From the NCBI RefSeq assembly GCF_044324785.1, contig NZ_CP172127.1: a DNA stretch of 64,000 nucleotides; one strand, given 5' to 3'. Positions 1 through 64,000 of the stretch are shown one piece after another. The DNA is from Escherichia coli. GTDB lineage: Bacteria; Pseudomonadota; Gammaproteobacteria; Enterobacterales; Enterobacteriaceae. The position numbers and the translations under genes are program-made. Numbering within the stretch: the stretch's first letter is position 1; every line of letters begins with the position of its first letter. The notes beneath the pieces are model-generated. The model did not search any database and had not been told where the DNA came from. It saw only the letters and a list, made by a program, of their open reading frames with translations.

Positions 1-1742
1 GCTTCGTCTTCTTTTGCCTGCACAACAGGGATAAAAAAAGCATGCCCCAGCATATGTTCTCTATCGTATAAAACCTGGATGCGATCGTTAAGCGTCTGCA
101 ATAGACGAGGCAGATCAATACCTTTAATGACAGTATCTTTCAGAACAGTAATATCTGGCAGCATCGCTTCAAAATCAAATCTGCGACGTAGTGCAGTATC
201 AAGTGCAGTAAGCGAATGATCGGCAGTGTTCATGGTACCAATTAAATAAAGGTTATTCGGTACACTAAATGGAGTGGAAGAGTATGGCAGCAATACGCTA
301 AGCGATTCTGGCTCACCAGCCCGTTTAGATGGCTCAATAAGAGTAATTAGTTCACCAAAAATTTTTGAAATATTACCCCGATTTATTTCATCAATAATGA
401 GAACATAGTTTTCCTTTTTTTCTGAAGCTACGCTCTGAGTATTCAGAGGCAGATAACGTTGATTAATTAAATAGTTAAGGATACTGCGTACATAAGATGG
501 ATTATGTACTTTTGCTCGTGGATCCTGATAAACTTGCCGAATATCCTTCAAATAGGCATTGTAACCCTGTCCTAAATCCTCTTTTTTCGATTGTGACGGG
601 AAAATTCCAAAGTTGGTTTGACTTTTATACGTCAGCTGGAAGGCCTTACCCTGTTGTGTTTCCAGCGTGATATTTTCACCTTCAGATAAACGTTCTTGTA
701 GGCGAGTAAGTGCGCTATCCAACATTTCCTGCGCACCAGCATGACCAAAGGCGGCATCCTCGCATATCTGTTTAAAAATACCTGCCTTTATTTCGTATTT
801 TACATTACCGTCATCAGTAGTCTCAGCTCTTAAACCTTCAATAAACTCTTCATAACCAAAGCTCTGATGAAAGGTGATAAAACGCACTCGATTATCTTTG
901 ATAAGCTGATCATAAATCTTTTTCAACTCGCGACGTTTTTCACTCTCATCCTTACCCTCCTGCAGGGAGTAAGCGATCGGATCACAAATTTGTACAGCAA
1001 GCTCAATAGTACGATATGTTTTACCTGTACCTGGCGGGCCATAGAGAATTGTGTTTTTAGGCAATGGCGAACTTATAATATCATCTTCTTGCTCATTTTC
1101 TTGTAAAGCACTTTCGCTTCCAACTAAACCGATAGCATTTTTATCCTGAATTTCATACGCATAGAGATGCCAAAGTGACATATTCAGCTCAATAGGGTCG
1201 ATATCATCACCCAGCGCACGATTTAGCGTTTCTTTAAGATCAACATTGCGAGCCAGCCACTCCCGTTCTCCGGAAAGACCTAGCTGGAAATGGTTGTTGC
1301 AATAATTGTAGCAACTAAAAAAATTATTAACATTCACGACACTGCTAATTTTTGATGGGTATATTGCTGCAAAAGCACGATTACAAAGAGCCCTATATAC
1401 CTTATTTAATACTCCGTCCGCTTTAAGTTTGATAAGGCGTTCAATGACCCGATTATAATTTTCTTGTGTACACTCTTCTGCTATCTGACGGGTGAGCGTT
1501 AGAAGGTCTTTTTGTGCATTTTCAAATTCAACCAATGACATCCCTCCTTGCATCAGGCTGGAGACACCATTGTCACGTTCATACCATACCTGCCGAATCG
1601 TGGCTTCAGAAAAGTTTGGTTTTTCGGCCTGAATCTGTTCTACAAGCTGGCGGTAGTGTTTGCCCCAAACTGAATTGTATTGATTATTTTTTTCAATTTG
1701 AGCACGAAAGAAGGGGGCTAATGCTGATGAATCCTGAACCAT
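1..1742 (-). CDS. McrB-family GTPase (AAA+ NTPase subunit of a McrBC-like modification-dependent restriction system); N-terminal ~580 aa present, 3' end runs off the window
   Basis: Minus-strand frame is open from the ATG at 1742 to position 1, with a stop 2 codons upstream of the ATG. Reverse translation gives Walker A GPPGTGKT, the McrB hallmark FHQSFGYEEFIEG and Walker B LIIDEINRGN. The ~440-aa region N-terminal to the NTPase does not resemble the K-12 McrB DNA-binding domain. Confidence 0.75.
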   Translation of the reverse strand, partial: MVQDSSALAPFFRAQIEKNNQYNSVWGKHYRQLVEQIQAEKPNFSEATIRQVWYERDNGVSSLMQGGMSLVEFENAQKDLLTLTRQIAEECTQENYNRVIERLIKLKADGVLNKVYRALCNRAFAAIYPSKISSVVNVNNFFSCYNYCNNHFQLGLSGEREWLARNVDLKETLNRALGDDIDPIELNMSLWHLYAYEIQDKNAIGLVGSESALQENEQEDDIISSPLPKNTILYGPPGTGKTYRTIELAVQICDPIAYSLQEGKDESEKRRELKKIYDQLIKDNRVRFITFHQSFGYEEFIEGLRAETTDDGNVKYEIKAGIFKQICEDAAFGHAGAQEMLDSALTRLQERLSEGENITLETQQGKAFQLTYKSQTNFGIFPSQSKKEDLGQGYNAYLKDIRQVYQDPRAKVHNPSYVRSILNYLINQRYLPLNTQSVASEKKENYVLIIDEINRGNISKIFGELITLIEPSKRAGEPESLSVLLPYSSTPFSVPNNLYLIGTMNTADHSLTALDTALRRRFDFEAMLPDITVLKDTVIKGIDLPRLLQTLNDRIQVLYDREHMLGHAFFIPVVQAKEDE

Positions 1743-2077
1743 CTCTTAATCCAATATGTAGGGGGGAGGGAAATTGGGATAGCCTTATCTTATCGGATTA
1801 ATCTCAAAAATGTTAAATTTTGTGATAAAAAAATAACTTTCATCCTGAAATTACCTTCTGCCCTGGAGCCACCACATTTATCTGATGACTTAACTGCAAA
1901 ACGCATGATGTTGATGGCTCTCAGAGAAGGCTATAGCATTCTTTCATACGTAAAATCGCTACTCGTTTTTCAACCTGTGTGAGGTTTCTAGTTGCATAGG
2001 GAATCAACTGTTTTTAGGTAAACATCGTTTCCAGTAAATGGATATGCCGAAATTCAGAGGGTTCCAGTAACGACATT

Positions 2078-2945
2078 ATTGAAAGCAAACATACGACATT
2101 CATTTTGCTGATAACGCTGACGGATAGTGCTTCGCCACAATGTCATTCATCTTATCCACCAGATCCAGTCGCTTGAATGTGATGTGTCCACTGCCTTTCT
2201 GAAAGTAGCGAATAGTGAACAACTCATCTTCGAAAATCTGCTGATGCGGATTATCGCGCACAAAATCCATAAACCGGATGGAGACATCATGCCGGTTATC
2301 GGGAATGGTCTTCCCATCCAGCAGGTAGAACATCCGTTCCAGATCGGCAAGCTGATCTCGCCGCCAGCCCCAGTTCAGGCTGTAGCCCCATCTGTCATGC
2401 TTCACCAGATTGTTAACGATAATCTTCTTACCGAAATAACAGGGATTATTGGTTTTGTAGTCCCAGCTTAACCCTTTAAATACATTGATAATCCCACGTT
2501 CGAAAACATCCCGTTTATTGTGGTGGAGTTGTTCAAAGGTACTCAGGATGTTGGCTTCGCTAATAGCCGGGAGATCGCCCTCCTCCAGGTTCTTTGCCCA
2601 CTGACTGCGGGCTTCGGCATCCATCAGGGTCAACATCCCGGACTTCAGCATGAGATCGCGCCAGATACCGCGGTCGATATTTCGGGTGATCACCGGCATC
2701 GCTTTGTCGGTTGGCTGCATCAGCCAGCAATCAAAGGCATATCCATTCCGCATTGCCCAGGTTCCAGCCACATTACCGCCAATACTGGATGTCAGGCTGG
2801 AGATATCATCCAGTTTTTGGATTAACGTCGCTATCTGGTTCAGTGCACTATCACGACCCGTCACGATACGCTCAATACTGGTCGAGCAAATTAGCTCGTT
2901 ATGATCGGTTAAGACTTCAGCTTCTGTTTGCATAATCTTTCATCC
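2078..2945. repeat. Copy A of an ~865-bp direct repeat (second copy at 11018..11885, ~95% identical)
   Basis: Manual alignment of the two regions shows near-identity across the whole 277/285-aa ORF and ~20 bp of flank; weaker similarity continues to ~3050 versus ~11975. Confidence 0.85.
2100..2933 (-). CDS. Conserved island-associated hypothetical protein (277 aa), paralog of 11025..11858
   Basis: Complete ORF with ATG start; protein is ~96% identical to the second copy. No family can be assigned from sequence alone. Confidence 0.6.
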   Translation of the reverse strand: MQTEAEVLTDHNELICSTSIERIVTGRDSALNQIATLIQKLDDISSLTSSIGGNVAGTWAMRNGYAFDCWLMQPTDKAMPVITRNIDRGIWRDLMLKSGMLTLMDAEARSQWAKNLEEGDLPAISEANILSTFEQLHHNKRDVFERGIINVFKGLSWDYKTNNPCYFGKKIIVNNLVKHDRWGYSLNWGWRRDQLADLERMFYLLDGKTIPDNRHDVSIRFMDFVRDNPHQQIFEDELFTIRYFQKGSGHITFKRLDLVDKMNDIVAKHYPSALSAK

Positions 2946-3239
2946 GTAAAAAAATACACTCGCCGTTAGTAGCAAACGGATTATCCACTGGTGAAAGATT
3001 GGGTAAATAATGAGATTGAAAATTGGGAAGATGACTCGCAATAAATTATCTGGTCGCCTACGGATGGGCGATGGGCATATAAAGTAGCCTCCTGACGCAA
3101 GCGGTGAATGCTGAGTAAGATGCACTAACAATCTGGTACTGAATCCCCTCCTCACCGTCATACAAATCTGAAAAACCAAACAACTTCCGGTAAAATCCCG
3201 GCAAAAGCCGACGTTAAAAACACATTCAAAGGATAAAAA

Positions 3240-4792
3240 ATGACCAGTCTTCAGCAGCGCGCGGAGCTTCATCGCCAAATCTGGCAAATTGCTAACGATG
3301 TCAGAGGTTCGGTCGATGGATGGGACTTTAAGCAATACGTTCTGGGCGCGCTTTTCTACCGTTTTATCAGCGAAAATTTTTCCAGCTATATTGAAGCCGG
3401 TGATGACAGCATCTGTTATGCGAAACTGGATGACAGCGTAATTACTGATGACATTAAAGACGATGCCATCAAAACCAAAGGCTACTTCATCTACCCAAGT
3501 CAGCTTTTCTGCAACGTAGCTGCGAAAGCAAATACCAATGACAGACTGAATGCAGATTTAAACAGCATCTTCGTTGCTATCGAAAGTTCTGCTTACGGTT
3601 ACCCTTCAGAAGCTGACATCAAAGGTTTGTTTGCTGATTTCGATACCACCAGTAACCGCCTGGGTAACACCGTTAAGGATAAAAATGCCCGCCTGGCCGC
3701 GGTTCTGAAAGGGGTTGAAGGATTAAAACTTGGTGACTTCAACGAACATCAGATTGACCTGTTCGGCGATGCCTATGAGTTCCTGATTTCTAACTATGCG
3801 GCGAATGCTGGTAAGTCAGGCGGCGAGTTCTTTACACCGCAGCACGTCTCTAAGCTGATTGCACAACTGGCTATGCACGGGCAGACCCACGTTAACAAAA
3901 TCTACGACCCGGCAGCAGGTTCCGGTTCGCTGTTGTTGCAGGCTAAAAAACAGTTCGATGACCACATCATCGAAGAAGGCTTTTTCGGTCAGGAAATCAA
4001 CCATACGACCTATAACCTGGCGCGTATGAACATGTTTTTGCACAACATCAACTACGACAAGTTTGATATCAAGCTGGGCAATACGCTGACTGAGCCGCAC
4101 TTCAGAGATGAAAAACCGTTTGATGCCATCGTTTCTAACCCACCGTATTCGGTGAAATGGATTGGCAGCGATGATCCGACGCTGATTAACGATGAGCGTT
4201 TTGCCCCAGCTGGCGTCCTGGCCCCCAAATCAAAAGCTGACTTCGCGTTTGTATTACATGCGCTGAACTATCTTTCTGCCAAAGGTCGTGCTGCGATTGT
4301 CTGCTTCCCGGGCATTTTTTACCGTGGCGGCGCGGAGCAGAAAATCCGTCAGTATCTGGTTGACAATAACTATGTCGAAACCGTGATTTCACTCGCACCG
4401 AACCTGTTCTTTGGCACCACCATTGCCGTAAATATTCTGGTGCTGTCTAAACATAAAACGGATACCAAAGTTCAGTTTATTGACGCCAGCGAACTGTTCA
4501 AAAAAGAGACTAACAACAACATCCTGACCGATGCCCATATAGAAAAAATTATGCAGGTATTTGCCAGCAAGGAAGATGTTGCTCATCTGGCGAAATCTGT
4601 TGCGTTTGAGACTGTTGTCGCGAATGACTATAACCTGTCGGTGAGCAGCTATGTGGAAGCGAAAGATAACCGCGAAATTATCGATATCGGTGAGCTGAAT
4701 GCTGAGCTGAAAACCACGGTCAGCAAAATCGACCAGTTGCGCAAAGATATTGATGCGATTGTGGCTGAAATTGAAGGCTGCGAGGTGCAGAA

Positions 4793-4796
<4 letters not shown>
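3240..4796 (+). CDS. hsdM: Type I restriction-modification system methyltransferase subunit HsdM (type IC-like, EcoR124/Ecoprr family)
   Basis: 518-aa ORF with AAGGA ribosome-binding site; N6-adenine methyltransferase motif NPPY ([11 protein letters not shown]) and AdoMet motif DPAAGSGSL. Gene order M-S-R with hsdS starting inside the hsdM stop (ATGA) matches type IC organisation. Confidence 0.9.
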
Positions 4797-5962
<1,166 letters not shown>

Positions 5963-6083
5963 TTGACCATTATTACAGACCGGACCATCTTAATATCCGG
6001 TCAGTATATAGACTATTTTTTACACGCCGGAAGTCACCATTAACCCCCTTCCGGCCCTTGCCAGACGGCACAAAGGATGCGCT

Positions 6084-9000
6084 ATGACTCATCAAACACA
6101 CACCATTGCTGAATCCAATAACTTTATCGTTCTTGATAAGTACATCAAAGCTGAGCAAACAGGCGACAGCTATCAGAGCGAATCGGACCTGGAACGTGAA
6201 CTGATTCAGGACCTGCGGAATCAGGGCTATGAATTTATATCCGTAAAATCACAGTCGGCGATGCTGGTCAATGTTCGACAACAGGTTCAGAACCTCAATG
6301 GTGTGGTGTTTAATGACAGCGAATGGCGACGTTTCACGGAGCAGTATCTGGACAACCCGAGCGATGGTATTCTGGATAAGACCCGTAAAATCCATATCGA
6401 CTATATTTGCGACTTTATTTTTGATGACGGGCGTCTTGAGAATATCTATCTGATAGATAAAAAGAATCTCATGCGCAACAAGGTGCAGATTATCCAGCAG
6501 TTTGAACAGGCAGGTTCTCACGCTAACCGTTATGACGTCACGATCCTGGTTAATGGCTTGCCGCTGGTGCAAATCGAACTGAAAAAGCGCGGCGTGGCGA
6601 TTCGTGAGGCTTTCAACCAGATACATCGTTACAGTAAAGAGAGTTTTAACAGCGAAAATTCTCTGTTTAAGTATCTGCAACTGTTTGTCATTTCTAACGG
6701 CACCGATACCCGTTACTTTGCCAACACCACAAAGCGTGATAAAAACAGTTTTGACTTCACAATGAACTGGGCGAAATCAGACAACACGCTGATTAAAGAC
6801 CTCAAAGATTTTACCGCTACCTTTTTCCAGAAACATACTCTGCTTAATGTTCTGGTGAACTACAGCGTGTTCGATATTAGCCAGACGCTACTGGTGATGC
6901 GACCGTACCAGATTGCCGCCACCGAACGAATCTTATGGAAAATCAACAGCTCCTATAAAGCGAAAAACTGGTCTAACCCCGAAAGTGGTGGCTTTATCTG
7001 GCACACTACCGGTTCTGGTAAAACACTGACCAGCTTTAAAGCCGCGCGTCTGGCAACAGAACTGGACTTTATTGATAAAGTCTTCTTCGTGGTCGACAGG
7101 AAAGATCTCGATTACCAGACCATGAAGGAATATCAGCGTTTTTCGCCAGATAGTGTTAATGGCTCGGAAAATACCGCAGGCCTTAAACGAAATCTGGATA
7201 AGGACGATAACAAAATTATCGTCACCACTATTCAGAAACTTAATAACCTGATGAAAGCAGAAAGCGACCTGCCTGTATACAATCAGCAAGTGGTGTTTAT
7301 ATTTGATGAATGCCACCGCAGCCAGTTTGGAGAAGCGCAGAAAAACCTGAAGAAGAAATTCAAACGCTATTATCAGTTTGGTTTTACCGGTACCCCTATT
7401 TTCCCGGAAAACGCTTTAGGTTCAGAAACGACCGCCAGCGTATTTGGTCGTGAATTGCATTCATATGTGATTACCGATGCGATTCGAGATGAAAAAGTGC
7501 TTAAATTCAAGGTGGACTATAACGATGTGCGGCCACAGTTTAAGTCTTTAGAGACAGAAACCGACGAGAAAAAACTGAGTGCGGCTGAAAATCAACTGGC
7601 GTTCCTTCATCCCATGCGTATTCAGGAAATCACGCAATATATCCTGAACAACTTCCGCCAGAAGACCCACCGTACTTACCCCGGCTCCAAAGGTTTTAAT
7701 GCCATGCTGGCAGTAAGCAGCGTGGATGCCGCGAAAGCCTATTACGCGACATTTAAACGGTTACAAGAAGAAGCCGCTAATAAATCTGCAACTTATAAAC
7801 CACTGCGTGTTGCAACAATCTTCTCCTTTGCCGCTAATGAAGAACAAAATGCCATTGGTGAAATTTTCGATGAAACTTTTGATACCAGCGCAATGGACAG
7901 CAGTGCTAAAGAGTTTCTTGACGCTGCAATTCGTGAGTATAACAGCTATTTTAAAACTAACTTCAGCACCGACAGTAACGGTTTTCAGAACTACTATCGT
8001 GATTTAGCCCAACGGGTTAAAAATCAGGATATCGATCTGTTAATTGTCGTGGGGATGTTTTTAACCGGCTTCGATGCTCCAACATTGAACACGCTATTCG
8101 TCGATAAAAACTTGCGTTTTCACGGTCTGATGCAGGCATTTTCCCGCACCAACCGCATTTATGACGCCACTAAAACCTTCGGTAACATTGTCACTTTTCG
8201 GGATCTGGAACGCTCAACCATTGATGCCATAACGCTGTTTGGTGATAAAAATACCAAAAATGTGGTGTTAGAAAAGAGTTATGCAGAGTATATGGAAGGT
8301 TTTACTGATGCTGCCACCGGTGAAGCCAAACGCGGCTTTATGGCAGTAGTTTCAGAACTGGAACAACGGTTCCCTGACCCTGCCAGTATTGAAAGTGAAA
8401 AAGAGAAGAAAGACTTCGTAAAACTGTTTGGTGAATACCTGCGTGCCGAGAACATTCTGCAAAACTATGATGAATTTGCCACGCTGAAAGCCCTGCAACA
8501 AATCGATCTTAGCGATCCTGTTGCGGTAGAAAAATTCAAAGAAGAACATTATGTGGATGATGAAAAGTTCGCTGAATTACAAACGATTCGTCTCCCTGCT
8601 GATCGCAAGATTCAGGATTACCGTTCAGCCTATAACGATATTCGTGACTGGCAGCGCCGTGAGAAAGAAGCTGACAAAAAAGAAAAATCAACCACCGACT
8701 GGGATGACGTGGTTTTTGAGGTCGATTTGCTGAAGTCTCAGGAAATAAACCTGGATTATATCCTTGGACTGATTTTCGAACACAACAGACAAAACAAAGG
8801 TAAGGGCGAAATGACCGAAGAGGTCAAACGCTTAATTCGTTCAAGCCTTGGGAACCGTGCCAAAGAAGGATTGGTGGTCGATTTTATTCAGCAAACGAAC
8901 CTGGATGATTTGCCGGATAAAGCCAGCATCATTGACGCGTTCTTTACCTTTGCTCAACGCGAACAGCAACGTGAAGCAGAAGCATTGATCAAAGAAGAAA

Positions 9001-9200
9001 ATCTCAATGAAGAGGCGGCGAAACGCTATATTCGCACGTCTTTAAAACGCGAATACGCCACCGAAAATGGCACGGAATTAAACGAGACATTGCCAAAACT
9101 CAGTCCGTTAAATCCGCAATATAAGACGAAAAAACAGACGGTTTTCCAGAAGATCGTCGCGTTTATTGAGAAGTTTAAAGGTGTAGGCGGGCAGATATAA
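6084..9200 (+). CDS. hsdR: Type I restriction enzyme endonuclease/translocase subunit HsdR (type IC-like)
   Basis: 1038 aa; superfamily-2 helicase motifs TGSGKT (Walker A) and DECHRSQ (DEAH box), N-terminal nuclease region; AAGGA ribosome-binding site; follows hsdMS as in type IC loci. Confidence 0.9.
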
Positions 9201-9214
9201 TGTATTAATCCGAA

Positions 9215-9244
9215 CCTGATCTGGCAGATAGCTGTCAGATCAGG
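9215..9244. terminator. 9-bp-stem inverted repeat between convergent hsdR and abiEii (possible bidirectional terminator)
   Basis: CCTGATCTG-12 nt-CAGATCAGG immediately after the hsdR stop; no strong U-tract, so efficiency is uncertain. Confidence 0.35.
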
Positions 9245-9619
9245 ACTGAGCTAATACAAATTAATATCGAACCGAAAATACCAACGCCTGTACCAACATT
9301 TTTCGTTTGCGATGGGTTGGAATTGGTTAGCCCTGAGAGAGTTAAAATAGCGAGAAAGATAGGTAACTAATGGATCACTGGTACAAAAAAAGCCGCTCTT
9401 GAGCGACTTGATTTGCATACGGTGTGGTGCGAAGGCCGGACCGCTCTTTCAAACATAATTCATTGAAATTAATGTGATTTATTAACCCAAAAATCATTTT
9501 GTATACTCACATGTATACTCAGCGCGATTCTCTGAGAAATCAACAACCTGAATAATCAGTCGGTACTTTAACGCTTCACAATGTTTATCGGAATTTCAAG
9601 TAAAGACAAATGCTGCATA

Positions 9620-10567
9620 TCAAGCATTCAGGATGGATAACGCTAAGCTCCTAAACCTGGAGTAAGCCTCATCCCATGTGATCTTTCGCTCTCCATACAC
9701 CATTGGCGAAACAAACTGCTGATAGCGCATCTGGTAGAGAGGATTGTTCGCCAGCTCATCCAGTCCCATTTTTAGCTCATCAACTGGAGACGCGCAAAAC
9801 TGCGGGTACTGGTTGCCGTAACGTTGAATGTCCTGCTCAATAGTTTGTTGAACAAAATCAACGAGCAGACTCATATCAACATGACTCGTCTCAACAATAC
9901 AGTTTGTATCGTAGATATGACGTACCAGCGATGCATCATCAAATCGCTCAACATCTCGCACAACTGCCGCAGTACGGCGTAACATCGCCACCAGCTTTTC
10001 AGCCTGTGTGCTAATGATAGTTGCGCATGGAAACGCTGAAACAATAGCCGCTTTTCCCGTGATCCCTGTTACCAGTGAATGAATATCCCGTAATTCAGAA
10101 GGCTCCAGTAACTTCGCTTCCATCAATTCCAGCCGGATAAAAGGACGCAAACAAGGTGCCTGCACCACTCGCTGTGGATAACGAACAGGTATGTCATTAT
10201 AACGATATTCATCCCGCGTCACTTTTGGGTAATCATCATCAAAATTGAACACACCCGATGAAGCTATTGCACTGGAAACTGCCTGAACAATTTCTTTACG
10301 GGTATTTTTTCGCTGAGTGCGGGAAAGTGCCTGAAATGCATCCTTAGGCACCAGTTTGATATCCACATCTTCCGACATGCGATTAAGTGCGACACCTGAT
10401 TTTGCCAGAGCGGTTCCTCCGGCAAACACCAATTGATGAGTATCGAACACCAGAGGTTTAAGCAATTGCAAAAGCTCAACGATATAGTGATCTTTTTCCA
10501 CAATTGCGACAGACTCAATACCAAGCGCGTCAGCCACTTCAGAAAAAAGAGTGGTTAAATCATCCAT
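9620..10567 (-). CDS. AbiEii/AbiGii-family nucleotidyltransferase toxin (type IV toxin-antitoxin / abortive infection)
   Basis: 315 aa; nucleotidyltransferase-fold motif LVFAGGTAL near the N-terminus; overlaps the upstream small wHTH gene by 8 bp, the typical AbiEi-AbiEii arrangement. Confidence 0.7.
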   Translation of the reverse strand: MDDLTTLFSEVADALGIESVAIVEKDHYIVELLQLLKPLVFDTHQLVFAGGTALAKSGVALNRMSEDVDIKLVPKDAFQALSRTQRKNTRKEIVQAVSSAIASSGVFNFDDDYPKVTRDEYRYNDIPVRYPQRVVQAPCLRPFIRLELMEAKLLEPSELRDIHSLVTGITGKAAIVSAFPCATIISTQAEKLVAMLRRTAAVVRDVERFDDASLVRHIYDTNCIVETSHVDMSLLVDFVQQTIEQDIQRYGNQYPQFCASPVDELKMGLDELANNPLYQMRYQQFVSPMVYGERKITWDEAYSRFRSLALSILNA

Positions 10568-10955
10568 TTAATCTGCTGTTCCCTACAGATAATACGCGTT
10601 TAAAACGCCGGGGGGTTTTTATCTCGGGTGAAGCTGGGATCTGCGTAGAAGTACCGCTATTGTATGCCTGCGTTGCGCCAGCAAAACGATAGCGTACTTT
10701 CAGGCGTTCCAGCGTTTCGACAATCACCGCTGAAGAGCCTCCGGGAGCCGCTGGCATTACCTTGCCTGTAATACCGTTCCGCCGTGCTTTGGTATACACG
10801 CCATAACCAACCTTCAACAGTTGCCCTTCCCTGACAAGATCGCGCAATACCCGACCAACCTGATCGTAGCCTGCAATATCTTTAAAGTCGTCACGAGTGA
10901 ATACGTAACGTTTAGAACGTTTCAGTCGTGACTGAATGCGTGCTTTTATCGTCAT
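10560..10955 (-). CDS. AbiEi-like antitoxin / winged-helix regulator (short form, ~131 aa)
   Basis: Start chosen at the ATG preceded by AGGAGG (MTIKARIQ...); the ORF-track start at 11024 abuts the upstream gene and lacks a ribosome-binding site. Basic N-terminus; translationally coupled to the toxin. Confidence 0.55.
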   Translation of the reverse strand: MTIKARIQSRLKRSKRYVFTRDDFKDIAGYDQVGRVLRDLVREGQLLKVGYGVYTKARRNGITGKVMPAAPGGSSAVIVETLERLKVRYRFAGATQAYNSGTSTQIPASPEIKTPRRFKRVLSVGNSRLNG

Positions 10956-11017
10956 ATTCGCCTCCTGAGTCATTGCATAAAGAGTAGCAAAAATACGACA
11001 TTTTAGATAGCAAACAT

Positions 11018-11885
11018 ACGACATTCATTTTGCTGATAACGCTGACGGAAAGTGCTTCGCCACGATATCATTCATCTTATCCACCAGATCCAGCCGCTTG
11101 AATGTGATATGCCCACTGCCCTTCTGAAAGTAGCGAATAGTGAACAACTCATCTTCGAAAATCTGCTGATGCGGATTATCGCGCACAAAATCCATAAACC
11201 GGATGGAGACATCATGCCGGTTATCGGGAATGGTCTTCCCATCCAGCAGGTAGAACATCCGTTCCAGATCGGCAAGCTGATCTCGCCGCCAGCCCCAGTT
11301 CAGGCTGTAGCCCCATCTGTCATGCTTCACCAGATTGTTAACGATAATCTTCTTACCGAAATAACAGGGATTATTGGTTTTGTAGTCCCAGCTCAATCCC
11401 TTAAATACATTGATAACCCCACGTTCGAAAACGTCCTGCTTATTGTGGTGGAGTTGTTCAAAGGTACTCAGGATGTTGGCTTCGCTAATCGCCGGGAGAT
11501 CGCCCTCCTCCAGGTTCTTTGCCCACTGACTGCGGGCTTCGGCATCCATCAGAGTCAACATCCCGGACTTCAGCATGAGATCGCGCCAGATGCTGCGATC
11601 GATATTGCGGGTGATCGCCGACATCGCTTTGTCGGTTGGTTGCATCAACCAGCAGTCAAAGGCATATCCATTACGCATTCCCCAGGTTCCAGCCACATCA
11701 CCGCCAATACTGGATGTCAGACTGGAGATATCATGAAGTTTTTGGATTAACGTCGCTATCTGGTTCAGTGCACTATCACGACCCGTCACGATACGTTCAA
11801 TGCTGGTCGAGCAAATTAGTTCGTTATGATCGGTTAAGACTTCAGCTTCTGTTTGCATAATCTTTTGTCCGTATAAAAGCAAATG
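11018..11885. repeat. Copy B of the ~865-bp direct repeat (see 2078..2945)
   Basis: Manual alignment, ~95% identity. Confidence 0.85.
11025..11858 (-). CDS. Conserved island-associated hypothetical protein (277 aa from MQTEAEV), paralog of 2100..2933
   Basis: Start set at the ATG corresponding to the start of copy A; the ORF track extends 8 codons further upstream. Confidence 0.6.
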   Translation of the reverse strand: MQTEAEVLTDHNELICSTSIERIVTGRDSALNQIATLIQKLHDISSLTSSIGGDVAGTWGMRNGYAFDCWLMQPTDKAMSAITRNIDRSIWRDLMLKSGMLTLMDAEARSQWAKNLEEGDLPAISEANILSTFEQLHHNKQDVFERGVINVFKGLSWDYKTNNPCYFGKKIIVNNLVKHDRWGYSLNWGWRRDQLADLERMFYLLDGKTIPDNRHDVSIRFMDFVRDNPHQQIFEDELFTIRYFQKGSGHITFKRLDLVDKMNDIVAKHFPSALSAK

Positions 11886-11972
11886 CGCCAGCCATGAACA
11901 GCAGGCGCATTATGCAGGGAGTTATGAGGGAAGTAATTTTGGCGATGTAAATCGGGAAGGAGACTCGCAGAT

Positions 11973-12314
11973 TCACCGTACCGTGGTGTTATGGCAGCGG
12001 CGCAGCAGACCTGTAGCCTGCCGCGCCCGTAAAATATCGACCGCACGAAGATAAGGCGTCTGTTCCTGCCAGCTAAATCCTTTCCTGTCGATACGGATCA
12101 ATTCGTACTTCTCCACCAAAAAATTGATGGCATCGACCAGAGTGATTCCGGCATCTATGTGTTCCTGAATCACCTTTTCATTGTTGAATGGTGTGTCATT
12201 AAGATTCAGCCCGTAGTGCTGCTCCAGCAGGCGGGCCAGTAATATTTGCCAGACCACGACGGGCGACAGATATGACGTCGTCGCCCGCAGCGTCGTTGCA
12301 GGAATAATTTTCAT
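11973..12314 (-). CDS. CbtA/YeeV/YkfI-family toxin (type IV toxin-antitoxin; cytoskeleton-targeting toxin family)
   Basis: 113 aa; strong recalled similarity to YeeV ([21 protein letters not shown]...IQEHIDAGI...VNFLVEKY...[11 protein letters not shown]). Confidence 0.8.
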
Positions 12315-12344
12315 AACGATGTTCCGTATTAAGGAGGTTAAAAC

Positions 12345-12680
12345 TCAGCGTTGAGTGGGATAAATAGCGATATAGACGTAACCACAGGAACCCAGCGTAT
12401 CGGCTTCGCAGGTTAGTCCTTTGGCGTATAGCGTGACGGTACGTTGTTGGCAGGGGGAGAGTTCACCGTCAGCCAGTTTCAGCTCCAGTTGTTTCATCAG
12501 CACCGGAAAAGCCTGGTCGATATGCAGCAGATCCGGGGAGCTGAATTTCCCGGTGATTGCGGCCCGATCAGCTAGGTAATGCAGGTTATGTCTTTCCTGT
12601 ACCAGTCGAGCAGTGAAGCGTGGTGTTACGGTACAGGGAAGCCCCCATTCTTGTTGCATGACCTTGTCCTTTTGCAGCAT
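12345..12680 (-). CDS. CbeA/YeeU/YafW-family antitoxin
   Basis: 111 aa; recalled similarity to YeeU (WGLPCTVTP-F-ARLVQE...LHYLADRA...LMKQLEL...TVTLYAKGLTC-ADTLGSCGYVY); directly upstream of the toxin. Confidence 0.8.
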   Translation of the reverse strand: MLQKDKVMQQEWGLPCTVTPRFTARLVQERHNLHYLADRAAITGKFSSPDLLHIDQAFPVLMKQLELKLADGELSPCQQRTVTLYAKGLTCEADTLGSCGYVYIAIYPTQR

Positions 12681-13153
12681 TACAGCCAGCCCCGTTCGGC
12701 AAAAGAGAGGACATCCCCCGCCCCAATAATGAAATGATCCAGCACCCTCACTTTCACCAAATCCAGTGTCTTAACAATATTCGTTGTAATAAGTCTGTCG
12801 GCCCGACTGGGTTTCGTCACGCCGGAGGGATGGTTATGCGCAAGGATCACTGCTGCGGCATTGTGCCGTAGCGCAGATTTCACAATCTCACGGGGATGTA
12901 CTTCTGTGCTGTTAATCGTGCCGAGAAATAGCGTTTCGTGTTCCAGCAGTCGGTTCTGGTTATCGAGGTAGAGCACAACAAACATTTCCCGCTCCTGTCG
13001 TGCCAGATGCAGTTGCAGCCAGGTTTTTGTGGAGTCAGAGGAAAGAAAAGATTCGCCAGGATTGCGTTGATATTTCTCCAGCAGACGCATCGCACGGCGG
13101 ATAGCGCGTTGTTCACTCACCGAAAATACCGGTGTTAGCATCAGTTCAGACAT
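12680..13153 (-). CDS. RadC-like JAB/MPN-domain protein (YeeS/YkfG/YfjY family)
   Basis: 157 aa with the JAMM-like motif HNHPSG; stop overlaps the antitoxin start by 1 nt, typical of CP4-like islands. Confidence 0.8.
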   Translation of the reverse strand: MSELMLTPVFSVSEQRAIRRAMRLLEKYQRNPGESFLSSDSTKTWLQLHLARQEREMFVVLYLDNQNRLLEHETLFLGTINSTEVHPREIVKSALRHNAAAVILAHNHPSGVTKPSRADRLITTNIVKTLDLVKVRVLDHFIIGAGDVLSFAERGWL

Positions 13154-13182
13154 CGTATTTCCTTTACTATTAATAGCGTTGT

Positions 13183-14001
13183 TTATGAGGCCAGTTGCAA
13201 CATGTTTTCAGCCATCACCCACAGGGCGCGGTTGAGCCTGACATCACCGTCGATGCCTTTAATGGCGCGGGTGTGCGTGCGACCACCTTTTGCCGTGCGC
13301 CCGTTTAAACCACCTTTGATCAGGTTCTCCTGAATACGCTGGTAGGTCGTCCACAGATCGCCGGATTCATCCTGCCAGCGGCGGGGAGCCAGCAACTGGG
13401 ATTCCGTCACTGGCTGGTGCTCTTCGCCAAAGCGGTACGTCAGCGCCGCCTTTGCCAGCGCCTGTTGCGCAGGGGGTGGCAGCATCAGCGACTGCATGGC
13501 ATCGCGTTTCTCTTCAACCTGGTCAAAAACACTGAGGACTTCATAAGCGCCTTCAATCACTTTCTCCACCACATTGCCTTTATGCGGTACCCGTACTTCA
13601 CCAAACGACTCGCCGCAGACCAGTCCGTTACAACAAACAGATCGGAACAGCCCTGGCAGCATCTGATATGAACTGGAACCGTCATGGCTGTTGAGAAGAA
13701 TAATTTCCGGCACCTGGTTGCGATTGATCTGGTCTTCCCGGCGCAGACGCAGCATGTGTTTTGTATGCTCACGTTTACCCACATCACGAACGCGGGTCTG
13801 GCAGGCAAAGAAAGGATGAAATCCTTCACGCTGGAGGTTATCGAGCAGAGTAATGGTGGGAATATAGGTATAGCGTTCGCTGCGTGATTCGTGCTTATTT
13901 TCCCCAAATACGCTGGGGACATACTGCATCAGTTCGTCATGAGTTAATGGGCGATCGCGACGGATTTGATTTACGTGACCAAAGCGGCTGGCTAATTTCA
14001 T
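13183..14001 (-). CDS. CP4-like island conserved protein (272 aa; tentatively DUF932/YfjQ-YafZ-like)
   Basis: Size and position in a CP4-57/CP4-6-like gene block; family assignment is from memory and unverified. Confidence 0.45.
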   Translation of the reverse strand: MKLASRFGHVNQIRRDRPLTHDELMQYVPSVFGENKHESRSERYTYIPTITLLDNLQREGFHPFFACQTRVRDVGKREHTKHMLRLRREDQINRNQVPEIILLNSHDGSSSYQMLPGLFRSVCCNGLVCGESFGEVRVPHKGNVVEKVIEGAYEVLSVFDQVEEKRDAMQSLMLPPPAQQALAKAALTYRFGEEHQPVTESQLLAPRRWQDESGDLWTTYQRIQENLIKGGLNGRTAKGGRTHTRAIKGIDGDVRLNRALWVMAENMLQLAS

Positions 14002-14187
14002 GGTGAATTCCTTAATAAAGAATATAAAAAACAGGCCGCATCTTCTGAAAAATTGCGGCTAATTTAATGCGTGATTAAAACGGACGGTAGTATAGGTGGG
14101 ATAAAATAACAGGTACGTGCAGATATTAAATTACATTCCGGCAGTGAATATATGAAAGTGATATAGTGCTGAAATAATACATATCTG

Positions 14188-14218
14188 AATTCTCCCGGTG
14201 ATAGTCACCGGGAGAATT
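14188..14218. terminator. Perfect 14-bp-arm palindrome (AATTCTCCCGGTGA-TAG-TCACCGGGAGAATT) downstream of the 284-aa gene
   Basis: Read directly; lies 19 bp after the stop of 14237..15091 on the minus strand; weak U-tract. Confidence 0.45.
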
Positions 14219-14236
14219 TAAGTTTGAAATGACACC

Positions 14237-15091
14237 TCAACCACGGGATAATCTTGTTTCTATTCCCTGAACTCTTTCGTCTATTAACCTTTCAATAACA
14301 GATATTTTATCTGACTTGTAAAATTTAACCAGAAAATCCAGACGCTCTTTATGCGTATCACTGATAGACTCCCTTTCCCGTTTTTCAGAAAGTTTACGTC
14401 TGAAGTTTTTTTGGTAAAACGCTTTATTTATTTTCTTTACCGCTTTCTGCTGGAGGTCATCATCCGCTGACCATAAATCCAGCATGGCATAAACGGCGTG
14501 ATAGGTTTCTACACTATTCAGTGGTTCCGGGATTTGAACGGGGTCTAAATGGTTTCCTGTATTACTACCGTGCTCTTTCTGGAATTTATTAATGTAATTA
14601 TAAGCCCATATACAGACTTCGTCATTATCCTCATTAAGCCAGCGTAATTTTATTCTCTGATGTTCATTTGCCCTCCAGAATACAAGCCTCTCATATAGCC
14701 ACTGTCTCATCAACGGTGCCTGATTAGTCTCAATATTAATATAGTCCAGTAATGCAACGATGATTGAGTATCTTTCGCTATGACTTGCAGGAGAATCTGT
14801 TATTCCGGCTTTCTGATACCAGTTAATGTTTAAATTTGTGCCCAGCTTTTCGTTAATTGACTCCATACAGCGGTAATCAAGACACATCACGCCCCATAGC
14901 CAGAACGTCGCTCTTTCATTTTCTTTTAACCAACTAAAATATTTCTCCGGCAGAAGCATCGTATTAATCGACAGCTCCAGTGAGCGAATAAAATTACTTC
15001 GCTGAATGGGATCGGGATACCCGACCTCGAGGGCTGTATTAATAATTCTCTCCGAAAGGAGATGTATCTGGATTGTTCCCGTCAAACGCAA
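14237..15091 (-). CDS. Hypothetical protein (284 aa), AT-rich, no recognisable motifs
   Basis: ORF-track start is TTG (GGGAG lies 11 nt upstream); the first in-frame ATG is at codon 45, so the true start is uncertain. Preceded by a ~690-bp ORF-free AT-rich region. Confidence 0.45.
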   Translation of the reverse strand: MRLTGTIQIHLLSERIINTALEVGYPDPIQRSNFIRSLELSINTMLLPEKYFSWLKENERATFWLWGVMCLDYRCMESINEKLGTNLNINWYQKAGITDSPASHSERYSIIVALLDYINIETNQAPLMRQWLYERLVFWRANEHQRIKLRWLNEDNDEVCIWAYNYINKFQKEHGSNTGNHLDPVQIPEPLNSVETYHAVYAMLDLWSADDDLQQKAVKKINKAFYQKNFRRKLSEKRERESISDTHKERLDFLVKFYKSDKISVIERLIDERVQGIETRLSRG

Positions 15092-15783
15092 ATTGATTTG
15101 CTCCCTGAATGTTTTTCCTGATGTACCAGAAAAGAAACCTGCTGGTTCGGATGTCCTTCACTGCTATTGATGAGCGCACATTAACGGCCATTGTTCTACC
15201 TCGTCATCCTTGTTAAATCAGCAAAAAGCAATAGCGTAATTATGACGTGTTTTTGAAGTAAAACCGTAGCAATAAATCAATAAAAGTGGGAAATGCGTAG
15301 TAATATCGTGTTATTCCATAGTAATAGAGTACCATTAACGTAGTTTTTTATTTATCACCATACTCACAGCTTCCGCCCGTAGAAAACGGCTGGATAGTCT
15401 TAAATTTTTCCACGTATAGCCCTGGTGGCTTTACGGGTGAAACCTCCCAGGATAACGAGTTGACATCTGGAAGATGTCATTCATGACCGCAACTCATAGA
15501 TTAGATCAATGTATTAATTATAACTTAAGAGTGAAATCCTTTATCTTCAGGAACAGATAATTAACTACGAACACCAGTAAATACCGGGCTTCTACTCTTT
15601 TTATCACCCTTTCTTTATGAATCAACATTGCCGGTATTAATATTATGTTTATCACTCATTCATTAGATTCAGCATATAGAGGGATGACACCAGAGACAGG
15701 GAAAAGTAATCCAGATCGGCATAGCTCAGTGAAAAGTTACTACAGCACTTATGGATATGTAACCAACCACAAGGAACTGAAGC

Positions 15784-16398
15784 ATGAAACTGAATGAACG
15801 ATATGGCAAGCCTAATGCACACTATATGAAACGTCTGGAAGAGATTACTCGCTATGCGATGGATGATTACGCCAGAATACTGGCTTTCAGAGTGGATTTA
15901 TTACTGCCAGTGGATAATAGCCATAAAGGGTATGACTCAGCGGTTATTACCCGTTTTATAGCCTCACTGAAAGCACAGATAGCCGCATATTTACAACGGC
16001 GCAGGAGAGACGGTAAACGTGTTTACCCCTGTAAGCTGCGATATGCATGGGTAAGAGAATTTGGTGAACTGAATGGCAACAAGCATTATCACATGCTGTT
16101 GTTGGTTAATCGGGAAGTATTCAGGAATACCATGCTGAATACGGAGAATTCAGCGCAACCTCGCGGATTGCTGGTGGGAATGGTAGCGCGAGCATGGGCT
16201 GTGGCGCTTAGACGTACCGAAGATATGGCAAATAAAGTCCCCTTTCATTTACCAGGCGTCTCTTATGAACTGGATCGCAGAAATGGCACAAATACGGACT
16301 TTTTCCGCAGCTACATATACCACATCAGTTATCTGGCGAAGGAGTACACCAAAAACCACGATGACGGTGAACGTAACTTTGGTTGTAGTCAGGGATAA
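15784..16398 (+). CDS. YagK/YfjJ-family protein (inovirus Gp2-like domain)
   Basis: 204 aa; recalled similarity to CP4-57 YfjJ / CP4-6 YagK; conserved HYHMLLL motif. Confidence 0.65.
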   Translation: MKLNERYGKPNAHYMKRLEEITRYAMDDYARILAFRVDLLLPVDNSHKGYDSAVITRFIASLKAQIAAYLQRRRRDGKRVYPCKLRYAWVREFGELNGNKHYHMLLLVNREVFRNTMLNTENSAQPRGLLVGMVARAWAVALRRTEDMANKVPFHLPGVSYELDRRNGTNTDFFRSYIYHISYLAKEYTKNHDDGERNFGCSQG

Positions 16399-16515
16399 GT
16401 AATTTATTACCGGAGAAGTGATTGTAATGGCGGAGTATGCAACATCATCTTAAATTAATGGGTTAGTGTTGCTGCTCCTGTCTTTTATCAACGTAAAGAC
16501 AGAAGGACAATCGTC

Positions 16516-16734
16516 ATGAAAAATCAACCGAATACCGATACTGACCTGATGAATGACAAACTGGTGACGATGGCATTTATTACCACGTTTACTGGCCTGA
16601 CTGACAAATGGTTTTATAAACTGATTAGTGAAGGCAAGTTTCCAAAGCCTGTCAAGCTGGGGCGTAGTTCCCGCTGGCGGGAAAGTGAAGTTAAACGCTG
16701 GCTGACGGAACGTATTGCAGAATCCCGCAATTAA
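16516..16734 (+). CDS. alpA: AlpA-family phage regulatory protein (small HTH DNA-binding protein)
   Basis: 72 aa; AGAAGGA ribosome-binding site; typical AlpA size and a C-terminal SRWRESEVKRWL motif. Confidence 0.7.
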   Translation: MKNQPNTDTDLMNDKLVTMAFITTFTGLTDKWFYKLISEGKFPKPVKLGRSSRWRESEVKRWLTERIAESRN

Positions 16735-16953
16735 TCTCCCTGACACTCTCTCTACACGCCTTCCCCGTAAGCATTAATCAGCACAAATGCTATATCAATA
16801 AGCGTCTGACAGGGCCGTTGCTGTGCATCTATCGACGCGTAACTTCATTATACCCGGATGAAATACGTTTCGTTTAACGTTGTCGAAAAATAATTAACCG
16901 GAGAATAGCCTGCTTATTTAGCAGGAATTCCCCGGATACAGCCACAGATAAAA

Positions 16954-17739
16954 TTAGGAATTAAATGTCCAGCTACCCGTATCGGTCACAATGTCAGCTT
17001 CAATGATACGGTCACACTTCATATATTTGAACGTAGCCACATCACCGAATTTATATTTAGCTGGCAGGGTTCTGTTACCGGCGCTCTCCATTTTACAGTT
17101 CCCTCTGTTTACCCGAATGGATTTCAGCACCACGTTGTCATCAGTGATAGTGAGCTGAATAACACCATATTTGGTATTCCAGCCTTCATTACTGACGGAG
17201 CTGCCGAACTGAACTTTAAATGGTGATGTCGTAGGTTGCTGTGCCTGCTGTTGTTGAGAGGGAGCAGGTTTATTTGCCTGCTGGCTACCAACGCTATTAA
17301 TGCCATTCTGAAGGAGGCTTCTGGAAACCTTAATGGTACCCGGCTTGCATGATACTGTGCTGGTTTCCTGCCCCATTGCATTCATGACAGTGTAATAAGC
17401 ATCACCTGTACCATCATATTCTGAGTAATTGACTGCAACCGCGCCTTCGATATCTTCATTTTCTCCACGTAATGTGAAAGAAGCGGTTCCTGCTCCCGGA
17501 TTAGCCGCCAGAGTCTGTTTCGCTTCGCCGGAAGGAATATCCAGTTTAATAACAGAGCCGCTCTCTTCGGAGTCACCGCCAGGATTTTCAAAACTGATAT
17601 AAACGGTATTGCTGACGTGGCTGAGTGTCATTTGCTCACCGTTATCAAGCAGACATTGCAGGTCATAGGCCCCGACAGCATAAGCAGGGTGGAATGCAAA
17701 TAAAGATACAAACAATACAGGTATAATGATTGGTTTCAT
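16954..17739 (-). CDS. Secreted/periplasmic hypothetical protein with signal peptide and Gln/Pro-rich linker
   Basis: N-terminus MKPIIIPVLFVSLFAFHPAYA-VGAY fits a Sec signal peptide with AYA cleavage site; two predicted domains separated by SQQANKPAPSQQQQAQQPTT; 12 bp downstream of the GTPase gene on the same strand. Confidence 0.6.
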   Translation of the reverse strand: MKPIIIPVLFVSLFAFHPAYAVGAYDLQCLLDNGEQMTLSHVSNTVYISFENPGGDSEESGSVIKLDIPSGEAKQTLAANPGAGTASFTLRGENEDIEGAVAVNYSEYDGTGDAYYTVMNAMGQETSTVSCKPGTIKVSRSLLQNGINSVGSQQANKPAPSQQQQAQQPTTSPFKVQFGSSVSNEGWNTKYGVIQLTITDDNVVLKSIRVNRGNCKMESAGNRTLPAKYKFGDVATFKYMKCDRIIEADIVTDTGSWTFNS

Positions 17740-17751
17740 TAAGCACTTTCC

Positions 17752-18765
17752 CTATCCAAAAAAATGGTCCCAGGCATTACCAGCCCACTCGATAAGTTTG
17801 TCTTTCCCCTTTCGGGTAAGCTCTTTGACAGGCTTTGGTAACGGAAAAGAATCAATAACGTCGTCGAGTATCCCGGAGATTACGCTGCCAAAGCCGTTTT
17901 TTGCTTCCGTCTTTACTTCGTCGGTTTTGAACTCATCCTTAACCTGCGAAGCCGTGCTACTTTTAGCCCGATCAGGCAAAGCCCGAATAATAGTCTCTAC
18001 CAGACGAAGAATGTTGTAGCCCTCATCGGCGGAGACAGGTGTCACCGGATAGTGCGTAAAACCAAATCGTTCAGTAATGTAGGCTTCTTTCTTTTCGATG
18101 TTGATGCGCTGTGCAGGAGATGGCTGATGCAGATGAGTATCCCACTCGCGGAATGGCTCAATTTTATCAACCTGGTTAAGGACGAATAAAACGCGCTCAC
18201 CCCCACCAGCAGGGAGCAGAACATTGTTGTAGAAATGCTCATCCGCAGAAAAGGCCCGATCGTCTCCTTTTATTACCCACAGGATGAGATCCAGGGAGGG
18301 AAGCAAATTACGGTATAAATCTTCATACTCCTTATCCCGCCGGGCATTCTCACCGACACCAGGTATATCAATGATCTTCAGCGAGTGTTTGCCGAAGCGT
18401 ATACGCAATTCCTGAACTTCACGAGTACATGCCTCAACGTCGCTAACTGCACAAACCTCCCCTTTAAACAACGCATTACATACACTACTTTTCCCCGCGC
18501 CTGTTTTTCCCATGACACCAATTACGGGTTCATAGTCGATGGCTTCACTGATTTTGTTCAACAGCTTTTCCCGCAGTGGCTGAGGGAAAATATCAAGAAT
18601 ATCCCTGATGTCAGGTATGTGCGGCTTGCTATCACCTTTTTGCTCGTTGCTACCATTACGTTCTGGAAATATATTGCTCCACATTCCCAAAATCCCGCCT
18701 TCCCTTCTGGTGACGCCACTGGCATCAGTAATCATCCGGCCTTCGCCCTTTACCGGGTCATCCAT
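17752..18765 (-). CDS. YeeP/YkfA/YfjP-family GTPase (50S ribosome-binding GTPase domain)
   Basis: 337 aa; P-loop GVMGKTGAGKSS, DxxG-type switch II IIDIPGVGE, and NQVD (NKxD) motif; AAGGAG ribosome-binding site 9 nt upstream of the ATG. Confidence 0.8.
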   Translation of the reverse strand: MDDPVKGEGRMITDASGVTRREGGILGMWSNIFPERNGSNEQKGDSKPHIPDIRDILDIFPQPLREKLLNKISEAIDYEPVIGVMGKTGAGKSSVCNALFKGEVCAVSDVEACTREVQELRIRFGKHSLKIIDIPGVGENARRDKEYEDLYRNLLPSLDLILWVIKGDDRAFSADEHFYNNVLLPAGGGERVLFVLNQVDKIEPFREWDTHLHQPSPAQRINIEKKEAYITERFGFTHYPVTPVSADEGYNILRLVETIIRALPDRAKSSTASQVKDEFKTDEVKTEAKNGFGSVISGILDDVIDSFPLPKPVKELTRKGKDKLIEWAGNAWDHFFG

Positions 18766-18803
18766 ACGATGTCTCCTTTTTAATTTGAAATGAACGTTGT
18801 CTG

Positions 18804-19520
18804 TTACTCTCTGAAGGTCTGAATTACGTCACTTATGAAACGAAAGTGAGGGAGGGCTGAAATGAACTCTTCACTGGCAGTCAGAGCATCAAGTTCAGGC
18901 TTTCTGCGAAAAGAGGTATCCAGAACGGTTACGGCATTAACGTCTTCCATCCGAAACACCTGTAAATTTCTGGTGCGGGTAGCAACAAGAAACCAGTTTT
19001 TGGATTGAAATATCAAACGGCGGGGAGCTACTGCTTCGTAGCTTTTACCGTTAACTAATAATGTAACGGCGCGGTAGTCGCGGATAGCTTCCGCCAGTTC
19101 CAGAAAACAGGCGGTTTGTGTAACTGGAGATGGCAGCCCTCCATGCCCTATAAGGCACGGCGAGCTTCCGGAGTTACTGGTAATCAGTCGAATTAACCTG
19201 CGATTCTGAGCCGGAATAATCCCTGAAATCCCGGAATTACGGATAAACGCAAAGGTGTTGGGTGAGTGCTCCCAGCCCGTTCGGCGGATAAGTCGGTAGC
19301 TTCCGCTGGAATGCTCGAGATCCAGATGGATCAGGCGTTGCTGAAAATCCCGCTGTAGGGTGCGTTCTGAGACACCAAATTCATCAGCTAATACTTTAAG
19401 CTCCAGAGATTCACCAGCCAGTAAGCGGCTGATAATGACTGATAGCCTGACAGACAGGCGGTCATGATGATCATGCTGTGTTTTCATGGTGGGGACAGTC
19501 CTGTTCTCCCAAAATATCAT
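18804..19520 (-). CDS. YfjR-like transcriptional regulator (HTH plus WYL-like domain)
   Basis: N-terminal HTH region (LKVLADEFGVSERTLQRDF); the ORF track begins at a TTG at 19574 and in-frame ATGs lie at 19520 and 19487, so the start is uncertain. Confidence 0.55.
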   Translation of the reverse strand: MIFWENRTVPTMKTQHDHHDRLSVRLSVIISRLLAGESLELKVLADEFGVSERTLQRDFQQRLIHLDLEHSSGSYRLIRRTGWEHSPNTFAFIRNSGISGIIPAQNRRLIRLITSNSGSSPCLIGHGGLPSPVTQTACFLELAEAIRDYRAVTLLVNGKSYEAVAPRRLIFQSKNWFLVATRTRNLQVFRMEDVNAVTVLDTSFRRKPELDALTASEEFISALPHFRFISDVIQTFRE

Positions 19521-20062
19521 GGTATTGATACGGGAGATTATGCCGTACAGGTACGACACGTTATGTCGTACCAAAGGGGAGTGGATAGAAAAAATGGCGA
19601 AGATGCGAAAAGTTTATTAATGCATTGAAAAAGATGAATTAATAATGAACTTGGGTAAAAGCGCCATCAAAATACGACACGACCTGTCGTATTTTGTGTT
19701 AGCCGGGAAAGGATATCTGCTACTTACTAAAATGATTTAGTGCTGAAAATATTTGTAAGCCAATAAATAGACCGGTATTACGGAGTAACGCCCAGGCTAT
19801 GTTAACGAGCCCGCTGTTTTATTGGCTCAAAAAACATATCCCAGAGATGATCAGCCATACCCTCGTTAGTGAGCAAGGTATCCCTTGAGTAGCCATGGCT
19901 GAAGACGCCCATTGATGGGCGAAAACCAAGGTTCTGGCCGTTAGAACAGTTATGTCGTTAAACACATCACCACCATATGCCATCCGGCTCACTTCGTCGG
20001 CCAAATTAGTGTGATATTCTTTTCAGAATTCCTGTTGTATCCACAACATAAGGCGATGATTG

Positions 20063-23000
20063 ATGGAACAGTCTCTCAATTTTGAAATGTTGCGCAGCCA
20101 GTGGCCGGAACTGGCTGAACTCGCGTGTATGGCGGAACGCTATGTTCACTCCGATCCGGAAAGCTGCCTGGTTAAGCTGCGCAACTACACCGAATTGATG
20201 GTGCGCTGGTTGTATCGTCAGGAGCGGTTGCCGGAAGGTATTAAGGCTAATCTTTACGATTTAATGAATGCTGATGTCTTTACCAGCATGATGCCGGAAG
20301 CCATCATCATGAAAATGGATGCGCTGCGTATCCATGGCAACCGTGCCGCGCACGGCGGACGTATCAAAGCTAAAGATACCTACTGGCTGCTCAAAGAAGC
20401 GTATTTGTTGGGAATTTGGCTGTATGTTCGCTACGCCCACGGTAATGTTGATGACTGCCCCAAATTTACACTCCCTCCATTAACACAATCTTCAGGTCGT
20501 GCAGATGAAAAACGTCTGGAAGATGCAATCAAGGCTCAGGATGAAAGCCGTGAGCGCGAACTGGCGCTACAACGCGCACTACAGCAAGAACAGGAAAAGG
20601 CCGAACACCTCACTCAACGCCTGAATGAAGCCAGAGCGCGTAACCAGCATGTTGCCGATATTCTCTCTATTGATGAAGCTGAAACCCGCCGTCGCCTGAT
20701 TGACTCTCGCCTGCTTGCTGCTGACTGGAATGTAGGCGAAGAACTTAAAAATACCGATCAGGTTACACAGGAACATCCAGTTAAAGAACAGCCTACCGCT
20801 ACCGGTGACGGTTATGCGGACTATGTCTTGTGGGATGAGGCACACAAACCGCTGGCGGTGGTGGAAGCAAAAAAAACCAGCGTCAATGCCGAGCAAGGAC
20901 GAATTCAGGCCCGGCTGTATGCAGACTGGCTGGAAAAAGAATACGGTCAGCGTCCGGTCATCTTCTACACCAACGGTTACGATATCTGGCTGTGGGATGA
21001 CCATAAAACTCATGGTTATCCCCCGCGTCGGGTGTTTGGCTTCTACAGCAAGGAAAGCCTGCAATATCTTATTCAGCAGCGTGAAACCCGTCTACCGCTG
21101 AACAGTGTGCCGCACGTAAAAGACAACGAAGGTAAGGCCGTTGCCGGACGTTTGTACCAGCTTGAAACCATTGCCCGCGTTAGCGAACGGTTTACCAATA
21201 AATATCGTCAGTCATTAATCGTTCAGGCCACCGGCACCGGTAAAACCCGTGTAGCGATTGCACTGAGCAAACTGATGATTGATGCCCGCTGGGTAAAACG
21301 AGTCCTGTTTCTTTGCGACCGCAAGGAACTACGTAAACAGGCGGCGAATGCCTTTAATCAATTCACCAATGAGCCGCTGTATGTGGTCGGGAAATCGAAG
21401 AAAGCAGACAGGCAGAATGCCAGGATCTACATCGCCACCTATCCTGGTATGATGAAAATCATGGACCATTTCGATGTCGGTTATTTCGATTTGATCATCG
21501 CCGATGAATCCCACCGCTCTATCTACAACGTCTACGGCGATCTGTTTAAGTATTTTGATGCCCTCCAGATTGGCCTGACGGCCACGCCGATTGACATGGT
21601 GAGTAAAACCACTTTCGGCCTTTTTGGTTGTGAAGGACGTATTCCTACCGCCAACTACAGCCTGGAAGATGCCATCGCCGATAACAATCTGGTTCCCTAT
21701 GAGGTTGTCACACACACCACAGAATTCCTGCGCGAAGGCATCAAACGGGAGAAATTAAGCGACGCACAAATCCGCGAGCTGGAAGAACAAGGTATAGATC
21801 CCAATACGCTGGAGTTTGATGGCAAGGCGCTGGATGAGGCGATCTACAACAAAGACACCAACCGCTATATCCTGCGTAACCTGATGGAAAATGGCCTGAA
21901 AGATCGGGACGGCCAGTTGCCAGGTAAAACCATCATTTTCGCCCGTAACCACAAACACGCGCTGCTGTTGAATGAATTGTTCGACGATATGTATCCGCAG
22001 TTTGCCGGACGCTTCTGCCAGGTCATCGACAACTACGATCCCCGCGCCGAGCAACTGATTGATGATTTTAAAGGGCTGGATGAAAGCACCAACAAAGAGC
22101 TGACCATCGCTATCTCTGTTGACATGCTCGATACCGGTATTGATGTCCCGGAGATTGTGAATCTGGTCTTTGCCAAACCGGTCAAATCAAAAGTGAAGTT
22201 CTGGCAGATGATTGGCCGTGGTACGCGCCTCTGTCCGGGGTTGTACGGTTACGACGATAACGGCAAACCGCTGGATAAACAGAAATTCCGCATTTTCGAT
22301 CACTGGGGCAATTTTGAGTATCACGAGCTGCATGCCGAAGAGGCCGAAGTCACAGCGACAAAATCGCTTGCACAAAAACGCTTCGAAGCGTGGGTTATGC
22401 TGGGGGCCGCTGCGCAACGTAAATTCGACAAACAGGCGGTGGATTTAGTTGCTCACCAGCTTCGCGAGCAAATCAACGCACTGGATGAAAAGTCGATTGC
22501 CGTACAGGAAAAGTGGCAGCAAAAAGCGCAGTACAGTGATGAAAAGGTGCTGCGCCAGCTTTCTCCGAAAACACAGCAGGATCTGCTATCTATTCTAGCC
22601 CCGCTGATGCAGTGGCTGGACGTGCGCGGGCAAAGCGATGCCATACGCTTTGATATGGATATTCTGGCGGCGCAAACTGCCCGTTATACCAACCCGGAAG
22701 AGCTGGATGTGCTCTGGCCGGCCATCGTCGAAAAAGTGGAGCGCCTGCCGCCGCATTTGGCGCAGGTGCAGCAACAGGGACAACGAATCAATCAGCTTCG
22801 TGATCTAGGCTGGTGGAAGCAGGCCAGTCTGGAAGAGCTGGAGGATATCCGCATTCATTTGCGCGGTATCATGCACCTGATGGAAAAAGACACGACGCCG
22901 AAATTTGGTTCGATACAGGTGGATATTACCGAAGATGCGAACCTGATCCAGACGGAGACCCGCAAAACCAACATCCGTTCGATTGATTTCAAACTCTATC

Positions 23001-23476
23001 GCCAGCAGGTTCAGGGGGCGCTGGAGCCGCTGTTCCAGCAAAATCCGGTGCTGAAGAAAATCCGCAACGGCGAGCCAGTCACGCAAAACGAGCTTGATGA
23101 ACTGGCGAAGCTGGTGCTGATCCAGAACCCCAACGTTGATATCCGGGCACTGAAAGAGTTCTATCCGCAGGCAACCGCCAGCCTGGATAAACTTTTGCGT
23201 ACCATCATCGGGATGGACAGCGACGCGGTGGAAGTGCGCTTTGCTCAGTTCGCCGCTGATAACAGTCTAACCAGCCAACAACTGCGCTTCCTGTCATTGC
23301 TGAAAAACCACATTCGCGATTACGGCACCATTGAAATGCGGCAGCTCTTTGAACAGCCTTTTACGCATATCCACAACGAAGGCGTTACCGGTGTGTTCCC
23401 TGATATAGAGCAGATCGCCCGCCTGCAAAAGATAGTCGAAGAGCTGGGTGTTGTGACCGACGCAGCGACGGTATAA
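20063..23476 (+). CDS. hsdR: Type I restriction enzyme HsdR subunit (second type I system; family not assigned)
   Basis: ~1137 aa; motifs GYADYVLW...LAVVEAKK, Walker A QATGTGKTR and DEAH-like IIADESHRS; first ATG at 20063 (ORF track begins at an upstream TTG). Confidence 0.9.
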   Translation: MEQSLNFEMLRSQWPELAELACMAERYVHSDPESCLVKLRNYTELMVRWLYRQERLPEGIKANLYDLMNADVFTSMMPEAIIMKMDALRIHGNRAAHGGRIKAKDTYWLLKEAYLLGIWLYVRYAHGNVDDCPKFTLPPLTQSSGRADEKRLEDAIKAQDESRERELALQRALQQEQEKAEHLTQRLNEARARNQHVADILSIDEAETRRRLIDSRLLAADWNVGEELKNTDQVTQEHPVKEQPTATGDGYADYVLWDEAHKPLAVVEAKKTSVNAEQGRIQARLYADWLEKEYGQRPVIFYTNGYDIWLWDDHKTHGYPPRRVFGFYSKESLQYLIQQRETRLPLNSVPHVKDNEGKAVAGRLYQLETIARVSERFTNKYRQSLIVQATGTGKTRVAIALSKLMIDARWVKRVLFLCDRKELRKQAANAFNQFTNEPLYVVGKSKKADRQNARIYIATYPGMMKIMDHFDVGYFDLIIADESHRSIYNVYGDLFKYFDALQIGLTATPIDMVSKTTFGLFGCEGRIPTANYSLEDAIADNNLVPYEVVTHTTEFLREGIKREKLSDAQIRELEEQGIDPNTLEFDGKALDEAIYNKDTNRYILRNLMENGLKDRDGQLPGKTIIFARNHKHALLLNELFDDMYPQFAGRFCQVIDNYDPRAEQLIDDFKGLDESTNKELTIAISVDMLDTGIDVPEIVNLVFAKPVKSKVKFWQMIGRGTRLCPGLYGYDDNGKPLDKQKFRIFDHWGNFEYHELHAEEAEVTATKSLAQKRFEAWVMLGAAAQRKFDKQAVDLVAHQLREQINALDEKSIAVQEKWQQKAQYSDEKVLRQLSPKTQQDLLSILAPLMQWLDVRGQSDAIRFDMDILAAQTARYTNPEELDVLWPAIVEKVERLPPHLAQVQQQGQRINQLRDLGWWKQASLEELEDIRIHLRGIMHLMEKDTTPKFGSIQVDITEDANLIQTETRKTNIRSIDFKLYRQQVQGALEPLFQQNPVLKKIRNGEPVTQNELDELAKLVLIQNPNVDIRALKEFYPQATASLDKLLRTIIGMDSDAVEVRFAQFAADNSLTSQQLRFLSLLKNHIRDYGTIEMRQLFEQPFTHIHNEGVTGVFPDIEQIARLQKIVEELGVVTDAATV

Positions 23477-23490
23477 TACGCACATGACAA

Positions 23491-23516
23491 GCCCCGGCAG
23501 CGGGGCTTTTGTATTT
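23491..23516 (+). terminator. Rho-independent terminator between hsdR and hsdM
   Basis: GC hairpin GCCCCG-GCAG-CGGGGC followed by TTTTGTATTT, 15 bp after the hsdR stop. Confidence 0.7.
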
Positions 23517-23539
23517 AAAACAGGATATAAAAGCTAACA

Positions 23540-25174
23540 ATGATCACTGGTGACTTAAAAAGTAAAATCGACGGCCTGTGGGAAGATTTCTGGGTGGGTG
23601 GTATCACCAACCCGCTGACCGTAATCGAACAGATCACCTACCTGATGTACTCCCGGATGCTGGATACCCAGGAACAACGCGACGAGAAGCGTAAACAAAT
23701 CGCGGGTATTGATTTTAAACCGCGTTTTGCGCCAGAACAGCAGGAGTTCCGTTTCAGTCACTATAGCAACCTTGGCTCGGATGAGATGATGGAAGTGGTG
23801 CGCGATGGCGTATTCCAGCATTTTCGTCAGCTCGGCCTGGCTGATACATCAAAGGTGACGCTGCTGGGCAACTTTATGAAAGATGCCCGTCTGGAGATTG
23901 TTAAGCCGTCATTGCTGACCAAAGCGGTTGAGGTGATCAAAAACCTGCCATTGGATCGCGGCGATACCAAAGGCGACCTTTACGAATACCTGTTAAGCAA
24001 GCTGACCACTGCCGGGATCAACGGCCAGTTCCGCACGCCACGCCACATTATCCGCACGATGGTTGAAATGATGGAGCCGAACCCGGCCCGCGGCGAGATG
24101 ATTTGCGATCCGGCCTGTGGCACCGGTGGTTTTCTGGCAACCAGCTATGAATATCTGCTGGAGAAGTACAGCTCGCTGGAATCCATTCATACTGAGATTG
24201 GCACCAACGAACGTGGCGAGCTGGAAGAGCAAAAAATCTTTACCGGCGATCTGCTGATACCGTGGCGTAACCATGTGGATAACAATATGTTCCACGGTTA
24301 CGACTTTGATACCACAATGCTGCGTATCGCCGCCATGAACCTGATTATGCACGGCGTGGAAGCGCCGGATATTCACTATCAGGACACCATGAGCCAGAGC
24401 TTCAGCACTAACTTCCCTCAGGCAAGTAAAAACGCTTTCAACCTGATTCTGGCGAACCCGCCGTTTACCGGTTCACTGGACGAGGAAGATATCGACTCCA
24501 CGCTGTCGGCAATGGTGAAAACCAAAAAAACTGAACTACTGTTCCTGGCGCGTATTCTGCAAATGCTGAAAGTGGGCGGGCGCAGTGCCACTATCGTGCC
24601 GCAGGGCGTGTTGTTTGGCTCCAGTAAGGCGCACCAGTCACTTCGCAAAACGCTGGTGGAAGATAACCAACTGGAAGCGGTGATCAACCTGCCTTCCGGT
24701 GTATTTAAGCCTTACGCTGGCGTGGCAACGGCTATCCTGATCTTTACCAAAGGCGGTCAGACGGACGAGGTCTGGTTCTACGATCTGCAAAATGATGGCT
24801 ACAGCCTGGATGACAAGCGTAACCCGATTAAAGACAACGACCTGCCGCATCTGCTGGCAAGCTGGAAGCATTACCGTACTTTGCGTGGTTTGCCGGTAGA
24901 TAACTTTATGGGTGAGAAGTTAGCCTCGTTGCTTAAACAGCAGTACCCGGAAGGGATTGATGCTGGCGTTGATTTTAAAGATCGCACTCAGTCGGCGTTC
25001 GTAGTTCCAAAAGAAGATATTGCTGCGCAGAAATACGATCTCTCTATTAATCGTTATAAAGAAGTGGTGTATCAGGCGGAGGAATATGAAGATCCGAAGG
25101 TGATACTGAAACGATTAAAAGATCTGGAAAAAGAGATTCTGGCGGATTTGGATGAGCTGGAGGGGATGCTGTGA
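23540..25174 (+). CDS. hsdM: Type I methyltransferase subunit HsdM (second system)
   Basis: 544 aa; FRTPRHI, AdoMet-binding DPACGTGGF and catalytic NPPF motifs. Confidence 0.9.
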
Positions 25175-26349
25175 GTTGGCCGATGGTGAAGTTAGGCGAA
25201 ATTTTTACTATATCTCGAGGGGGGTCTCCAAGACCTATTCAAGATTATATTACTGACTCCTGTCATGGAGTAAATTGGATAATGATTGGTGATACTGAGC
25301 CAAATTCAAAATACATTAGACATACAGCAAAAAAAATAAAGTTTGAAGGAGTGAAAAAATCCAGAAAGGTCTACCCTGGAGATTTATTACTTACAAACTC
25401 TATGAGTTTTGGGCGTCCATATATACTTGATGTTGAAGGATGTATACATGATGGATGGTTGGTTCTAAGTCCTAAAAATAATCAAATACATATTGATTAT
25501 TTTTATCATTATTTAAATTCTCCAGCTGCAAAAATCATCATATCAAACAAGGCTGCTGGTGCAGTTGTAAAAAATTTGAACTCAGATATCGTGAGAAACT
25601 TGGAAATTCCGTTCCCTCCATTTGCGGAACAGGTAAGGATAGCTTCAACTCTCGATAAAGTCGATGGCATACGTCAAAAACGCGACCAAGCCATCAAACT
25701 GGCTGATGATTTTTTGCGTGCTACGTTTTTAGCGATGTTTGGTGATCCTGTTGAAAACCCGAAGAGATGGGATGTTGCTTCTTTGTTAGAATATGGTTCA
25801 TTTAAAAATGGAATGAATTTTACGAAAGGTGAGTCAGGCTCTGTACTGAAGTGCCTGGGAGTTGGCAATTTCAAATCACTAGCAACGATTACCTGTATGG
25901 ACAATATCGGTGAAATTGAATTAAATACTCTCCCTTCAGATGATTATCTTTTGAAAGATGGTGATATCGTCTTTGTCCGTTCTAATGGTAATAAAGCCTT
26001 GGTCGGAAGATGTCTTACTATTTATCCAGGCAAAGAGAAAGTTACATTTAGTGGATTTTGTATCCGCTACAGAATAGAAAATACTGCAATCACCCCAGAA
26101 TATCTTAACTTTCTCTTCCGTACACCTTCAATGAAACAGCAAATGTTAAGCGGGGGGCAAGGAGCGAATATTCAGAATATTAGCCAAGGTACCTTATCCG
26201 CACTCAGGATACCAGTCCCTCCCTTAGAAAAACAACAGGCATTTTCTAAAGTAGTGAGTTTTCACTCGGCACTAATGGAAAAACTAGATATTAATACAGT
26301 TGAAATAGAAGATATGTTTGACTCAATCAGTCAACAATATTTTAATTAA
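25171..26349 (+). CDS. hsdS: Type I specificity subunit HsdS (second system)
   Basis: 392 aa; start overlaps the hsdM stop (GTG at 25171, or ATG at 25183); two AT-rich variable regions plus conserved HsdS helices. Confidence 0.85.
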   Translation: MSWPMVKLGEIFTISRGGSPRPIQDYITDSCHGVNWIMIGDTEPNSKYIRHTAKKIKFEGVKKSRKVYPGDLLLTNSMSFGRPYILDVEGCIHDGWLVLSPKNNQIHIDYFYHYLNSPAAKIIISNKAAGAVVKNLNSDIVRNLEIPFPPFAEQVRIASTLDKVDGIRQKRDQAIKLADDFLRATFLAMFGDPVENPKRWDVASLLEYGSFKNGMNFTKGESGSVLKCLGVGNFKSLATITCMDNIGEIELNTLPSDDYLLKDGDIVFVRSNGNKALVGRCLTIYPGKEKVTFSGFCIRYRIENTAITPEYLNFLFRTPSMKQQMLSGGQGANIQNISQGTLSALRIPVPPLEKQQAFSKVVSFHSALMEKLDINTVEIEDMFDSISQQYFN

Positions 26350-26370
26350 TCAGGATTATTATTAATAAAA

Positions 26371-27057
26371 ATGAAAAAAATTGATATGCGAATACTGGTC
26401 CTGTTTATACTGGCCGTAATGCCTTTGTTGCCCTATCTTTATATTTTTCATGAAGGTTTTTCCCATAAGTCTGATGATTGGGGTAATTTTGGTTCTTTTA
26501 TGGGAGGAGCCGTTGCTCCTTTCCTTTCGGTACTGAGTATAGTATTGGTTTTGAGAACAATTGAATTAACTCAAAAGAACCATGCCGAGCAACTATCACA
26601 AGTAACAAAAGAGCATAACTACAATAAATTCAATGATCTGTGCGATTTCCTTGAAAAATCTATATTAAAGAGTTGGTTGGTTAATGATAAAGAAAGACGA
26701 CAACAGGTTATCCAGTCTTTAACAATAACAACTATTGGTGATGTCGTTTTTCGTTCTAATGAAAATGCGACACCTGAAGAACAACGTCGGTATGCAGAAG
26801 AAAATGCACAAAGAGTATTGTCATTCATGTCAGATGATATCAGAGAAATAATAGTTTGCCTCGATTATTTTTGTGACTTTATCCTGGATGATAAAAATCA
26901 TGATACTGAATTCATGAAAAATATCGCAGAAATAAGGCTGGATAATCATGTTCGATTCATTATATCTCTATATGTTTACCTAAATAATAAAAATTTAAAT
27001 CTATTATTAAATAAAAAATGGAAGAGCTTTAGACCATCTATAGACGAGTTGGTATAA
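26371..27057 (+). CDS. Hypothetical 2-TM membrane protein (228 aa), same strand and 22 bp downstream of hsdS
   Basis: Two predicted N-terminal transmembrane helices (ILVLFILAVMPLLPYLYIF; FMGGAVAPFLSVLSIVLVL) followed by a ~165-aa soluble domain; very AT-rich. Confidence 0.6.
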   Translation: MKKIDMRILVLFILAVMPLLPYLYIFHEGFSHKSDDWGNFGSFMGGAVAPFLSVLSIVLVLRTIELTQKNHAEQLSQVTKEHNYNKFNDLCDFLEKSILKSWLVNDKERRQQVIQSLTITTIGDVVFRSNENATPEEQRRYAEENAQRVLSFMSDDIREIIVCLDYFCDFILDDKNHDTEFMKNIAEIRLDNHVRFIISLYVYLNNKNLNLLLNKKWKSFRPSIDELV

Positions 27058-27097
27058 CTATTGTCCCGCCAATTGTTTTATAATTGGCGGGATGTCA

Positions 27098-30000
27098 TTA
27101 TTTTTTGAACTCAACCAGTCTCTTATATTGGGGGGTATTAATTAACTTTTTCTTAGCTTTGATAATATCGACCAAACAGATTTCTATTTCCTCAGCACAT
27201 CCTCGTTGATTATCCATAATCAAACTGATAAGTTCTAATGTTTGAGATGGAAATTTATTTGGTATCTCTGACTCGTATAATTTTTTCAGTGTATAATGAG
27301 GCCATTCAAATGGAATGATCCACGGTTTTACAGTATCGAATATATCCTGAAACCTATCCTGGCCCGCAATACAGAGTTGCACTAAATTCTCTGAAATTCC
27401 CGGCGTCCTTAACTTTTGAGATTTTGGCCATATCTTCTTTAAAAATATTTTTATACAGTTATCCCAATATTCAGAATATTGTTCTCCTGAGCTTTCAATT
27501 GCATCTACAAGAGTATTAGTTGAGATTATCAGGCTCTCCGATGGAAGATTTCTAAACGCTTTTTGATAATCGTCAAGAACATAGTCTTTTGTCGGTTCAA
27601 GTGCAGCATATGTCAAAAAGATAGTATATTGTTTTTTAGCATCAGTATCTCCAAGATCTTGATAGTGTTCCGCTGTTTTCAAAAAAGCTTGTTTAAATGC
27701 AGCAAGCAATGGGGCATAAAGACGAGGGGTCCATAAGAAACCAGGCCATACTGATTTTGCTTCAAGAAAATTACTATCCCAAATAAATAATGGTAGAAGG
27801 TACTTTTTCGCCCAATTTGTGTCAACTCTGAATAATGGGATCAAATTTGAGGCTAAAATAACTCTGGAATTTCTGAAAGAGATATTATGGGTGTCACATA
27901 GCTTTGTGAAAAAGACTTTCAATTTATCTGGTATGCCCTCATTATCATGCGGCTTACCATTGAGCCATATATTTATTAATGCTTGTGTAATATTTCCTAC
28001 AGGATGATTTATAGCTTGTATTATTGATTTATAATCATCTGTTTCATCGTAACTAAAATCTATAATACGCTGACAATATGTAGTATAAACATCATTCAAC
28101 TCACTCATTCCTGTGGAAATTTTCGCTAACCATTGAGCGAGGCTGTGCTGAATCTCAGGGAATAAATCATCTGGAATATTTAATAATAATGGTCCTATTT
28201 CTTGCCAGGACTCCTGAATCAGGTCTTTATCACACCAAGTCTGTAAACCTGAACGCCAATATTTGCATGGCCAAATATCCTCCATGGCTAATTCGCGAAG
28301 CACACAAACAATCATCGGTAAGTTTTGTTTACATATTTCGATCCAGTTATCACGTTCAAACGGAGATGATTTCTTATTATCAGCCCTTTCTCTTAACCAG
28401 TTGATGATGCCGTCCTTTGTATCTGGGACCATTTCTGTAATTATTTCCTCTTCAAAATCGGGATCTCCTGTTCCACTCATCCAATGCGAAAATTCGTCTC
28501 TTTCATTTGTGGTCAATTTCCAGTAAGGATGTTTTTCTGATAAAAAATCCAATTTGTTCTGTGCATTTATATTGAGCTTTACACCTGAAAATTGTAGTTT
28601 TGATAAGAACAACCATATATTTCTTTCGACTATATTTTCCCATTCATTCTCATTAATAGAAATATTGAATAATTCCTGTGAATATCCTAGTGTTATTGCA
28701 TTTTCAAGCTTTCGTTGTTCAATGGCAGTTAGTGTTTTACCTTGCAAAACGAAGAGTCGGCAAACTTCACGATGAGTATCAATAGCCCACAACCAATAGC
28801 CATTTTGTTCCAGTAATAGATTCACCCATTCTTTAGCATCAATGCATTCATTATAACTGGCAGAAAAAATGACCAAACGCTTAAATACTGGATATGGAAA
28901 TGACCACCAATTTAAAGCAAGTTTTTTAGCTTTGTTTTTATCTATTTCATAGATTTGCAACCAAGAATCTCTCAAAAGTTCAATTAGTTTCACCCAATTA
29001 CGATAACCTCTATTTTGCCAATGAGGCGTAATTGATGGTAAGTCCCAAAAAGATCGATCACTTGCACTTATGGAATTATCATTCAGTTCAAATTGTAAAT
29101 CCATCGCATCAAGAAGTAATTGTTGAAGATCATCAAACAAGGATGGCAAGATTTCCTTCCATATTGATTTATTTTCTAAATCTTGTAGCCAATAAAGATC
29201 TGTTGATATATTTAATTCATGCCTTACAGATTGTGAAATATTTTTTTCATTTTGGGATGATTTATTAAAATTTAGTTGAAAAGGTTGTTGCAGGATAAGG
29301 GTAGGCGCTAAAATTTTTCTTAGCGCTAACCGGCAAGCCATATTGAAATTGCCATGTTGAAATTGATCTATCCAATAATTATTTTCATATACAGATGAAT
29401 TGGTCCCTATTCTTCCTGCTAAGAATAAACGCCAAATAGCTCGTAAATTCTGAGATGGGATCGCATGTAGTCCTTCTTGCTTGATACGTTTGAGAGACTG
29501 CTCCTCATTGTTTCTTTCTAATCGTTCAATCTCACTCAACCTATTACTTATTAAATTTGATAACTGGGGATGCAGTTTTCCCCCTTGCTTTGCTAACCAA
29601 ATGATTAAGTCAACGTTACCAATATGTTTTATCAGCCATAAACAAATATATACCATAACAGAATCCCACTGACAAAATTCGCCACCAAAAGAAGCTAAAC
29701 TCATTCGTGGTGAAAGTTTGTATGAGGAAGGGCGATTAATCAGGCTAAATTGAAGATTAGGATCAAATTCAGAATGGGCCGGGGTATTAAAGCGAGGTAG
29801 ATCTGGATATCTATAAGATTTTTTTTCAAATTCCCATAACCAACTTAGTGTGGGAGCAGGATTCATTTCTGCCAGGCGTTTTGCGGGCTTACCGGAATTA
29901 TCACTTAATGCCCATAAAACCCTTCCAACAAAATTATCCTCTTGAGTACTTGTCGAAGGATGGGCAATTACATATTGGGCTACAATTCTTTCTTTACCCA

Positions 30001-30889
30001 TACTTCCATTGTTATATATTTCTCCCCATATTTTTAATGTCTCATGAAGTAATTCATGCTTCTTAGTCGTTTTGTACAAAACAGGAATGACCCCTTTGGC
30101 TTCCCAAATTTCAGCCGTTGTAGATTCTTCATTTGGTTTATAATCTGCAAAGGCATATGCTTGAGGGGTATATTCGCCTAACATCCTATCTGCTGCTAAA
30201 GCATCCATCATATAGCGTAATACAGGATCATTAATACTATATCCTATAAAACAAACAACATAGTTTCTAAATAGTTCACTTACAAATCTGGCAGCCCATC
30301 TTTCTGTTAAATAAGCACATCCGAAATCACCACTGGTAACTACCAGACGGTTCAACTCTGTATGATTTTTTTTATCATGAGGTAATATTCCGTGCAAGTA
30401 AACCACTCCATTCCATCTACTATTTTTTGGAACAGGTAACATAGGTGCCAAATATGATGTTAGTTTCTTCTCCATATTTTTCGCAGCTATGTCAAAAAGA
30501 TGATCAAAATTTGTGGTGACAAGTCGTATGCGCCCACCTTGATCTTGAGATAATTGTAAGAGAGCATTATGAGTTGTTAGGGCATTTTTTCTTCGAACCT
30601 TTGGTTTCAATATCTGAGACAATGCATAGCGTACAGTTTGTTTATTTCCTACTATTCTTCTCTCAAGAAGTTCTAATGTTGTATCATATTGGTAAGCTTT
30701 ATAGGCGGCTTCTTCGAGAGCATTCCGTGTTTCACCGATTCTTTGATATATGTTGTCAACCAAATCTCCAAACCCCGGTAATCCAGCAGGATATGAAATT
30801 CCCGCTCCGCAGAAGAATACAACTTTCCCCTCTTCGTGTGCTTGTAGTAATGAATCGGGAATATCTGGACCATTAGTAATAAACTGCAT
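27098..30889 (-). CDS. Large SIR2-domain protein (1263 aa): N-terminal sirtuin-like NADase domain plus ~1000-aa helical C-terminal region; candidate defence-associated sirtuin (DSR-like) single-gene defence protein
   Basis: N-terminal Rossmann motif VVFFCGAGISYPAGLPGFGDL (GAGIS), TTNFDHLF (TTN-D motif) and a conserved His in VYLHGIL, as in SIR2/DSR/ThsA NADases; no similarity to housekeeping CobB is evident; monocistronic on the minus strand. Confidence 0.7.
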   Translation of the reverse strand: MQFITNGPDIPDSLLQAHEEGKVVFFCGAGISYPAGLPGFGDLVDNIYQRIGETRNALEEAAYKAYQYDTTLELLERRIVGNKQTVRYALSQILKPKVRRKNALTTHNALLQLSQDQGGRIRLVTTNFDHLFDIAAKNMEKKLTSYLAPMLPVPKNSRWNGVVYLHGILPHDKKNHTELNRLVVTSGDFGCAYLTERWAARFVSELFRNYVVCFIGYSINDPVLRYMMDALAADRMLGEYTPQAYAFADYKPNEESTTAEIWEAKGVIPVLYKTTKKHELLHETLKIWGEIYNNGSMGKERIVAQYVIAHPSTSTQEDNFVGRVLWALSDNSGKPAKRLAEMNPAPTLSWLWEFEKKSYRYPDLPRFNTPAHSEFDPNLQFSLINRPSSYKLSPRMSLASFGGEFCQWDSVMVYICLWLIKHIGNVDLIIWLAKQGGKLHPQLSNLISNRLSEIERLERNNEEQSLKRIKQEGLHAIPSQNLRAIWRLFLAGRIGTNSSVYENNYWIDQFQHGNFNMACRLALRKILAPTLILQQPFQLNFNKSSQNEKNISQSVRHELNISTDLYWLQDLENKSIWKEILPSLFDDLQQLLLDAMDLQFELNDNSISASDRSFWDLPSITPHWQNRGYRNWVKLIELLRDSWLQIYEIDKNKAKKLALNWWSFPYPVFKRLVIFSASYNECIDAKEWVNLLLEQNGYWLWAIDTHREVCRLFVLQGKTLTAIEQRKLENAITLGYSQELFNISINENEWENIVERNIWLFLSKLQFSGVKLNINAQNKLDFLSEKHPYWKLTTNERDEFSHWMSGTGDPDFEEEIITEMVPDTKDGIINWLRERADNKKSSPFERDNWIEICKQNLPMIVCVLRELAMEDIWPCKYWRSGLQTWCDKDLIQESWQEIGPLLLNIPDDLFPEIQHSLAQWLAKISTGMSELNDVYTTYCQRIIDFSYDETDDYKSIIQAINHPVGNITQALINIWLNGKPHDNEGIPDKLKVFFTKLCDTHNISFRNSRVILASNLIPLFRVDTNWAKKYLLPLFIWDSNFLEAKSVWPGFLWTPRLYAPLLAAFKQAFLKTAEHYQDLGDTDAKKQYTIFLTYAALEPTKDYVLDDYQKAFRNLPSESLIISTNTLVDAIESSGEQYSEYWDNCIKIFLKKIWPKSQKLRTPGISENLVQLCIAGQDRFQDIFDTVKPWIIPFEWPHYTLKKLYESEIPNKFPSQTLELISLIMDNQRGCAEEIEICLVDIIKAKKKLINTPQYKRLVEFKK

Positions 30890-31038
30890 CTCGTTGCCTG
30901 GTTAGTTTGTGAAATGAATTTTGATTATAAATCTTCTTTATTGGTTCATGTAAGAAATCGGCACTGCCTTTTGACCGATAGCTGATATAGTATGTCTAAG
31001 TTATGATGATATAACATTTCTTACCTTGGATAGTAACA

Positions 31039-32004
31039 ATGCCTTTAGATTTAAGTAAAACTTTAGTTATTGGCATCAGCGCGACTGCGCTTTTTGATAT
31101 GAGTGAATCAGATCACATGTTTCGCGAAACCTTTGTGACTGATCCTGATAGCGCCATTGAAAAATACCGCGCTTATATGCTAGAACACGAAAACCAACCT
31201 TTACAGCCCGGAACAGGCTACCCCTTAGTCAAAGCGTTGCTGGGTCTGAACCAGTACCGTCAACCGGATGATAAATCGCCGTTGGTTGAGGTTGTTGTGA
31301 TGTCACGTAACAGCCCTGATACCGGTATCCGTGTTCTGAATACTATTCGCCATGACAGGCTCGATATCACTCGATCGGCCTTTACGGCAGGCGAAACCGT
31401 TGCCGATTACCTTGATGCCTTTGATGTGGATCTGTTTTTAACGACCAACGTCGAGGATGCGCAAAAGGTGATTGATTCCCGATTCTGCGCCGCTGCAATC
31501 CTGAAAGATCCTCCTTCCGACGCATCTGATATCCCGGAAGGGCAAGTGCGCATTGCTTTTGACGGCGACGCGGTACTTTTTTCCGATCAAAGCGAACTGG
31601 TTTATAAGACCCAAGGAATGGCTGCCTTTCATGCTCAGGAAGACGCGCAGCAGGATATCCCTATGGAAGAGGGGCCTTATGCCACTTTGCTAAAAAAAAT
31701 AGCCAAGCTTCAGGAACGATTGCCGACCCGCGTTGAGTATTCTCCTGTTCGTATTGCGCTGGTGACAGCCCGAAATAGCCCTTCGGAAATGCGCGTTATT
31801 AAAACGCTAAGAAGCTGGGGGGTATATGTCGATGAAGCTTTTTTTCTTGGCGGTGTAGAGAAAACAAAAGTTCTGAAGGCGTTTAAGCCACACATTTTCT
31901 TTGACGATCAGGATGTACATTTGATCGCGGCTGCAAAGGTAGTACCTTCTGGTAAAGTACCTTATGCCAGTAACTCCGAACTGGCAGAACGTGAAGCATC
32001 GTGA
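31039..32004 (+). CDS. HAD-superfamily 5'-nucleotidase-like protein (321 aa)
   Basis: HAD motif I-like FDGDAVLF (DxDxV); overall resemblance to the bacterial/eukaryotic cytosolic 5'-nucleotidase family from memory; divergent from the SIR2 gene with a 149-bp intergenic region. Confidence 0.55.
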   Translation: MPLDLSKTLVIGISATALFDMSESDHMFRETFVTDPDSAIEKYRAYMLEHENQPLQPGTGYPLVKALLGLNQYRQPDDKSPLVEVVVMSRNSPDTGIRVLNTIRHDRLDITRSAFTAGETVADYLDAFDVDLFLTTNVEDAQKVIDSRFCAAAILKDPPSDASDIPEGQVRIAFDGDAVLFSDQSELVYKTQGMAAFHAQEDAQQDIPMEEGPYATLLKKIAKLQERLPTRVEYSPVRIALVTARNSPSEMRVIKTLRSWGVYVDEAFFLGGVEKTKVLKAFKPHIFFDDQDVHLIAAAKVVPSGKVPYASNSELAEREAS

Positions 32005-32013
32005 TTATCGCTG

Positions 32014-32048
32014 ACAAACCATTTAGTCATTAAGGCTGGATGGTTTGT
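32014..32048. terminator. Inverted repeat (9-bp stem ACAAACCAT / ATGGTTTGT) between the convergent nucleotidase and HNH genes
   Basis: Read directly, 10 bp after the nucleotidase stop. Confidence 0.4.
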
Positions 32049-32081
32049 ATACCACACGCAAAATAACTGCCCTACCCCAGA

Positions 32082-32957
32082 TCAATGCTCTCCTCTGAAC
32101 ACCTCTTTTCTGTGCCATTCAACAAACTGCTCGCCCGGATAATTTTCTTTAACCGGTGGCAACGCAATCGCCTTTCCCGCAAAATCCCAGAACAGTCGCT
32201 GTACCACTCCACCACCATTTACCGCGCCGGAAACCACCACACGCATATTTTCATCCAAGCCAATCGAACCGCGATCAAACGCTTTATGATGGATTGCGCA
32301 CAATGCCAGGCCATTAGGTACTTCACAAGGGCCATGGTGCTGCTTCCATCTGATATGAGCGGCTTCCAGAGCAATCGGCGCATTGTCGTGGCGCATGTTA
32401 AAGCCGCAGATAGCGCACTGATAATTGTAAGCACGTAGCACCATCTGGCGAAACTTCGGATCGCGTTGACGGAGAGAGGTGCGAATATCAAAACCCATCT
32501 CGTCAGCGATCTCTTCCTGAATACTGGCCGGGAAATGCGCCTCCAGGAGCTGCTGCGCCAGCGTATCAATTAACCTGTGATTTTTTGCCACCAACGCAAA
32601 ATTATCGGCATCAAATCCACCAGCAACATTATATTCAATGAGTTCTCGTCGGGGCGGCTGGCGGCTACCACTGGTTGAGCACAGTTCCGCGTTATGTAGT
32701 TCCCAGAAGCCATCGCCCTTCAGACGCCAGAACGGCATGTCCGGGCGCTGGTCACGGCGCTGCGGTCCATAACGTTCCAGGAGATCCAACAGGGGCTCGT
32801 AGATTTCAGAACCATAGTTAAACAGGCGACCATGACCCTGCCGATAGTGTGAGAGAACGTACAGCAGCAATAATGGCTTATGTGGCGCACGTTGTTCGCC
32901 TTTGCGCCAGATGGTGATATTTGATATCGCTTGCTTTAGGGTTTTGTCAGAGGTCAT
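32082..32957 (-). CDS. HNH-motif nuclease with uncharacterised N-terminal domain (candidate modification-dependent type IV restriction endonuclease)
   Basis: C-terminal HNH-like motif YNYQCAICGF...AAHI...LCAIHHKAFD; start set at the first in-frame ATG (the ORF track begins at a TTG at 33002); monocistronic. Confidence 0.55.
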   Translation of the reverse strand: MTSDKTLKQAISNITIWRKGEQRAPHKPLLLLYVLSHYRQGHGRLFNYGSEIYEPLLDLLERYGPQRRDQRPDMPFWRLKGDGFWELHNAELCSTSGSRQPPRRELIEYNVAGGFDADNFALVAKNHRLIDTLAQQLLEAHFPASIQEEIADEMGFDIRTSLRQRDPKFRQMVLRAYNYQCAICGFNMRHDNAPIALEAAHIRWKQHHGPCEVPNGLALCAIHHKAFDRGSIGLDENMRVVVSGAVNGGGVVQRLFWDFAGKAIALPPVKENYPGEQFVEWHRKEVFRGEH

Positions 32958-33172
32958 TGCGTTGGAGAATCCATGAGCACATATTTGCGATGATGCTCGC
33001 AACTATATGTACATTCAAGGCATTATTGCAGACATCCTTTTTCTCTGGCGGTTCTGTACCTGGCAGATAGAATTCTGATAACAACGGTAAAAAATACAGC
33101 GACCAACCAGTCCTAAGCGGGCTGGTTGGTCTTTTAAATTTAAACATCAGCCGAGGAATAACGGCATTCAAC

Positions 33173-34441
33173 TCACTCGCCATTACCCCGATTGATCTTC
33201 GCATAGTCAAACGGCGTAATCGCTCTCTCCCGATTCGCATCCAGAAAATCGGCCCACCACTGCAACATCAGCTTGCGCTCATCCAGATGTTCCGCTTTAT
33301 GGATATACGCCGCTCGCACCGAATTGCGCTCCATATGACTCATCTGTCGTTCCACCGCATCCTTCGACCATAACCCGGACTCAATTAACGAGCTACAGGC
33401 CATTGTGCGGAAGCCGTGGCCGCAAACTTCAACCTTAGTGTCATAACCCATCACCCGTAGCGCACTGTTCACCGTGTTTTCACTCATGGGCTTACGCGGA
33501 TCGTGATCGCCAATAAAAATCAGCTCATGCTCACCACAGAACTGCTTTATCTGCTTCAGGATCGCCAGCGCCTGCTTTGAAAGCGGCACCAGATGCGGTG
33601 TGCGCATCTTTGTTCCTCGCTGAGAATGTTTCACGCCGGGAATCGGTTCTCGCTCAGGAGGGATGGTCCACATTGATGTTTCAAAATCGATCTCTGACCA
33701 ACGAGCAAAACGCAGCTCACTGGACCGAATAAAGATAAGCAGAGTGAGTTCTGTCGCCCAGCGGGTTAGCGGCCTGCCGGTATAGCCGTCTATTTTCTCA
33801 AGCAACTCAGGGATGCGCTTTAACTCCAGCGCCGGACGATGCTGTCGATTACTGGAAGCAACCGCCCCCGCCATCTCTTGCGCCGGATTGTAATCAATTA
33901 ACCCGCTTTGCACTGCATAACGCATGATGGCCGTGGTGCGCTGTTGAAGGCGGGAAGCCACTTCAAGGCGTCCGGATTTCTCCACGGCTTTAATAGGAAT
34001 TAACAGATCGCGGGTGCCTAGTTCAGCAATATTGCGAGTACCAATTGCCGGGAAGATATTGTCCTCCAGGCTCTTTTTTACACGATTAGCATGATCTTCC
34101 GACCATTTTTGGTTGGTTACGAACCACTCTCTGGCAACCTTCTCGAAAGTAATAATCTCTTTCGCCTGCTCTTCTTTCACAGCACGCTTATGCTCACGAG
34201 GATCGATACCAGCAGCTACCAGCTTTCTGGCCTCTTCCCTTTTCTTCCGCGCATCCGCCAGTGAAACATCCGGGTAAACGCCGAACGCCATCAAATGTTG
34301 TTTACCGCCAAAACGGAAACGAAATCGCCAATACTTTGAACCGCCAGGTTTTACAAGTAAGGACATGCCGTCGCCGTCAACAAGTGAATACTCTTTCTCC
34401 TCTGGTTTCGCAGAACGAACTTTAGTATCCGTTAGGGCCAT
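33173..34441 (-). CDS. intB: P4-family tyrosine integrase (IntB-like), adjacent to the tRNA-Leu 3' end
   Basis: 422 aa from MALTDTKVRSAKP...; catalytic-domain motifs of phage integrases (HGFRTMA..., HxxR region); followed by a hairpin plus U-tract terminator at ~33088..33131 on the minus strand. Confidence 0.9.
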   Translation of the reverse strand: MALTDTKVRSAKPEEKEYSLVDGDGMSLLVKPGGSKYWRFRFRFGGKQHLMAFGVYPDVSLADARKKREEARKLVAAGIDPREHKRAVKEEQAKEIITFEKVAREWFVTNQKWSEDHANRVKKSLEDNIFPAIGTRNIAELGTRDLLIPIKAVEKSGRLEVASRLQQRTTAIMRYAVQSGLIDYNPAQEMAGAVASSNRQHRPALELKRIPELLEKIDGYTGRPLTRWATELTLLIFIRSSELRFARWSEIDFETSMWTIPPEREPIPGVKHSQRGTKMRTPHLVPLSKQALAILKQIKQFCGEHELIFIGDHDPRKPMSENTVNSALRVMGYDTKVEVCGHGFRTMACSSLIESGLWSKDAVERQMSHMERNSVRAAYIHKAEHLDERKLMLQWWADFLDANRERAITPFDYAKINRGNGE

Positions 34442-34640
34442 AGTGGTCTTCCTTCCATTGGTATCTCGTGAGTATACAAGCAATATCGAATCGGCAAATA
34501 TACTCATTAGTATACTCACAAGCCTGTTGATGTGGGTTGAGTCAGGTTGACTTCAGTTGAGGAGAAAAGCTGGAAAAGCCTTGTGTAGCGCGGATTTCAG
34601 GCATAAAAAAAGACCTCAGTTGAGGTCTATTTACATACTT

Positions 34641-34725
34641 TTGGTGCCGAAGGCCGGACTCGAACCGGCACGTATTTCTACGGTTGATTTTGAATCAACT
34701 GCGTCTACCGATTTCGCCACTTCGG
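34641..34725 (-). tRNA. leuX: tRNA-Leu (anticodon CAA), leuX
   Basis: Reverse complement reads GCCGAAGTGGCGAAATCGGTAGACGCAGTTGATTCAAAATCAACCGTAGAAATACGTGCCGGTTCGAGTCCGGCCTTCGGCACCA, an 85-nt type II tRNA with CAA anticodon and CCA end. Confidence 0.97.
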
Positions 34726-34921
34726 CACTGAAGAGGTATGCGGAAAACGTTGTGGATTATACCTGTCGCACGCCACCATGCAAGCGCCAGCTTGCTCGCA
34801 CCTCGCTAAGTGCTGAAATTTTCAGCATTGCATACAGCGATGTGTAACCTTTGTCACACTCCAGGCACCCCGCCCTGCCATGCTCTACACTTCCCAGACA
34901 ACACCAGAGAAGGACCAAAAA

Positions 34922-35941
34922 ATGTCGATGATAAAAAGCTACGCCGCAAAAGAGGCTGGCGGCGAACTGGAACTTTATGAGTACGATCCCGGTGAACTGA
35001 AGCCACAAGATGTTGAAGTGCAGGTGGATTACTGCGGGATCTGCCATTCCGATCTGTCGATGATCGACAACGAATGGGGATTTTCACAGTATCCGCTGGT
35101 TGCCGGGCATGAGGTGATTGGTCGCGTGGTGGCGCTCGGGAGTGCCGCACAGGATAAAGGTTTGCAGGTCGGTCAGCGTGTCGGGATTGGCTGGACGGCA
35201 CGCAGCTGCGGGCATTGCGATGCCTGTATTAGCGGTAATCAGATCAACTGCGAGCAAGGCGCGGTGCCGACGATTATGAATCGCGGCGGCTTTGCTGAGA
35301 AGCTGCGTGCGGACTGGCAATGGGTGATCCCACTGCCAGAAAATATCGACATTGAATCTGCTGGGCCGCTGTTGTGCGGCGGTATCACGGTCTTTAAACC
35401 ACTGTTGATGCACCATATCACTGCCACCAGCCGCGTCGGCGTAATTGGTATTGGCGGGCTGGGGCATATCGCTATAAAACTTCTGCACGCAATGGGATGC
35501 GAGGTGACAGCCTTTAGTTCGAATCCGGCGAAAGAGCAGGAAGTGCTGGCGATGGGTGCCGATAAAGTGGTGAATAGCCGCGATCCGCAGGCACTCAAAG
35601 CACTGGCGGGGCAGTTTGATCTCATTATCAACACCGTCAACGTCAGCCTCGACTGGCAGCCTTATTTTGAGGCGCTGACGTATGGCGGTAATTTCCATAC
35701 GGTCGGTGCGGTTCTCACGCCGCTGTCTGTTCCGGCCTTTACGTTAATTGCGGGCGATCGCAGTGTCTCAGGTTCGGCAACCGGTACGCCTTATGAGCTG
35801 CGTAAGCTGATGCGCTTTGCCACCCGCAGCAAGGTTGCGCCGACCACCGAACTGTTCCCGATGTCGAAAATAAACGACGCCATCCAGCATGTGCGCAACG
35901 GTAAGGCGCGTTACCGCGTGGTTCTGAAAGCCGATTTTTGA
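34922..35941 (+). CDS. ahr: NADPH-dependent aldehyde reductase Ahr (YjgB), zinc-dependent alcohol dehydrogenase family
   Basis: 339 aa from [11 protein letters not shown]...; zinc-ADH motifs GHEVIGRV and C-x-x-C-x-x-C; K-12 synteny next to leuX. Confidence 0.92.
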
Positions 35942-35944
35942 AAA

Positions 35945-36508
35945 TCATTCGCAGCGCTGATCTGAGGCGCTGCCCCCTTTCGCACATATTCTGTCTTGTC
36001 GTATCGCCAGCACGGCCTGCCGACATTGTTCGGTGACATTGGCAATATCATGGTTGATATCAATGCGCACAATATCCTGTTCATCTGCTTGTGGACGCTC
36101 CAGCGCCTCAAACTGACTTTTTAGTAACGCTACCGGCATAAAATGCCCAGCCCGCCGCTGCATTCGCGCGAGAATAGTTTCATAGTCGCCATCTAACCAG
36201 AGGAAATGAACATGGGGGCTACCCTTGCGTAAAATATCACGATACTGTTTTTTTAATGATGAACAGACAATAAATCCTGTTTCATTCTTTTTATAAAGAC
36301 TGTATGAAGCATCATTTAAGCGTTCCAGCCAGGGAAGTCGATCTTCATCAGATAATGGAATACCCTGCGACATTTTATCTATATTTTTGGCTGGATGAAG
36401 ATCGTCACCATCAATAAATTTAGCAGATAATAACGCGGCAACCTTGCTACCAATTAATGTTTTACCACTCCCTGAAACGCCCATCAAAATAAAGCTTTCA
36501 CCCGCCAT
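35945..36508 (-). CDS. idnK: Gluconokinase (thermosensitive), IdnK
   Basis: 187 aa; P-loop GVSGSGKT; K-12 synteny, divergent from idnD. Confidence 0.92.
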   Translation of the reverse strand: MAGESFILMGVSGSGKTLIGSKVAALLSAKFIDGDDLHPAKNIDKMSQGIPLSDEDRLPWLERLNDASYSLYKKNETGFIVCSSLKKQYRDILRKGSPHVHFLWLDGDYETILARMQRRAGHFMPVALLKSQFEALERPQADEQDIVRIDINHDIANVTEQCRQAVLAIRQDRICAKGGSASDQRCE

Positions 36509-36610
36509 TTAAAATCTCCTGAATCATCTTACCTGCTGCGATACTACGCCTAGTGGCATAATAATTTCACGTTTTTTTATTTCTGCTGATAAGAATTACA
36601 AGGCACATCA

Positions 36611-36640
36611 CGTTATGCGTAACATAGTAATGTAACAATT
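36611..36640. promoter_or_regulatory. Putative IdnR/GntR-type operator(s) in the idnK-idnD divergent promoter region
   Basis: Palindromic CGTTATGCGTAACAT followed by ATGTTAC-like half-site, resembling the recalled gnt operator consensus ATGTTACCGGTAACAT. Confidence 0.35.
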
Positions 36641-36724
36641 TTCTGACGTGATCTTCATCACAAATAATGACAATTAAAACCGCTTAAATGCTTCCGAGGT
36701 GTCTACCTGACCAGTGAGGAATTT

Positions 36725-37756
36725 ATGCAAGTGAAAACACAGTCCTGCGTTGTTGCGGGCAAGAAAACTGTTGCCGTTACCGAGCAGACGATAGATTGGA
36801 ATAATAATGGAACATTAGTACAAATAACCCGAGGTGGAATTTGCGGTTCCGATTTACATTATTATCAGGAAGGAAAAGTAGGTAATTTCATGATAAAGGC
36901 ACCGATGGTGTTAGGTCATGAAGTTATCGGTAAAGTTATTCATAGCGACTCATCAGAATTACATGAAGGGCAAACGGTAGCCATTAATCCGTCTAAACCG
37001 TGCGGTCACTGCAAATACTGCATTGAACATAACGAGAATCAGTGTACAGATATGCGTTTTTTTGGCAGTGCCATGTATTTCCCTCATGTTGATGGTGGTT
37101 TTACCCGTTATAAAATGGTCGAAACGTCGCAATGTGTCCCTTATCCGGCCAAAGCTGACGAAAAGGTTATGGCTTTTGCCGAACCTTTAGCCGTCGCGAT
37201 TCATGCCGCACATCAGGCCGGCGAGTTACAGGGCAAGCGAGTATTTGTTTCCGGTGTTGGGCCCATTGGCTGCCTGATTGTCAGTGCTGTGAAAACACTG
37301 GGGGCCGCGGAAATTGTCTGTGCCGATGTGAGTCCCCGTTCCCTTTCGCTGGCCAAAGAGATGGGTGCGGATGTGCTCGTAAACCCACAAAACGACGACA
37401 TGGATCACTGGAAAGCGGAAAAAGGCCATTTCGATGTCAGCTTTGAAGTGTCCGGTCATCCTTCATCAGTGAATACCTGTCTGGAGGTCACTCGTGCACG
37501 CGGCGTAATGGTGCAGGTAGGGATGGGAGGCGCGATGGCAGAATTCCCAATGATGACGTTGATTGGTAAGGAGATTTCACTCAGAGGCTCTTTCCGTTTT
37601 ACCAGCGAATTTAATACCGCAGTGTCATGGCTGGCGAATGGCGTTATCAGTCCACTGCCTTTACTGAGTGCTGAATATCCCTTCACTGACCTGGAAGAGG
37701 CGCTACGTTTCGCCGGTGATAAAACCCAGGCAGCAAAAGTCCAGCTTGTTTTCTAA
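36725..37756 (+). CDS. idnD: L-idonate 5-dehydrogenase IdnD
   Basis: 343 aa zinc-dependent alcohol dehydrogenase-family protein; K-12 idn operon synteny. Confidence 0.92.
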   Translation: MQVKTQSCVVAGKKTVAVTEQTIDWNNNGTLVQITRGGICGSDLHYYQEGKVGNFMIKAPMVLGHEVIGKVIHSDSSELHEGQTVAINPSKPCGHCKYCIEHNENQCTDMRFFGSAMYFPHVDGGFTRYKMVETSQCVPYPAKADEKVMAFAEPLAVAIHAAHQAGELQGKRVFVSGVGPIGCLIVSAVKTLGAAEIVCADVSPRSLSLAKEMGADVLVNPQNDDMDHWKAEKGHFDVSFEVSGHPSSVNTCLEVTRARGVMVQVGMGGAMAEFPMMTLIGKEISLRGSFRFTSEFNTAVSWLANGVISPLPLLSAEYPFTDLEEALRFAGDKTQAAKVQLVF

Positions 37757-37779
37757 GAGATAAATAAAGGAATAATACA

Positions 37780-38544
37780 ATGAACGATCTATTTTCACTG
37801 GCAGGAAAAAATATCTTGATTACCGGTTCAGCACAGGGCATTGGCTTTTTACTGGCAACCGGCCTGGGTAAATATGGCGCACAAATAATTATTAATGATA
37901 TTACTGCCGAACGCGCAGAACTTGCTGTAGAAAAACTCCACCAGGAGGGTATTCAGGCCGTTGCCGCACCTTTTAATGTTACTCATAAACATGAAATTGA
38001 TGCCGCCGTTGAACATATCGAAAAGGACATCGGCCCCATTGATGTGCTGGTGAATAACGCCGGTATCCAGCGCCGTCATCCTTTTACTGAGTTCCCTGAA
38101 CAAGAGTGGAATGATGTGATCGCAGTAAACCAGACCGCCGTGTTCCTGGTATCGCAAGCGGTAACTCGTCACATGGTTGAACGCAAGGCAGGTAAAGTTA
38201 TTAATATTTGCTCGATGCAAAGCGAACTGGGACGTGACACCATCACCCCTTATGCCGCATCGAAAGGGGCGGTAAAAATGCTCACCCGCGGCATGTGCGT
38301 CGAGCTGGCGCGCCACAATATTCAGGTCAACGGTATTGCGCCGGGCTATTTCAAAACAGAAATGACTAAAGCACTGGTTGAGGACGAAGCCTTCACCGCC
38401 TGGTTGTGCAAACGGACCCCCGCCGCACGCTGGGGAGATCCGCAGGAACTGATTGGTGCTGCGGTGTTCCTTTCTTCAAAAGCCTCTGATTTCGTAAACG
38501 GCCACCTGTTGTTTGTTGATGGCGGCATGTTAGTGGCTGTTTAA
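37780..38544 (+). CDS. idnO: 5-keto-D-gluconate 5-reductase IdnO (short-chain dehydrogenase/reductase)
   Basis: 254 aa; cofactor motif ITGSAQGIG and catalytic YAASK. Confidence 0.92.
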   Translation: MNDLFSLAGKNILITGSAQGIGFLLATGLGKYGAQIIINDITAERAELAVEKLHQEGIQAVAAPFNVTHKHEIDAAVEHIEKDIGPIDVLVNNAGIQRRHPFTEFPEQEWNDVIAVNQTAVFLVSQAVTRHMVERKAGKVINICSMQSELGRDTITPYAASKGAVKMLTRGMCVELARHNIQVNGIAPGYFKTEMTKALVEDEAFTAWLCKRTPAARWGDPQELIGAAVFLSSKASDFVNGHLLFVDGGMLVAV

Positions 38545-38608
38545 CAGCCACCACCCTACGTGCAGCGCGAAAGCGCTGCTTTTCTGGCACTAATAAGAGA
38601 TAAAGACT

Positions 38609-39928
38609 ATGCCATTAATCATTATTGCGGCAGGCGTCGCGCTGCTTCTTATCCTGATGATCGGCTTTAAAGTTAACGGCTTTATTGCCCTCGTTCTGGT
38701 AGCTGCCGTCGTCGGATTTGCCGAAGGGATGGATGCACAGGCCGTCCTGCACTCTATACAAAATGGTATCGGCAGCACGCTCGGCGGGCTGGCAATGATC
38801 CTCGGTTTCGGGGCCATGTTAGGCAAGCTGATTTCTGATACGGGTGCGGCACAACGTATCGCCACTACGCTGATTGCTACTTTTGGTAAAAAACGCGTGC
38901 AATGGGCGCTAGTGATCACCGGTCTGGTTGTGGGCCTCGCCATGTTTTTTGAAGTGGGTTTTGTCCTGCTGTTGCCGTTGGTATTTACCATCGTAGCATC
39001 ATCAGGATTACCCCTGTTGTATGTTGGCGTACCAATGGTAGCAGCGCTCTCTGTAACCCACTGTTTTCTGCCGCCACATCCAGGGCCTACTGCCATCGCG
39101 ACTATCTTTGAGGCTAATCTCGGAACGACTTTACTGTATGGATTTATCATTACCATTCCGACAGTTATTGTCGCAGGACCGCTGTTTTCTAAACTGCTAA
39201 CTCGCTTTGAGAAAGCACCACCGGAAGGCTTATTTAATCCTCATCTGTTTAGCGAAGAGGAGATGCCCTCTTTCTGGAACAGTATTTTCGCTGCCGTGAT
39301 CCCGGTCATCCTGATGGCTATCGCCGCCGTTTGTGAAATTACGTTACCGAAAACTAACACCGTGCGCCTCTTCTTTGAATTTGTCGGTAACCCTGCCGTT
39401 GCGCTGTTTATTGCCATTGTTATTGCGATTTTCACACTGGGCCGACGTAATGGACGCACCATCGAGCAAATCATGGATATCATTGGGGATTCTATAGGCG
39501 CTATCGCGATGATTGTGTTTATTATCGCTGGCGGCGGCGCGTTTAAGCAGGTATTAGTAGATAGCGGTGTCGGGCACTATATTTCACACTTAATGACAGG
39601 AACTACGCTTTCGCCGTTATTGATGTGCTGGACTGTTGCGGCGCTGTTGCGTATCGCTCTGGGCTCTGCCACCGTCGCGGCCATTACCACCGCGGGTGTG
39701 GTGTTGCCGATTATCAACGTTACCCATGCCGATCCCGCTTTAATGGTACTGGCAACCGGTGCGGGCAGCGTGATCGCGTCACACGTAAACGACCCTGGCT
39801 TCTGGCTATTTAAAGGGTATTTTAATCTGACGGTTGGTGAAACGTTGCGTACCTGGACGGTGATGGAAACCCTTATTTCTATTATGGGTTTGCTGGGCGT
39901 GTTAGCCATTAACGCCGTATTGCACTGA
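38609..39928 (+). CDS. idnT: Gnt-family L-idonate/5-ketogluconate/gluconate transporter IdnT
   Basis: 439-aa polytopic membrane protein; synteny. Confidence 0.92.
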   Translation: MPLIIIAAGVALLLILMIGFKVNGFIALVLVAAVVGFAEGMDAQAVLHSIQNGIGSTLGGLAMILGFGAMLGKLISDTGAAQRIATTLIATFGKKRVQWALVITGLVVGLAMFFEVGFVLLLPLVFTIVASSGLPLLYVGVPMVAALSVTHCFLPPHPGPTAIATIFEANLGTTLLYGFIITIPTVIVAGPLFSKLLTRFEKAPPEGLFNPHLFSEEEMPSFWNSIFAAVIPVILMAIAAVCEITLPKTNTVRLFFEFVGNPAVALFIAIVIAIFTLGRRNGRTIEQIMDIIGDSIGAIAMIVFIIAGGGAFKQVLVDSGVGHYISHLMTGTTLSPLLMCWTVAALLRIALGSATVAAITTAGVVLPIINVTHADPALMVLATGAGSVIASHVNDPGFWLFKGYFNLTVGETLRTWTVMETLISIMGLLGVLAINAVLH

Positions 39929-39994
39929 AAGAATAAAATATTGTGATGTAGTTTCGGGGGAAGATTGAAGATTCCCCCGACGTTGGGAGAAGTT

Positions 39995-40993
39995 ATGCGC
40001 AATCACAGAATTTCTTTACAGGATATCGCTACGCTGGCTGGCGTAACAAAAATGACCGTGAGTCGTTATATCCGCTCGCCGAAAAAGGTGGCAAAGGAAA
40101 CAGGCGAGCGCATCGCCAAAATTATGGAAGAGATCAATTATATCCCTAATCGCGCTCCCGGCATGTTGTTGAATGCACAAAGTTATACCCTCGGTATCTT
40201 GATTCCGTCATTTCAAAATCAACTCTTCGCTGACATTCTCGCGGGAATAGAATCCGTCACCTCTGAGCATAATTATCAGACCCTTATTGCTAATTACAAT
40301 TACGATCGCGATTCCGAAGAAGAGTCGGTGATTAACCTGCTCTCTTATAACATTGACGGGATTATACTTTCGGAAAAATATCACACCATCAGGACGGTGA
40401 AATTTCTGCGTTCAGCCACCATTCCGGTCGTGGAATTGATGGATGTACAGGGAGAACGGCTGGATATGGAGGTCGGTTTTGATAATCGGCAGGCCGCTTT
40501 TGACATGGTGTGTACCATGCTGGAGAAGCGAGTCAGGCACAAAATTCTGTATCTCGGTTCCAAAGATGACACCCGCGATGAACAGCGTTATCAGGGGTAT
40601 TGCGATGCGATGATGCTGCATAATCTTTCCCCATTACGCATGAATCCACGCGCCATCTCATCCATTCATTTAGGAATGCAGTTAATGCGTGATGCCCTTA
40701 GCGCAAACCCGGATTTAGACGGTGTATTTTGCACCAATGACGATATTGCGATGGGTGCGCTTCTGCTGTGCCGCGAGCGAAACCTCGCCGTGCCAGAACA
40801 AATTTCCATTGCGGGTTTTCATGGGCTGGAGATTGGCAGGCAAATGATCCCAAGCCTCGCCAGCGTAATTACTCCCCGTTTTGATATTGGTCGGATGGCC
40901 GCCCAAATGTTGCTGAGCAAAATTAAAAATAACGATCACAACCACAACACTGTTGACCTCGGGTATCAGATTTATCACGGCAACACGCTTTAG
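39995..40993 (+). CDS. idnR: LacI-family transcriptional regulator IdnR
   Basis: 332 aa from [26 protein letters not shown] (HTH); the ORF track starts 10 codons upstream. Confidence 0.9.
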
Positions 40994-41070
40994 GTTATTT
41001 TCTCTTCATTACACGTATTCTCTTTGCCGGACGTTGCCTATACTCCAGGCAGGAAACTGGAGGATATCTC

Positions 41071-42573
41071 ATGAGCGAACCCCTGTTAATTGCCCGCACG
41101 TCGGACACAGAACTGTTTTTACTGCCGGGAATGGCGAATCGTCACGGGCTGATTACTGGCGCAACGGGGACGGGTAAAACCGTTACGCTGCAAAAGCTGG
41201 CGGAGTCATTGTCGGAAATCGGTGTTCCGGTGTTTATGGCCGATGTGAAAGGTGATTTAACGGGAGTTGCGGAGGGAGGTACATCTTCGGAAAAACTGCT
41301 CGCAAGGCTTAAAAATATCGGCGTAAATGACTGGCAACCTCATGCTAATCCGGTGGTGGTGTGGGATATCTTTGGCGAGAAAGGCCATCCGGTGCGGGCG
41401 ACGGTTTCGGATCTGGGGCCGCTGTTGCTGGCGCGACTGTTGAATCTCAACGATGTGCAATCTGGCGTGCTGAATATTATCTTTCGTATTGCTGATGATC
41501 AGGGGCTGTTACTGCTCGACTTTAAAGATTTGCGGGCGATTACCCAGTACATCGGCGATAACGCCAAATCCTTCCAGAATCAGTACGGTAATATCAGTAG
41601 CGCATCGGTTGGTGCCATCCAGCGCGGGCTGTTATCGCTGGAACAGCAAGGCGCGGCGCACTTTTTTGGTGAGCCGATGCTGGATATCAAAGACTGGATG
41701 CGTACCGATACCAACGGTAAAGGCGTTATCAATATCCTCAGCGCCGAGAAGCTTTATCAGATGCCGAAACTGTACGCCGCCAGCCTGCTGTGGATGCTTT
41801 CAGAGTTGTATGAACAATTGCCGGAAGCGGGCGATCTGGAGAAACCAAAACTGGTGTTTTTCTTCGACGAGGCGCATCTGCTGTTTAATGACGCACCGCA
41901 GGTACTGCTGGATAAGATTGAGCAGGTGATAAGGCTTATCCGCTCGAAAGGCGTGGGCGTCTGGTTCGTTTCGCAAAACCCGTCAGATATTCCGGATAAC
42001 GTGCTCGGGCAGCTCGGTAATCGCGTTCAGCACGCTTTGCGGGCTTTTACGCCAAAAGATCAGAAAGCAGTGAAGGCAGCGGCGCAAACCATGCGGGCCA
42101 ATCCGGCATTTGATACCGAAAAGGCAATCCAGGAACTGGGGACCGGCGAGGCGTTGATCTCGTTTCTCGATGCGAAAGGAAGCCCTTCAGTGGTGGAACG
42201 GGCGATGGTGATTGCCCCCTGTTCACGAATGGGGCCGGTGACGGAAGATGAGCGTAATGGCTTGATTAATCACTCTCCGGTGTATGGCAAGTACGAGGAT
42301 GACGTGAACCGGGAATCCGCCTATGAGATGTTGCAAAAAGGCTTTCAGGCCAGTACCGAGCAGCAAAATAATCCTCCCGCGAAAGGGAAAGAGGTGGCGG
42401 TGGATGACGGTATTCTTGGTGGATTGAAGGATATTTTGTTTGGCACTACCGGACCACGCGGCGGGAAGAAAGATGGTGTGGTGCAAACAATGGCGAAAAG
42501 CGCCGCCCGCCAGGTGACGAATCAGATTGTGCGTGGGATGTTGGGGAGTTTGCTGGGGGGGAGAAAAAGATAA
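41071..42573 (+). CDS. yjgR: YjgR (DUF853-family P-loop ATPase, HerA/FtsK-like)
   Basis: 500 aa; Walker A GATGTGKT; synteny. Confidence 0.9.
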
Positions 42574-42691
42574 GTCAGACGTGATCTGTGCCCCTCACCC
42601 TAACCCTCTCCCCAAAGGGGCAAGGGGACCGTTCGAACTCGTATTTGACTTTGTCAACAATAATAAAGGGAGCTTTCGCTCCCTTGTTAGA

Positions 42692-43774
42692 TTACGATTT
42701 TCTCATTAACAGCCACAGGCTGATTAAGAAGAAGCTGGCGCTTGGCAACAGTGCGCCGATGATCGGCGGGATGCCATAAACCAACGTCAGCGGGCCGAAG
42801 ATCTGGTCCAGTACGTAGAAGACAAAACCGAAGCTGATACCGGTGACCACACGCACGCCCATCGGTACGCTACGCAGTGGGCCAAAGATGAACGACAGCG
42901 CCATCAACATCATCACCGCCACGGATAGCGGCTGGAAGATTTTGCTCCACATGTTGAGCTGATAACGTCCGGCATCCTGACCGCTCGACTTCAGATACTT
43001 CACATAGTTGTGCAAACCGCTGATAGAGAGTGCATCCGGGTCCAGCGCCACCACGCCCAGTTTGTCCGGCGTGAGGTTGGTTTTCCAGGTGCCGCTCACC
43101 GTCTGCGAACCGGTAATCTGTTTCGGATTGGTCAAATCAGATTCATCAACCTGCGACAGACGCCAGACTTTATGTTCCGGGTCAAACTTCGCGGTAGCGG
43201 CATAGCGTACGGATTGCAGACGACGATTCTCGTTAAAGGCATAAATGCTGATGCCACCTAACTCTTCGTCACCTTTAACCCGCTCAATGTAGACGAAGTT
43301 GTTGCCATCTTTCGCCCATAAGCCTTGCTGGGTAGAGAGCAACGAGCCGCCGTACATCGCCTGCGCACGGTAGTTACGCGCCATCTGTTCGCCCTGCGGC
43401 GCGACCCATTCGCCAATCGCCATCGTCAGCAAGACCAGCGGAATGGCGGTTTTCATCACCGACAGCGCAACCTGCATACGGGTAAAACCAGAAGCCTGCA
43501 TCACCACCAGTTCGCTGCGCTGCGCCAGCATCCCAAGACCAAGCAACGCCCCAAGCAGAGCCGCCATCGGGAAGAAGATTTGCACATCTTTCGGCACGCT
43601 CAGCAAGGTATACATTCCTGCGCCTAACGCGTCGTAACTCCCCTGCCCGGCTTTTTTCAGCTGATCGACAAACTTGATAATGCCCGACAGTGACACCAGC
43701 ATGAACAGCGTCATCATGATGGTGGTGAAAATAGTTTTACCGATATAGCGGTCAAGTACGCCAAAAGGTTGCAT
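42692..43774 (-). CDS. lptG: LPS export ABC transporter permease LptG
   Basis: 360 aa from MQPFGVLDRYIGK; start shares 1 nt with the lptF stop. Confidence 0.92.
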   Translation of the reverse strand: MQPFGVLDRYIGKTIFTTIMMTLFMLVSLSGIIKFVDQLKKAGQGSYDALGAGMYTLLSVPKDVQIFFPMAALLGALLGLGMLAQRSELVVMQASGFTRMQVALSVMKTAIPLVLLTMAIGEWVAPQGEQMARNYRAQAMYGGSLLSTQQGLWAKDGNNFVYIERVKGDEELGGISIYAFNENRRLQSVRYAATAKFDPEHKVWRLSQVDESDLTNPKQITGSQTVSGTWKTNLTPDKLGVVALDPDALSISGLHNYVKYLKSSGQDAGRYQLNMWSKIFQPLSVAVMMLMALSFIFGPLRSVPMGVRVVTGISFGFVFYVLDQIFGPLTLVYGIPPIIGALLPSASFFLISLWLLMRKS

Positions 43775-44874
43775 CACACCGCTCCTTTACGCGAAAAACT
43801 GGCGCGCAGGCGGCGGACCGGCACGGTGTCCCAAAGGTTGAGAACAATCGCCAAAGCCAGATAAATCAGGTTAACGGTCCACATCCACAGCGTCGGGTCC
43901 AGCTTACCTTTACCGCCGTTCGATTTCAGGGAGGTCTGGATCAGGAAGAAAAGTAGATACAGCAGCATGGCTGGCAGCATCGACAGTACGCGTCCCTGAC
44001 GCGGGTTAACCACACTCAACGGTACAACCATAAGTGCCATCATAAACACGGTGAATACCAACGTGATACGCCAGTTCAGTTCTGCGCGGGCACGATCGGT
44101 GTCAGTCTTCCACAATGTGCGCATGTCCATCTGGTCGGTATCGTTCGGGTCGAGCGCCACCGCCTGGTGACCAATGATCGCCTGATAATCCTGGAAGTCC
44201 GTAATGCGGAAATCACGTAACAGTGCAGTGCCTTCGAAGCGCGTTCCCTGGTTGAGAGTGACGACCTGGGAGCCGTCGCGCAGCTGGGTTAAATGTCCGG
44301 AATCGGCCACCACCACAGAAGGACGTGCATTACCTTTTGGTCGAATTTGCGCGAGGAACACATCTTTAAAATCACTGCCGTCAACGCTTTCGATGAACAG
44401 CACCGAGCTGCCATTAGTCGCTTGCTGGAATTGCCCTTGCGCCAGCGCCGCCATGCCAGGGTTCGCTTTCGCTTCTGCTAACACTTCATCCTGATGACGC
44501 GATGACCACGGTCCCGCCCACATCACGTTAACCGCCGCGACGATTGCCGTGAATACCGCAAGGATCATTGCCGCTTTCACCAGAACCGCTTTGCTCAGGC
44601 CGCAGGCATGCATTACCGTAATTTCACTTTCGGTATACAGTTTGCCCAGCGTCATCAGCAGCCCGAGGAACAGGCTTAATGGCAGGATAAGCTGCGCCAT
44701 TTCCGGCACGCCCAACCCGAGAAGGGAGAGCACCAGATTCGCCGGAATATCGCCGTCAACCGCTGCGCCGAGGATCCTCACTAACTTTTGACAGAAGAAG
44801 ATCAAAAGCAAGATGAAGAGTATCGCCAGCTGGCTTTTGAGCGTCTCCCGCACCAGATATCTTATGATTATCAC
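43774..44874 (-). CDS. lptF: LPS export ABC transporter permease LptF
   Basis: 366 aa (MIIIRYLVRETLK), GTG start; synteny with pepA. Confidence 0.92.
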   Translation of the reverse strand: MIIIRYLVRETLKSQLAILFILLLIFFCQKLVRILGAAVDGDIPANLVLSLLGLGVPEMAQLILPLSLFLGLLMTLGKLYTESEITVMHACGLSKAVLVKAAMILAVFTAIVAAVNVMWAGPWSSRHQDEVLAEAKANPGMAALAQGQFQQATNGSSVLFIESVDGSDFKDVFLAQIRPKGNARPSVVVADSGHLTQLRDGSQVVTLNQGTRFEGTALLRDFRITDFQDYQAIIGHQAVALDPNDTDQMDMRTLWKTDTDRARAELNWRITLVFTVFMMALMVVPLSVVNPRQGRVLSMLPAMLLYLLFFLIQTSLKSNGGKGKLDPTLWMWTVNLIYLALAIVLNLWDTVPVRRLRASFSRKGAV

Positions 44875-45137
44875 TTTAAATACGCCCGTAAAAACTCGTC
44901 TTTTGCAGGATTTTAGCTTGTTTCATGGCTTAAACGTCATTTATTCTCTTGAGTCGTCGAAATCGTCGCTAAGATAATTATACTCAACGGATTCACCTCT
45001 CAGATTTTGTTCTGACGTGCCAATGCCGTAATAACGTTAAGATTAACACGAAGTCATCGCAACAGCGGACATGAGTTACGAAAGCTTGCAATTCTATCTG
45101 TAGCCACCGCCGTTGTCTTTAAGATTCAGGAGCGTAG

Positions 45138-46652
<1,515 letters not shown>

Positions 46653-46654
46653 TT

Positions 46655-46800
<146 letters not shown>

Positions 46801-46813
46801 AGAAGCCCCATAT

Positions 46814-47257
46814 ATGAAAAACGCAACGTTCTATCTTCTGGACAATGACACCACCGTCGATGGCTTAAGCGCCGTTGAGCAGTTGGTGTGTGAAATTGCC
46901 GCAGAACGTTGGCGCAGCGGTAAGCGCGTACTCATCGCCTGTGAAGATGAAAAGCAGGCTTACCGGCTGGATGAAGCCCTGTGGGCGCGTCCGGCAGAAA
47001 GCTTTGTTCCGCATAATTTAGCGGGAGAAGGACCGCGCGGCGGTGCGCCGGTGGAGATCGCCTGGCCGCAAAAGCGTAGCAGCAGCCCGCGCGATATATT
47101 GATTAGTCTGCGAACAAGCTTTGCAGATTTTGCCACCGCTTTCACAGAAGTGGTAGACTTCGTTCCTTATGAAGATTCTCTGAAACAACTGGCGCGCGAA
47201 CGCTATAAAGCCTACCGCGTGGCTGGTTTCAACCTGAATACGGCAACCTGGAAATAA
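46814..47257 (+). CDS. holC: DNA polymerase III chi subunit HolC
   Basis: 147 aa from [11 protein letters not shown]...; stop overlaps the valS start. Confidence 0.92.
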
Positions 47258-50112
47258 TGGAAAAGACATATAACCCACAAGATATCGAACAGCCGCTTTA
47301 CGAGCACTGGGAAAAGCAGGGCTACTTTAAGCCTAATGGCGATGAAAGCCAGGAAAGTTTCTGCATCATGATCCCGCCGCCGAACGTCACCGGCAGTTTG
47401 CATATGGGTCACGCCTTCCAGCAAACCATCATGGATACCATGATCCGCTATCAGCGCATGCAGGGCAAAAACACCCTGTGGCAGGTCGGTACTGACCACG
47501 CCGGGATCGCTACCCAGATGGTCGTTGAGCGCAAGATTGCCGCAGAAGAAGGTAAAACCCGTCACGACTACGGCCGCGAAGCTTTCATCGACAAAATCTG
47601 GGAATGGAAAGCGGAATCTGGCGGCACCATTACCCGTCAGATGCGCCGTCTCGGCAACTCCGTAGACTGGGAGCGTGAACGCTTCACTATGGACGAAGGC
47701 CTGTCCAATGCGGTGAAAGAAGTTTTCGTTCGTCTGTATAAAGAAGACCTGATTTACCGTGGCAAGCGCCTGGTAAACTGGGACCCGAAACTGCGTACCG
47801 CTATCTCTGACCTGGAAGTGGAAAATCGCGAATCGAAAGGTTCGATGTGGCACATCCGCTATCCGCTGGCTGACGGCGCGAAAACCGCAGACGGTAAAGA
47901 TTATCTGGTGGTTGCGACCACTCGCCCGGAAACCCTACTGGGCGATACCGGCGTAGCCGTTAACCCGGAAGATCCGCGTTACAAAGATCTGATTGGCAAA
48001 TATGTCATTCTGCCGCTGGTTAACCGTCGTATTCCGATCGTTGGCGACGAACACGCCGACATGGAAAAAGGCACCGGCTGCGTGAAAATCACTCCGGCGC
48101 ACGACTTTAACGACTATGAAGTCGGTAAACGTCATCAACTTCCGATGATCAACATCCTGACCTTTGACGGTGATATCCGTGAAAGCGCCCAGGTGTTCGA
48201 TACCAAAGGTAACGAATCTGACGTTTATTCCAGCGAAATCCCGGCAGAGTTCCAGAAACTCGAGCGTTTTGCTGCACGTAAAGCAGTCGTTGCTGCGGTT
48301 GATGCACTCGGCCTGCTGGAAGAAATTAAACCGCACGACCTGACCGTTCCTTACGGCGACCGTGGCGGCGTGGTTATCGAACCGATGCTGACCGACCAGT
48401 GGTACGTGCGTGCCGATGTACTGGCGAAACCGGCAGTTGAAGCGGTTGAGAACGGCGACATTCAGTTCGTACCGAAGCAGTACGAAAACATGTACTTCTC
48501 CTGGATGCGCGATATTCAGGACTGGTGTATCTCTCGTCAGCTGTGGTGGGGTCACCGTATCCCGGCATGGTACGACGAAGCGGGTAACGTTTATGTTGGC
48601 CGCAACGAAGACGAAGTGCGTAAAGAAAATAACCTCGGTGCCGACGTTGCCCTGCGTCAGGACGAAGACGTTCTCGACACCTGGTTCTCCTCCGCGCTGT
48701 GGACCTTCTCCACCCTCGGTTGGCCGGAAAATACCGACGCCCTGCGTCAGTTCCACCCAACCAGCGTGATGGTATCCGGTTTCGACATCATCTTCTTCTG
48801 GATTGCCCGCATGATCATGATGACCATGCACTTCATCAAAGATGAAAATGGCAAACCGCAGGTGCCGTTCCACACTGTTTACATGACCGGCCTGATTCGT
48901 GATGACGAAGGCCAGAAGATGTCCAAATCCAAGGGTAACGTGATTGACCCGCTGGATATGGTTGACGGTATTTCGCTGCCGGAACTGCTGGAAAAACGTA
49001 CCGGTAATATGATGCAGCCGCAGCTGGCGGACAAAATCCGTAAGCGCACCGAGAAGCAGTTCCCGAACGGCATTGAGCCGCACGGTACTGACGCGCTGCG
49101 CTTCACCCTGGCGGCGCTGGCTTCTACCGGTCGTGACATCAACTGGGATATGAAGCGTCTGGAAGGCTACCGTAACTTCTGTAACAAGCTGTGGAACGCC
49201 AGCCGCTTTGTGCTGATGAACACAGAAGGTCAGGATTGCGGCTTCAACGGTGGTGAAATGACGCTGTCGCTGGCGGATCGCTGGATTCTGGCAGAGTTCA
49301 ACCAGACCATCAAAGCGTACCGCGAAGCGCTGGACAGCTTCCGCTTCGATATCGCTGCAGGCATTCTGTATGAATTCACCTGGAACCAGTTCTGTGACTG
49401 GTATCTGGAGCTGACTAAGCCGGTAATGAATGGTGGAACAGAAGCCGAACTGCGTGGTACTCGCCATACGCTGGTGACTGTACTGGAAGGTCTGCTGCGC
49501 CTCGCGCATCCGATCATTCCATTCATCACCGAAACCATCTGGCAGCGTGTGAAAGTACTTTGCGGTATCACTGCCGACACCATCATGCTGCAACCGTTCC
49601 CGCAGTACGATGCGTCTCAGGTGGATGAAGCGGCACTGGCCGACACCGAGTGGCTGAAACAGGCGATCGTTGCTGTACGTAACATCCGTGCAGAAATGAA
49701 CATCGCGCCGGGCAAACCGCTGGAACTGCTGCTGCGTGGTTGCAGCGCGGATGCAGAACGTCGAGTGAACGAAAACCGTGGCTTCCTGCAAACGCTGGCG
49801 CGTCTGGAAAGCATCACCGTGCTGCCTGCCGATGACAAAGGTCCGGTTTCCGTTACCAAGATCATCGACGGCGCAGAGCTGCTGATCCCGATGGCTGGCC
49901 TCATCAACAAAGAAGATGAGCTGGCGCGTCTGGCGAAAGAAGTGGCGAAGATTGAAGGTGAAATCAGCCGTATCGAGAACAAACTGGCGAACGAAGGCTT
50001 TGTCGCCCGTGCACCGGAAGCGGTCATCGCGAAAGAGCGTGAGAAGCTGGAAGGTTATGCAGAAGCGAAGGCCAAGCTGATTGAGCAGCAGGCTATTATC
50101 GCCGCACTGTAA
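47257..50112 (+). CDS. valS: Valyl-tRNA synthetase ValS
   Basis: 951 aa; class I aaRS HIGH motif ([12 protein letters not shown]) and KMSKS. Confidence 0.97.
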
Positions 50113-50132
50113 TCAACACAGTGATGAAAACG

Positions 50133-50161
50133 AAGGCCGGCGCATGCGCCGGCCTTTTTTA
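50133..50161 (+). terminator. Rho-independent terminator after valS
   Basis: AAGGCCGGCGCATGCGCCGGCC hairpin followed by TTTTTTT. Confidence 0.8.
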
Positions 50162-50165
50162 TCTC

Positions 50166-51362
50166 TTACAGAAATGGTAAAGAAGGCATAACTCCCCGAG
50201 AAATACTGGCTAAGAAACCTTTATCTGGTTGTTCTTCTTTATTGATTAAAGGAAGGTCATCCAAATCGCCCAGCAAATACGTATTTTTTGCCTGCCAGTC
50301 AATCATCCATATTTTCAGCAGTGGGTAAGCCAGACCACCCGTAATCCCGGATATCACCACCAACGCACACATGCGATAAAGCATACCGTGGTACGTTAAA
50401 GTTGAGCGAAAACGAATACGCCCATCATTCAGTGACAGGTTGCTCATAAAATGATTTCGCAACGACACCGTTAAATAACTGGTGCTAACAGCAATCCCAA
50501 AATAATAAATTAACTGCGCGATTATCATTTTACGTTGCATTTCCATAAATTGCTGTAAATTCTCAATGTCATCATTTGCATATACAGAACTATCATACGC
50601 ATTTAATATTTGATCGAAGATAATATAACCAGCAACAGCGAGAAAAGGCAATAAAGCTAAAAATGCGAGAATGGCATATTTTATACAATACGTAGTATCT
50701 AATTTCACCTTGAAACGATGTATACCGAAACTGGTATTGCTCCAGAGAAAACTCATTACCAGACTATATAAAGTACCATTAAAAATACCAATGGAAACAA
50801 TACCAACTATTGCCATCAGAACCATGGATATAATAACACTACTTGAACTATTGGCAGGTAGCATCTTTGTCGAGATAAAGAAAACAGTCCCCATCCCAAT
50901 GGCCATTAAAATCGGCAAGAAAAAGGTCACCCACCAGAACCCTTTCATAGAGCAATTAAAACTAAATCTTACGCCGTTGAGACTGGTCATTAAGGCCTGA
51001 TGACGCAGTCCTTTTGCTGCCATAAATATAAGCAAAGCCAACAGTAACAAAGTCAAAACACAACCAACAAGCGGCATATCTGCTGACACTGTCATTAAGA
51101 TTGCGAAATAGAAAAAAACAAAAACAAGACAACTAACAAAAACATTCCCACCGGTAATTCCATAAGAAAATCGTTGTCCGTTAACTTCCATATTAGCATA
51201 AAGATAACGCTTACATTTCATTAATGCCCATGGTAAATAGATACCTAGCGTTATAATCGTTAACAACACATTCACCACACAAATAAGAAAATATCTCTCA
51301 CCTGTACCATGAAAAACAAACGAATGGGACGGAACATCCATTTCATTAATAACTTGAGCCAT
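50166..51362 (-). CDS. yjgN: Inner-membrane protein YjgN (DUF898)
   Basis: 398 aa from MAQVINEMDV...; multiple transmembrane helices; synteny. Confidence 0.88.
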   Translation of the reverse strand: MAQVINEMDVPSHSFVFHGTGERYFLICVVNVLLTIITLGIYLPWALMKCKRYLYANMEVNGQRFSYGITGGNVFVSCLVFVFFYFAILMTVSADMPLVGCVLTLLLLALLIFMAAKGLRHQALMTSLNGVRFSFNCSMKGFWWVTFFLPILMAIGMGTVFFISTKMLPANSSSSVIISMVLMAIVGIVSIGIFNGTLYSLVMSFLWSNTSFGIHRFKVKLDTTYCIKYAILAFLALLPFLAVAGYIIFDQILNAYDSSVYANDDIENLQQFMEMQRKMIIAQLIYYFGIAVSTSYLTVSLRNHFMSNLSLNDGRIRFRSTLTYHGMLYRMCALVVISGITGGLAYPLLKIWMIDWQAKNTYLLGDLDDLPLINKEEQPDKGFLASISRGVMPSLPFL

Positions 51363-51554
51363 AAAAATTCCCTGAATTAAAAAATCCATTGATATAACTT
51401 ATATATACAGACAGTAAAATGTTCTGCCACGTTACAATACTCTTATCAGTAATAGGCTGGCAAAAACTTTATTACTTTATAAGTCGCTTGCGTACGTAAG
51501 AAGAGAGTGGTATTAAACAAATGTATAATTACTTTATTTTTATTGGGTTAAACT

Positions 51555-52058
51555 ATGAATAACATTGCGCCGCAATCACCTGTAATGCGTCGCCTGACGC
51601 TGCAGGATAATCCTGCTATCGCCCGCGTCATTCGTCAGGTATCCGCCGAATACGGTCTTACCGCTGATAAAGGCTACACCGTCGCCGATCCGAATCTTGA
51701 CGAGCTGTATCAAGTATATAGTCAGCCTGGCCATGCATATTGGGTGGTTGAGTACGAGGGTGAAGTGGTCGGCGGCGGTGGGATAGCGCCATTAACCGGG
51801 AGTGAGTCGGACATTTGCGAACTGCAAAAGATGTATTTTCTTCCGGCTATCCGCGGCAAAGGGCTGGCAAAAAAACTGGCCTTAATGGCGATGGAGCAGG
51901 CGCGAGAGATGGGTTTCAAACGCTGCTATCTGGAAACGACCGCTTTTTTAAAGGAAGCCATTGCGCTTTATGATCATTTGGGCTTTGAGCATATCGACTA
52001 TGCGCTTGGCTGCACGGGCCATGTCGATTGTGAAGTGCGGATGTTGCGCGAACTCTAA
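51555..52058 (+). CDS. yjgM: GNAT-family N-acetyltransferase YjgM
   Basis: 167 aa; followed by hairpin terminator ATGCCCGCG...CGCGGGCAT at 52062..52088. Confidence 0.88.
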
Positions 52059-52201
52059 AAAATGCCCGCGTGTTCAACTCGCGGGCATTCGAACATTAAC
52101 AACGTACGTTTTGTTTATGCCGGATGTGACATGAATGCCTTATCCGGGCTACAAATTCACCAGGTTGCAGGAACTACCTGAGCCTGATGCGCTACGCTTA
52201 A

Positions 52202-52618
52202 TTAGTGACGAACTCCGTCATCGTCTTCATCGACAAAATCTTCATCGTCGCCATCTTCGCCGTTAGGATCTTCAAAGTAAGTGCCCCAACCGTCGTACTC
52301 AACGTCAAATTTCTCTGCCAGCGTCATCAGTTGTTCAACCTGGGCATCGATCAGATCGGCATTCAATGCGCACTCGCTGAGGATGTCGCAGCAAATCACG
52401 ATGTCACCATCTTCAACTTCCAGCTCCTCTGGATCGGTCACTTCGTAACCGAGTTTAAACGCTTCAACTGCTGCTTTTTCCAGGGTTTCCAGATCGTCTG
52501 CAGAAAGATGGTGTTCGATGGTGTACAACGCGTCCGGATCGCTGCCATCTTCCAGTAATTCTTCAATAATCAAACGTGTTTCTTCACGCTGTTCTTCCAG
52601 TTGTTCCGGGTTTGCCAT
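52202..52618 (-). CDS. rraB: Regulator of RNase E activity RraB
   Basis: 138 aa, highly acidic C-terminus; synteny. Confidence 0.9.
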
Positions 52619-52711
52619 GGCTCATTCCTCTTAATGTCCTGCCGATACTCTTATTGTCACACACCACTGACATTGCCTCCACCTTTGTGACAAAGATTTA
52701 TGCTTTAGACT

Positions 52712-52758
52712 TGCAAATGAATAATCATCCATATAAATTGAATTTTAATTCATTGAGG
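52712..52758. promoter_or_regulatory. Putative ArgR operator (ARG boxes) upstream of argI
   Basis: AATGAATAATCATCCATAT and AAATTGAATTTTAATTCATTGA resemble the TNTGAATWWWWATTCANW ARG-box consensus. Confidence 0.45.
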
Positions 52759-52779
52759 CGTTAGCCACAGGAGGGATCT

Positions 52780-53784
52780 ATGTCCGGGTTTTATCATAAG
52801 CATTTCCTGAAATTACTCGATTTCACGCCAGCTGAACTCAACAGCCTGCTGCAGTTAGCCGCGAAGCTGAAAGCCGATAAGAAAAGCGGTAAAGAAGAAG
52901 CCAAACTCACTGGTAAAAACATCGCGCTCATCTTCGAAAAAGACTCGACTCGTACCCGATGCTCTTTCGAAGTTGCCGCATATGACCAGGGTGCTCGCGT
53001 TACTTATCTCGGCCCAAGCGGCAGCCAGATTGGTCATAAAGAGTCGATTAAAGACACTGCCCGCGTGCTTGGTCGCATGTATGACGGTATTCAGTATCGC
53101 GGCTATGGTCAGGAGATTGTCGAAACACTGGCGGAATACGCTGGCGTGCCGGTATGGAACGGCCTGACCAATGAGTTCCATCCCACGCAGCTGCTGGCGG
53201 ATCTTCTCACCATGCAGGAGCATTTGCCCGGCCAAGCGTTCAACGAAATGACGCTGGTTTATGCAGGTGACGCGCGTAACAACATGGGAAACTCGATGCT
53301 CGAAGCTGCGGCGCTTACCGGTCTGGATTTGCGTCTGGTCGCGCCGCAGGCATGCTGGCCGGAAGCTGCGCTGGTTACGGAATGCCGCGCCCTGGCACAG
53401 CAAAATGGTGGGAATATTACGCTGACAGAAGATGTCGCGAAGGGAGTTGAAGGTGCTGACTTTATCTATACCGATGTGTGGGTGTCGATGGGGGAAGCAA
53501 AAGAGAAATGGGCGGAACGGATTGCATTGCTGCGTGAATATCAGGTGAACAGCAAGATGATGCAGTTGACCGGTAACCCGGAGGTCAAATTCCTCCACTG
53601 CCTGCCCGCGTTTCATGACGACCAAACGACGCTTGGCAAGAAAATGGCGGAAGAATTTGGCCTACATGGCGGTATGGAAGTCACTGATGAGGTCTTCGAA
53701 TCTGCCGCCAGCATTGTTTTTGATCAGGCGGAAAACCGTATGCATACTATCAAAGCGGTGATGGTCGCGACGCTCAGTAAATAA
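52780..53784 (+). CDS. argI: Ornithine carbamoyltransferase ArgI
   Basis: 334 aa; carbamoyl-phosphate motif STRTR and ornithine-binding HCLP. Confidence 0.93.
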
Positions 53785-53839
53785 TTGCTATCGCTATAAA
53801 GATGCCGGGAAATACAAACCATCCCGGCATCACATTATT

Positions 53840-55681
53840 TTATGCAGTGATAGGTTTATTATTCCAGCCAAATTTTTCTATTGCTACACGTAAATTTTCC
53901 GGTGGATTTAGTTTATTTAAACGCTGTTCATTAATATATGGTAATACATTAACTCTCGATTGCAAGATAGTTTGCATCATTCTAAATCTAAGTTTGTATT
54001 CATTATTCAGTTTTTCTTTGATAACATTATCTGGTTGACTCCTCAAAATTTCCTTATTAGATGCCTCATTATTAAAATCATATTTTAAATTATCAAAATA
54101 AATCTTTTCACCCTCATAACCCTTAAGTAACTGAGGGAAGTACCAATTAATCATCTCAGGATTTTTCATAAAGAAATCATTCATAAAAATATCATTCACT
54201 AAAATGCTGACAGGTACTTTATTAAATATAGATTCAACATTATCAAATAGCCTTTGTATTAAATTTGTTTTTTCTCGATTACTTAAGTTAAATTCATTGA
54301 CATATACAACCAACTTATTCCAAATCAACCCCTGTAATTCAGGGCTATTTTTATAGGGTTCTTTATCGAGATTGAAAAATAATGTCTCAGCTATTTTAGA
54401 CTGATCGCTGCGAAGATTAATATGATTTATTACGGAGCATGCATGCTTTATCTTTTTAGTATCATCAAAATATTGCATGCTTTTATTAAAACACCACTCC
54501 AGTATTCTTACATCATAAATATATGGAAATTTTAAAAAAGTCTCCAGCATCGAATCGATGACCGGTGTAAGGTTAACCTTTGCATCATCTAAGGAATCAA
54601 TAAGAATATGAGACAGGTTAATCATGATGTCATTAATTTCATTGTTACCTTTTTTGTCATTATCAATTCCGTGATCATATTCGTAGAGCTTATCTATTTC
54701 ATCAAGTATACCATTTTCGCCCAGTAAGTATGAAATCGATTCATCACATACATGAGGCATTAATAGCAGATGTTCGTTCCTTATTGCTAATAATGCATTA
54801 TTTAATGGTTTTTCTAATAAATCCGCAATCGTAGAATCAACTGAACCTTTACAACTCACCTGCGAGTTATTTAAGTCCTGAGAATTATTTAACTCCTGCG
54901 GATCATTTAACTCCTGTGGACTATTTAACTCCTGCGAGTTATTTAACTCCTGAGAATCATTTAAATTCTGCGGATTATTTAACTCCTGAGGATTATTTAA
55001 CCCCTGTATATTATTTAACCCCTGTATATTATTTAACTTCTGTAGATTATTTAATTTCTGTAAATTATTTAACTTCTGTAGAGCATTTAACTTTTGACGA
55101 TTATTTAACTTCTGATGATTGTTTAATAGACGCGCTATTTCCTTGTTAGCTTCGCTTTGGTAACACGCCAGAACCTTGTTAGTAATCAGGTGTAATGAAC
55201 TCTCATCTTTTCTTTCAAAGGACTTCCCTTCATAACGATTAGTCGAACCATCAGATTGTTTAAATATAATGACTATATGTCCTTCACGAATCCCTTTAGT
55301 ACAAGCTGAGGCAAGTGTAATTTCTATCTTCACCTTAGATAAATCCGCTCGCTCCCTTTCAGGATTATTCATGTAAAACTTCATTTTTTCATTGCCATCA
55401 GTATCTTTAGAATAAGATGAGGACTTAATATGAGCCATCATATTTCTACCCGCTTCGTTGGAGCGTTTGCTAAAATCCACATAACCCAGGGTAAATATCT
55501 TTGCCAAAAACTCCAAAAATGCTCCAGGAGAAAGAATATTCCTTCTGCTATCCTGCCCCCCGGCAATACGGGCAAAATCATTCATTCCAACACGCCAGGT
55601 ATTTAAAACTTCACTTTTTTGTTTAAAATTGTCGGCTAATGTAATGTGTTGAGAATAATTTAAATCTGATATTTTGCTCAT
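53840..55681 (-). CDS. yjgL: YjgL (repeat-containing protein of unknown function)
   Basis: ~613 aa from MSKISDLNYSQ; contains a run of hexapeptide repeats (QKLNNL/QELNNS...). Confidence 0.8.
   Translation of the reverse strand: MSKISDLNYSQHITLADNFKQKSEVLNTWRVGMNDFARIAGGQDSRRNILSPGAFLEFLAKIFTLGYVDFSKRSNEAGRNMMAHIKSSSYSKDTDGNEKMKFYMNNPERERADLSKVKIEITLASACTKGIREGHIVIIFKQSDGSTNRYEGKSFERKDESSLHLITNKVLACYQSEANKEIARLLNNHQKLNNRQKLNALQKLNNLQKLNNLQKLNNIQGLNNIQGLNNPQELNNPQNLNDSQELNNSQELNSPQELNDPQELNNSQDLNNSQVSCKGSVDSTIADLLEKPLNNALLAIRNEHLLLMPHVCDESISYLLGENGILDEIDKLYEYDHGIDNDKKGNNEINDIMINLSHILIDSLDDAKVNLTPVIDSMLETFLKFPYIYDVRILEWCFNKSMQYFDDTKKIKHACSVINHINLRSDQSKIAETLFFNLDKEPYKNSPELQGLIWNKLVVYVNEFNLSNREKTNLIQRLFDNVESIFNKVPVSILVNDIFMNDFFMKNPEMINWYFPQLLKGYEGEKIYFDNLKYDFNNEASNKEILRSQPDNVIKEKLNNEYKLRFRMMQTILQSRVNVLPYINEQRLNKLNPPENLRVAIEKFGWNNKPITA
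54859..55126. repeat. About 15 tandem degenerate 18-bp repeats inside yjgL, encoding hexapeptide Q-x-L-N-N-x units
   Basis: Read directly: repeated TTATTTAACTCCTG-like units, in frame. Confidence 0.85.
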
Positions 55682-55803
55682 GACGAACTCCTTGAGTGAA
55701 TAAGAACGTCTAAGCATTACAAATTTTACTCACAAAAAAATATCAAAAAACGCTCTTTTCACAAACTCGCCGTAAACCTTGAGTTATTTACGGCGAAAAG
55801 TCA

Positions 55804-56268
<465 letters not shown>

Positions 56269-56400
56269 TTAATTAAAACAATGTTTCATTTCTATCGTTA
56301 TACGAAAAGATGATCAATTCCGCTAGCCTTAACGTGTGAATTATTGTCTTATCACAACTTATCGGCAGACGCGTTCCCGCCTTTCGGGTCAAGGCCCGCA

Positions 56401-56994
56401 TCACTCCTCGAGAATAGTTTTTATCGCTTCCCCCGCCATTGCAGCTGTTGCACAGAGTTGTTCTATAGAGTGCCCCTCTCGTGCCTTCGCAGAAAGCCCA
56501 GACATCACGGTACTCATAAAATCAGTCACACATTGTGCGCGTTGTGGATGCCGCCTGGCGATGTAGTCATAAATGGTCGTTTCTGCTGCGTGATAATATT
56601 GAACGGCAATATCACGCGCTTGTGGATCATGACTATGAATACCTTCAAGAACCATACAGCCAGCGCAGCCGCCGTTTTGGCTATATCTGCACGCCGCTTC
56701 TTTTAATACCTCAACCAGGCACTCGCCTACCGGACGATCATCACGAAGAATATCGGCAAGCGGAATAGCTTCCGTACCGACATATTCATTGAGTACATGG
56801 CTAAATAACCCAGCCTTACTGCCAAAAGCCGCGTAGAGGCTCGGGGGGTTAATACCAAGATAATCAGTAACTTCAGCAACACTGACAGCATCGAAACCTT
56901 TTTGATGAAAAAGCACTTTTGCCGCAGAGACTGCCTGCTCAGGAGCGAAACGTCTGGGGCGACCTGGAACACGAGATTGTTTTTTAGTGACCAT
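56401..56994 (-). CDS. bdcR: TetR-family regulator BdcR (YjgJ)
   Basis: 197 aa; N-terminal TetR HTH; divergent from bdcA. Confidence 0.88.
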   Translation of the reverse strand: MVTKKQSRVPGRPRRFAPEQAVSAAKVLFHQKGFDAVSVAEVTDYLGINPPSLYAAFGSKAGLFSHVLNEYVGTEAIPLADILRDDRPVGECLVEVLKEAACRYSQNGGCAGCMVLEGIHSHDPQARDIAVQYYHAAETTIYDYIARRHPQRAQCVTDFMSTVMSGLSAKAREGHSIEQLCATAAMAGEAIKTILEE

Positions 56995-57064
56995 TACAAA
57001 ACTTGTTGACAGAAAGTTAAAACAGTTTTGTAATGCATGTTACATAATAAATCAAGGAGTCCTT

Positions 57065-57778
57065 ATGGGCGCTTTTACCGGTAAGACAGTTCTCATCCTC
57101 GGTGGCAGCCGTGGAATCGGTGCCGCTATCGTACGTCGTTTCGTCACCGATGGGGCCAATGTACGATTCACCTATGCGGGGTCGAAAGATGCCGCTGAAC
57201 GCCTGGCACAAGTGACTGGAGCGACAGCAGTATTCACAGATAGTGCTGACAGAGACGCTGTCATTGATGTCGTTCGTAAGAGCGGCGCATTGGATATCCT
57301 GGTGGTAAATGCAGGTATTGGCGTCTTTGGCGATGCCCTGGAATTAAATGCCGACGATATTGATCGCCTTTTCAAAATCAATATTCATGCCCCTTACCAT
57401 GCCTCTGTTGAAGCCGCCCGGCAGATGCCCGAAGGCGGGCGCATCTTAATCATCGGCTCCGTGAATGGCGATCGTATGCCTGTTGCAGGCATGGCTGCTT
57501 ATGCCGCCAGTAAATCTGCCCTGCAAGGCATGGCGCGCGGGCTGGCCCGTGATTTTGGACCGCGTGGGATCACCATCAACGTCGTCCAGCCAGGGCCAAT
57601 AGATACCGACGCTAATCCCGCCAACGGGCCAATGCGCGATATGTTGCATGGTTTTATGGCTATTAAAAGACATGGGCAACCGGAAGAGGTCGCTGGTATG
57701 GTCGCATGGTTAGCAGGGCCAGAAGCCAGTTTTGTTACCGGCGCGATGCATACCATTGATGGCGCGTTTGGCGCATAA
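57065..57778 (+). CDS. bdcA: Short-chain dehydrogenase/reductase BdcA (YjgI), c-di-GMP-binding biofilm dispersal protein
   Basis: 237 aa from MGAFTGKTVLILGGSRGIG (cofactor motif); catalytic YAASK. Confidence 0.88.
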   Translation: MGAFTGKTVLILGGSRGIGAAIVRRFVTDGANVRFTYAGSKDAAERLAQVTGATAVFTDSADRDAVIDVVRKSGALDILVVNAGIGVFGDALELNADDIDRLFKINIHAPYHASVEAARQMPEGGRILIIGSVNGDRMPVAGMAAYAASKSALQGMARGLARDFGPRGITINVVQPGPIDTDANPANGPMRDMLHGFMAIKRHGQPEEVAGMVAWLAGPEASFVTGAMHTIDGAFGA

Positions 57779-57910
57779 CCGACTACGCTCAATTAAGCCC
57801 AGCCATTATCCATGATGTCTGGGTTTTGTTTACTAACGTCGTCCCCCCTAAAAGCGGCTCCCGGTAAATATAAATCTTCTGTTCATGTCGTAAATCTTGA
57901 GGATAACCAA

Positions 57911-58306
57911 ATGGTAGAAAGAACCGCTGTTTTCCCTGCTGGCCGACATTCACTGTATGCTGAGCATCGTTATTCTGCGGCTATTCGTTCCGGCGATTTG
58001 CTGTTTGTTTCCGGGCAAGTAGGAAGTCGAGAGGACGGAACACCAGAACCCGATTTTCAGCAGCAAGTCAGACTGGCATTTGATAATTTGCATGCGACCC
58101 TGGCAGCTGCGGGATGCACTTTTGACGATATCATTGATGTTACGAGCTTTCATACCGATCCGGAAAAACAATTTGAAGACATCATGACGGTCAAAAATGA
58201 AATATTTAGCGCCCCACCTTATCCAAACTGGACGGCGGTGGGTGTTACCTGGCTGGCAGGCTTTGATTTTGAAATTAAAGTGATAGCGCGCATCCCTGAG
58301 CTATAA
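57911..58306 (+). CDS. yjgH: RidA/YjgF-family protein YjgH
   Basis: 131 aa from MVERTAVFPAG... Confidence 0.85.
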   Translation: MVERTAVFPAGRHSLYAEHRYSAAIRSGDLLFVSGQVGSREDGTPEPDFQQQVRLAFDNLHATLAAAGCTFDDIIDVTSFHTDPEKQFEDIMTVKNEIFSAPPYPNWTAVGVTWLAGFDFEIKVIARIPEL

Positions 58307-58586
58307 GCAATAGTGTTAGCCGTTCGTTTTCACCCTCCGCCCTATAAGTCGGATGAATGGAATAAAATGCATATCTGATTGCGTGAAAATGAAAAAGAAA
58401 AAAGCAGGAAATGTCTGCAATTATTGATACCGAACGACACTTCCCCCCCAGAATCATAGAAAATAAAAATGCATATAGTTTGACTTTTAATTCAAATAAA
58501 CCGTTTGCGCCGACAAAATATTGCATCAAATGCTTGCGCCGCTTCTGACGATGAGTATAATGCCGGACAATTTGCCGGGAGGATGT

Positions 58587-58721
58587 ATGGTTCAGTGTGT
58601 TCGACATTTTGTCTTACCGCGTCTGAAAAAAGACGCTGGCCTGCCGTTTTTCTTCCCGTTGATCACCCATTCCCAGCCCCTCAATCGAGGGGCTTTTTTT
58701 TGCCCAGGCGTCAGGAGATAA
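58587..58721 (+). CDS. pyrL: pyrBI operon leader peptide PyrL
   Basis: 44 aa MVQCVRHFVLPRLKKDAGLPFFFPLITHSQPLNRGAFFCPGVRR, ending just before pyrB. Confidence 0.9.
   Translation: MVQCVRHFVLPRLKKDAGLPFFFPLITHSQPLNRGAFFCPGVRR
58676..58701 (+). terminator. pyrBI attenuator (rho-independent terminator within the leader)
   Basis: GCCCCTCAATCGAGGGGC hairpin followed by T8. Confidence 0.85.
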
Positions 58722-58724
58722 AAA

Positions 58725-59660
58725 ATGGCTAATCCGCTATATCAAAAACATATCATTTCCATAAACGACCTTAGTCGAGATGAACTTAATCTGGTACTGG
58801 CGACAGCGGCGAAACTGAAAGCAAACCCGCAACCAGAGTTGTTGAAGCATAAAGTGATTGCCAGCTGCTTCTTCGAAGCCTCAACCCGTACCCGTCTCTC
58901 TTTTGAAACCTCAATGCACCGCCTGGGCGCCAGCGTGGTGGGCTTCTCTGACAGCGCGAATACCTCGCTTGGCAAAAAGGGCGAAACGCTGGCAGATACC
59001 ATTTCGGTAATTAGTACCTACGTTGATGCGATTGTTATGCGCCATCCGCAGGAAGGGGCGGCACGCCTTGCGACCGAGTTCTCCGGTAATGTACCCGTAC
59101 TGAATGCTGGCGATGGTTCCAACCAACATCCGACACAAACCTTGCTGGACTTATTCACCATTCAGGAAACCCAGGGGCGTCTGGACAATCTCCACGTCGC
59201 AATGGTTGGTGACCTGAAATATGGCCGCACCGTTCACTCCCTGACTCAGGCGTTAGCGAAGTTCGACGGCAACCGTTTTTACTTCATCGCGCCGGACGCG
59301 CTGGCAATGCCGCAATACATCCTTGATATGCTCGATGAAAAAGGGATCGCCTGGAGTCTGCACAGCTCTATTGAAGAAGTGATGGCGGAAGTAGACATCC
59401 TGTACATGACTCGCGTGCAAAAAGAGCGTCTGGACCCGTCCGAGTACGCCAACGTGAAAGCGCAGTTTGTTCTTCGCGCCAGCGATCTCCACAACGCCAA
59501 AGCCAATATGAAAGTGCTGCATCCGCTGCCTCGCGTTGATGAGATTGCGACGGATGTTGATAAAACGCCACACGCCTGGTACTTCCAGCAGGCAGGCAAC
59601 GGGATTTTCGCTCGCCAGGCGTTACTGGCACTGGTTCTGAATCGCGATCTGGTACTGTAA
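58725..59660 (+). CDS. pyrB: Aspartate carbamoyltransferase catalytic subunit PyrB
   Basis: 311 aa; STRTR and HPLP motifs. Confidence 0.96.
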
Positions 59661-59672
59661 GGGGAAATAGAG

Positions 59673-60134
59673 ATGACACACGATAATAAATTGCAGGTTG
59701 AAGCTATTAAACGCGGCACGGTAATTGACCATATCCCCGCCCAGATCGGTTTTAAGCTGTTGAGTTTGTTCAAGCTGACCGAAACGGATCAGCGCATCAC
59801 CATTGGTCTGAACCTGCCTTCTGGCGAGATGGGCCGCAAAGATCTGATCAAAATCGAAAATACCTTTTTGAGTGAAGATCAAGTAGACCAACTGGCATTG
59901 TATGCACCGCAAGCCACGGTTAACCGTATCGACAACTATGAAGTGGTTGGCAAATCGCGCCCCAGTCTGCCGGAGCGCATCGACAATGTGCTGGTCTGCC
60001 CGAACAGCAACTGTATCAGCCATGCCGAACCGGTTTCTTCCAGCTTTGCCGTGCGAAAACGCGCCAATGACATCGCGCTCAAATGCAAATACTGTGAAAA
60101 AGAGTTTTCCCATAATGTGGTGCTGGCCAATTAA
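59673..60134 (+). CDS. pyrI: Aspartate carbamoyltransferase regulatory subunit PyrI
   Basis: 153 aa; C-terminal zinc cysteines (CPNSNC...CKYC). Confidence 0.96.
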
Positions 60135-60206
60135 TTGCGGTTGGTAATAAAAGTCTGGCTCCCTATAATGAGCCAGACTTTTTACCGCTGTAATAAAGGA
60201 GAAATC

Positions 60207-60593
60207 ATGAGCAAAACTATCGCGACGGAAAATGCACCGGCAGCTATCGGTCCTTACGTACAGGGCGTTGATCTGGGCAATATGATCATCACCTCCGGTC
60301 AGATCCCGGTAAATCCGAAAACGGGCGAAGTACCGGCAGACGTCGCTGCACAGGCTCGTCAGTCGCTGGATAACGTAAAAGCGATCGTCGAAGCCGCAGG
60401 CCTGAAAGTGGGCGACATCGTTAAAACCACCGTGTTTGTGAAAGATCTGAACGACTTCGCAACCGTAAACGCCACTTACGAAGCGTTCTTCACCGAGCAC
60501 AATGCCACCTTCCCGGCACGTTCTTGCGTTGAAGTTGCCCGTCTGCCGAAAGACGTGAAGATTGAGATCGAAGCGATCGCTGTTCGTCGCTAA
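60207..60593 (+). CDS. ridA: Enamine/imine deaminase RidA (YjgF)
   Basis: 128 aa from MSKTIATENAPAAIGPYVQG. Confidence 0.93.
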   Translation: MSKTIATENAPAAIGPYVQGVDLGNMIITSGQIPVNPKTGEVPADVAAQARQSLDNVKAIVEAAGLKVGDIVKTTVFVKDLNDFATVNATYEAFFTEHNATFPARSCVEVARLPKDVKIEIEAIAVRR

Positions 60594-60599
60594 TCTTGA

Positions 60600-60760
60600 T
60601 GGAAATCCGGGCTATCATGCCCGGATTAAGTCTGATGACAAACGCAAAATCGCCTGATGCGCTACGCTTATCAGGCCTACGTGATTCCTGCAATTTATTG
60701 AATTTGTAGGCCGGATAAGGCATTTACGCCGCATCCGGCATGAACAAAGCTTACTTTGTC
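60600..60760. repeat. REP/BIME palindromic elements between ridA and mgtA
   Basis: GCCTGATGCGCTACGCTTATCAGGCCTAC and GTAGGCCGGATAAGGCATTTACGCCGCATCCGGC units; approximate bounds. Confidence 0.7.
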
Positions 60761-60798
60761 TGCAATCTGAATCCGGGCCACCATGCCCAGTTTATTCT

Positions 60799-63495
60799 TT
60801 ATTGCCAGCCGTAACGACGGCTATAGAACCCTTTCACCAACTGGGTTAATGTCATATACCCTGCCAGAATCGCAACCAGCCACGGGAAATAGCTTAACGG
60901 CAGCGCCTGCAGCTGCAGATAACTGGCCAGCGGTGAAAACGGCAATGCGATCCCGACAATCATCACGATCACGGTCATGATCATTAACGGCCACGATGCA
61001 CAGCTCTGAATAAACGGTACACGACGGGTGCGGATCATATGCACAATCAGCGTTTGCGACAATAAGCCCACCACAAACCAGCCCGACTGGAACAGCGTTT
61101 GCGTTTCCGGCGTGTTGGCATGGAATACCCACCACATCAGGCAAAACGTCAGAATATCGAAGATCGAGCTGATCGGTCCGAAGAAGATCATAAAGCGCCC
61201 CAGATCCGCCGGATTCCAACGCTGCGGCTTTTGAATTTGCTCGTCGTCGACGTTATCAAACGGGATCGCCACCTGTGACACATCGTACAGCAGGTTCTGA
61301 ATAAGCAAGTGTAACGGCAACATCGGCAGGAAGGGCAAGAAAGCACTCGCCACCAGCACGCTGAACACATTACCGAAGTTAGAACTCGCCGTCATTTTGA
61401 TGTATTTCAGCATGTTGGCGAAAGTGCGACGTCCCTCAATAACCCCCTCTTCCAGCACCATCAGGCTTTTTTCCAGCAGGATGATATCAGCCGCTTCACG
61501 GGCAATATCTACCGCGCCGTCCACAGAAATGCCGATATCCGCAGCACGTAAGGCGGGCGCATCATTAATACCATCGCCCATAAAGCCAACCACATGCCCT
61601 TCGCGCTTCAGTAAGGTCACAATGCGTTCTTTATGCATCGGCGTCAGGCGAGCAAACAGCGTGGTGCGCTGTGCGAGATTTGCCAGTTCGTCGTCAGATA
61701 GCGTTTCAATATCACTACCAATGACCACCTCTCCCGCGTCCAGCCCCACTTCATGGCACACTTTTGCTGCAACTAACTCACTGTCGCCAGTAAGGATTTT
61801 TACGGTAATTCCACTCGCTTTTAATGCCTTCAGTGCCGGAGCGGTTGTCTCTTTTGGCGGATCAAGGAAAGCAATATATCCTTCGAGGATCAGGTCGGAT
61901 TCATCCGCCCGCTGGTAATCTCCTTCACGCGCTGGCAGGTATTTTGTCGCCACCGCAACCACGCGCAGCCCCTGACGATTCAGCGTATCAGTAACCCGCT
62001 TAATCTTACGCAGCATGGTGTCATCGAGCGGTACAATCTCGCCATTGTGACGCACCTGCGAACACACATTGAGGATTTCCTGCAATGCACCTTTGCAAAC
62101 CAGCTGATGGTGCTCGGTATTTTCTGCCACTACCACCGACATCCGGCGACGCTCGAAATCAAACGGAATCTCATCGATTTTTTGCCAACGGCTGGCCAGC
62201 GAGCGCGCTGACTCTTCATCCGTACCTTCGAGCACCGCTGTATCGAGCAGGTTTTTAAGTCCGGTCTGATAATGACTGTTCAACCACGCGCTATGCAGCA
62301 CGCGTTCGCTGGTTTTACCGGAGATATCGGTATGATTCTCCAGCACAATTTTATCCTGCGTCAGGGTGCCGGTTTTATCAGTGCACAGAATATCCATTGC
62401 GCCAAAGTTCTGAATGGCATCCAGATGCTTGACGATCACTTTCTGTTTCGACAGCTTTACTGCGCCGCGCGCCAGCGTCGAGGTAACAATCATCGGCAAC
62501 ATTTCTGGCGTTAAGCCTACCGCGACCGAAAGCGCAAACAGTGCCGCTTCCCACCAGTCGCCTTTGGTGTAACCGTTGATAAGCAACACCACCGGAGCCA
62601 TCACCAGCATAAAGCGAATCAGCAGCATACTGACGCGGCTGATCCCTTGCTGAAAGGCATTCGGCTCGCTTTCCTGCTCACTAACACGCCCCGCCAGTTG
62701 ACCAAACCAGGTGTTGGCTCCTGTAGCAATCACCATTGCTTGTGCCGTGCCGCTCACCACGGTGGTGCCCATAAAACACAGGGTGTCGCACTCCAGCGGA
62801 TTGCTGTGCTCCGGCTGGCGAGTGGTAGCGGCTTTTTCCACGGGCAGAGACTCACCGGTTAACGACGCCTGAGCGACGAACAGATCCCGCGCCTGCAAGA
62901 TACGTAAATCTGCCGGGATCATATCCCCCGCCGCCAGTTTTATAATATCGCCGGGCACCAGCTGGTCGATCGGGATCTCCAGCCAGCCATTTTCGCCTTT
63001 GTCGTTAATTACGCGCAGCACCGTCGCGGTATTGCTGACCATCGCTTTCAGGGCATCTGCCGCTTTAGTGGAACGTGCTTCCTGAATAAAGTTCAGCAAC
63101 GTAGAAATAGCGACCATTAGCGCGATAACACCCGCGGCAAATAAATCTTCCGTGGCGTAAGAAATAGCGCCGAGAATGGTGAGTAAAATATTAAAGGGGT
63201 TGCGATAGCAGACCCATAAATGTACCCACCACGGCGACGGTTGTTGTGCGGGTAATTTATTATCACCATGTTGTTCGCGGGCAGATTCCACTTCCGCCTG
63301 ATTTAATCCTTCCGGATGGGTGTCGAACGTTTTCCATAATTCTTCTTCGGGCATCACCGCCATTTTCAGGCAATGCGCACTTAAGGACGGCGGGACCGCC
63401 GTATTCACTGTCTGCTGCGCGCCAGGTAATGGATCGCGATGAACCAGACGGGAAGGTAAATGGCGAATGAACCGAGTAAAAATTTCTTTAAACAT
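60799..63495 (-). CDS. mgtA: Mg2+-importing P-type ATPase MgtA
   Basis: 898 aa; P-type ATPase phosphorylation motif DKTGTLT and hinge motif GDGINDAPAL. Confidence 0.96.
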   Translation of the reverse strand: MFKEIFTRFIRHLPSRLVHRDPLPGAQQTVNTAVPPSLSAHCLKMAVMPEEELWKTFDTHPEGLNQAEVESAREQHGDNKLPAQQPSPWWVHLWVCYRNPFNILLTILGAISYATEDLFAAGVIALMVAISTLLNFIQEARSTKAADALKAMVSNTATVLRVINDKGENGWLEIPIDQLVPGDIIKLAAGDMIPADLRILQARDLFVAQASLTGESLPVEKAATTRQPEHSNPLECDTLCFMGTTVVSGTAQAMVIATGANTWFGQLAGRVSEQESEPNAFQQGISRVSMLLIRFMLVMAPVVLLINGYTKGDWWEAALFALSVAVGLTPEMLPMIVTSTLARGAVKLSKQKVIVKHLDAIQNFGAMDILCTDKTGTLTQDKIVLENHTDISGKTSERVLHSAWLNSHYQTGLKNLLDTAVLEGTDEESARSLASRWQKIDEIPFDFERRRMSVVVAENTEHHQLVCKGALQEILNVCSQVRHNGEIVPLDDTMLRKIKRVTDTLNRQGLRVVAVATKYLPAREGDYQRADESDLILEGYIAFLDPPKETTAPALKALKASGITVKILTGDSELVAAKVCHEVGLDAGEVVIGSDIETLSDDELANLAQRTTLFARLTPMHKERIVTLLKREGHVVGFMGDGINDAPALRAADIGISVDGAVDIAREAADIILLEKSLMVLEEGVIEGRRTFANMLKYIKMTASSNFGNVFSVLVASAFLPFLPMLPLHLLIQNLLYDVSQVAIPFDNVDDEQIQKPQRWNPADLGRFMIFFGPISSIFDILTFCLMWWVFHANTPETQTLFQSGWFVVGLLSQTLIVHMIRTRRVPFIQSCASWPLMIMTVIVMIVGIALPFSPLASYLQLQALPLSYFPWLVAILAGYMTLTQLVKGFYSRRYGWQ

Positions 63496-63759
63496 AAGGA
63501 GTCCCTCCGCACTGTCTGAAACAGTACAGAAATGTCTTCAGGCGTGGCGAAGCCTTACCTGAAGGTAATAAAGCTGAGCAGGGACGTTAAAACGTCACGG
63601 CCTTACGCATCCGGTAACGCCGTGAAAAGACGGGCTTACCGGAAAAGTTTTAATCTCCGTCGAGGGAGAGGCGTGGGATCAGGTTCCATATAACCTCCGG
63701 TAAGTGAAAAAAGCGCCGCAAATAATAAGGAGAATCCAATAATATTCGTAGCATCTATG
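63496..63759 (-). promoter_or_regulatory. mgtA 5' leader (Mg2+- and proline-responsive regulatory leader containing mgtL)
   Basis: Leader ORF mgtL present; extent approximated from the recalled ~264-nt K-12 leader. Confidence 0.6.
63636..63689 (-). CDS. mgtL: mgtA leader peptide MgtL
   Basis: 17 codons [17 protein letters not shown], proline-rich. Confidence 0.85.
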
Positions 63760-63873
63760 GCGATATAATACCTGCTGGCAACTAAACCAACGATAAACCA
63801 GACTTTACCCATTGCTGAATGCACGGGTAAAGTTAGGCTCAAATAATTAAACAACACGTTACGGGACAACAGG

Positions 63874-64000
63874 ATGCAAAATCGGCTGACCATCAAAGAC
63901 ATCGCGCGCTTAAGCGGCGTGGGGAAATCTACGGTTTCCCGGGTGCTGAATAACGAAAGCGGCGTGAGCCAGCGCACGCGCGAGCGTGTTGAAGCAGTGA
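63874..64000 (+). CDS. treR: Trehalose operon repressor TreR (N-terminal fragment; continues beyond the window)
   Basis: MQNRLTIKDIARLSGVGKSTVSRVLNNESGVSQRTRERVEAV, a LacI-family HTH. Confidence 0.88.
   Translation, partial: MQNRLTIKDIARLSGVGKSTVSRVLNNESGVSQRTRERVEAV

What the first reader, a model, noticed from the sequence alone, without database searches (positions are those of the whole stretch)
1..34725. leuX-integrated mosaic defence island stacking at least six defence-type modules
Going away from the tRNA: P4-type integrase, HNH nuclease, nucleotidase, SIR2 protein, a type I R-M operon (R-M-S order), a CP4-like block with WYL regulator/GTPase, CbtA-CbeA and an AbiE-like pair, a type IC R-M operon (M-S-R order) and a McrB-family GTPase. 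The island is at least 34.6 kb and its distal end is outside the window. In K-12 the leuX island carries different cargo and the mcrBC-hsd-mrr region is separate, so this content is strain-specific and the assembly looks like sequential acquisitions.
Basis: partly seen in the sequence, partly recalled or inferred. Interest (0 to 1): 0.6.

Follow-up and report, generated by a model that had tools for sequence, protein, structure and literature searches.

The report
Two stacked defence islands at leuX
The region next to the leuX tRNA gene is real accessory DNA packed with anti-phage and restriction genes, but it is two elements stacked one behind the other at a hotspot already described as the busiest defence-gene site in E. 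coli, so it is an ordinary example rather than a new kind of system.

Summary
The region is accessory and sits at leuX (tRNA-Leu CAA, 34642..34726, minus strand).

It is not one island whose far end lies outside the window. A 25.2-kb island carrying an integrase (9442..34641) is bounded by the leuX 3' end (attL core 34642..34659) and by a displaced, 1-nt-deleted copy of that end (attR core 9425..9441). Behind it lies an older islet without an integrase: a type IC R-M system, DUF4942 and McrBC-like genes in the window, plus McrC, a second SBD-HNH gene and an HNH gene outside it. In E. coli 1303 this islet sits directly next to leuX. Near-identical draft assemblies show it ends at the nanS stop codon, about 3.35 kb left of the window. 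The leuX–nanS interval is therefore about 38 kb.

Recognised defence modules in the window:
- an EcoWI-like phosphorothioate-dependent nuclease
- Dsr1
- a type IB-like R-M system
- AbiE
- an EcoR124-family type IC R-M system
- a partial McrBC-like system

There are also two candidates: the PDC-S08 nucleotidase and a 228-aa membrane protein with an Abi-like fold.

leuX is the published "hotspot #37", occupied in 97% of E. coli. No step of how the region works was shown experimentally here. Verdict: a new member of a known kind, of low interest.

The parts
1..1742 (-). McrB-family AAA+ NTPase (first 580 of 684 aa; its 3' end and the partner mcrC lie outside the window). Part of islet B.
   Evidence: NCBIfam McrB matches only the AAA+ core, 105 bits against a cut-off of 637. 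Pfam shows a split AAA_5 domain and an unassigned N-terminal 215 aa. The full gene plus McrC (PF10117) is seen in L006, which is 99.99% identical to the window.
2100..2933 (-). DUF4942 protein, copy a (islet B). It forms an 884-bp direct repeat, 95.5% identical, with copy b.
   Evidence: PF13708; repeat shown.
3240..4796 (+). hsdM, type IC R-M
   Evidence: PADLOC MTase_I, E 2.7e-118.
4793..5962 (+). hsdS, type IC R-M
   Evidence: PADLOC Specificity_I, E 5.8e-123. The recognition domains differ from E. coli 1303: homology gap at 4846..5234.
6084..9200 (+). hsdR, EcoR124-family type IC
   Evidence: Full-length match to PDB 2w00 (EcoR124I HsdR) at 2253 bits. EcoR124_C Pfam domain.
9387..9441 (.). 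Displaced original leuX terminator hairpin plus attR core (9425..9441, TGGTGC-GAAGGCCGGAC). This is the junction between islet B and island A.
   Evidence: Matches from other genomes to islet B stop at exactly 9441.
9620..10567 (-). AbiEii nucleotidyltransferase toxin
   Evidence: PADLOC AbiEii, E 8.4e-128; PF08843.
10560..10955 (-). AbiEi / DUF6088 antitoxin-regulator
   Evidence: PADLOC AbiEi, E 5.3e-53.
11025..11858 (-). DUF4942 protein, copy b (island A)
   Evidence: PF13708; repeat with copy a.
11973..12680 (-). CbtA toxin (11973..12314) and CbeA/YeeU antitoxin (12345..12680)
   Evidence: PF06755 and PF06154. No PADLOC hit.
12680..14001 (-). RadC (12680..13153) and DUF932 (13183..14001), CP4-type backbone genes
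   Evidence: TIGR00608, 155 bits, above cut-off. RefSeq annotation of the orthologues.
14237..15191 (-). 317-aa hypothetical gene, frameshifted in this lineage at about 15058
   Evidence: tblastn splits it into two reading frames at residue 44/45.
15784..16734 (+). YagK/YfjJ (inovirus Gp2-like, 15784..16398) and AlpA-type excisionase/regulator (16516..16734)
   Evidence: PF11726 and PF05930; phrog_66, excisionase.
16954..19487 (-). 261-aa hypothetical, YeeP-like GTPase (17752..18765) and WYL-domain protein (18804..19487)
   Evidence: PF01926 MMR_HSR1; PADLOC WYL, E 1.3e-16.
20063..26349 (+). Type I R-M operon hsdR (20063..23476), hsdM (23540..25174), hsdS (25171..26349); type IB-like
   Evidence: PADLOC REase_I, E 4.5e-274; MTase_I, E 5e-192; Specificity_I, E 2e-160. 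EcoEI_R_C Pfam domain. The EcoAI-family model scores below its cut-off.
26371..27057 (+). 228-aa membrane protein with two transmembrane helices and an all-helical domain; Abi-like fold, unannotated
   Evidence: No Pfam, PADLOC or NCBIfam hit. AlphaFold2 pLDDT 85.8. AFDB matches to 'phage abortive infection protein', TM-score up to 0.76. Genomic contexts.
27062..30967 (-). Dsr1 single-gene cassette (CDS 27098..30889), GC 0.36
   Evidence: NF041818, 1670 bits, above cut-off; PADLOC Dsr1. Insertion limits come from comparison with K. grimontii.
31039..32004 (+). PF06189 5'-nucleotidase, the PADLOC candidate system PDC-S08
   Evidence: PADLOC PDC-S08, E 6.7e-134; Pfam, E 8.5e-119.
32082..32957 (-). 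SBD-HNH phosphorothioate-dependent restriction endonuclease, EcoWI-like
   Evidence: NF045808, 445 bits. 290 of 291 residues identical to the E. coli W protein in the same island. Predicted mass 33.43 kDa against 33.4 kDa published for EcoWI (PMC7461809).
33173..34441 (-). P4-type (IntB-like) tyrosine integrase
   Evidence: Arm-DNA-bind_3 + Phage_int_M + Phage_integrase. 81% amino-acid identity to K-12 IntB.
34642..34726 (-). leuX tRNA-Leu(CAA); attL core is 34642..34659

Best explanation
The leuX–nanS interval in this Escherichia lineage holds two accessory elements laid down one after the other.

The older one, islet B, has no integrase. In the window it is 1..9424; in full it runs about 12.8 kb to the nanS stop codon. 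It carries an EcoR124-family type IC R-M operon, DUF4942, an McrBC-like pair, a second SBD-HNH nuclease and a ScoMcrA_N/HNH gene.

Later, a 25.2-kb island with an IntB-type integrase (island A, 9442..34641) recombined its attP with the 3' end of leuX. This rebuilt a functional leuX from the island's own copy of the tRNA end and pushed the old tRNA end and its terminator to 9387..9441, where they now form attR.

Island A has two arms. One is a CP4-type backbone: AlpA, YagK/YfjJ, GTPase, WYL, DUF932, RadC, CbeA/CbtA and DUF4942. The other is a defence arm whose contents change by cassette exchange:
- an EcoWI-like phosphorothioate-dependent nuclease
- the PDC-S08 nucleotidase
- a 3.9-kb Dsr1 insertion
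- an Abi-like 228-aa membrane protein
- a type IB-like R-M operon with variable HsdS recognition domains
- AbiE at the far end

Inferred from the known families, not shown here: each module acts independently. The R-M and type IV enzymes cut unmodified or modified incoming DNA. Dsr1 depletes NAD+ on infection. AbiE arrests growth.
For: Anatomy of the junction:
- The attR core at 9425..9441 is unique in the window, and 0 of 100 shuffles give a match.
- The 55 nt ending at the core reproduce the leuX terminator hairpin, the ATTTRCATAC motif and the tRNA 3' end.
- Megablast matches to the left module stop at exactly 9441.

Independence of the two elements:
- E. coli 1303 has that module directly against an intact leuX, with no integrase.
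- Island A occurs in E. coli W and Eco_23-2667 in front of a different second island, yet with the same 1-nt-deleted attR core.
- In complete E. coli genomes, island A covers at least 80% of the query in 13 of 5426, islet B in 142 of 5426, and the junction between them in 0 of 5426.

Not an assembly artefact:
- The composite is found 99.8-100% identical in independent draft assemblies, which also show the distal end at nanS.

Internal turnover in island A:
- The Dsr1 cassette has defined limits. It is absent from K. grimontii and replaced by other genes in E. coli W.

Gene integrity and module identities:
- Substitutions against relatives fall mostly at third codon positions, so the genes are under purifying selection.
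Against: - Excision or integration activity was not shown. The attR core is imperfect (17 of 18 nt, with a deletion), which may hinder excision.
- The order of events is inferred from comparative anatomy, not from a phylogeny.
- In about 12 genomes (TUM18781 type) island A is fused to the distal remnant without any attR. Homologous recombination, for example between the DUF4942 repeats, therefore also shapes the locus, and some junctions are not integrase products.
- The origin of islet B as a decayed island is inferred only from its DUF4942 gene and from its leuX-proximal flank resembling the leuX–intB spacer of K-12 (75% over 177 nt).
- No defence function was tested.
Confidence: 0.85

Rival explanations
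1. This is one 38-kb island acquired as a single unit, with its true attR at or beyond nanS.
For: The whole leuX–nanS interval is accessory. The arrangement is stable across independent draft assemblies.
Against: - There is an internal attR with a displaced leuX terminator.
- No leuX-like repeat exists at the distal end in E. coli 1303.
- Each half occurs alone in other genomes.
- K-12 keeps remnants of the distal SBD-HNH/HNH genes next to nanS although its cargo is otherwise different.
Confidence: 0.05
2. Islet B was never an integrase-borne island. It is a fixed hotspot segment whose cargo turns over by homologous recombination through the conserved flanks (leuX and nanS) and through internal repeats such as DUF4942.
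For: - Hochhauser et al. report that 68% of hotspot #37 occupants have no detectable mobile element.
- HsdS recognition domains and the McrBC-versus-AbiE content differ between genomes sharing the same frame.
- TUM18781-type genomes show fusions made by recombination, without an attR.
Against: - Islet B's leuX-proximal flank is homologous to the leuX–integrase spacer of K-12.
- It contains DUF4942, the terminal gene of CP4-type islands.
- Both are expected of a decayed island. The two mechanisms are not mutually exclusive.
Confidence: 0.35
3. Island A is a P4-like phage satellite or a cryptic prophage, mobilised by capsid packaging.
For: It has a P4-type integrase and an AlpA homologue. P4-like satellites are reported at hotspot #37.
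Against: - No P4 satellite hallmark gene (primase, sid, psu, delta) and no phage structural gene appeared among the PHROGs, Pfam, NCBIfam or RefSeq annotations of any ORF examined.
- The backbone is the CP4-44/CP4-57 type.
Confidence: 0.03
4. The junction is an assembly chimera, or the window is an artificially altered sequence.
For: - No complete RefSeq E. coli genome has the junction.
- The core flank is at most 97.7% identical to any of 5426 complete genomes.
Against: - Independent NCBI assemblies carry the same junction at 99.8-99.99% identity.
- Divergence is concentrated at third codon positions in both core and island genes.
Confidence: 0.01

Closest known systems
E. coli defence hotspot #37 at leuX (Hochhauser et al. 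2023, PMC10121019; reviewed in PMC12707154) and the Salmonella tRNA-leuX hypervariable region (Bishop et al. 2005, cited in PMC12707154)
   Same: - Same anchor (leuX) and an arm-type integrase next to the tRNA.
- Dense, replaceable defence cargo.
- Type IB and IC R-M systems, AbiEii and phosphorothioate-related functions are all reported there.
- The same defence arm is found at leuX in Salmonella Havana.
   Different: This particular two-layer combination is absent from all 5426 complete RefSeq E. coli genomes. I did not find it described in the papers searched.
The leuX island of E. coli W (ATCC 9637), source of the characterised enzyme EcoWI
   Same: - Same backbone at about 97% nucleotide identity: int, SBD-HNH, nucleotidase, hsdRMS, WYL, GTPase, through to CbtA, DUF4942 and AbiE.
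- Same imperfect attR core.
- The SBD-HNH protein is identical at 290 of 291 residues.
   Different: - W has a 582-aa plus an 88-aa hypothetical gene where this window has the 228-aa gene plus Dsr1.
- In W the element behind attR is a second integrase island (HerA, Ser/Thr kinase), not the type IC/McrBC islet.
K-12 KpLE2 and the CP4-44/CP4-6/CP4-57 cryptic elements
   Same: - KpLE2 occupies the same leuX–nanS interval and has an IntB integrase 81% identical to the one here.
- CP4-type elements share the GTPase / YagK-YfjJ / AlpA / DUF932 / RadC / CbeA-CbtA / DUF4942 gene set. This rests on my own knowledge of the K-12 annotation plus the Pfam hits.
   Different: KpLE2 cargo is metabolic (fec, sgc, yjh) and riddled with IS elements. 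None of the defence genes found here is present in K-12, apart from short remnants of the distal SBD-HNH/HNH pair.

Membership tests
tRNA-integrated genomic island with P4-type integrase | Tyrosine integrase with an arm-binding N-terminal domain, next to the 3' end of a tRNA gene | tested here: met
   PF13356 + PF22022 + PF00589. The integrase lies 200 nt from the leuX 3' end.
tRNA-integrated genomic island with P4-type integrase | Direct repeat of the tRNA 3' end at the far boundary | tested here: met
   17-nt core at 9425..9441 against the 18-nt core at 34642..34659, one deletion, plus a homologous terminator flank.
tRNA-integrated genomic island with P4-type integrase | Variable presence among strains and atypical composition | tested here: met
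   13 of 5426 genomes. GC 0.33-0.52 per module against 0.49 in the flank.
tRNA-integrated genomic island with P4-type integrase | Excision and integration activity | not testable with these tools
   Needs PCR for attP/attB junctions or a recombination assay.
E. coli defence hotspot #37 | Accessory DNA at leuX, between conserved flanking core genes, carrying at least one recognised defence system | tested here: met
   Flanked by ahr/idn on one side and nanS/nanM/nanC/fimB on the other. Six recognised systems.
P4-like phage satellite | Hallmark genes psu, delta, sid and alpha (primase) in addition to the integrase and AlpA | tested here: not met
   Only the integrase and AlpA were found. No hallmark appeared in the PHROGs, Pfam or RefSeq annotations. 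Not every ORF was scanned with PHROGs.
Dsr1 (defence-associated sirtuin 1) | Full-length match to the curated equivalog model, with an N-terminal SIR2 domain | tested here: met
   NF041818, 1670 bits against cut-off 1400, residues 1-1262 of 1263. PF13289 SIR2_2.
Dsr1 (defence-associated sirtuin 1) | Phage-triggered NAD+ depletion | not testable with these tools
   Needs an infection assay.
Type IC R-M (EcoR124 family) | hsdM-hsdS-hsdR gene order, and an HsdR of the EcoR124 type with the EcoR124_C domain | tested here: met
   Gene order. HsdR matches 2w00 over its full length at 2253 bits. PF12008.
Type IB R-M (EcoAI/EcoEI family) | HsdR reaches the EcoAI-family equivalog model | tested here: inconclusive
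   NF046051 scores 231.6 bits, below the cut-off of 550, and covers residues 205-725 only. The EcoEI_R_C Pfam domain is present. There is an extra N-terminal region of about 200 aa (DUF4145, weak).
AbiE | Adjacent AbiEi (antitoxin/regulator) and AbiEii (nucleotidyltransferase toxin) genes | tested here: met
   PADLOC E 5.3e-53 and 8.4e-128. The two genes overlap by 8 nt.
McrBC | McrB AAA+ NTPase followed by McrC (PF10117) | tested here: met
   AAA_5 and McrB_lid, then a 436-aa PF10117 gene, seen in L006, which is 99.99% identical to the window. McrC itself lies outside the window.
McrBC | Orthology to E. coli K-12 McrB (5-methylcytosine-specific) | tested here: not met
   NF008457 scores 105 bits against a cut-off of 637, in the AAA+ core only. 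The N-terminal DNA-reading domain is unassigned. Its specificity is therefore unknown.
SBD-HNH phosphorothioate-dependent REase (EcoWI type) | Sulfur-binding domain plus HNH domain, above the curated cut-off; near-identity to the characterised enzyme | tested here: met
   NF045808, 445 bits against 180. PF26340 + PF13391. 290 of 291 residues identical to the E. coli W protein. That this W protein is EcoWI is inferred from the enzyme's name and its 33.4 kDa mass (PMC7461809).
PADLOC candidate PDC-S08 | Match to the PDC-S08 model | tested here: met
   E 6.7e-134 over 304 of 323 profile positions. Whether it defends against phage is untested; the only paper found merely lists the name.
Abi-type membrane protein ('phage abortive infection protein', as AFDB entries are named) | Sequence match to a Pfam or PADLOC Abi model | tested here: not met
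   The 228-aa protein has no Pfam hit even at E<=10 and no PADLOC hit.
Abi-type membrane protein ('phage abortive infection protein', as AFDB entries are named) | Shared fold | tested here: inconclusive
   Foldseek against AFDB50: eight proteins annotated 'phage abortive infection protein' at E 1e-5 to 9e-4, TM-score 0.42-0.76. No PDB match.

The most novel reading that the evidence does not exclude
Island A belongs to a family of leuX islands shared across genera (Escherichia, Salmonella, Klebsiella), with a fixed internal slot between hsdS and the nucleotidase gene that swaps single-gene defence cassettes. Two of its conserved passengers would be real single-gene anti-phage systems that nobody has characterised: the 228-aa two-transmembrane protein with an Abi-like fold, which also sits immediately after the integrase in P2-like prophages, and the PF06189 5'-nucleotidase (PDC-S08).
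Probability: 0.3. Interest if true: 0.4.

Novelty: new member of a known kind. Interest (0 to 1): 0.2.

Why it matters
The value is mainly as a clean worked example. It shows how the busiest E. coli defence hotspot grows: a new integrase-borne island lands on leuX and pushes the older, integrase-less islet outward, with the displaced tRNA end still readable. Inside the island, single genes such as Dsr1 drop into a fixed slot, and 884-bp DUF4942 repeats are positioned to delete whole modules.

It also flags two conserved passengers of unknown function that would be cheap to test for anti-phage activity: the 228-aa membrane protein and the PDC-S08 nucleotidase. It does not change what is known about defence islands.

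Tried and rejected
- **Mismatch-only search for a second leuX 3' end** (18-mer, up to 3 mismatches) found only the tRNA itself. The copy at 9425..9441 differs by a deletion, and it was found by reading and aligning the sequence.
- **No further leuX repeat** in the loci from E. coli 1303 or Eco_23-2667.
- **Artificially mutated sequence.** I suspected this because everything is about 97% identical to complete E. coli genomes. I rejected it: differences fall at third codon positions, and exact copies exist in public assemblies.
- **Plasmid-borne copy of island A** (NZ_AP023207.1). It is a mislabelled chromosome fragment carrying valS, pepA, lptFG and fim.
- **Rfam scan of 1..35000** found only the tRNA.
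- **PADLOC** does not recognise the McrB-like or McrC proteins as type IV enzymes.
- **The 228-aa protein** has no Pfam, NCBIfam or PADLOC hit and no PDB fold match. The idea that it is an obligatory fourth subunit of the type I R-M operon was dropped, because distant relatives sit alone or next to prophage integrases.
- **EcoWI accession.** I could not find in the EcoWI papers a statement of which accession the enzyme corresponds to.

Full report
**1. Observation**

The window holds one tRNA gene, tRNA-Leu(CAA), at 34642..34726 on the minus strand.

- **Integrase** (33173..34441, minus): Arm-DNA-bind_3 + Phage_int_M + Phage_integrase, the P4-type architecture.
- **SBD-HNH nuclease** (32082..32957): passes NCBI's curated model for phosphorothioated-DNA-binding restriction endonucleases, 445 bits against a cut-off of 180.
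- **PF06189 5'-nucleotidase** (31039..32004): also matches the PADLOC candidate PDC-S08.
- **SIR2 protein** (27098..30889): full-length Dsr1, 1670 bits against a cut-off of 1400.
- **hsdR-M-S operon** (20063..26349).
- **CP4-type block** (11025..19487): WYL, GTPase, AlpA, YagK/YfjJ, DUF932, RadC, CbeA, CbtA, DUF4942.
- **AbiEi/AbiEii** (9620..10955).
- **hsdM-S-R operon** (3240..9200): its HsdR matches the EcoR124I HsdR structure sequence over all 1038 residues at 2253 bits, which confirms type IC.
- **McrB-family gene** running off the left edge (1..1742).

GC content varies from 0.33 to 0.52 between modules, against 0.49 in the core flank.

**2. Two elements, not one**

It is inside.

- At 9425..9441 the sequence TGGTGCGAAGGCCGGAC repeats the leuX 3' end (TGGTGCCGAAGGCCGGAC, 34642..34659) with one base deleted. 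The match is unique in the window and none of 100 shuffles produced one.
- The 40 nt to its left reproduce, in diverged form, the terminator hairpin and the ATTTRCATAC motif that follow leuX.
- Megablast matches from other E. coli genomes to the left module end at exactly 9441.
- In E. coli 1303 that module continues at this point straight into an intact leuX, with no integrase.

So 9387..9441 is the original leuX terminator and tRNA end, displaced when a 25.2-kb island (island A, 9442..34641) integrated and supplied its own copy of the tRNA end and its own terminator.

**3. Comparative support**

Coverage in 5426 complete E. coli genomes:

| Segment | Genomes with at least 80% coverage |
|---|---|
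| Island A | 13 |
| Left module (islet B) | 142 |
| 1-kb probe across the junction | 0 |

- E. coli W and Eco_23-2667 carry island A in front of a different neighbour, a second integrase island with HerA and Ser/Thr kinase genes. They have the same 1-nt-deleted attR core.
- Strain Z0117EC0040 has islet B behind yet another CP4-type island. Stacking at leuX is therefore recurrent.
- The composite is not an artefact. Independent NCBI assemblies match the window at 99.8-100% across the junction and across the defence arm.
- The proteins used to find these assemblies are widely sampled. The exact DUF4942a and 228-aa proteins are listed in 211 and 387 blocks of the assembly collection, though only 24 blocks were read for each.
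- The host is a divergent lineage. Its core flank is at most 97.7% identical to any complete E. coli genome.
- The divergence is natural. Differences in both core and island genes fall mostly at third codon positions, which also indicates purifying selection on the island genes.

**4. The distal end**

Locus L006 extends 7.9 kb left of the window. It shows, in order, the full McrB (684 aa), McrC (436 aa, PF10117), a second SBD-HNH gene (290 aa), a ScoMcrA_N/HNH gene (216 aa), and then intact nanS, nanM, nanC and fimB.

The nanS stop codon lies about 3.35 kb left of window position 1, so the whole leuX–nanS interval is about 38.0 kb. No leuX repeat occurs at that end in E. coli 1303. K-12, whose interval holds the unrelated KpLE2 cargo, still keeps short remnants of the SBD-HNH/HNH pair next to nanS. 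The outer part is therefore old.

**5. Mosaicism inside island A**

- Compared with the homologous island of Klebsiella grimontii, homology stops at 27061 and resumes at 30968. Dsr1, with its terminator and promoter, is thus a 3.9-kb single-gene insertion.
- E. coli W has two other hypothetical genes in place of the 228-aa gene and Dsr1.
- HsdS recognition domains differ between otherwise 97%-identical islands.
- Salmonella Havana carries the same defence arm at its own leuX, 93% identical over 25596..33031.
- The two DUF4942 genes form an 884-bp direct repeat, 95.5% identical and 8925 bp apart. Recombination between them would remove AbiE, attR and the type IC system.
- About a dozen genomes of the TUM18781 type have island A fused to the distal remnant with no attR. 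That is consistent with this kind of event having occurred.

**6. How it works**

Integration by the IntB-type integrase (81% identical to K-12 IntB) at the leuX 3' end is inferred from the anatomy of the two att sites. The activities of the modules are inferred from their families.

- The two type I enzymes methylate the host's own DNA and cut unmodified DNA.
- The SBD-HNH enzyme is 290 of 291 residues identical to the E. coli W protein, and its predicted mass of 33.43 kDa matches the 33.4 kDa published for EcoWI. EcoWI cuts GpsAAC/GpsTTC phosphorothioated DNA and blocks dnd+ plasmids (PMC7461809).
- The McrBC-like pair should cut modified DNA. Its N-terminal reading domain is unassigned, so its target is unknown.
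- Dsr1 is an NAD+-depleting sirtuin effector (my own knowledge of the family).
- AbiE is a toxin-antitoxin abortive-infection pair.
- WYL/GTPase and CbtA/CbeA are backbone genes without a recognised defence role.

**7. What is already known**

leuX is "hotspot #37" of Hochhauser et al. 2023. It is occupied in 97.3% of E. coli genomes, 97.4% of those occupants carry a defence system, and 31 system types are recorded there, including AbiEii (PMC10121019). A 2025 review lists type IB and type IC R-M systems and phosphorothioate-related functions there, and extends the hotspot to other Enterobacteriaceae (PMC12707154). The finding is therefore an instance of a described phenomenon. Only the particular two-layer combination is undescribed in the sources I could search.

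**8. A side observation**

The 228-aa gene after hsdS (26371..27057) has no Pfam, NCBIfam or PADLOC match.

- It has two N-terminal transmembrane helices around a conserved DWGxFGSxxGG motif, followed by a helical domain.
- Its predicted fold matches AFDB entries annotated "phage abortive infection protein", with TM-scores up to 0.76, but no solved structure.
- Distant relatives sit immediately after the integrase of P2-like prophages, or alone.
- It is a plausible stand-alone Abi or exclusion protein, untested.

**9. Verdict**

This is a new member of a known kind, of low interest.

Noticed in passing
window 26371..27057 (+): An unannotated 228-aa protein with two transmembrane helices follows hsdS. 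It has no Pfam, PADLOC or NCBIfam hit. Its predicted fold resembles AFDB 'phage abortive infection protein' entries. Distant relatives lie right after the integrase in P2-like prophages. It is a candidate single-gene defence or exclusion protein.
   Followed up: partly
window 31039..32004 (+): The PF06189 5'-nucleotidase matches the PADLOC candidate PDC-S08. It is conserved beside the type I R-M operon in the E. coli, Salmonella and Klebsiella leuX islands, whether or not Dsr1 is present. I found no functional study.
   Followed up: partly
window 14237..15191 (-): A 317-aa hypothetical gene that is intact in relatives is split by a frameshift at about 15058 in this lineage. It is either a pseudogene or a sequencing error.
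   Followed up: partly
window 2070..2953 and 10995..11878: An 884-bp direct repeat (95.5% identical) formed by the two DUF4942 genes. Recombination between the copies would delete AbiE, attR and the type IC R-M system. TUM18781-type genomes show a fusion consistent with such events.
   Followed up: partly
window 34932..41035 (ahr, idnK, idnD, idnO, idnT, idnR): The core-side flank is itself polymorphic. Several genomes (TUM18781 type and E. coli 1303) lack the idn operon, and TUM18781 has only a fragment of ahr. This explains why many matches stop at window 34932.
   Followed up: partly
L016 (NZ_AP023207.1, 'plasmid pMTY18781-2'): This 93.8-kb RefSeq record, labelled a plasmid, carries chromosomal core genes (valS, pepA, lptFG, holC, fimB/E) and leuX with island A. 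It looks like a mislabelled chromosome fragment.
   Followed up: partly
window 34727..64000: The core genes are at most 97.7% identical to any of 5426 complete RefSeq E. coli genomes (yjgR 94%, pepA 96% against one of them). Yet identical sequence exists in independent draft assemblies, some of whose proteins are labelled E. coli. The host seems to be a divergent Escherichia lineage with no close relative among the complete genomes. I did not identify it.
   Followed up: partly
L005 28524..30531 (E. coli W): In the slot that holds the 228-aa gene plus Dsr1 here, E. coli W has a 582-aa and an 88-aa hypothetical gene of unknown function. This may be another defence cassette.
   Followed up: no
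L006 11192..13246 (window 1..1742 and beyond): The McrB-like protein has its AAA_5 domain split by an insertion of about 170 residues and an unassigned N-terminal 215 residues. Its DNA-modification specificity cannot be predicted.
   Followed up: partly

What the first reader, a model, noticed from the sequence alone, without database searches (positions are those of the whole stretch)
1..1742. McrB-family GTPase with a long non-canonical N-terminal domain
The NTPase core has the McrB motifs (GPPGTGKT, FHQSFGYEEF, DEINR), but the ~440 aa preceding it do not resemble the K-12 McrB methylcytosine-binding domain. In McrBC-like systems the N-terminal domain sets which DNA modification is targeted, so this may be a type IV system with a different modification specificity. 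The partner McrC-like nuclease should lie just beyond the window start.
Basis: partly seen in the sequence, partly recalled or inferred. Interest (0 to 1): 0.45.

Follow-up and report, generated by a model that had tools for sequence, protein, structure and literature searches.

The report
McrBC restriction system with glycosylase-like sensor
This is the motor subunit of an uncharacterised E. coli McrBC-type restriction system whose DNA-reading domain is not the known methylcytosine reader but a helical module that looks like a disabled DNA-repair glycosylase, so it probably attacks phage DNA carrying some other, unusual base modification.

Summary
The gene is real. It lies on the minus strand (start ATG at 1742) and runs off the window start, so 580 of 684 codons are present. 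All McrB GTPase motifs are there. The N-terminal domain is about 215 aa, not 440, because Walker A sits at aa 235-242. A separate insertion of about 115 aa lies inside the GTPase domain.

In a 99.6%-identical E. coli genome an McrC gene with an intact PD..DxK motif follows, overlapping by 4 nt.

A 2025 preprint on END nucleases reports glycosylase-like sensors that read hypermodified phage DNA and mentions untested McrB fusions.

Verdict: a type IV McrBC variant with a probable inactive-glycosylase-like sensor. Its target is unknown. Moderate interest.

The parts
1..1742 (-). mcrB-family gene, first 580 of 684 codons (start ATG at 1742-1740; C-terminal 104 codons lie beyond the window start)
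   Evidence: Open frame. Differs from the 684-aa 'McrB family protein' WP_052893673.1 of E. coli A25 at only 4 of 580 residues. PDB McrB hits E 1e-52.
1098..1742 (-). N-terminal all-alpha domain, aa 1-215: proposed modification sensor (HhH-GPD/Ogg-like fold, probably catalytically inactive)
1056..1097 (-). acidic low-confidence linker, aa ~216-229 (SESALQENEQEDDIISSPLP)
   Evidence: pLDDT falls to 60-75 at the end of the N-domain model; sequence.
1017..1040 (-). Walker A / P-loop GPPGTGKT (aa 235-242)
   Evidence: aligned to the TgMcrB P-loop
843..872 (-). FHQSFGYEEF motif (aa 291-300), corresponding to the McrB helix-2 beta-hairpin insert that contacts the McrC finger tip in TgMcrBC
   Evidence: Aligned to 'FITFHQSYSYEEFIEG' of 6ut3. 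The role of the hairpin is taken from PMC7680126.
411..752 (-). ~115-aa insertion inside the GTPase domain (aa ~331-444): small alpha/beta domain of unknown fold and function
378..392 (-). Walker B DEINR (aa 451-455)
219..233 (-). McrB signature MNTAD; NxxD = N505..D508 (canonical NxxD clade, not the NxD CoCoNuT clade)
   Evidence: clade definition from PMC11090510
177..188 (-). RRRF (aa 519-522) in the conserved 'DTALRRRF' segment of the McrB core
   Evidence: Nearly invariant in 50 homologues; aligned to 'DVALRRRF' of TgMcrB.

Best explanation
Window 1-1742 (minus strand) encodes most of the GTPase/motor subunit of an accessory type IV (modification-dependent) McrBC restriction system. It sits in the leuX defence island of E. 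coli.

Shown: the protein has a complete McrB AAA+ GTPase core (Walker A, Walker B, NxxD). In near-identical genomes it is translationally coupled to a McrC with an intact PD..DxK nuclease motif.

Inferred: the 215-aa N-terminal all-alpha domain is the target sensor. It is a derivative of the HhH-GPD (Ogg/EndoIII-type) DNA-glycosylase fold that has lost catalysis. It still engages DNA and probes a flipped-out non-canonical base, using a set of invariant Trp, Asn and Arg residues (W26, W53, N58, R122, W162, N187, W191). Binding to modified phage DNA would tether McrB hexamers. McrC would insert through the ring and stimulate GTP hydrolysis. Translocation and collision would then lead to double-strand cleavage by McrC, as in EcoKMcrBC and TgMcrBC.

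The host carries Dam, Dcm and type I methylation, so the target is most likely a phage hypermodified base rather than simple m6A or m5C. One candidate, by analogy with END nucleases, is a 7-deazaguanine derivative. The ~115-aa insertion in the GTPase domain is an additional peripheral module of unknown role, possibly a second DNA contact.
For: The McrB core motifs are present and the protein matches solved McrB structures at E 1e-52.

McrC family gene: it overlaps mcrB by 4 nt in strain A25 (99.6% identical). Pfam McrBC scores E 5e-100. It aligns to TgMcrC (E 6e-18) and EcMcrC, with P326-D327...D344-x-K346 on the catalytic PD...DxK.

Modularity: the same domain (hhalign probability 100%, E 2e-49, 194 columns) is fused in other bacteria to a C-terminal module with invariant D...ExK...Q and weak PDDEXK_9 hits. 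This includes minimal 363-aa proteins made of only these two modules. One of them sits inside a type I RM operon (L003). A Vibrio McrB homologue lies in hsdR-hsdM-hsdS-mcrB-mcrC (L002).

No column of the domain alignment is a conserved Asp, Glu or Lys, so it is probably not an enzyme.

Literature: the END-nuclease preprint PMC12191111 shows that inactive EndoIII/Ogg-like sensors determine targeting of hypermodified phage DNA. It reports the sensor fused to a NucS-like PD-DExK nuclease (END-Mag, whose HHpred hits are archaeal and T. maritima Ogg) and to McrB-like GTPases. HhH-superfamily proteins are antiphage defences against 7-deazaguanine phages (bioRxiv 10.1101/2025.10.29.685425).

Against: No sequence-level signal to HhH-GPD proteins was found by profile-versus-PDB or hhalign against E. 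coli Nth.

I could not obtain any END sequence, so homology with the published iEndoIII sensor is untested.

In about half of the full-length relatives the domain is preceded by another N-terminal region. One representative of the largest extension cluster gives only a sub-threshold EVE match (E 0.05). Among 50 full-length members, one has an EVE hit and two have MrcB_N hits.

The McrC gene is not in the window itself. The target modification is pure inference.
Confidence: 0.55

Rival explanations
1. The helical N-terminal module is not the specificity element. It would be a constant adaptor, oligomerisation or regulatory domain of one McrB subfamily. DNA recognition would then be provided by the insertion in the GTPase domain, or in relatives by the extra N-terminal domains. 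This 'reader-less' E. coli protein could have relaxed or no modification specificity.
For: 56 of the 127 homologues carry an additional 95-500 aa region upstream of the module. One representative of the largest cluster of these extensions gives a weak EVE hit. Single full-length members hit EVE or MrcB_N. The module always sits 30-40 aa before Walker A. Bell et al. suggest that GTPase-domain insertions encode specificity domains.
Against: Minimal architectures exist in which the module is the only non-catalytic domain. This holds both with McrB (this protein and ~25 representative clusters) and with a small PD-(D/E)xK module (P0109, P0105, 363-374 aa). Some relatives keep the module but lack the insertion (Walker A to Walker B of 100-114 aa). 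Tandem reader domains are common in type IV enzymes (general knowledge). The module's only long structural matches are DNA-binding glycosylases. The insertion has no recognisable DNA-binding fold and a net charge of only +2.
Confidence: 0.2
2. It is simply another 5-methylcytosine/5-hydroxymethylcytosine-specific McrBC, as some database names say ('5-methylcytosine-specific restriction protein B').
For: JGI names for relatives. The GTPase core is related to EcMcrB. The system is adjacent to a type I RM system, like K-12 mcrBC.
Against: The N-domain has no similarity to the K-12 5mC reader or to Pfam MrcB_N. The NCBIfam McrB equivalog scores 105 bits against a cutoff of 637. The names are automatic transfers from the core. 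This does not exclude that the new domain also reads m5C-type bases, but an E. coli host with Dcm constrains that.
Confidence: 0.08
3. The N-domain is an active HhH-GPD DNA glycosylase. It would excise modified bases, like the Dag or Brig1 defence glycosylases, and McrBC would process the abasic or nicked product.
For: The best structural matches are active glycosylases. HhH glycosylases act as stand-alone antiphage defences.
Against: No invariant Asp, Glu or Lys exists anywhere in 47 McrB-fused or 16 nuclease-fused domains. The most conserved acidic column is 81% D/E. By my manual alignment, which rests on sequences recalled from memory, the position expected for the catalytic Asp is Asn in this protein and varies among relatives (D, N, K, R, T, V).
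Confidence: 0.05
4. The module links the effector to the neighbouring type I RM system. It would act as a guard that senses anti-restriction proteins or inhibition of type I RM (PrrC/EcoprrI-like logic), not DNA modification.
For: Both the McrB-fused and the nuclease-fused versions are found inside or beside type I RM operons (window; L002; L003).
Against: Association of McrBC with type I RM is a general feature of the K-12-type clade without functional dependence (PMC11090510). In the window the two are divergently oriented and separated by a DUF4942 gene that marks an island end. No evidence of protein-protein interaction is available.
Confidence: 0.05

Closest known systems
EcoKMcrBC (E. 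coli K-12 McrB/McrC)
   Same: The architecture is the same: an AAA+ GTPase with Walker A, Walker B and the NxxD signature, plus a downstream McrC with a PD-DxK nuclease. It also lies next to a type I RM system. The cores align at E 8e-30 and the McrC proteins at E 1e-5.
   Different: The N-terminal reader is unrelated: an all-alpha ~215 aa domain instead of the ~160-aa DUF3578 5mC-binding fold. There is an extra ~115-aa insertion between the FHQS motif and Walker B, where K-12 has about 8 residues between the corresponding helix and strand (from memory of the K-12 sequence). McrC is longer (436 vs 348 aa). The chromosomal site differs: the leuX hotspot, not the hsd-mrr immigration control region.
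Thermococcus gammatolerans McrBC (PDB 6ut3/6ut5)
   Same: This is the closest solved relative of both subunits (McrB E 1.3e-52, McrC E 5.7e-18). It shares FHQSxxYEEFIEG, DEINRGNISKIFGEL and MNTAD.
   Different: TgMcrB carries a YTH-like N-terminal reader (Hosford et al. 2020, cited in PMC12191111). Its region between the two aligned core blocks is ~64 aa versus ~115 aa here, with no detectable similarity.
END nucleases / iEndoIII sensors (END-PaCF1, END-Mag; bioRxiv 2025, PMC12191111)
   Same: The concept matches: a catalytically dead EndoIII/Ogg-like domain serves as sensor for non-canonical bases. The preprint lists the same two alternative effector partners that I find for this domain, a PD-(D/E)xK nuclease and a McrB-like GTPase. 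The best structural neighbours are the same proteins (T. maritima and archaeal Ogg).
   Different: The characterised END enzymes are single-chain PLD or NucS-like nucleases with a C-terminal sensor. Here the sensor is N-terminal to a GTP-driven motor that needs McrC. Direct sequence homology to the published sensors could not be tested. The McrB fusions were only mentioned in the preprint, not assayed.
HhH-GPD DNA glycosylases (Ogg2 Tm1821 3n0u, MjOgg 3knt, MIG, MutY, EndoIII) and defence glycosylases (Dag)
   Different: No sequence similarity is detectable. There is no recognisable GPD loop with an invariant Asp, and no catalytic Lys. The domain is fused to a motor instead of acting alone.

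Membership tests
McrBC type IV restriction systems | McrB-type AAA+ GTPase core: P-loop GxxGxGK[ST], Walker B DExNR, signature NxxD | tested here: met
   GPPGTGKT 235-242, DEINR 451-455, MNTAD 504-508. Matches McrB structures at E 1e-52 and 8e-30. Partial match to the NCBIfam McrB model.
McrBC type IV restriction systems | Adjacent McrC partner (DUF2357/McrBC domain plus PD-(D/E)xK nuclease) | tested here: met
   Not visible in the window, because the gene would lie left of position 1. In E. coli A25 (99.6% identical over 3.3 kb) a 436-aa McrC overlaps mcrB by 4 nt. Pfam McrBC scores E 5e-100, and PD(326-327)...DxK(344-346) aligns to the TgMcrC and EcMcrC catalytic residues. 285 of 5426 complete genomes carry the whole block.
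McrBC type IV restriction systems | GTP-dependent cleavage of modified DNA | not testable with these tools
   Needs biochemistry or plaque assays.
EcoKMcrB orthologue (5mC/5hmC-specific) | N-terminal DUF3578/MrcB_N methylcytosine-binding domain | tested here: not met
   No PF12102 hit. The NCBIfam equivalog PRK11331 scores 105 bits against a cutoff of 637. The PDB alignment to full-length EcMcrB is limited to the AAA+ part.
CoCoNuT / NxD-clade McrB (Bell et al. 2024) | Shortened NxD signature and long coiled-coil fusions | tested here: not met
   The signature is N-T-A-D (NxxD). The N-domain is a compact helical globule, not a coiled coil. Definition from PMC11090510.
END-type sensor (inactive EndoIII/Ogg-like, 'iEndoIII') | HhH-GPD (EndoIII/Ogg) fold | tested here: inconclusive
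END-type sensor (inactive EndoIII/Ogg-like, 'iEndoIII') | Loss of glycosylase catalytic residues | tested here: met
   No invariant Asp, Glu or Lys column in 47 + 16 aligned domains. This is meaningful only if the fold assignment is right.
END-type sensor (inactive EndoIII/Ogg-like, 'iEndoIII') | Same sensor combined with alternative nuclease effectors (modularity) | tested here: met
   The McrB-fused and PD-(D/E)xK-like-fused versions are homologous over 194 columns (probability 100%, E 2e-49).
END-type sensor (inactive EndoIII/Ogg-like, 'iEndoIII') | Sequence homology to the published sensors (END-PaCF1 CTD, END-Mag MDV2503288.1) | not tested
Cluster look-ups of the nuclease-fused relatives did not return that accession.
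Active HhH-GPD DNA glycosylase | Invariant catalytic Asp (and Lys in bifunctional enzymes) after the HhH motif | tested here: not met
   the highest acidic conservation is 81% D/E at one column in the N-terminal lobe. There is none in the region following R122-x-F124...P129.

The most novel reading that the evidence does not exclude
An uncharacterised E. coli McrBC variant, found in roughly 5-10% of complete E. coli genomes and also in Yersinia pestis, Serratia, Erwinia and Vibrio, uses a catalytically dead Ogg/EndoIII-like glycosylase fold as a base-flipping sensor for hypermodified phage DNA such as 7-deazaguanines. This would couple a repair-enzyme-derived reader to a GTP-driven translocating nuclease. 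A second, structurally novel domain inserted in the GTPase ring would contribute to substrate handling. It would be the first McrBC known to read purine hypermodifications, and the reader domain family is absent from Pfam.
Probability: 0.35. Interest if true: 0.6.

Novelty: new variant of a known kind. Interest (0 to 1): 0.45.

Why it matters
McrBC is the textbook modification-dependent restriction system, but only a handful of reader domains have been studied (DUF3578, YTH, EVE, B3-like). They read methylated or hydroxymethylated pyrimidines or m6A.

A reader derived from a glycosylase fold would extend the motor-nuclease to other chemistries, possibly modified purines. That would help explain phage host range in natural E. 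coli, because the gene pair sits in the busiest defence hotspot (leuX) of about 5-10% of strains. It also bears on phage therapy with hypermodified phages.

The work also defines a domain family with no Pfam model and two effector contexts. In addition it flags a ~115-aa insertion of unknown fold inside an AAA+ ring.

The system is directly testable in E. coli with existing phage panels.

Tried and rejected
1. Word-index protein searches with the N-domain and with its profile returned only 10 short fragments and no architectures. The exhaustive representative search was used instead.

2. Sequence and profile searches for a link to known folds all gave nothing significant.

3. The afdb50 fold library was unavailable, so annotated AlphaFold neighbours could not be consulted.

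5. PADLOC gave only generic REase/AAA hits for McrB and none for McrC or DUF4942.

6. I tried to recover this strain's own left flank. No complete E. coli genome covers >=80% of window 1-14000, so McrC is documented only in near-identical relatives.

7. I looked for the END-Mag accession among the nuclease-fused relatives and did not find it.

8. tblastn of the N-domain found nothing in phages and two E. coli records in plasmids. One is a divergent McrB+McrC pair and one is degraded.

9. I considered DUF4942 as a third component and rejected it. A 97%-identical second copy lies 9 kb away next to other island genes. It therefore looks like a recurrent island gene, not a McrBC partner.

10. I considered the CoCoNuT/NxD clade and rejected it, because the signature is NxxD.

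Full report
**1. What is in the sequence**

The feature is a gene on the minus strand. Translation from the ATG at 1742-1740 gives an uninterrupted 580-codon frame that runs off the window start.

- GPPGTGKT, aa 235-242, nt 1017-1040
- FHQSFGYEEF, aa 291-300, nt 843-872
- DEINR, aa 451-455, nt 378-392

The McrB signature MNTAD (NxxD, aa 504-508) and the conserved ALRRRF segment are there too.

Against solved structures the core matches Thermococcus gammatolerans McrB (6ut3, E 1.3e-52) and E. coli McrB (6hz4, E 8e-30). Pfam sees only AAA_5/AAA. The NCBIfam McrB equivalog is hit only partially, at 105 bits against a cutoff of 637. This is a McrB-family GTPase, not the K-12 orthologue.

Only about 215-230 residues precede the P-loop, not ~440. 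The number 440 is about where Walker B lies. The reason is an extra insertion of ~115 residues (aa ~331-444) between the FHQS-hairpin region and Walker B.

**2. Extending the locus**

The window is E. coli chromosome. The first 3.3 kb match 540 of 5426 complete genomes, and 204 of them over at least 80% of the length. The best match is 99.6% identical.

In strain A25 (L001) the full protein is 684 aa. It differs from the window's 580 residues at four positions. It is followed by a 436-aa 'McrC family protein' that overlaps it by 4 nt.

That protein has the Pfam McrBC domain (E 5e-100). It aligns to TgMcrC (E 5.7e-18) and EcMcrC (E 1.2e-5), and its P326-D327...D344-V-K346 falls on their PD...DxK catalytic residues. 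It cannot be seen in the window itself, and no complete genome in the collection reproduces this strain's first 14 kb.

The block of PT-dependent HNH enzyme, mcrC and mcrB is present over at least 80% of its length in 285 of 5426 complete genomes. The protein's 90% cluster has 2170 member sequences, but the listing includes McrC entries as well as 'McrB family protein' entries, so this is not a count of the McrB protein. An ~80%-identical cluster occurs in Yersinia pestis, Serratia, Lelliottia, Erwinia and others.

The locus lies at the far end of a leuX-anchored island. The tRNA-Leu(CAA) is at 34642-34726 with an integrase at 33173-34519. This corresponds to the E. coli defence 'hotspot 37' discussed in PMC12707154.

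**3. The N-terminal domain**

Residues 1-215 hit no Pfam, NCBIfam or PDB sequence.

An exhaustive search of 1.84 billion representative proteins found 127 homologues, 53 of them at E<=1e-10. In every full-length McrB-type hit the domain ends 30-40 residues before Walker A.

About half of the hits carry a further 95-500 aa region upstream. One representative of the largest cluster of these extensions gives only a sub-threshold EVE match (E 0.05). Among the 50 full-length members scanned, one has a significant EVE hit and two have MrcB_N hits. In the E. coli protein and about 25 other representative clusters the domain is the extreme N-terminus.

With a 47-sequence alignment, AlphaFold2 gives a confident all-alpha model of ten helices (pLDDT 93.6, pTM 0.89).

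**4. Evidence that the domain is a modular sensor**

Sixteen of the homologues are not McrB proteins. They are 350-530 aa proteins in which the same domain is followed by a ~150-aa module. The shared domain scores hhalign probability 100%, E 2e-49, over 194 columns. The C-terminal module has invariant D...E-x-K...Q residues and weak PDDEXK_9 hits, that is, a PD-(D/E)xK-type nuclease.

The smallest of them (363-374 aa) contain nothing else. One lies inside a type I RM operon directly after hsdM-hsdS (L003). A Vibrio McrB homologue sits in hsdR-hsdM-hsdS-mcrB-mcrC (L002).

One recognition module joined to interchangeable cleavage modules in restriction neighbourhoods is the hallmark of type IV readers.

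Residues conserved across both sets are W26, Y30, W53, N58, G66, R122, F124, P129, W162, N187 and W191. No Asp, Glu or Lys column is invariant. That argues against glycosylase catalysis.

**5. Relation to the literature**

Bell et al. (PMC11090510) catalogued ~34,000 McrBC systems. They noted frequent insertions within the GTPase domain, 'likely encoding specificity domains', and defined NxD and NxxD clades. The present protein is NxxD.

A 2025 preprint (PMC12191111) describes END nucleases. In these, a catalytically inactive EndoIII/Ogg-like domain ('iEndoIII') determines targeting of hypermodified phage DNA. It reports the same sensor fused to a NucS-like PD-DExK nuclease: END-Mag, active against phages with modified guanine, with HHpred hits to S. 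solfataricus, M. jannaschii and T. maritima Ogg. It also reports fusion 'to the McrB-like GTPase', which was not tested.

My results are parallel: the same two effector partners and the same best structural neighbours. This makes it likely, but not shown, that the E. coli protein belongs to that McrB class. I could not obtain an END sequence to test homology.

Another 2025 preprint shows HhH-superfamily glycosylases acting as antiphage defences against 7-deazaguanine phages.

**6. The insertion**

Residues ~331-444 model as a small alpha/beta unit of one helix, four strands and two helices, with pLDDT >90 in the core. There is no credible structural neighbour and no similarity to the shorter region at the same place in TgMcrB. 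Several relatives keep the N-domain but lack the insertion (Walker A to Walker B of 100-114 aa), so the two are separable. Its role is unknown; I leave it as a possible accessory DNA contact.

**7. Mechanism proposed**

Shown: the McrB GTPase core, a coupled McrC nuclease in near-identical genomes, and a conserved foreign N-domain with modular distribution.

Inferred from the EcoKMcrBC and TgMcrBC structures (PMC7680126): hexameric McrB, with McrC inserted through the pore stimulating GTP hydrolysis via the NxxD loop, then translocation and cleavage.

Inferred from fold and context: the N-domain binds DNA and interrogates a non-canonical base without excising it.

Inferred from host biology: the target is not Dam, Dcm or type I methylation, because the host carries these. 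A phage hypermodification is therefore more likely. Modified guanine is a candidate only by analogy with END-Mag.

**8. Rivals**

- The module may be an adaptor and the specificity may lie elsewhere. This is supported by the frequent extra N-terminal regions. It is countered by the minimal two-module architectures.
- It may be an ordinary 5mC-specific McrBC. This is contradicted by the unrelated reader.
- It may be an active glycosylase fusion. There are no invariant catalytic residues.
- It may be a guard of type I RM. Only adjacency supports this.

**9. Verdict**

The system is a new variant of a known kind: an McrBC whose reader belongs to a family with no Pfam model, probably derived from an inactive glycosylase. 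It has been anticipated in one sentence of a recent preprint but is uncharacterised. It is moderately interesting and readily testable in E. coli.

Noticed in passing
window 2100-2933 (-) and 11025-11882 (-): Two DUF4942 genes, 269 of 278 aa identical, lie 9 kb apart. Each lies immediately beside a defence module: hsdMSR no.1 for the first, the AbiE pair for the second. They look like a repeated island gene or a segmental duplication, not McrBC partners.
   Followed up: partly
window 5318-5353 (within hsdS 4793-5962, +): The specificity subunit of the first type I RM system has three tandem 12-bp repeats (ACCGCTGAGCTT x3) encoding [12 protein letters not shown] in its central region. From memory, the copy number of this repeat sets the spacer length of the recognition sequence in the type IC EcoR124I/II family. 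This would be a potential specificity switch.
   Followed up: partly
window 3240-9200 (+) and 20060-26349 (+): Two complete type I RM systems lie in one island. They have different gene orders: hsdM-hsdS-hsdR, and hsdR-hsdM-hsdS. The second HsdR has an N-terminal DUF4145.
   Followed up: partly
window 9620-11024 (-): An AbiEii nucleotidyltransferase toxin (E 5e-30) with an overlapping AbiEi-like/DUF6088 antitoxin gene. This is a type IV TA/abortive-infection pair between the two RM systems.
   Followed up: partly
window 27098-33002: A 1263-aa SIR2_2-domain protein (27098-30889, -), a PF06189 5'-nucleotidase-family protein (31039-32004, +) and an HNH_2 protein (32082-33002, -). They lie next to the leuX integrase (33173-34519) and are possibly further defence genes. 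The large SIR2 protein has no other recognised domain.
   Followed up: no
window 13183-18765 (-): DUF932 (13183-14001), two ORFs without a Pfam hit (14237-15091, 16954-17739) and a dynamin-like/MMR_HSR1 GTPase (17752-18765). These look like remnants of a CP4-type integrative element inside the island.
   Followed up: no
L001 9446-10318 (+), left of mcrC in E. coli A25: A 'phosphorothioated DNA-binding restriction endonuclease' (HNH_2) lies convergent with mcrC. Sequence homologous to it, often only a fragment, is found in 4872 of 5426 E. coli genomes, whereas the mcrBC pair is in only ~285. The mcrBC pair therefore looks like an insertion next to a widespread type IV gene.
   Followed up: partly
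L005 (CP054241.1 470412-473766): A divergent paralogue: an 'AAA family ATPase' whose N-domain is 37% identical to this one, followed by a McrC family gene. A DNA cytosine methyltransferase lies 2 kb away. The record is an 834-kb E. coli 'plasmid'.
   Followed up: partly
P0115 (516 aa): One nuclease-fused relative carries a DUF3427 domain (E 2e-7) upstream of the shared helical domain. This is a three-module architecture of DUF3427, helical module and PD-(D/E)xK-like module.
   Followed up: no

Follow-up and report, generated by a model that had tools for sequence, protein, structure and literature searches.

The question raised by this locus, which lies in a 64,000-nucleotide (nt) stretch of Escherichia coli DNA (the window), is whether a nucleotidyltransferase gene preceded by a gene for a small putative antitoxin makes up a complete AbiE-type toxin–antitoxin (TA) module, and whether the small size of the antitoxin sets it apart from known systems, as the initial annotation had proposed. 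Both open reading frames described there are present on the minus strand, that of 131 amino acids (aa) overlapping that of 315 aa (Table 1), and the LVFAGGTAL motif named in that annotation occupies residues 46–54 of the 315-aa protein. As set out below, the locus is very likely an intact two-gene AbiE TA/abortive-infection module of the SanaTA subtype, forming the last cargo pair of a leuX CP4-like island. The toxin gene appears to be translationally coupled to the upstream antitoxin gene via the 8-nt overlap, which is also found in the loci of an E. coli variant, Pantoea, Acinetobacter and Picosynechococcus, while overlaps of 4–11 nt were seen in others. A longer, 154-aa reading of the antitoxin from position 11024 was rejected on the position of the ribosome-binding site and the conserved length of 131 aa, as well as on the ground that the extension would cross the non-coding repeats; RefSeq likewise calls the 131-aa form. 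According to the RefSeq annotation, the pair is carried by 160 of the 5426 complete E. coli genomes.

Table 1. Features of the AbiE-type locus and its surroundings (positions within the 64-kb window)
Feature	Position	Strand	Basis or remark
Toxin gene, AbiEii/DUF1814 (SanaT-like) nucleotidyltransferase, 315 aa	9620..10567	-	Pfam, PADLOC, ANA-3 homology, alignment, Foldseek
Antitoxin gene, short AbiEi-type (SanaA-like, DUF6088), 131 aa	10560..10955	-	ATG at 10953-10955
8-nt overlap ATGGATGA, antitoxin stop/toxin start	10560..10567	-	Sequence
Shine-Dalgarno AGGAGG, 5 nt 5' of the antitoxin ATG	10961..10966	-	Sequence; kept in the upstream-region alignment
Proximal operator-like direct repeat AATGTCGTATTTTTGCTA, candidate antitoxin-binding site	10985..11002	-	Repeat search (family D1)
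Distal operator-like direct repeat AATGTCGTATGTTTGCTA	11008..11025	-	23 nt upstream of the proximal copy; abuts the DUF4942 stop codon
Degenerate copy of the tRNA-Leu (leuX) 3' end TGGTGCGAAGGCCGGAC, distal island boundary	9424..9441		Shared 12-mer and surrounding match

The 315-aa protein was found to be a DNA polymerase beta-type nucleotidyltransferase of the DUF1814 group (PF08843, COG2253). In the search with AbiEi and AbiEii profiles that the initial annotation had suggested, it matched the Pfam AbiEii model PF08843 with 105.7 bits (E 4.7e-30, cut-off 22.5) and the PADLOC AbiEii model PDLC02297 over its full length (E 8e-128). The small protein in turn matched a PADLOC AbiEi model of 131 positions from end to end (E 3e-53), its best PADLOC model being PDLC02229, and passed the Pfam cut-off for DUF6088 (30.7 bits, cut-off 25), while its score against AbiEi_4 was borderline, exceeding the cut-off of 25 by 0.5 bit (25.5 bits). 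Given the Pfam and PADLOC scores of the two proteins, these family assignments lie far above chance. Foldseek analysis of the toxin part of a fused antitoxin–toxin model retrieved MenT4 (6Y56, E 1.8e-7) and MenT3 (6Y5U, E 1.4e-6), with target-normalised TM-scores of 0.62–0.69. No toxin homologue was detected among 50,697 phage records, so that nothing there points to a phage-borne module.

In an alignment of 32 toxin homologues (alignment A3), residues G50, G51, R63, S65, D69, K191, R198, R216 and D220 were invariant, and D67 was conserved in at least 90% of the sequences. Motif I is formed by G50 and G51 and motif II by D67 and D69, whereas for motifs III and IV we infer the placement on the S. 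agalactiae numbering; K191 and R198 would then correspond to motif III. Motif IV occurs as the variant R216-H217-I-Y219-D220, in which an invariant His takes the place of the first Asp of +DxxD, as is also the case in the toxin of Shewanella sp. ANA-3. Judged from the alignment, catalytic motifs I–IV appear intact with all conserved catalytic residues present, and S65 is the predicted phospho-acceptor.

An AF2 model of the antitoxin (pLDDT 94.9) had S. agalactiae AbiEi (6Y8Q) as its top PDB match in Foldseek. Residues 1–60 form a winged helix-turn-helix in this model, which together with the 6Y8Q match and the AbiEi profiles bears out the earlier proposal of a winged-helix antitoxin encoded upstream of the nucleotidyltransferase. 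Residues 61–131 form a small alpha/beta domain of ∼70 aa, modelled with high confidence, that harbours an invariant loop, S103-T-Q105-I-P107 (STQIP), and the antitoxin is therefore more than a bare winged helix. At the sequence level, the link to canonical AbiEi is weak: a PDB search with the antitoxin sequence gave no match, comparison with the sequence of AbiEi itself yielded nothing significant, and the NCBIfam equivalog TAA_AbiEi was matched at positions 11–65 only, scoring 15.2 bits where the cut-off is 150. Current database names for the protein are ‘DUF6088 family protein’ in RefSeq and, in some records, ‘S-adenosylhomocysteine hydrolase’.

As originally noted, the antitoxin with its 131 aa is indeed short in comparison with canonical AbiEi, a two-domain protein that has 195 aa in S. 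agalactiae. It covers the longer profiles only in part, namely positions 2–100 in the DUF6088 profile, which has 172 positions, and 1–121 in the PADLOC AbiEi model PDLC02226, which has 202. The full COG5340-type C-terminal antitoxicity domain, which would bring the protein to a total of ∼175–205 aa, is absent and the ∼70-aa domain is found instead. Such partial coverage, of about the first 60% of the longer AbiEi-type profiles, is what would be expected if the gene were a truncated remnant of a full-length AbiEi in a degenerate module whose toxin is inactive or otherwise controlled, and decay of these modules does occur, as seen from a deleted copy nearby and from an orphan antitoxin in Serratia ATCC 39006. 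However, among the 120 closest database clusters, which span many genera and extend down to 69% identity, 101 have an antitoxin of exactly 131 aa, and the dedicated 131-position PADLOC model is matched from end to end. The C-terminal residues R120 and G125 are conserved and confidently modelled, the toxin is full length and retains all invariant residues, and the literature describes the 136-aa SanaA as a working antitoxin. Conservation thus largely refutes a truncated remnant, which we regard as extremely improbable. Among the best 150 distant antitoxin representatives, 80 measured 125–160 aa, and SanaA, which has been studied experimentally, is described as devoid of the helices and sheets that longer AbiEi proteins have in their C-terminal part (preprint 10.64898/2026.01.19.700257). 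The fixed length of 131 aa, a PADLOC model of its own and the 136 aa of SanaA show the short form to be normal in a large and stable family. The idea of an unusual or new minimal variant could hence not be upheld, and the pair is, as far as sequence comparison can tell, an intact and ordinary member of the known AbiE family, SanaTA subtype. As to the accompanying ‘type IV’ label, AbiE is under reclassification as type VII according to the same preprint.

The antitoxin-upstream, bicistronic order on the same strand is conserved in homologous loci. When eight plasmid loci were looked at one by one, the module architecture was present in seven of them, from Gamma-, Alpha- and Betaproteobacteria and Cyanobacteria, with further instances in Pantoea and a second E. 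coli variant. Tight, coupled pairing with AbiEii across phyla, also in contexts that lack a DUF4942 gene, argues against the antitoxin being no more than a regulator of transcription, for the island or the DUF4942 gene, that accompanies a non-toxic nucleotidyltransferase with a housekeeping or modification role. Against such a regulator also speak the confident predicted complex of the two proteins and the literature on the homologues SanaTA, AbiE and MenAT, in which the toxin is reported to be toxic in experiments and neutralised by its partner. Its supporting points are the dominance of the winged helix in the structural matches, the toxin-less orphan copy in Serratia and the position of the gene after DUF4942 in several enterobacterial islands; overall, a purely regulatory role is very improbable. 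The orphan copy in question, in Serratia ATCC 39006, encodes a protein 76% identical to the antitoxin with no toxin downstream. Identity of the pair with AbiE-A1 to A3 of this strain, whose three AbiE systems are reported to be functional by transposon sequencing (PMC7725324), was considered and rejected, as the sequences differ.

Upstream of the pair, two direct repeats are located 30–70 nt 5' of the start codon of the antitoxin gene. The repeat pattern has three matches in the window against 0.14 expected. The shared form, TGTCGTAT-N3-TTGC in direct orientation with a spacing of 23 nt, recurs upstream of the homologous pairs in Pantoea, Acinetobacter, Aeromonas and Shewanella; the Sinorhizobium pair has the same motif with a spacing of 24 nt, and cyanobacterial and Vibrio loci carry single copies. 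These repeats, 23 nt apart, provide a candidate operator for the SanaA-type antitoxin family. A sigma-70 consensus scan of the coding strand of the pair returned no site, and inspection by hand gave no convincing -35/-10 pair.

The closest characterised relative, on the basis of sequence comparison, is the pair at 21935-23283 on plasmid NC_008573.1 of Shewanella sp. ANA-3. Its antitoxin shares 45% identity with the E. coli protein over 124 aa with one gap, and its toxin 44% over 313 aa. As the ANA-3 antitoxin has 136 aa and the toxin a serine at position 65, in agreement with the preprint on SanaA and SanaT, this locus was taken as SanaTA, with which it is very probably identical, the match being made by organism, antitoxin length and S65. 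SanaTA was described by Sberro et al. in 2013 (cited by PMC3985639, PMC8230891 and preprint 10.64898/2026.01.19.700257). It is reported to function as a TA system and, by way of Lon, to confer protection against T7 without gene 4.5 (PMC3985639, PMC8230891). Both pairs have the same gene order with overlapping genes, proteins that are collinear from end to end, and the same best PADLOC models, PDLC02229 for the antitoxin and PDLC02297 for the toxin. The toxins have R63-M-S65-E-D-V-D69 and the RHIYD motif in common, and a paired TG(T/C)CGTAT repeat with 23-nt spacing precedes either pair. Both antitoxins are short, antitoxin and toxin measuring 136 and 313 aa in ANA-3 and 131 and 315 aa in E. 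coli, respectively. The pairs differ in host and carrier, as the E. coli pair resides on a leuX chromosomal island and the ANA-3 pair on a conjugative megaplasmid, where a type I RM system adjoins it. Divergence between the proteins amounts to ∼55%, and the E. coli pair is known here from sequence and models.

With AbiEi–AbiEii of S. agalactiae and L. lactis the pair shares the DUF1814 toxin with motifs I–IV, the phospho-acceptor position at residue 65 and repeats in the putative promoter region, and AbiEi of S. agalactiae (6Y8Q) is the best solved-structure match of the antitoxin. In contrast, the E. coli antitoxin of 131 aa is without the distal portion that the C-terminal domain has in the 195-aa AbiEi, its direct repeats follow each other at a 23-nt period whereas AbiE has two 23-bp inverted repeats 3 bp apart, and motif IV of the toxin reads RHxYD instead of the +DxxD of AbiEii. 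In AbiEi, the C-terminal domain is reported to neutralise the toxin and the winged helix to autoregulate (PMC3985639), and its C-terminal elements contact the toxin through E150-E155 and Q162; the preprint further describes induction of AbiEii auto-phosphorylation on T65, to which S65 of SanaT is equivalent, and no protection by S. agalactiae AbiE in E. coli against the 32 coliphages used there (10.64898/2026.01.19.700257). MenA3–MenT3 and MenA4–MenT4 of M. tuberculosis (PMC7450476, PMC7205606, PMC11375011) have in common with the E. coli pair the toxin fold, a winged-helix antitoxin encoded upstream and a Ser/Thr at the phospho-acceptor position adjoining motif II, although sequence identity is 13–23% and MenA3 and MenA4 are full-length COG5340 antitoxins, unlike the short E. 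coli protein. MenT4 is reported not to be phosphorylated by MenA4, and not all COG2253–COG5340 pairs use phosphorylation.

A linker-fused antitoxin–toxin AlphaFold model gave a pTM of 0.90 and a pLDDT of 92 for the whole fused chain, indicating that the interface is confidently placed, and the two proteins are thus predicted to form one confident assembly. By analogy with SanaTA, AbiE and MenAT, the free toxin would add nucleotides to tRNA acceptor ends and thereby stop translation and growth, and the antitoxin would sit across the toxin active site, as suggested by SanaTA, S. agalactiae AbiE and MenAT. Its relatives suggest that the antitoxin probably also triggers toxin auto-phosphorylation on Ser65, leaving the toxin inactive, and that it may repress the operon encoding it, its monomers occupying the two direct repeats that lie just upstream at a spacing of 23 nt. 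The amount of antitoxin would fall on phage infection or when the island is lost, in a Lon-dependent manner in SanaTA, and the toxin thus freed could abort infection or kill cells without the island.

Instead of inducing phosphorylation, the short antitoxin might, in a type II-like manner, only occlude the active site by stable binding and be removed by Lon proteolysis. SanaA is proposed to be Lon-labile (PMC8230891), the complex predicted from the fused model is a tight one, MenT4 is reported not to be phosphorylated by its COG5340 antitoxin, and the short protein is without the C-terminal elements that contact the toxin in AbiEi (E150-E155, Q162). On the other hand, the phospho-acceptor position is taken by an invariant Ser65 in 32 of 32 aligned toxins, the SanaA:SanaT model of the preprint (10.64898/2026.01.19.700257) places an antitoxin loop beside S65, and complex formation by itself is reported not to neutralise the S. 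agalactiae toxin in vivo. Occlusion without phosphorylation is therefore rather unlikely, though to be reckoned with. More doubtful still is a broader proposal, that SanaA-type short antitoxins represent a mechanistically distinct AbiE branch which has lost the distal C-terminal domain, neutralises by Lon-labile steric occlusion via the STQIP loop and not by auto-phosphorylation, uses a different operator (a pair of direct repeats at a constant 23-nt period, from enterobacteria to rhizobia) and cooperates with the adjacent DUF4942 gene in enterobacterial islands. For the SanaTA-type module favoured here, Ser65 of the toxin offers a concrete site for asking whether short-antitoxin AbiE systems auto-phosphorylate.

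The pair is flanked on one side by hsdR of the type I system (6084..9200) and on the other by DUF4942, cbtA, cbeA and radC genes. Its position between the type I operon and the CP4-like toxin genes is therefore as first described, but ‘inserted’ applies to position only, the pair being terminal cargo that belongs to the leuX island itself. The tRNA-Leu(caa) gene (leuX) lies at 34642-34726, the pair is located ∼180 nt inside the distal island boundary, and homology to the island of E. coli W begins at 9385. At the equivalent empty site of E. coli 1303, hsdR is followed by leuX after 225 nt. The pair is hence the last cargo of a CP4-like island integrated at leuX, one more intact, putative defence/addiction module at the tip of this island beside type I restriction, which fits the clustering of defence genes on mobile islands. 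It is already known in kind and of little importance beyond annotation, for which the gene now listed as a DUF6088 family protein or S-adenosylhomocysteine hydrolase can be renamed SanaA-type AbiEi antitoxin. In several enterobacterial islands, the antitoxin gene was seen to follow DUF4942. The window also contains a second, deleted copy of the module at 1948-2099.

Profile searches (Pfam, PADLOC) matched the two proteins to AbiEii and AbiEi models, showing that the AbiE call of the initial annotation was right, and both ORFs, the LVFAGGTAL motif and the gene overlap were confirmed on the minus strand with their coordinates. The 315-aa toxin matched Pfam AbiEii (PF08843; 105.7 bits, E 4.7e-30) and, over its full span, PADLOC PDLC02297 'AbiEii' (E 8e-128). 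The 131-aa antitoxin scored above the Pfam DUF6088 threshold (30.7 bits vs 25), barely above that of AbiEi_4 (25.5 vs 25) and below the cut-off of the NCBIfam equivalog TAA_AbiEi (15 bits vs 150). It was matched at positions 1-128 by PADLOC PDLC02229 'AbiEi' (E 3e-53), a model of only 131 positions, and was collinear with only the first 100-125 positions of longer AbiEi-type models (2-100/172, 1-121/202, 3-125/214). RefSeq names the pair 'DUF6088 family protein' and 'nucleotidyl transferase AbiEii/AbiGii toxin family protein', and by its annotation the pair occurs in 160 of 5426 complete E. coli genomes, including E. coli W. AGGAGG lies 5 nt ahead of the antitoxin ATG; with a start at 11024 the frame could also be read as 154 aa, but this form was rejected, being absent from RefSeq and crossing the non-coding repeats.

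Coordinates of the gene pair and associated features (in the window unless another locus is named)
Feature	Coordinates	Strand	Remarks
Toxin ORF, 315 aa	10567..9620	minus	LVFAGGTAL at residues 46-54
Antitoxin ORF, 131 aa (MTIKARIQ...)	10955..10560	minus	upstream of toxin ORF
Antitoxin/toxin ORF overlap, 8 nt		minus	ATGGATGA
Two 18-nt direct repeats	11025-11008 and 11002-10985		AATGTCGTAT(G/T)TTTGCTA; 23 nt apart, directly upstream of antitoxin
Decayed second module copy	1948-2099	minus	just downstream of DUF4942 gene 2100-2933
DUF4942 genes	11025-11882; 2100-2933		upstream of SanaA-like position
DUF4942 gene, locus L001	10525-11358		upstream of SanaA-like position
DUF4942 gene, Serratia sp. ATCC 39006 (L002)	2494-3327		upstream of SanaA-like position
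Degenerate copy of leuX 3' end	9424-9441		distal island boundary
tRNA-Leu(caa), leuX	34642-34726		P4-type integrase adjoining (about 33191-34656)

The antitoxin is short compared with canonical AbiEi proteins, yet a curated model for exactly such a short form exists. Among the 120 closest 90%-identity clusters, in which Escherichia, Salmonella, Klebsiella, Pantoea, Dickeya, Pectobacterium, Photorhabdus, Xenorhabdus, Yersinia and Serratia are represented, the length was exactly 131 aa in 101, at identities down to 69%, which speaks strongly against a truncation. Searched exhaustively, the 50%-identity representatives contained 732 clusters at E<=1e-3, of which 259 reached E<=1e-10; by length, the best 150 comprised 80 of 125-160 aa, 43 of <125 aa, many of which look like contig fragments, and 27 of >=160 aa, most of them extended at the N or C terminus.

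Among plasmids, tblastn located a homologous pair in Shewanella sp. ANA-3, on its megaplasmid NC_008573.1 (21935-23283), consisting of a 136-aa DUF6088 protein and a 313-aa AbiEii protein with a 4-nt overlap. It is collinear throughout with the pair studied here (antitoxin 45%, toxin 44% identity), and its proteins have the same best PADLOC models. The published antitoxin SanaA of Shewanella sp. ANA-3 has 136 aa, 'substantially' smaller than other AbiEi homologues; it lacks their C-terminal helices and sheets and keeps the conserved loop, and S65 of its toxin SanaT is the equivalent of the AbiEii phospho-acceptor T65 (Arrowsmith et al. 2026, 10.64898/2026.01.19.700257). As the plasmid toxin carries S65 inside RMSEDVD, and antitoxin length and S65 agree with the preprint, we take this locus, matched also by organism, very probably to be SanaTA. 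SanaTA is described as a functional toxin-antitoxin that protects E. coli against T7 without gene 4.5, with degradation of the antitoxin by Lon proposed (PMC3985639, PMC8230891, 10.64898/2026.01.19.700257). What had been put forward as an unusual minimal antitoxin is therefore of the SanaA type, already described and the normal form of a known subtype that is annotated, modelled in PADLOC and experimentally exemplified; to this, the conserved repeats and the decayed copy nearby add only minor points.

In an alignment of 32 toxin homologues, G50, G51, R63, M64, S65, E66, D69, K191, R197, R198, R216, H217, Y219 and D220 were invariant and D67 was kept in at least 90%. There was no sign of toxin inactivation. 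The N-terminal numbering coincides with S. agalactiae residues known to matter (G49/G50, R63, T65, D67, D69). In this clade, motif IV (residues 216-220, about 9908-9922) has the form R-H-x-Y-D; its invariant His takes the place of the first Asp seen in other DUF1814 toxins, such as MenT4 of Mycobacterium tuberculosis (R-D-L-Y-D).

The AlphaFold2 model of the antitoxin (66-sequence alignment; pLDDT 94.9, pTM 0.85) comprises a winged helix-turn-helix (residues 1-60) and a small alpha/beta domain (61-131). Its top PDB match in Foldseek was S. agalactiae AbiEi (6Y8Q; probability 0.98, 113-120 aligned columns), with an E of only 0.03 and a TM-score of 0.40. An antitoxin-linker-toxin chain modelled from 10 paired and 92 unpaired rows gave pLDDT 92, with low confidence at the linker only, and a whole-chain pTM of 0.90, which implies a confidently placed interface and resembles the 0.88 of the preprint for SanaA:SanaT (10.64898/2026.01.19.700257). 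The toxin part matched MenT4 (6Y56; E 1.8e-7, 23% identity) and MenT3/TglT (E about 1e-6). Beyond the winged helix, conservation in the antitoxin is highest in the loop S103-T-Q105-I-P107 (Q105 invariant, P107 kept in at least 90% of sequences), and we infer that this loop reaches the toxin active site.

The two repeats upstream of the antitoxin directly adjoin the stop codon of the upstream DUF4942 gene, and their 16-nt core, expected 0.14 times in the 64-kb window, was found there three times. Ahead of homologous pairs, the motif recurs with this 23-nt period in Pantoea, on the ANA-3 plasmid (as TGCCGTAT) and on one plasmid each from Acinetobacter and Aeromonas, and with a 24-nt period in Sinorhizobium; single copies were found in a second E. 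coli variant, Vibrio and Picosynechococcus. The Aeromonas veronii plasmid (L015) has, besides two direct repeats, a third, inverted copy (CAAAAATACGACAT) that precedes the antitoxin start by about 100 nt. Because the motif travels with the winged-helix protein across distant lineages, the repeats are most simply read as a candidate operator of the antitoxin. This would parallel AbiEi autoregulation, where one monomer binds per repeat (PMC3985639), except that the repeats are inverted in that system and direct here. A sigma-70 consensus scan of the coding strand found no consensus promoter.

The analysis establishes that the pair belongs to the AbiE family, that its motifs are intact and its genes coupled, that a complex is predicted and that an operator-like motif is conserved. 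By analogy with AbiEii and with MenT3, which adds nucleotides to tRNA 3' ends (PMC7450476), the toxin would do likewise and block translation. The antitoxin would bind over the toxin active site, probably induce auto-phosphorylation of S65 and repress its own operon; infection or island loss would lower antitoxin activity and free the toxin. Phosphorylation as opposed to simple sequestration is the main uncertainty, given the exception that MenT4 makes among pairs of this kind.

Rather than being inserted between pre-existing units, a type IC operon and CP4-like toxin genes, as proposed initially, the pair is the last cargo at the distal end of a leuX island about 25 kb long, because the copy of the leuX 3' end marks the site of leuX in island-free E. 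coli 1303, where this gene lies 225 nt after hsdR, exactly at the equivalent position. The same island end is present in E. coli W (97% identical from 9385 onward) with a different neighbour. In Pantoea and on plasmids the pair lies in unrelated, often defence-rich contexts (DNA methylase with SNF2 helicase, UvrD-type helicase, hsdM), and therefore moves as a unit. In the ANA-3 plasmid (L005, 4339 onward) and Vibrio tapetis pVT1 (L016, 3357 onward), hsdM of a type I restriction-modification system follows within 8 nt of a SanaTA-type pair; the pair studied here also adjoins a type I system, but through island insertion. A DUF4942 gene repeatedly lies directly upstream of the SanaA-like gene in enterobacterial CP4-like islands, with its stop codon next to the distal repeat. 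In Pantoea and on plasmids the pair also exists without this neighbour, so that the association is probably linkage and not a third component.

In the decayed second copy, the exact distal repeat ATGTCGTATGTTTGCT (2084-2099) and the opening 8 nt of the proximal one are joined directly to a toxin fragment (residues 153-197, 2070..1948; 56% identity, E 4.6e-5). An internal deletion seems to have taken the antitoxin as well as the toxin's 5' half. The adjacent DUF4942 gene and about 30 nt downstream, including the distal repeat, match the DUF4942 end of the E. coli W island at 95% identity. An orphan 131-aa homologue (76% identical) is found in Serratia sp. ATCC 39006 / Prodigiosinella confusarubida (CP025084.1; L002, 4001-4396) after DUF4942, an RHH antitoxin and a ParE toxin, and is followed by an HTH_3 protein, not an AbiEii toxin; possible readings of this orphan are a lone repressor or an anti-addiction remnant. 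Many public records (e.g. P0007, P0009, P0031, P0079) name the 131-aa protein 'S-adenosylhomocysteine hydrolase', which we regard as a propagated misannotation, since the protein matches DUF6088/AbiEi models and has a winged-helix model, and no support was found for the hydrolase name.

Follow-up and report, generated by a model that had tools for sequence, protein, structure and literature searches.

The DNA analysed here (the window, 64,000 nucleotides of an Escherichia coli genome) probably carries a conserved island gene in pseudogenised form, unless one extra base proves to be a sequencing error. We propose, with a probability of roughly 0.6, that this gene encodes a ribbon-helix-helix transcription factor of about 317 amino acids, inactivated in the window, which autoregulates through a phased array of CTACG repeats upstream of it. 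Coordinates are collected in Table 1.

The original prediction described an uncharacterised 284-aa protein with a doubtful, possibly TTG start, preceded by about 690 bp free of ORFs. The ORF is real but incomplete, being the rear part of a frameshifted 317-aa gene, and the doubt about its start was well placed: TTG is not the native start, and the relatives begin at an ATG that matches position 15191. In relatives the coding sequence measures 954 nt, is 98.9% identical, and has a single G where the window has GG at 15058-15059 (plus strand), so that the coding strand reads TCTCCTTTC in the window and TCTCTTTC in the relatives. This 1-nt insertion shifts the frame at codon 45 and splits the gene into an N-terminal ORF of 50 aa and the TTG-started ORF, whose first 11 codons are therefore out of frame. 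Of 209 complete E. coli genomes with the segment, none matches the window at 100% across 15058/15059; among the matches listed, 12 of 12 E. coli genomes align at 98.8% over a span one base shorter than that of the window. The 954-nt copy is ungapped in 55 of the 60 genomes of a spread sample, and 13 of 14 metagenome copies (those not cut by a contig end) are intact. Programmed frameshifting was ruled out, since the extra base occurs in no other genome and stands in no slippery or stop-codon context. The relatives thus keep an intact start and the disrupted copy is the window's own, the mirror image of an intact ORF here with disrupted homologues elsewhere. Any product would lack the conserved first helix and an NNPD motif because of the insertion, and the regulator is therefore probably non-functional here. 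The annotation should be corrected accordingly: the 284-aa ORF becomes a frameshifted pseudogene of the 317-aa gene, which also takes in, as coding remnant of its own 5' part, 100 nt (15092-15191) that had been counted as non-coding; this leaves a true intergenic region of 592 bp.

Table 1. Features of the locus, in positions of the window.
Feature	Position	Strand	Remarks
Hairpin	14188-14218	minus	perfect 14-bp inverted repeat, 3-nt loop; 19 nt past stop codon
Full gene remnant, frameshifted	14237..15191	minus	native ATG 15191, stop codon 14237-14239; WP_053264531-type "hypothetical protein"
TTG-started ORF, 284 codons	14237-15091	minus	11 out-of-frame codons (MRLTGTIQIHL), then native codons 45-317
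Ribbon-helix-helix coding region	14261..14386	minus	native residues ~269-310; beta-strand KRERESI, helix A 278-291, helix B 295-310
N-terminal fragment ORF, 50 aa	15039..15191	minus	native residues 1-44, 6 out-of-frame codons, stop
Frameshift site	15058..15059		GG in window, single G in all relatives (alignment)
Intergenic region	15192..15783		592 bp, 37% GC; between divergent regulator gene and yagK/yfjJ-like gene
Shine-Dalgarno GAGG	15199..15202	minus	7 nt 5' of native ATG; read directly in the sequence
Probable -10 hexamer CATAAT	15239..15244	minus	same distance from proximal repeat in 8/8 subfamily loci
Direct-repeat array	15265..15382	minus	consensus wwRCTACG; upstream of regulator gene
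CTACG copies	15382-15378, 15343-15339, 15300-15296, 15269-15265	minus	
CTATG copy	15321-15317	minus	within array
Second conserved spacer element	15629..15646	minus	ATAATATTAATACCGGCA; consensus ATATTAnTATACCGRCA
YagK/YfjJ ("inovirus Gp2 family") gene	15784..16398	plus	divergent partner; PF11726 4e-38, PF23343 2e-7; HUH-like
AlpA-family regulator gene	16516..16734	plus	downstream of yagK, same orientation

In its intact form the protein belongs to an unnamed family and is, as first stated, uncharacterised. An exhaustive profile search gathered 332 clusters (50% identity), nearly all of 290-340 aa, from Enterobacterales and Entomomonas; no member was found in phage genomes, and a peptide scan of genome contigs returned only two loci. 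The gene is under strong purifying selection (dN/dS 0.09), and the N-terminal 33 residues are conserved down to 43% identity between homologues. The protein consists of a helical N-terminal domain of about 260 aa, for which no solved structural relative was found, and a C-terminal ribbon-helix-helix domain. The earlier statement that it lacks recognisable motifs holds for single-sequence searches: those of Pfam, NCBIfam, PADLOC, PHROG and PDB gave nothing useful, and the 317-aa protein alone has no Pfam match even at E = 10. It does not hold for the family profile, which matches SvtR (2kel) at E = 0.004 and, weakly, CopG (E ~0.6-0.7) over profile positions 253-298; searched singly, 22 of 130 family members match PF10723 and 7 of 130 match RHH_1. 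The profile thus carries the beta-strand, helix, helix signature of the ribbon-helix-helix superfamily, a likeness shared with the CopG/Arc/omega-type repressors (RHH_1; PF10723; SvtR), and judged by this signature the intact gene product is an ordinary but undescribed DNA-binding regulator. The AlphaFold2 monomer model scores well (pLDDT 95, pTM 0.85), which speaks for a real gene. Its course counts against the ribbon-helix-helix assignment, with a single helix at 244-274, a short coil at 275-277 where the ribbon is expected, and helices at 278-291 and 295-316.

Better-known proteins resemble this one in part. PF10723 (RepB-RCR_reg) comprises small stand-alone proteins beside rep on rolling-circle plasmids, whereas the 317-aa protein has an extra domain of 260 aa and lies in a chromosomal island; membership of PF10723 was rejected because the match covers only the ribbon-helix-helix part. 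MatP combines a helical bundle, a ribbon-helix-helix and a coiled coil and binds a 13-bp palindrome, in contrast to the phased direct repeats found here; homology to MatP beyond the ribbon-helix-helix was likewise rejected, hhalign aligning residues 269-309 only, with a probability of 26%. TraY, TraM, TrwA, ParG and ParR differ in size, and the N-terminal domain is unrelated to them. Two K-12 proteins, YfjH (318 aa, divergent from alpA in CP4-57) and YagM (284 aa, CP4-6), are of similar size class and island position and are also uncharacterised, but neither is a homologue (hhalign probability 0.4% each), and K-12 is without the 317-aa family.

Outside E. coli, each locus sampled (eleven, and a Klebsiella plasmid) has the gene divergent from a YagK/YfjJ and AlpA pair, and the same arrangement is found in family members at 24-31% identity. 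Downstream of the regulator lie DUF932, RadC and a CbtA/YeeU toxin-antitoxin pair in the window, and GTPase, WYL and antirestriction genes in other islands; in four loci (L003, L010, L014 and L017) the next gene after that of the family encodes a YfjP-like GTPase, which is not adjacent in the window. Every homologous locus examined has a long, AT-rich spacer (581-1654 bp), which bears out the earlier remark that such a length is unusual; that the window's spacer lacks ORFs also stands, no ORF being conserved in other loci, although its true length is 592 bp. Conservation drops to 45-70% in its centre, against ~80% in the coding DNA on either side.

The spacer had been suggested to hold an H-NS-silenced promoter, a small RNA or decayed gene remnants, and the ORF could accordingly be read as an intact, TTG-initiated orphan of 284 aa beside such a spacer. 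A GGGAG motif 8 nt 5' of the TTG means that some truncated product could be made, and the GC content of 37-38%, against ~51% for the genome, is compatible with H-NS binding. This reading is nevertheless very improbable, as the first 11 codons are out of frame and 44 conserved residues are missing. A small RNA or structured leader found no support: an Rfam search of 13900-16900 gave only one match with E <= 1, a chance miRNA match on the downstream hairpin; the gathering-threshold scan of the whole window gave nothing in the spacer region; the terminator scan listed nothing terminator-like there; the leader on the yagK side shows no more structure than shuffled sequence (z = +0.26); and the low conservation of the spacer centre points the same way. 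A hidden small protein was rejected as well: a six-frame all-against-all comparison of 12 spacers matched only close pairs, in all frames, and revealed no small ORF common to them. Of the suggested remnants, the 100 nt of the gene's own frameshifted 5' end are real, but the spacer holds no other. A promoter does appear to be present, and what is striking about it is a conserved, phased, putative operator array, with nothing specific to H-NS.

The array is recognisable in eight loci whose flanks are otherwise unalignable. Its sites at offsets 0, -31 and -74 from the proximal one are conserved in all eight at the level of CTAY (the distal copy of L010 is CTATG), further sites at -20 and -52 are present in several, and all offsets are near-multiples of 10.5 bp, that is, helically phased. 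A CATAAT-like -10 hexamer follows the proximal repeat at a distance of exactly 20 nt in each of the eight loci, and in several relatives it takes the extended form TGnCATAAT. The strict array pattern matches once in the window and never in 100 shuffles; all 17 metagenome matches precede a gene of the 317-aa family, and an IMG/VR scan found nothing. Within 318 kb of related loci, the only CTACG cluster is the array before the family gene, and this set includes K-12 CP4-57 and CP4-6, where AlpA and YfjJ/YagK are present and the family gene is absent. Enrichment of the repeat within the locus itself is marginal, 28 of 500 shuffles reaching the level of the window, and the case for an operator therefore rests on conservation across loci. 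The spacings between sites, 20-43 bp, are wider than in classical ribbon-helix-helix operators and count against autoregulation.

Which protein would bind the array is suggested by what it co-varies with. AlpA is of the excisionase/MerR-like activator class, which typically recognises phased direct repeats, and Xis/Cox/Vis-type proteins typically go with direct repeats in helical phase. The array could thus be bound by AlpA or YagK/YfjJ, both of which are encoded across the spacer in every locus, with the ribbon-helix-helix gene as their target and not its own regulator; the promoter's want of a -35 element is compatible with such dependence on an activator. We regard this as unlikely. The array occurs only before the ribbon-helix-helix gene and is missing from the K-12 islands, which have both candidate binders. 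AlpA is 57-73% and YagK 33-38% identical in loci with and without the array alike (AlpA 66% in L014 and 67% in L017, without it, against 64% in L003 and 62% in L011, with it), whereas identity of the ribbon-helix-helix protein is at least 43% in loci with the array and only 24-31% in those without. These two groups have different DNA-reading beta-strands, R-x-x-[ILF]-S against [LI]-N-T-Y-L, and two distant loci have arrays of another direct repeat at this position: four copies of AAATCA in L014, and five of TAAAACC in L037 (6-mer core count reached in 1 of 500 shuffles). The co-variation is not clean, since two CTACG sites persist in L017 (31% identity) and three CTAY sites, differently arranged, in L016. 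That the array tracks the divergence of the ribbon-helix-helix protein and not that of AlpA favours autoregulation.

A second alternative gives the spacer another role, as an oriT or rolling-circle origin for the HUH-like YagK/YfjJ protein, with the repeats as the assembly site of the ribbon-helix-helix protein; we think this quite unlikely. It would make the latter an accessory or copy-control protein (as CopG, TraY and TraM) or a centromere-binding one (as ParG, ParR and omega), which seems equally doubtful, and at the same long odds YagK/YfjJ (with AlpA), spacer and ribbon-helix-helix protein would together form a cryptic module for rolling-circle replication or mobilisation in CP4-type islands. 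The 11 YagK-like proteins compared share invariant HYH and YxxK motifs, and a Pfam search gave a REP_ORF2-G2P match, although YagK/YfjJ has no known activity. The PF10723 matches point to rolling-circle plasmids, the spacer length is conserved, and the downstream antirestriction, DUF932 and RadC genes resemble plasmid leading regions. In gut isolates of Nissle 1917, an integrase gene and one of the inovirus-Gp2 family were reported to have risen in copy number (bioRxiv 10.1101/364505), which also speaks for an origin, as do 3.8 iteron-like copies of a 36-bp repeat in L003, the one locus with tandem repeats. Against it, the spacers have no conserved hairpin, nick-site-like element or iteron in common, and the spacer centre evolves faster than coding DNA. 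The GTPase that directly follows the family gene in four loci fits an origin, but its absence from this position in the window does not. Of the parts of a ParG/ParR/omega partition system, a ribbon-helix-helix protein and repeats are present and a Walker-type or actin-like ATPase is not; the YfjP-like GTPase adjoins them in some loci. The array, finally, keeps a fixed distance to the -10 hexamer, which an operator would be expected to do.

We therefore return to autoregulation. In intact islands the gene is the first on one side of a divergent control region, heading a putative operon, with the yagK/yfjJ-alpA pair opposite. The protein is predicted to bind the phased CTACG repeats as an oligomer along one face of the DNA, from about -111 to -33 of its gene's own extended-minus-10-type promoter (sites at -37, -68 and -111 from a start predicted near 15232, minus strand), and so to regulate, probably repress, its own transcription. 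A short-repeat array that adjoins the gene and overlaps its own promoter is a further likeness to the CopG/Arc/omega-type repressors; omega, ParG, CopG and Arc autoregulate in a comparable way. On the opposite side, no convincing motif is shared directly upstream of yagK; the sole candidate is the ATACCGRC element further out, which has the same orientation in five otherwise unalignable spacers and, read in the yagK sense as GYCGGTATWAT, is a candidate -10 element for a yagK-alpA promoter, which would start near 15650 (plus strand) and give a leader of about 135 nt.

We infer that in many islands the regulation may extend to the downstream genes, which here would be DUF932, RadC and CbtA/YeeU. 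The hairpin after the gene counts against this, as a strong hairpin there may uncouple the gene from those downstream. The palindromic terminator announced by the original prediction is indeed a strong inverted repeat past the stop codon (fold energy z = -4.8 against shuffles), but its 3' flank, CAGAUAUG, lacks a U-tract, and the repeat is absent from the output of the terminator scan. L005 and L016 have hairpins of other sequence at the same place after the gene.

CP4-type islands, with their gene set of integrase, AlpA, YagK/YfjJ, DUF932, antirestriction genes, RadC and CbtA/CbeA, rank with the most frequent integrated elements of Enterobacterales, and their cargo serves defence and virulence. 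If the rolling-circle module were real, it would give a transfer or maintenance mechanism to these very widespread "cryptic prophage" islands, which currently have none. What is new here is that the divergent control region of these islands has a likely DNA-binding regulator, a protein of an unnamed family, and that a testable putative operator, the phased CTACG array, is defined for it; as the family is intact in Nissle 1917 and ATCC 25922, the proposal is open to experiment.

The 284-residue ORF at 14237-15091 (minus strand), for which the original prediction had allowed an uncertain, possibly TTG, start, exists, but it is a fragment of a frameshifted 317-aa gene and not a complete gene. Of 5,426 complete E. 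coli genomes, 217 carry a 2-kb segment with 95-99% identity, and there the CDS annotated as a 'hypothetical protein' is 954 nt long and encodes 317 aa (WP_053264531.1); in the alignment, one inserted base sets the window apart, its coding strand reading TCTCCTTTC against TCTCTTTC in the relatives (on the plus strand, GG against G at 15058-15059). Doubt about the start was thus justified: the native start is an ATG with a Shine-Dalgarno sequence (table), and the supposed 284-aa ORF opens with 11 out-of-frame codons and continues with native codons 45-317. An 81-nt probe over the insertion site matches 209 complete genomes, none of them identical to the window there, and the 12 probe matches listed all have 98.8% identity and span one base less than the window, so the extra base either occurs in this strain alone or is a sequencing error.

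Outside the window the gene is usually intact: an ungapped 954-nt copy is found in 55 of the 60 genomes of a spread sample (one copy carries an IS1 insertion, a few are truncated), and among 14 metagenome copies that no contig end interrupts, 13 are intact; one genome has the gene split between two CDSs. Carriers of the intact gene include Nissle 1917, ATCC 25922, clone D i2 and KO11FL. For the core genes valS, pepA, lptF and lptG of the window (40000-50000), identity to any of the 5,426 complete E. coli genomes is at most 97.9%, which suggests that the host is a somewhat divergent Escherichia lineage.

Coordinates of features in the window, in related loci (L-numbers) and in the 317-aa protein
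Feature	Location	Strand	Remark
tRNA-Leu(CAA)	34642-34726	-	likely island border, leuX type
Native ATG of family gene	15191	-	GAGG Shine-Dalgarno 7 nt upstream
Native-frame remnant	15039-15191	-	50-aa ORF; all that survives of the native start frame
Predicted beta-strand	residues ~270-276		KRERESI; ribbon-helix-helix domain
Predicted helix A	residues 278-291		ribbon-helix-helix domain
Predicted helix B	residues 295-310		ribbon-helix-helix domain
True spacer	15192-15783		37% GC; between family gene and YagK/YfjJ gene
CTACG-type sites	15382-15378, 15343-15339, (15321-15317), 15300-15296, 15269-15265	-	putative operator
-10 hexamer	15244-15239	-	CATAAT
Mid-spacer element	15629-15646	-	ATATTAnTATACCGRCA; common to 5 spacers
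YagK/YfjJ protein	15784-16398	+	window
YagK/YfjJ protein	L018 7548-8174		K-12 yfjJ
YagK/YfjJ protein	L019 8323-8949		K-12 yagK
Spacer of ~1.6 kb	L014 5444-7000		between family gene and yagK
Spacer of ~1.6 kb	L013 4347-6000		between family gene and yagK
Spacer of ~1.6 kb	L037 6359-7964		between family gene and yagK

The gene is a frameshifted copy of what is probably an undescribed, fairly ordinary ribbon-helix-helix regulator, unusual in its architecture and in the layout of its putative operator. Homology searches indicate a real, unnamed family. A word-indexed search recovered no more than 10 clusters, each 313-324 aa long and at 43-98% identity, in whose alignment the first 33 residues, absent from the TTG ORF, are conserved (K12, R15, R18, F19, F21, Y23, I24); an exhaustive profile search reached 332 clusters (50% identity) with E <= 1e-3, of which 172 have E <= 1e-10. 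Almost all are full-length (290-340 aa), and members come from Klebsiella, Salmonella, Citrobacter, Providencia, Serratia, Rahnella, Proteus and Entomomonas. Against an orthologue at 82% identity, dN/dS is 0.09. No member was found in the phage genomes searched; large Klebsiella conjugative plasmids carry islands with family copies at 27% identity. The protein is indeed uncharacterised, its relatives being annotated as 'hypothetical' throughout with the single exception of one 'transcriptional regulator'.

Its reported lack of recognisable motifs holds for single-sequence searches, which gave no match in Pfam (even at E = 10), NCBIfam, PADLOC or PHROGs, but not for the family: when 130 members were scanned one by one, 22 matched PF10723 (RepB-RCR_reg, a ribbon-helix-helix family) and 7 matched RHH_1, all of them C-terminally. 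The family profile matched the ribbon-helix-helix protein SvtR (2kel) at E = 0.004 and CopG weakly, with both alignments following the textbook ribbon-helix-helix pattern. Likeness to MatP is confined to the ribbon-helix-helix part. K-12 YfjH and YagM, similar in size and position, were rejected as relatives, being unrelated by sequence.

The AT-rich non-coding region upstream, put at ~690 bp, is long and AT-rich as described, but its true length is 592 bp, since the native ATG lies within it. GC content up to 15784 is ~38-40%, against 51-52% in neighbouring island genes, and the spacer is long (581-1654 bp) and AT-rich (22-40% GC) in all loci examined. What had been taken as ORF-free, possibly with decayed gene remnants, includes the 5' part of the frameshifted gene, which extends to 15191; no conserved small ORF was found in the spacers. 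A small RNA, also suggested, finds no support: the spacer has no Rfam match, the terminator scan found no terminator-like site in the window's spacer, and no conserved hairpin or iteron was found across spacers. Spacers of ~1.6 kb occur in three related loci, for which the analysis covered small ORFs in L013 and L014 and, close to the family gene, repeat motifs in L014 and L037; L037 has an extra 150-aa hypothetical gene between yagK and the spacer. The Enterobacter ludwigii spacer (L003 7446-7582) contains 3.8 iteron-like tandem copies of a 36-bp unit (93% matches); neither the window nor any other spacer scanned for repeats has them.

Only two spacer elements are conserved across divergent loci; the remainder, at 45-70% identity between the window and its 82%-identity relative against ~80% for flanking genes, evolves faster. 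One is a mid-spacer element found in the same orientation in the window and in L005, L008, L010 and L011, whose spacers are otherwise unalignable; read in the yagK sense (GYCGGTATWAT), it may be the -10 region of a yagK-alpA promoter, which would give yagK a leader of ~135 nt, in which no excess structure was found. The other consists of direct repeats adjoining the family gene (consensus wwRCTACG); all 8 loci compared have them at offsets 0, -31 and -74, and several also at -20 and -52. Each offset is close to a multiple of 10.5 bp, which puts the sites on one helix face, and a CATAAT-like hexamer always lies exactly 20 nt downstream of the proximal site, in several loci as an extended -10 (TGnCATAAT) without a -35 element. 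Repeat enrichment within a locus is marginal by itself (28 of 500 shuffles). The strict array pattern occurs once in the window and in none of 100 shuffles, 17 times in the metagenome collection (always 47 nt ahead of the family gene) and not at all in IMG/VR; across 318 kb of related loci, at least three clustered CTACG copies are seen nowhere but ahead of the family gene. Inside the L003 array (7886-7903) is TACTACGA, which matches exactly the site nicked in pMV158-family rolling-circle plasmids, a single 8-mer coincidence not counted as evidence; the CTACG repeat is itself reminiscent of that nick sequence, TACTACG/AC, a possible lead.

The array co-varies with the ribbon-helix-helix protein, whose identity is at least 43% in loci with the array and 24-31% in those that lack it or have it rearranged, and whose predicted DNA-reading strand is R-x-x-[ILF]-S in the array group versus [LI]-N-T-Y-L in the other. 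Different direct repeats occupy the same place in L014 (AAATCA x4, spacings 64, 22, 20) and L037 (TAAAACC x5, with a 6-mer core count reached by 1 of 500 shuffles). Although not clean, because L016 and L017 keep some CTAY sites, this co-variation favours regulation by the encoded protein of its own gene through the array. Binding by AlpA or YagK is disfavoured: AlpA has 57-73% identity in all loci, CTACG array or not, and YagK 33-38%, and in K-12 the islands CP4-57 and CP4-6 encode AlpA and YfjJ/YagK but not the family protein, and contain no CTACG cluster. It has also to be considered that the spacer may be an origin and the ribbon-helix-helix protein an accessory factor. [quoted passage not shown] We nevertheless consider an origin unlikely, because no conserved origin-like structure was found across the spacers.

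The surroundings are those of a leuX-type island of the CP4 class. Downstream of the family gene in the window are DUF932, RadC, YeeU and CbtA; across the spacer are the YagK/YfjJ 'inovirus Gp2 family' gene and AlpA, then genes for a 261-aa protein and a YfjP-like GTPase (17752-18765) and, as annotated in the relatives, a WYL gene after these. The family gene is divergent from YagK_YfjJ and AlpA at all other loci examined, which reach down to 24% identity (an AlpA-like gene borders the spacer in Entomomonas), and GTPase, WYL, DUF932, antirestriction, RadC and CbeA/CbtA genes follow it in varying combinations in its own direction; one side of the divergent control region of the island thus begins with the family gene. 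In Pseudomonas, AlpA, a Gp2-like protein and RadC are listed as likely core functions of a widespread island class reported to be without recognisable plasmid structure or conjugation machinery (bioRxiv 10.1101/2024.08.29.610337). The 261-aa hypothetical protein (16954-17739, minus strand) has a signal-peptide-like N-terminus, no Pfam match, and a C-terminal 90 residues matching PHROG 36014 (5e-20); its gene directly follows the GTPase gene in the window and E. coli-type relatives. A 94-kb record typed as a non-mobilizable plasmid (L038; NZ_AP023207.1, 'plasmid' pMTY18781-2) holds the whole island plus the chromosomal genes nanC, nanM, fimB and fimE, and is therefore probably a mis-assigned chromosome fragment. 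Elsewhere the window has matches to Ysr276 antisense RNA (45699-45893, minus strand, 193 bits) and a Magnesium-II riboswitch (63589-63704, minus strand, 126 bits), and more low-GC patches (25001-31000, 34-37%; 54001-56000, 30-38%).

We propose a ribbon-helix-helix regulator whose large helical domain would mediate oligomerisation and possibly signal sensing, and which would occupy phased sites between about -111 and -33 in its own promoter, one of extended-minus-10 type, controlling itself and, where no terminator intervenes, the downstream island genes. The strong palindromic terminator described downstream of the ORF is a strong hairpin (14188-14218, a perfect 14-bp inverted repeat with a 3-nt loop, 19 nt beyond the stop codon, folding far better than shuffled sequence, z = -4.8), but it has no U-tract and is not in the terminator scan's list. 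On the analogy of CopG, Arc, omega and ParG, the protein would probably act as a repressor. The window's copy has lost helix 1 and the invariant NNPD motif through the frameshift and is therefore probably inactive. The original prediction is partly confirmed as an observation and partly supported in its interpretation; the regulator's place is the control region of CP4-type islands, and strains with the intact gene are a worthwhile experimental handle.
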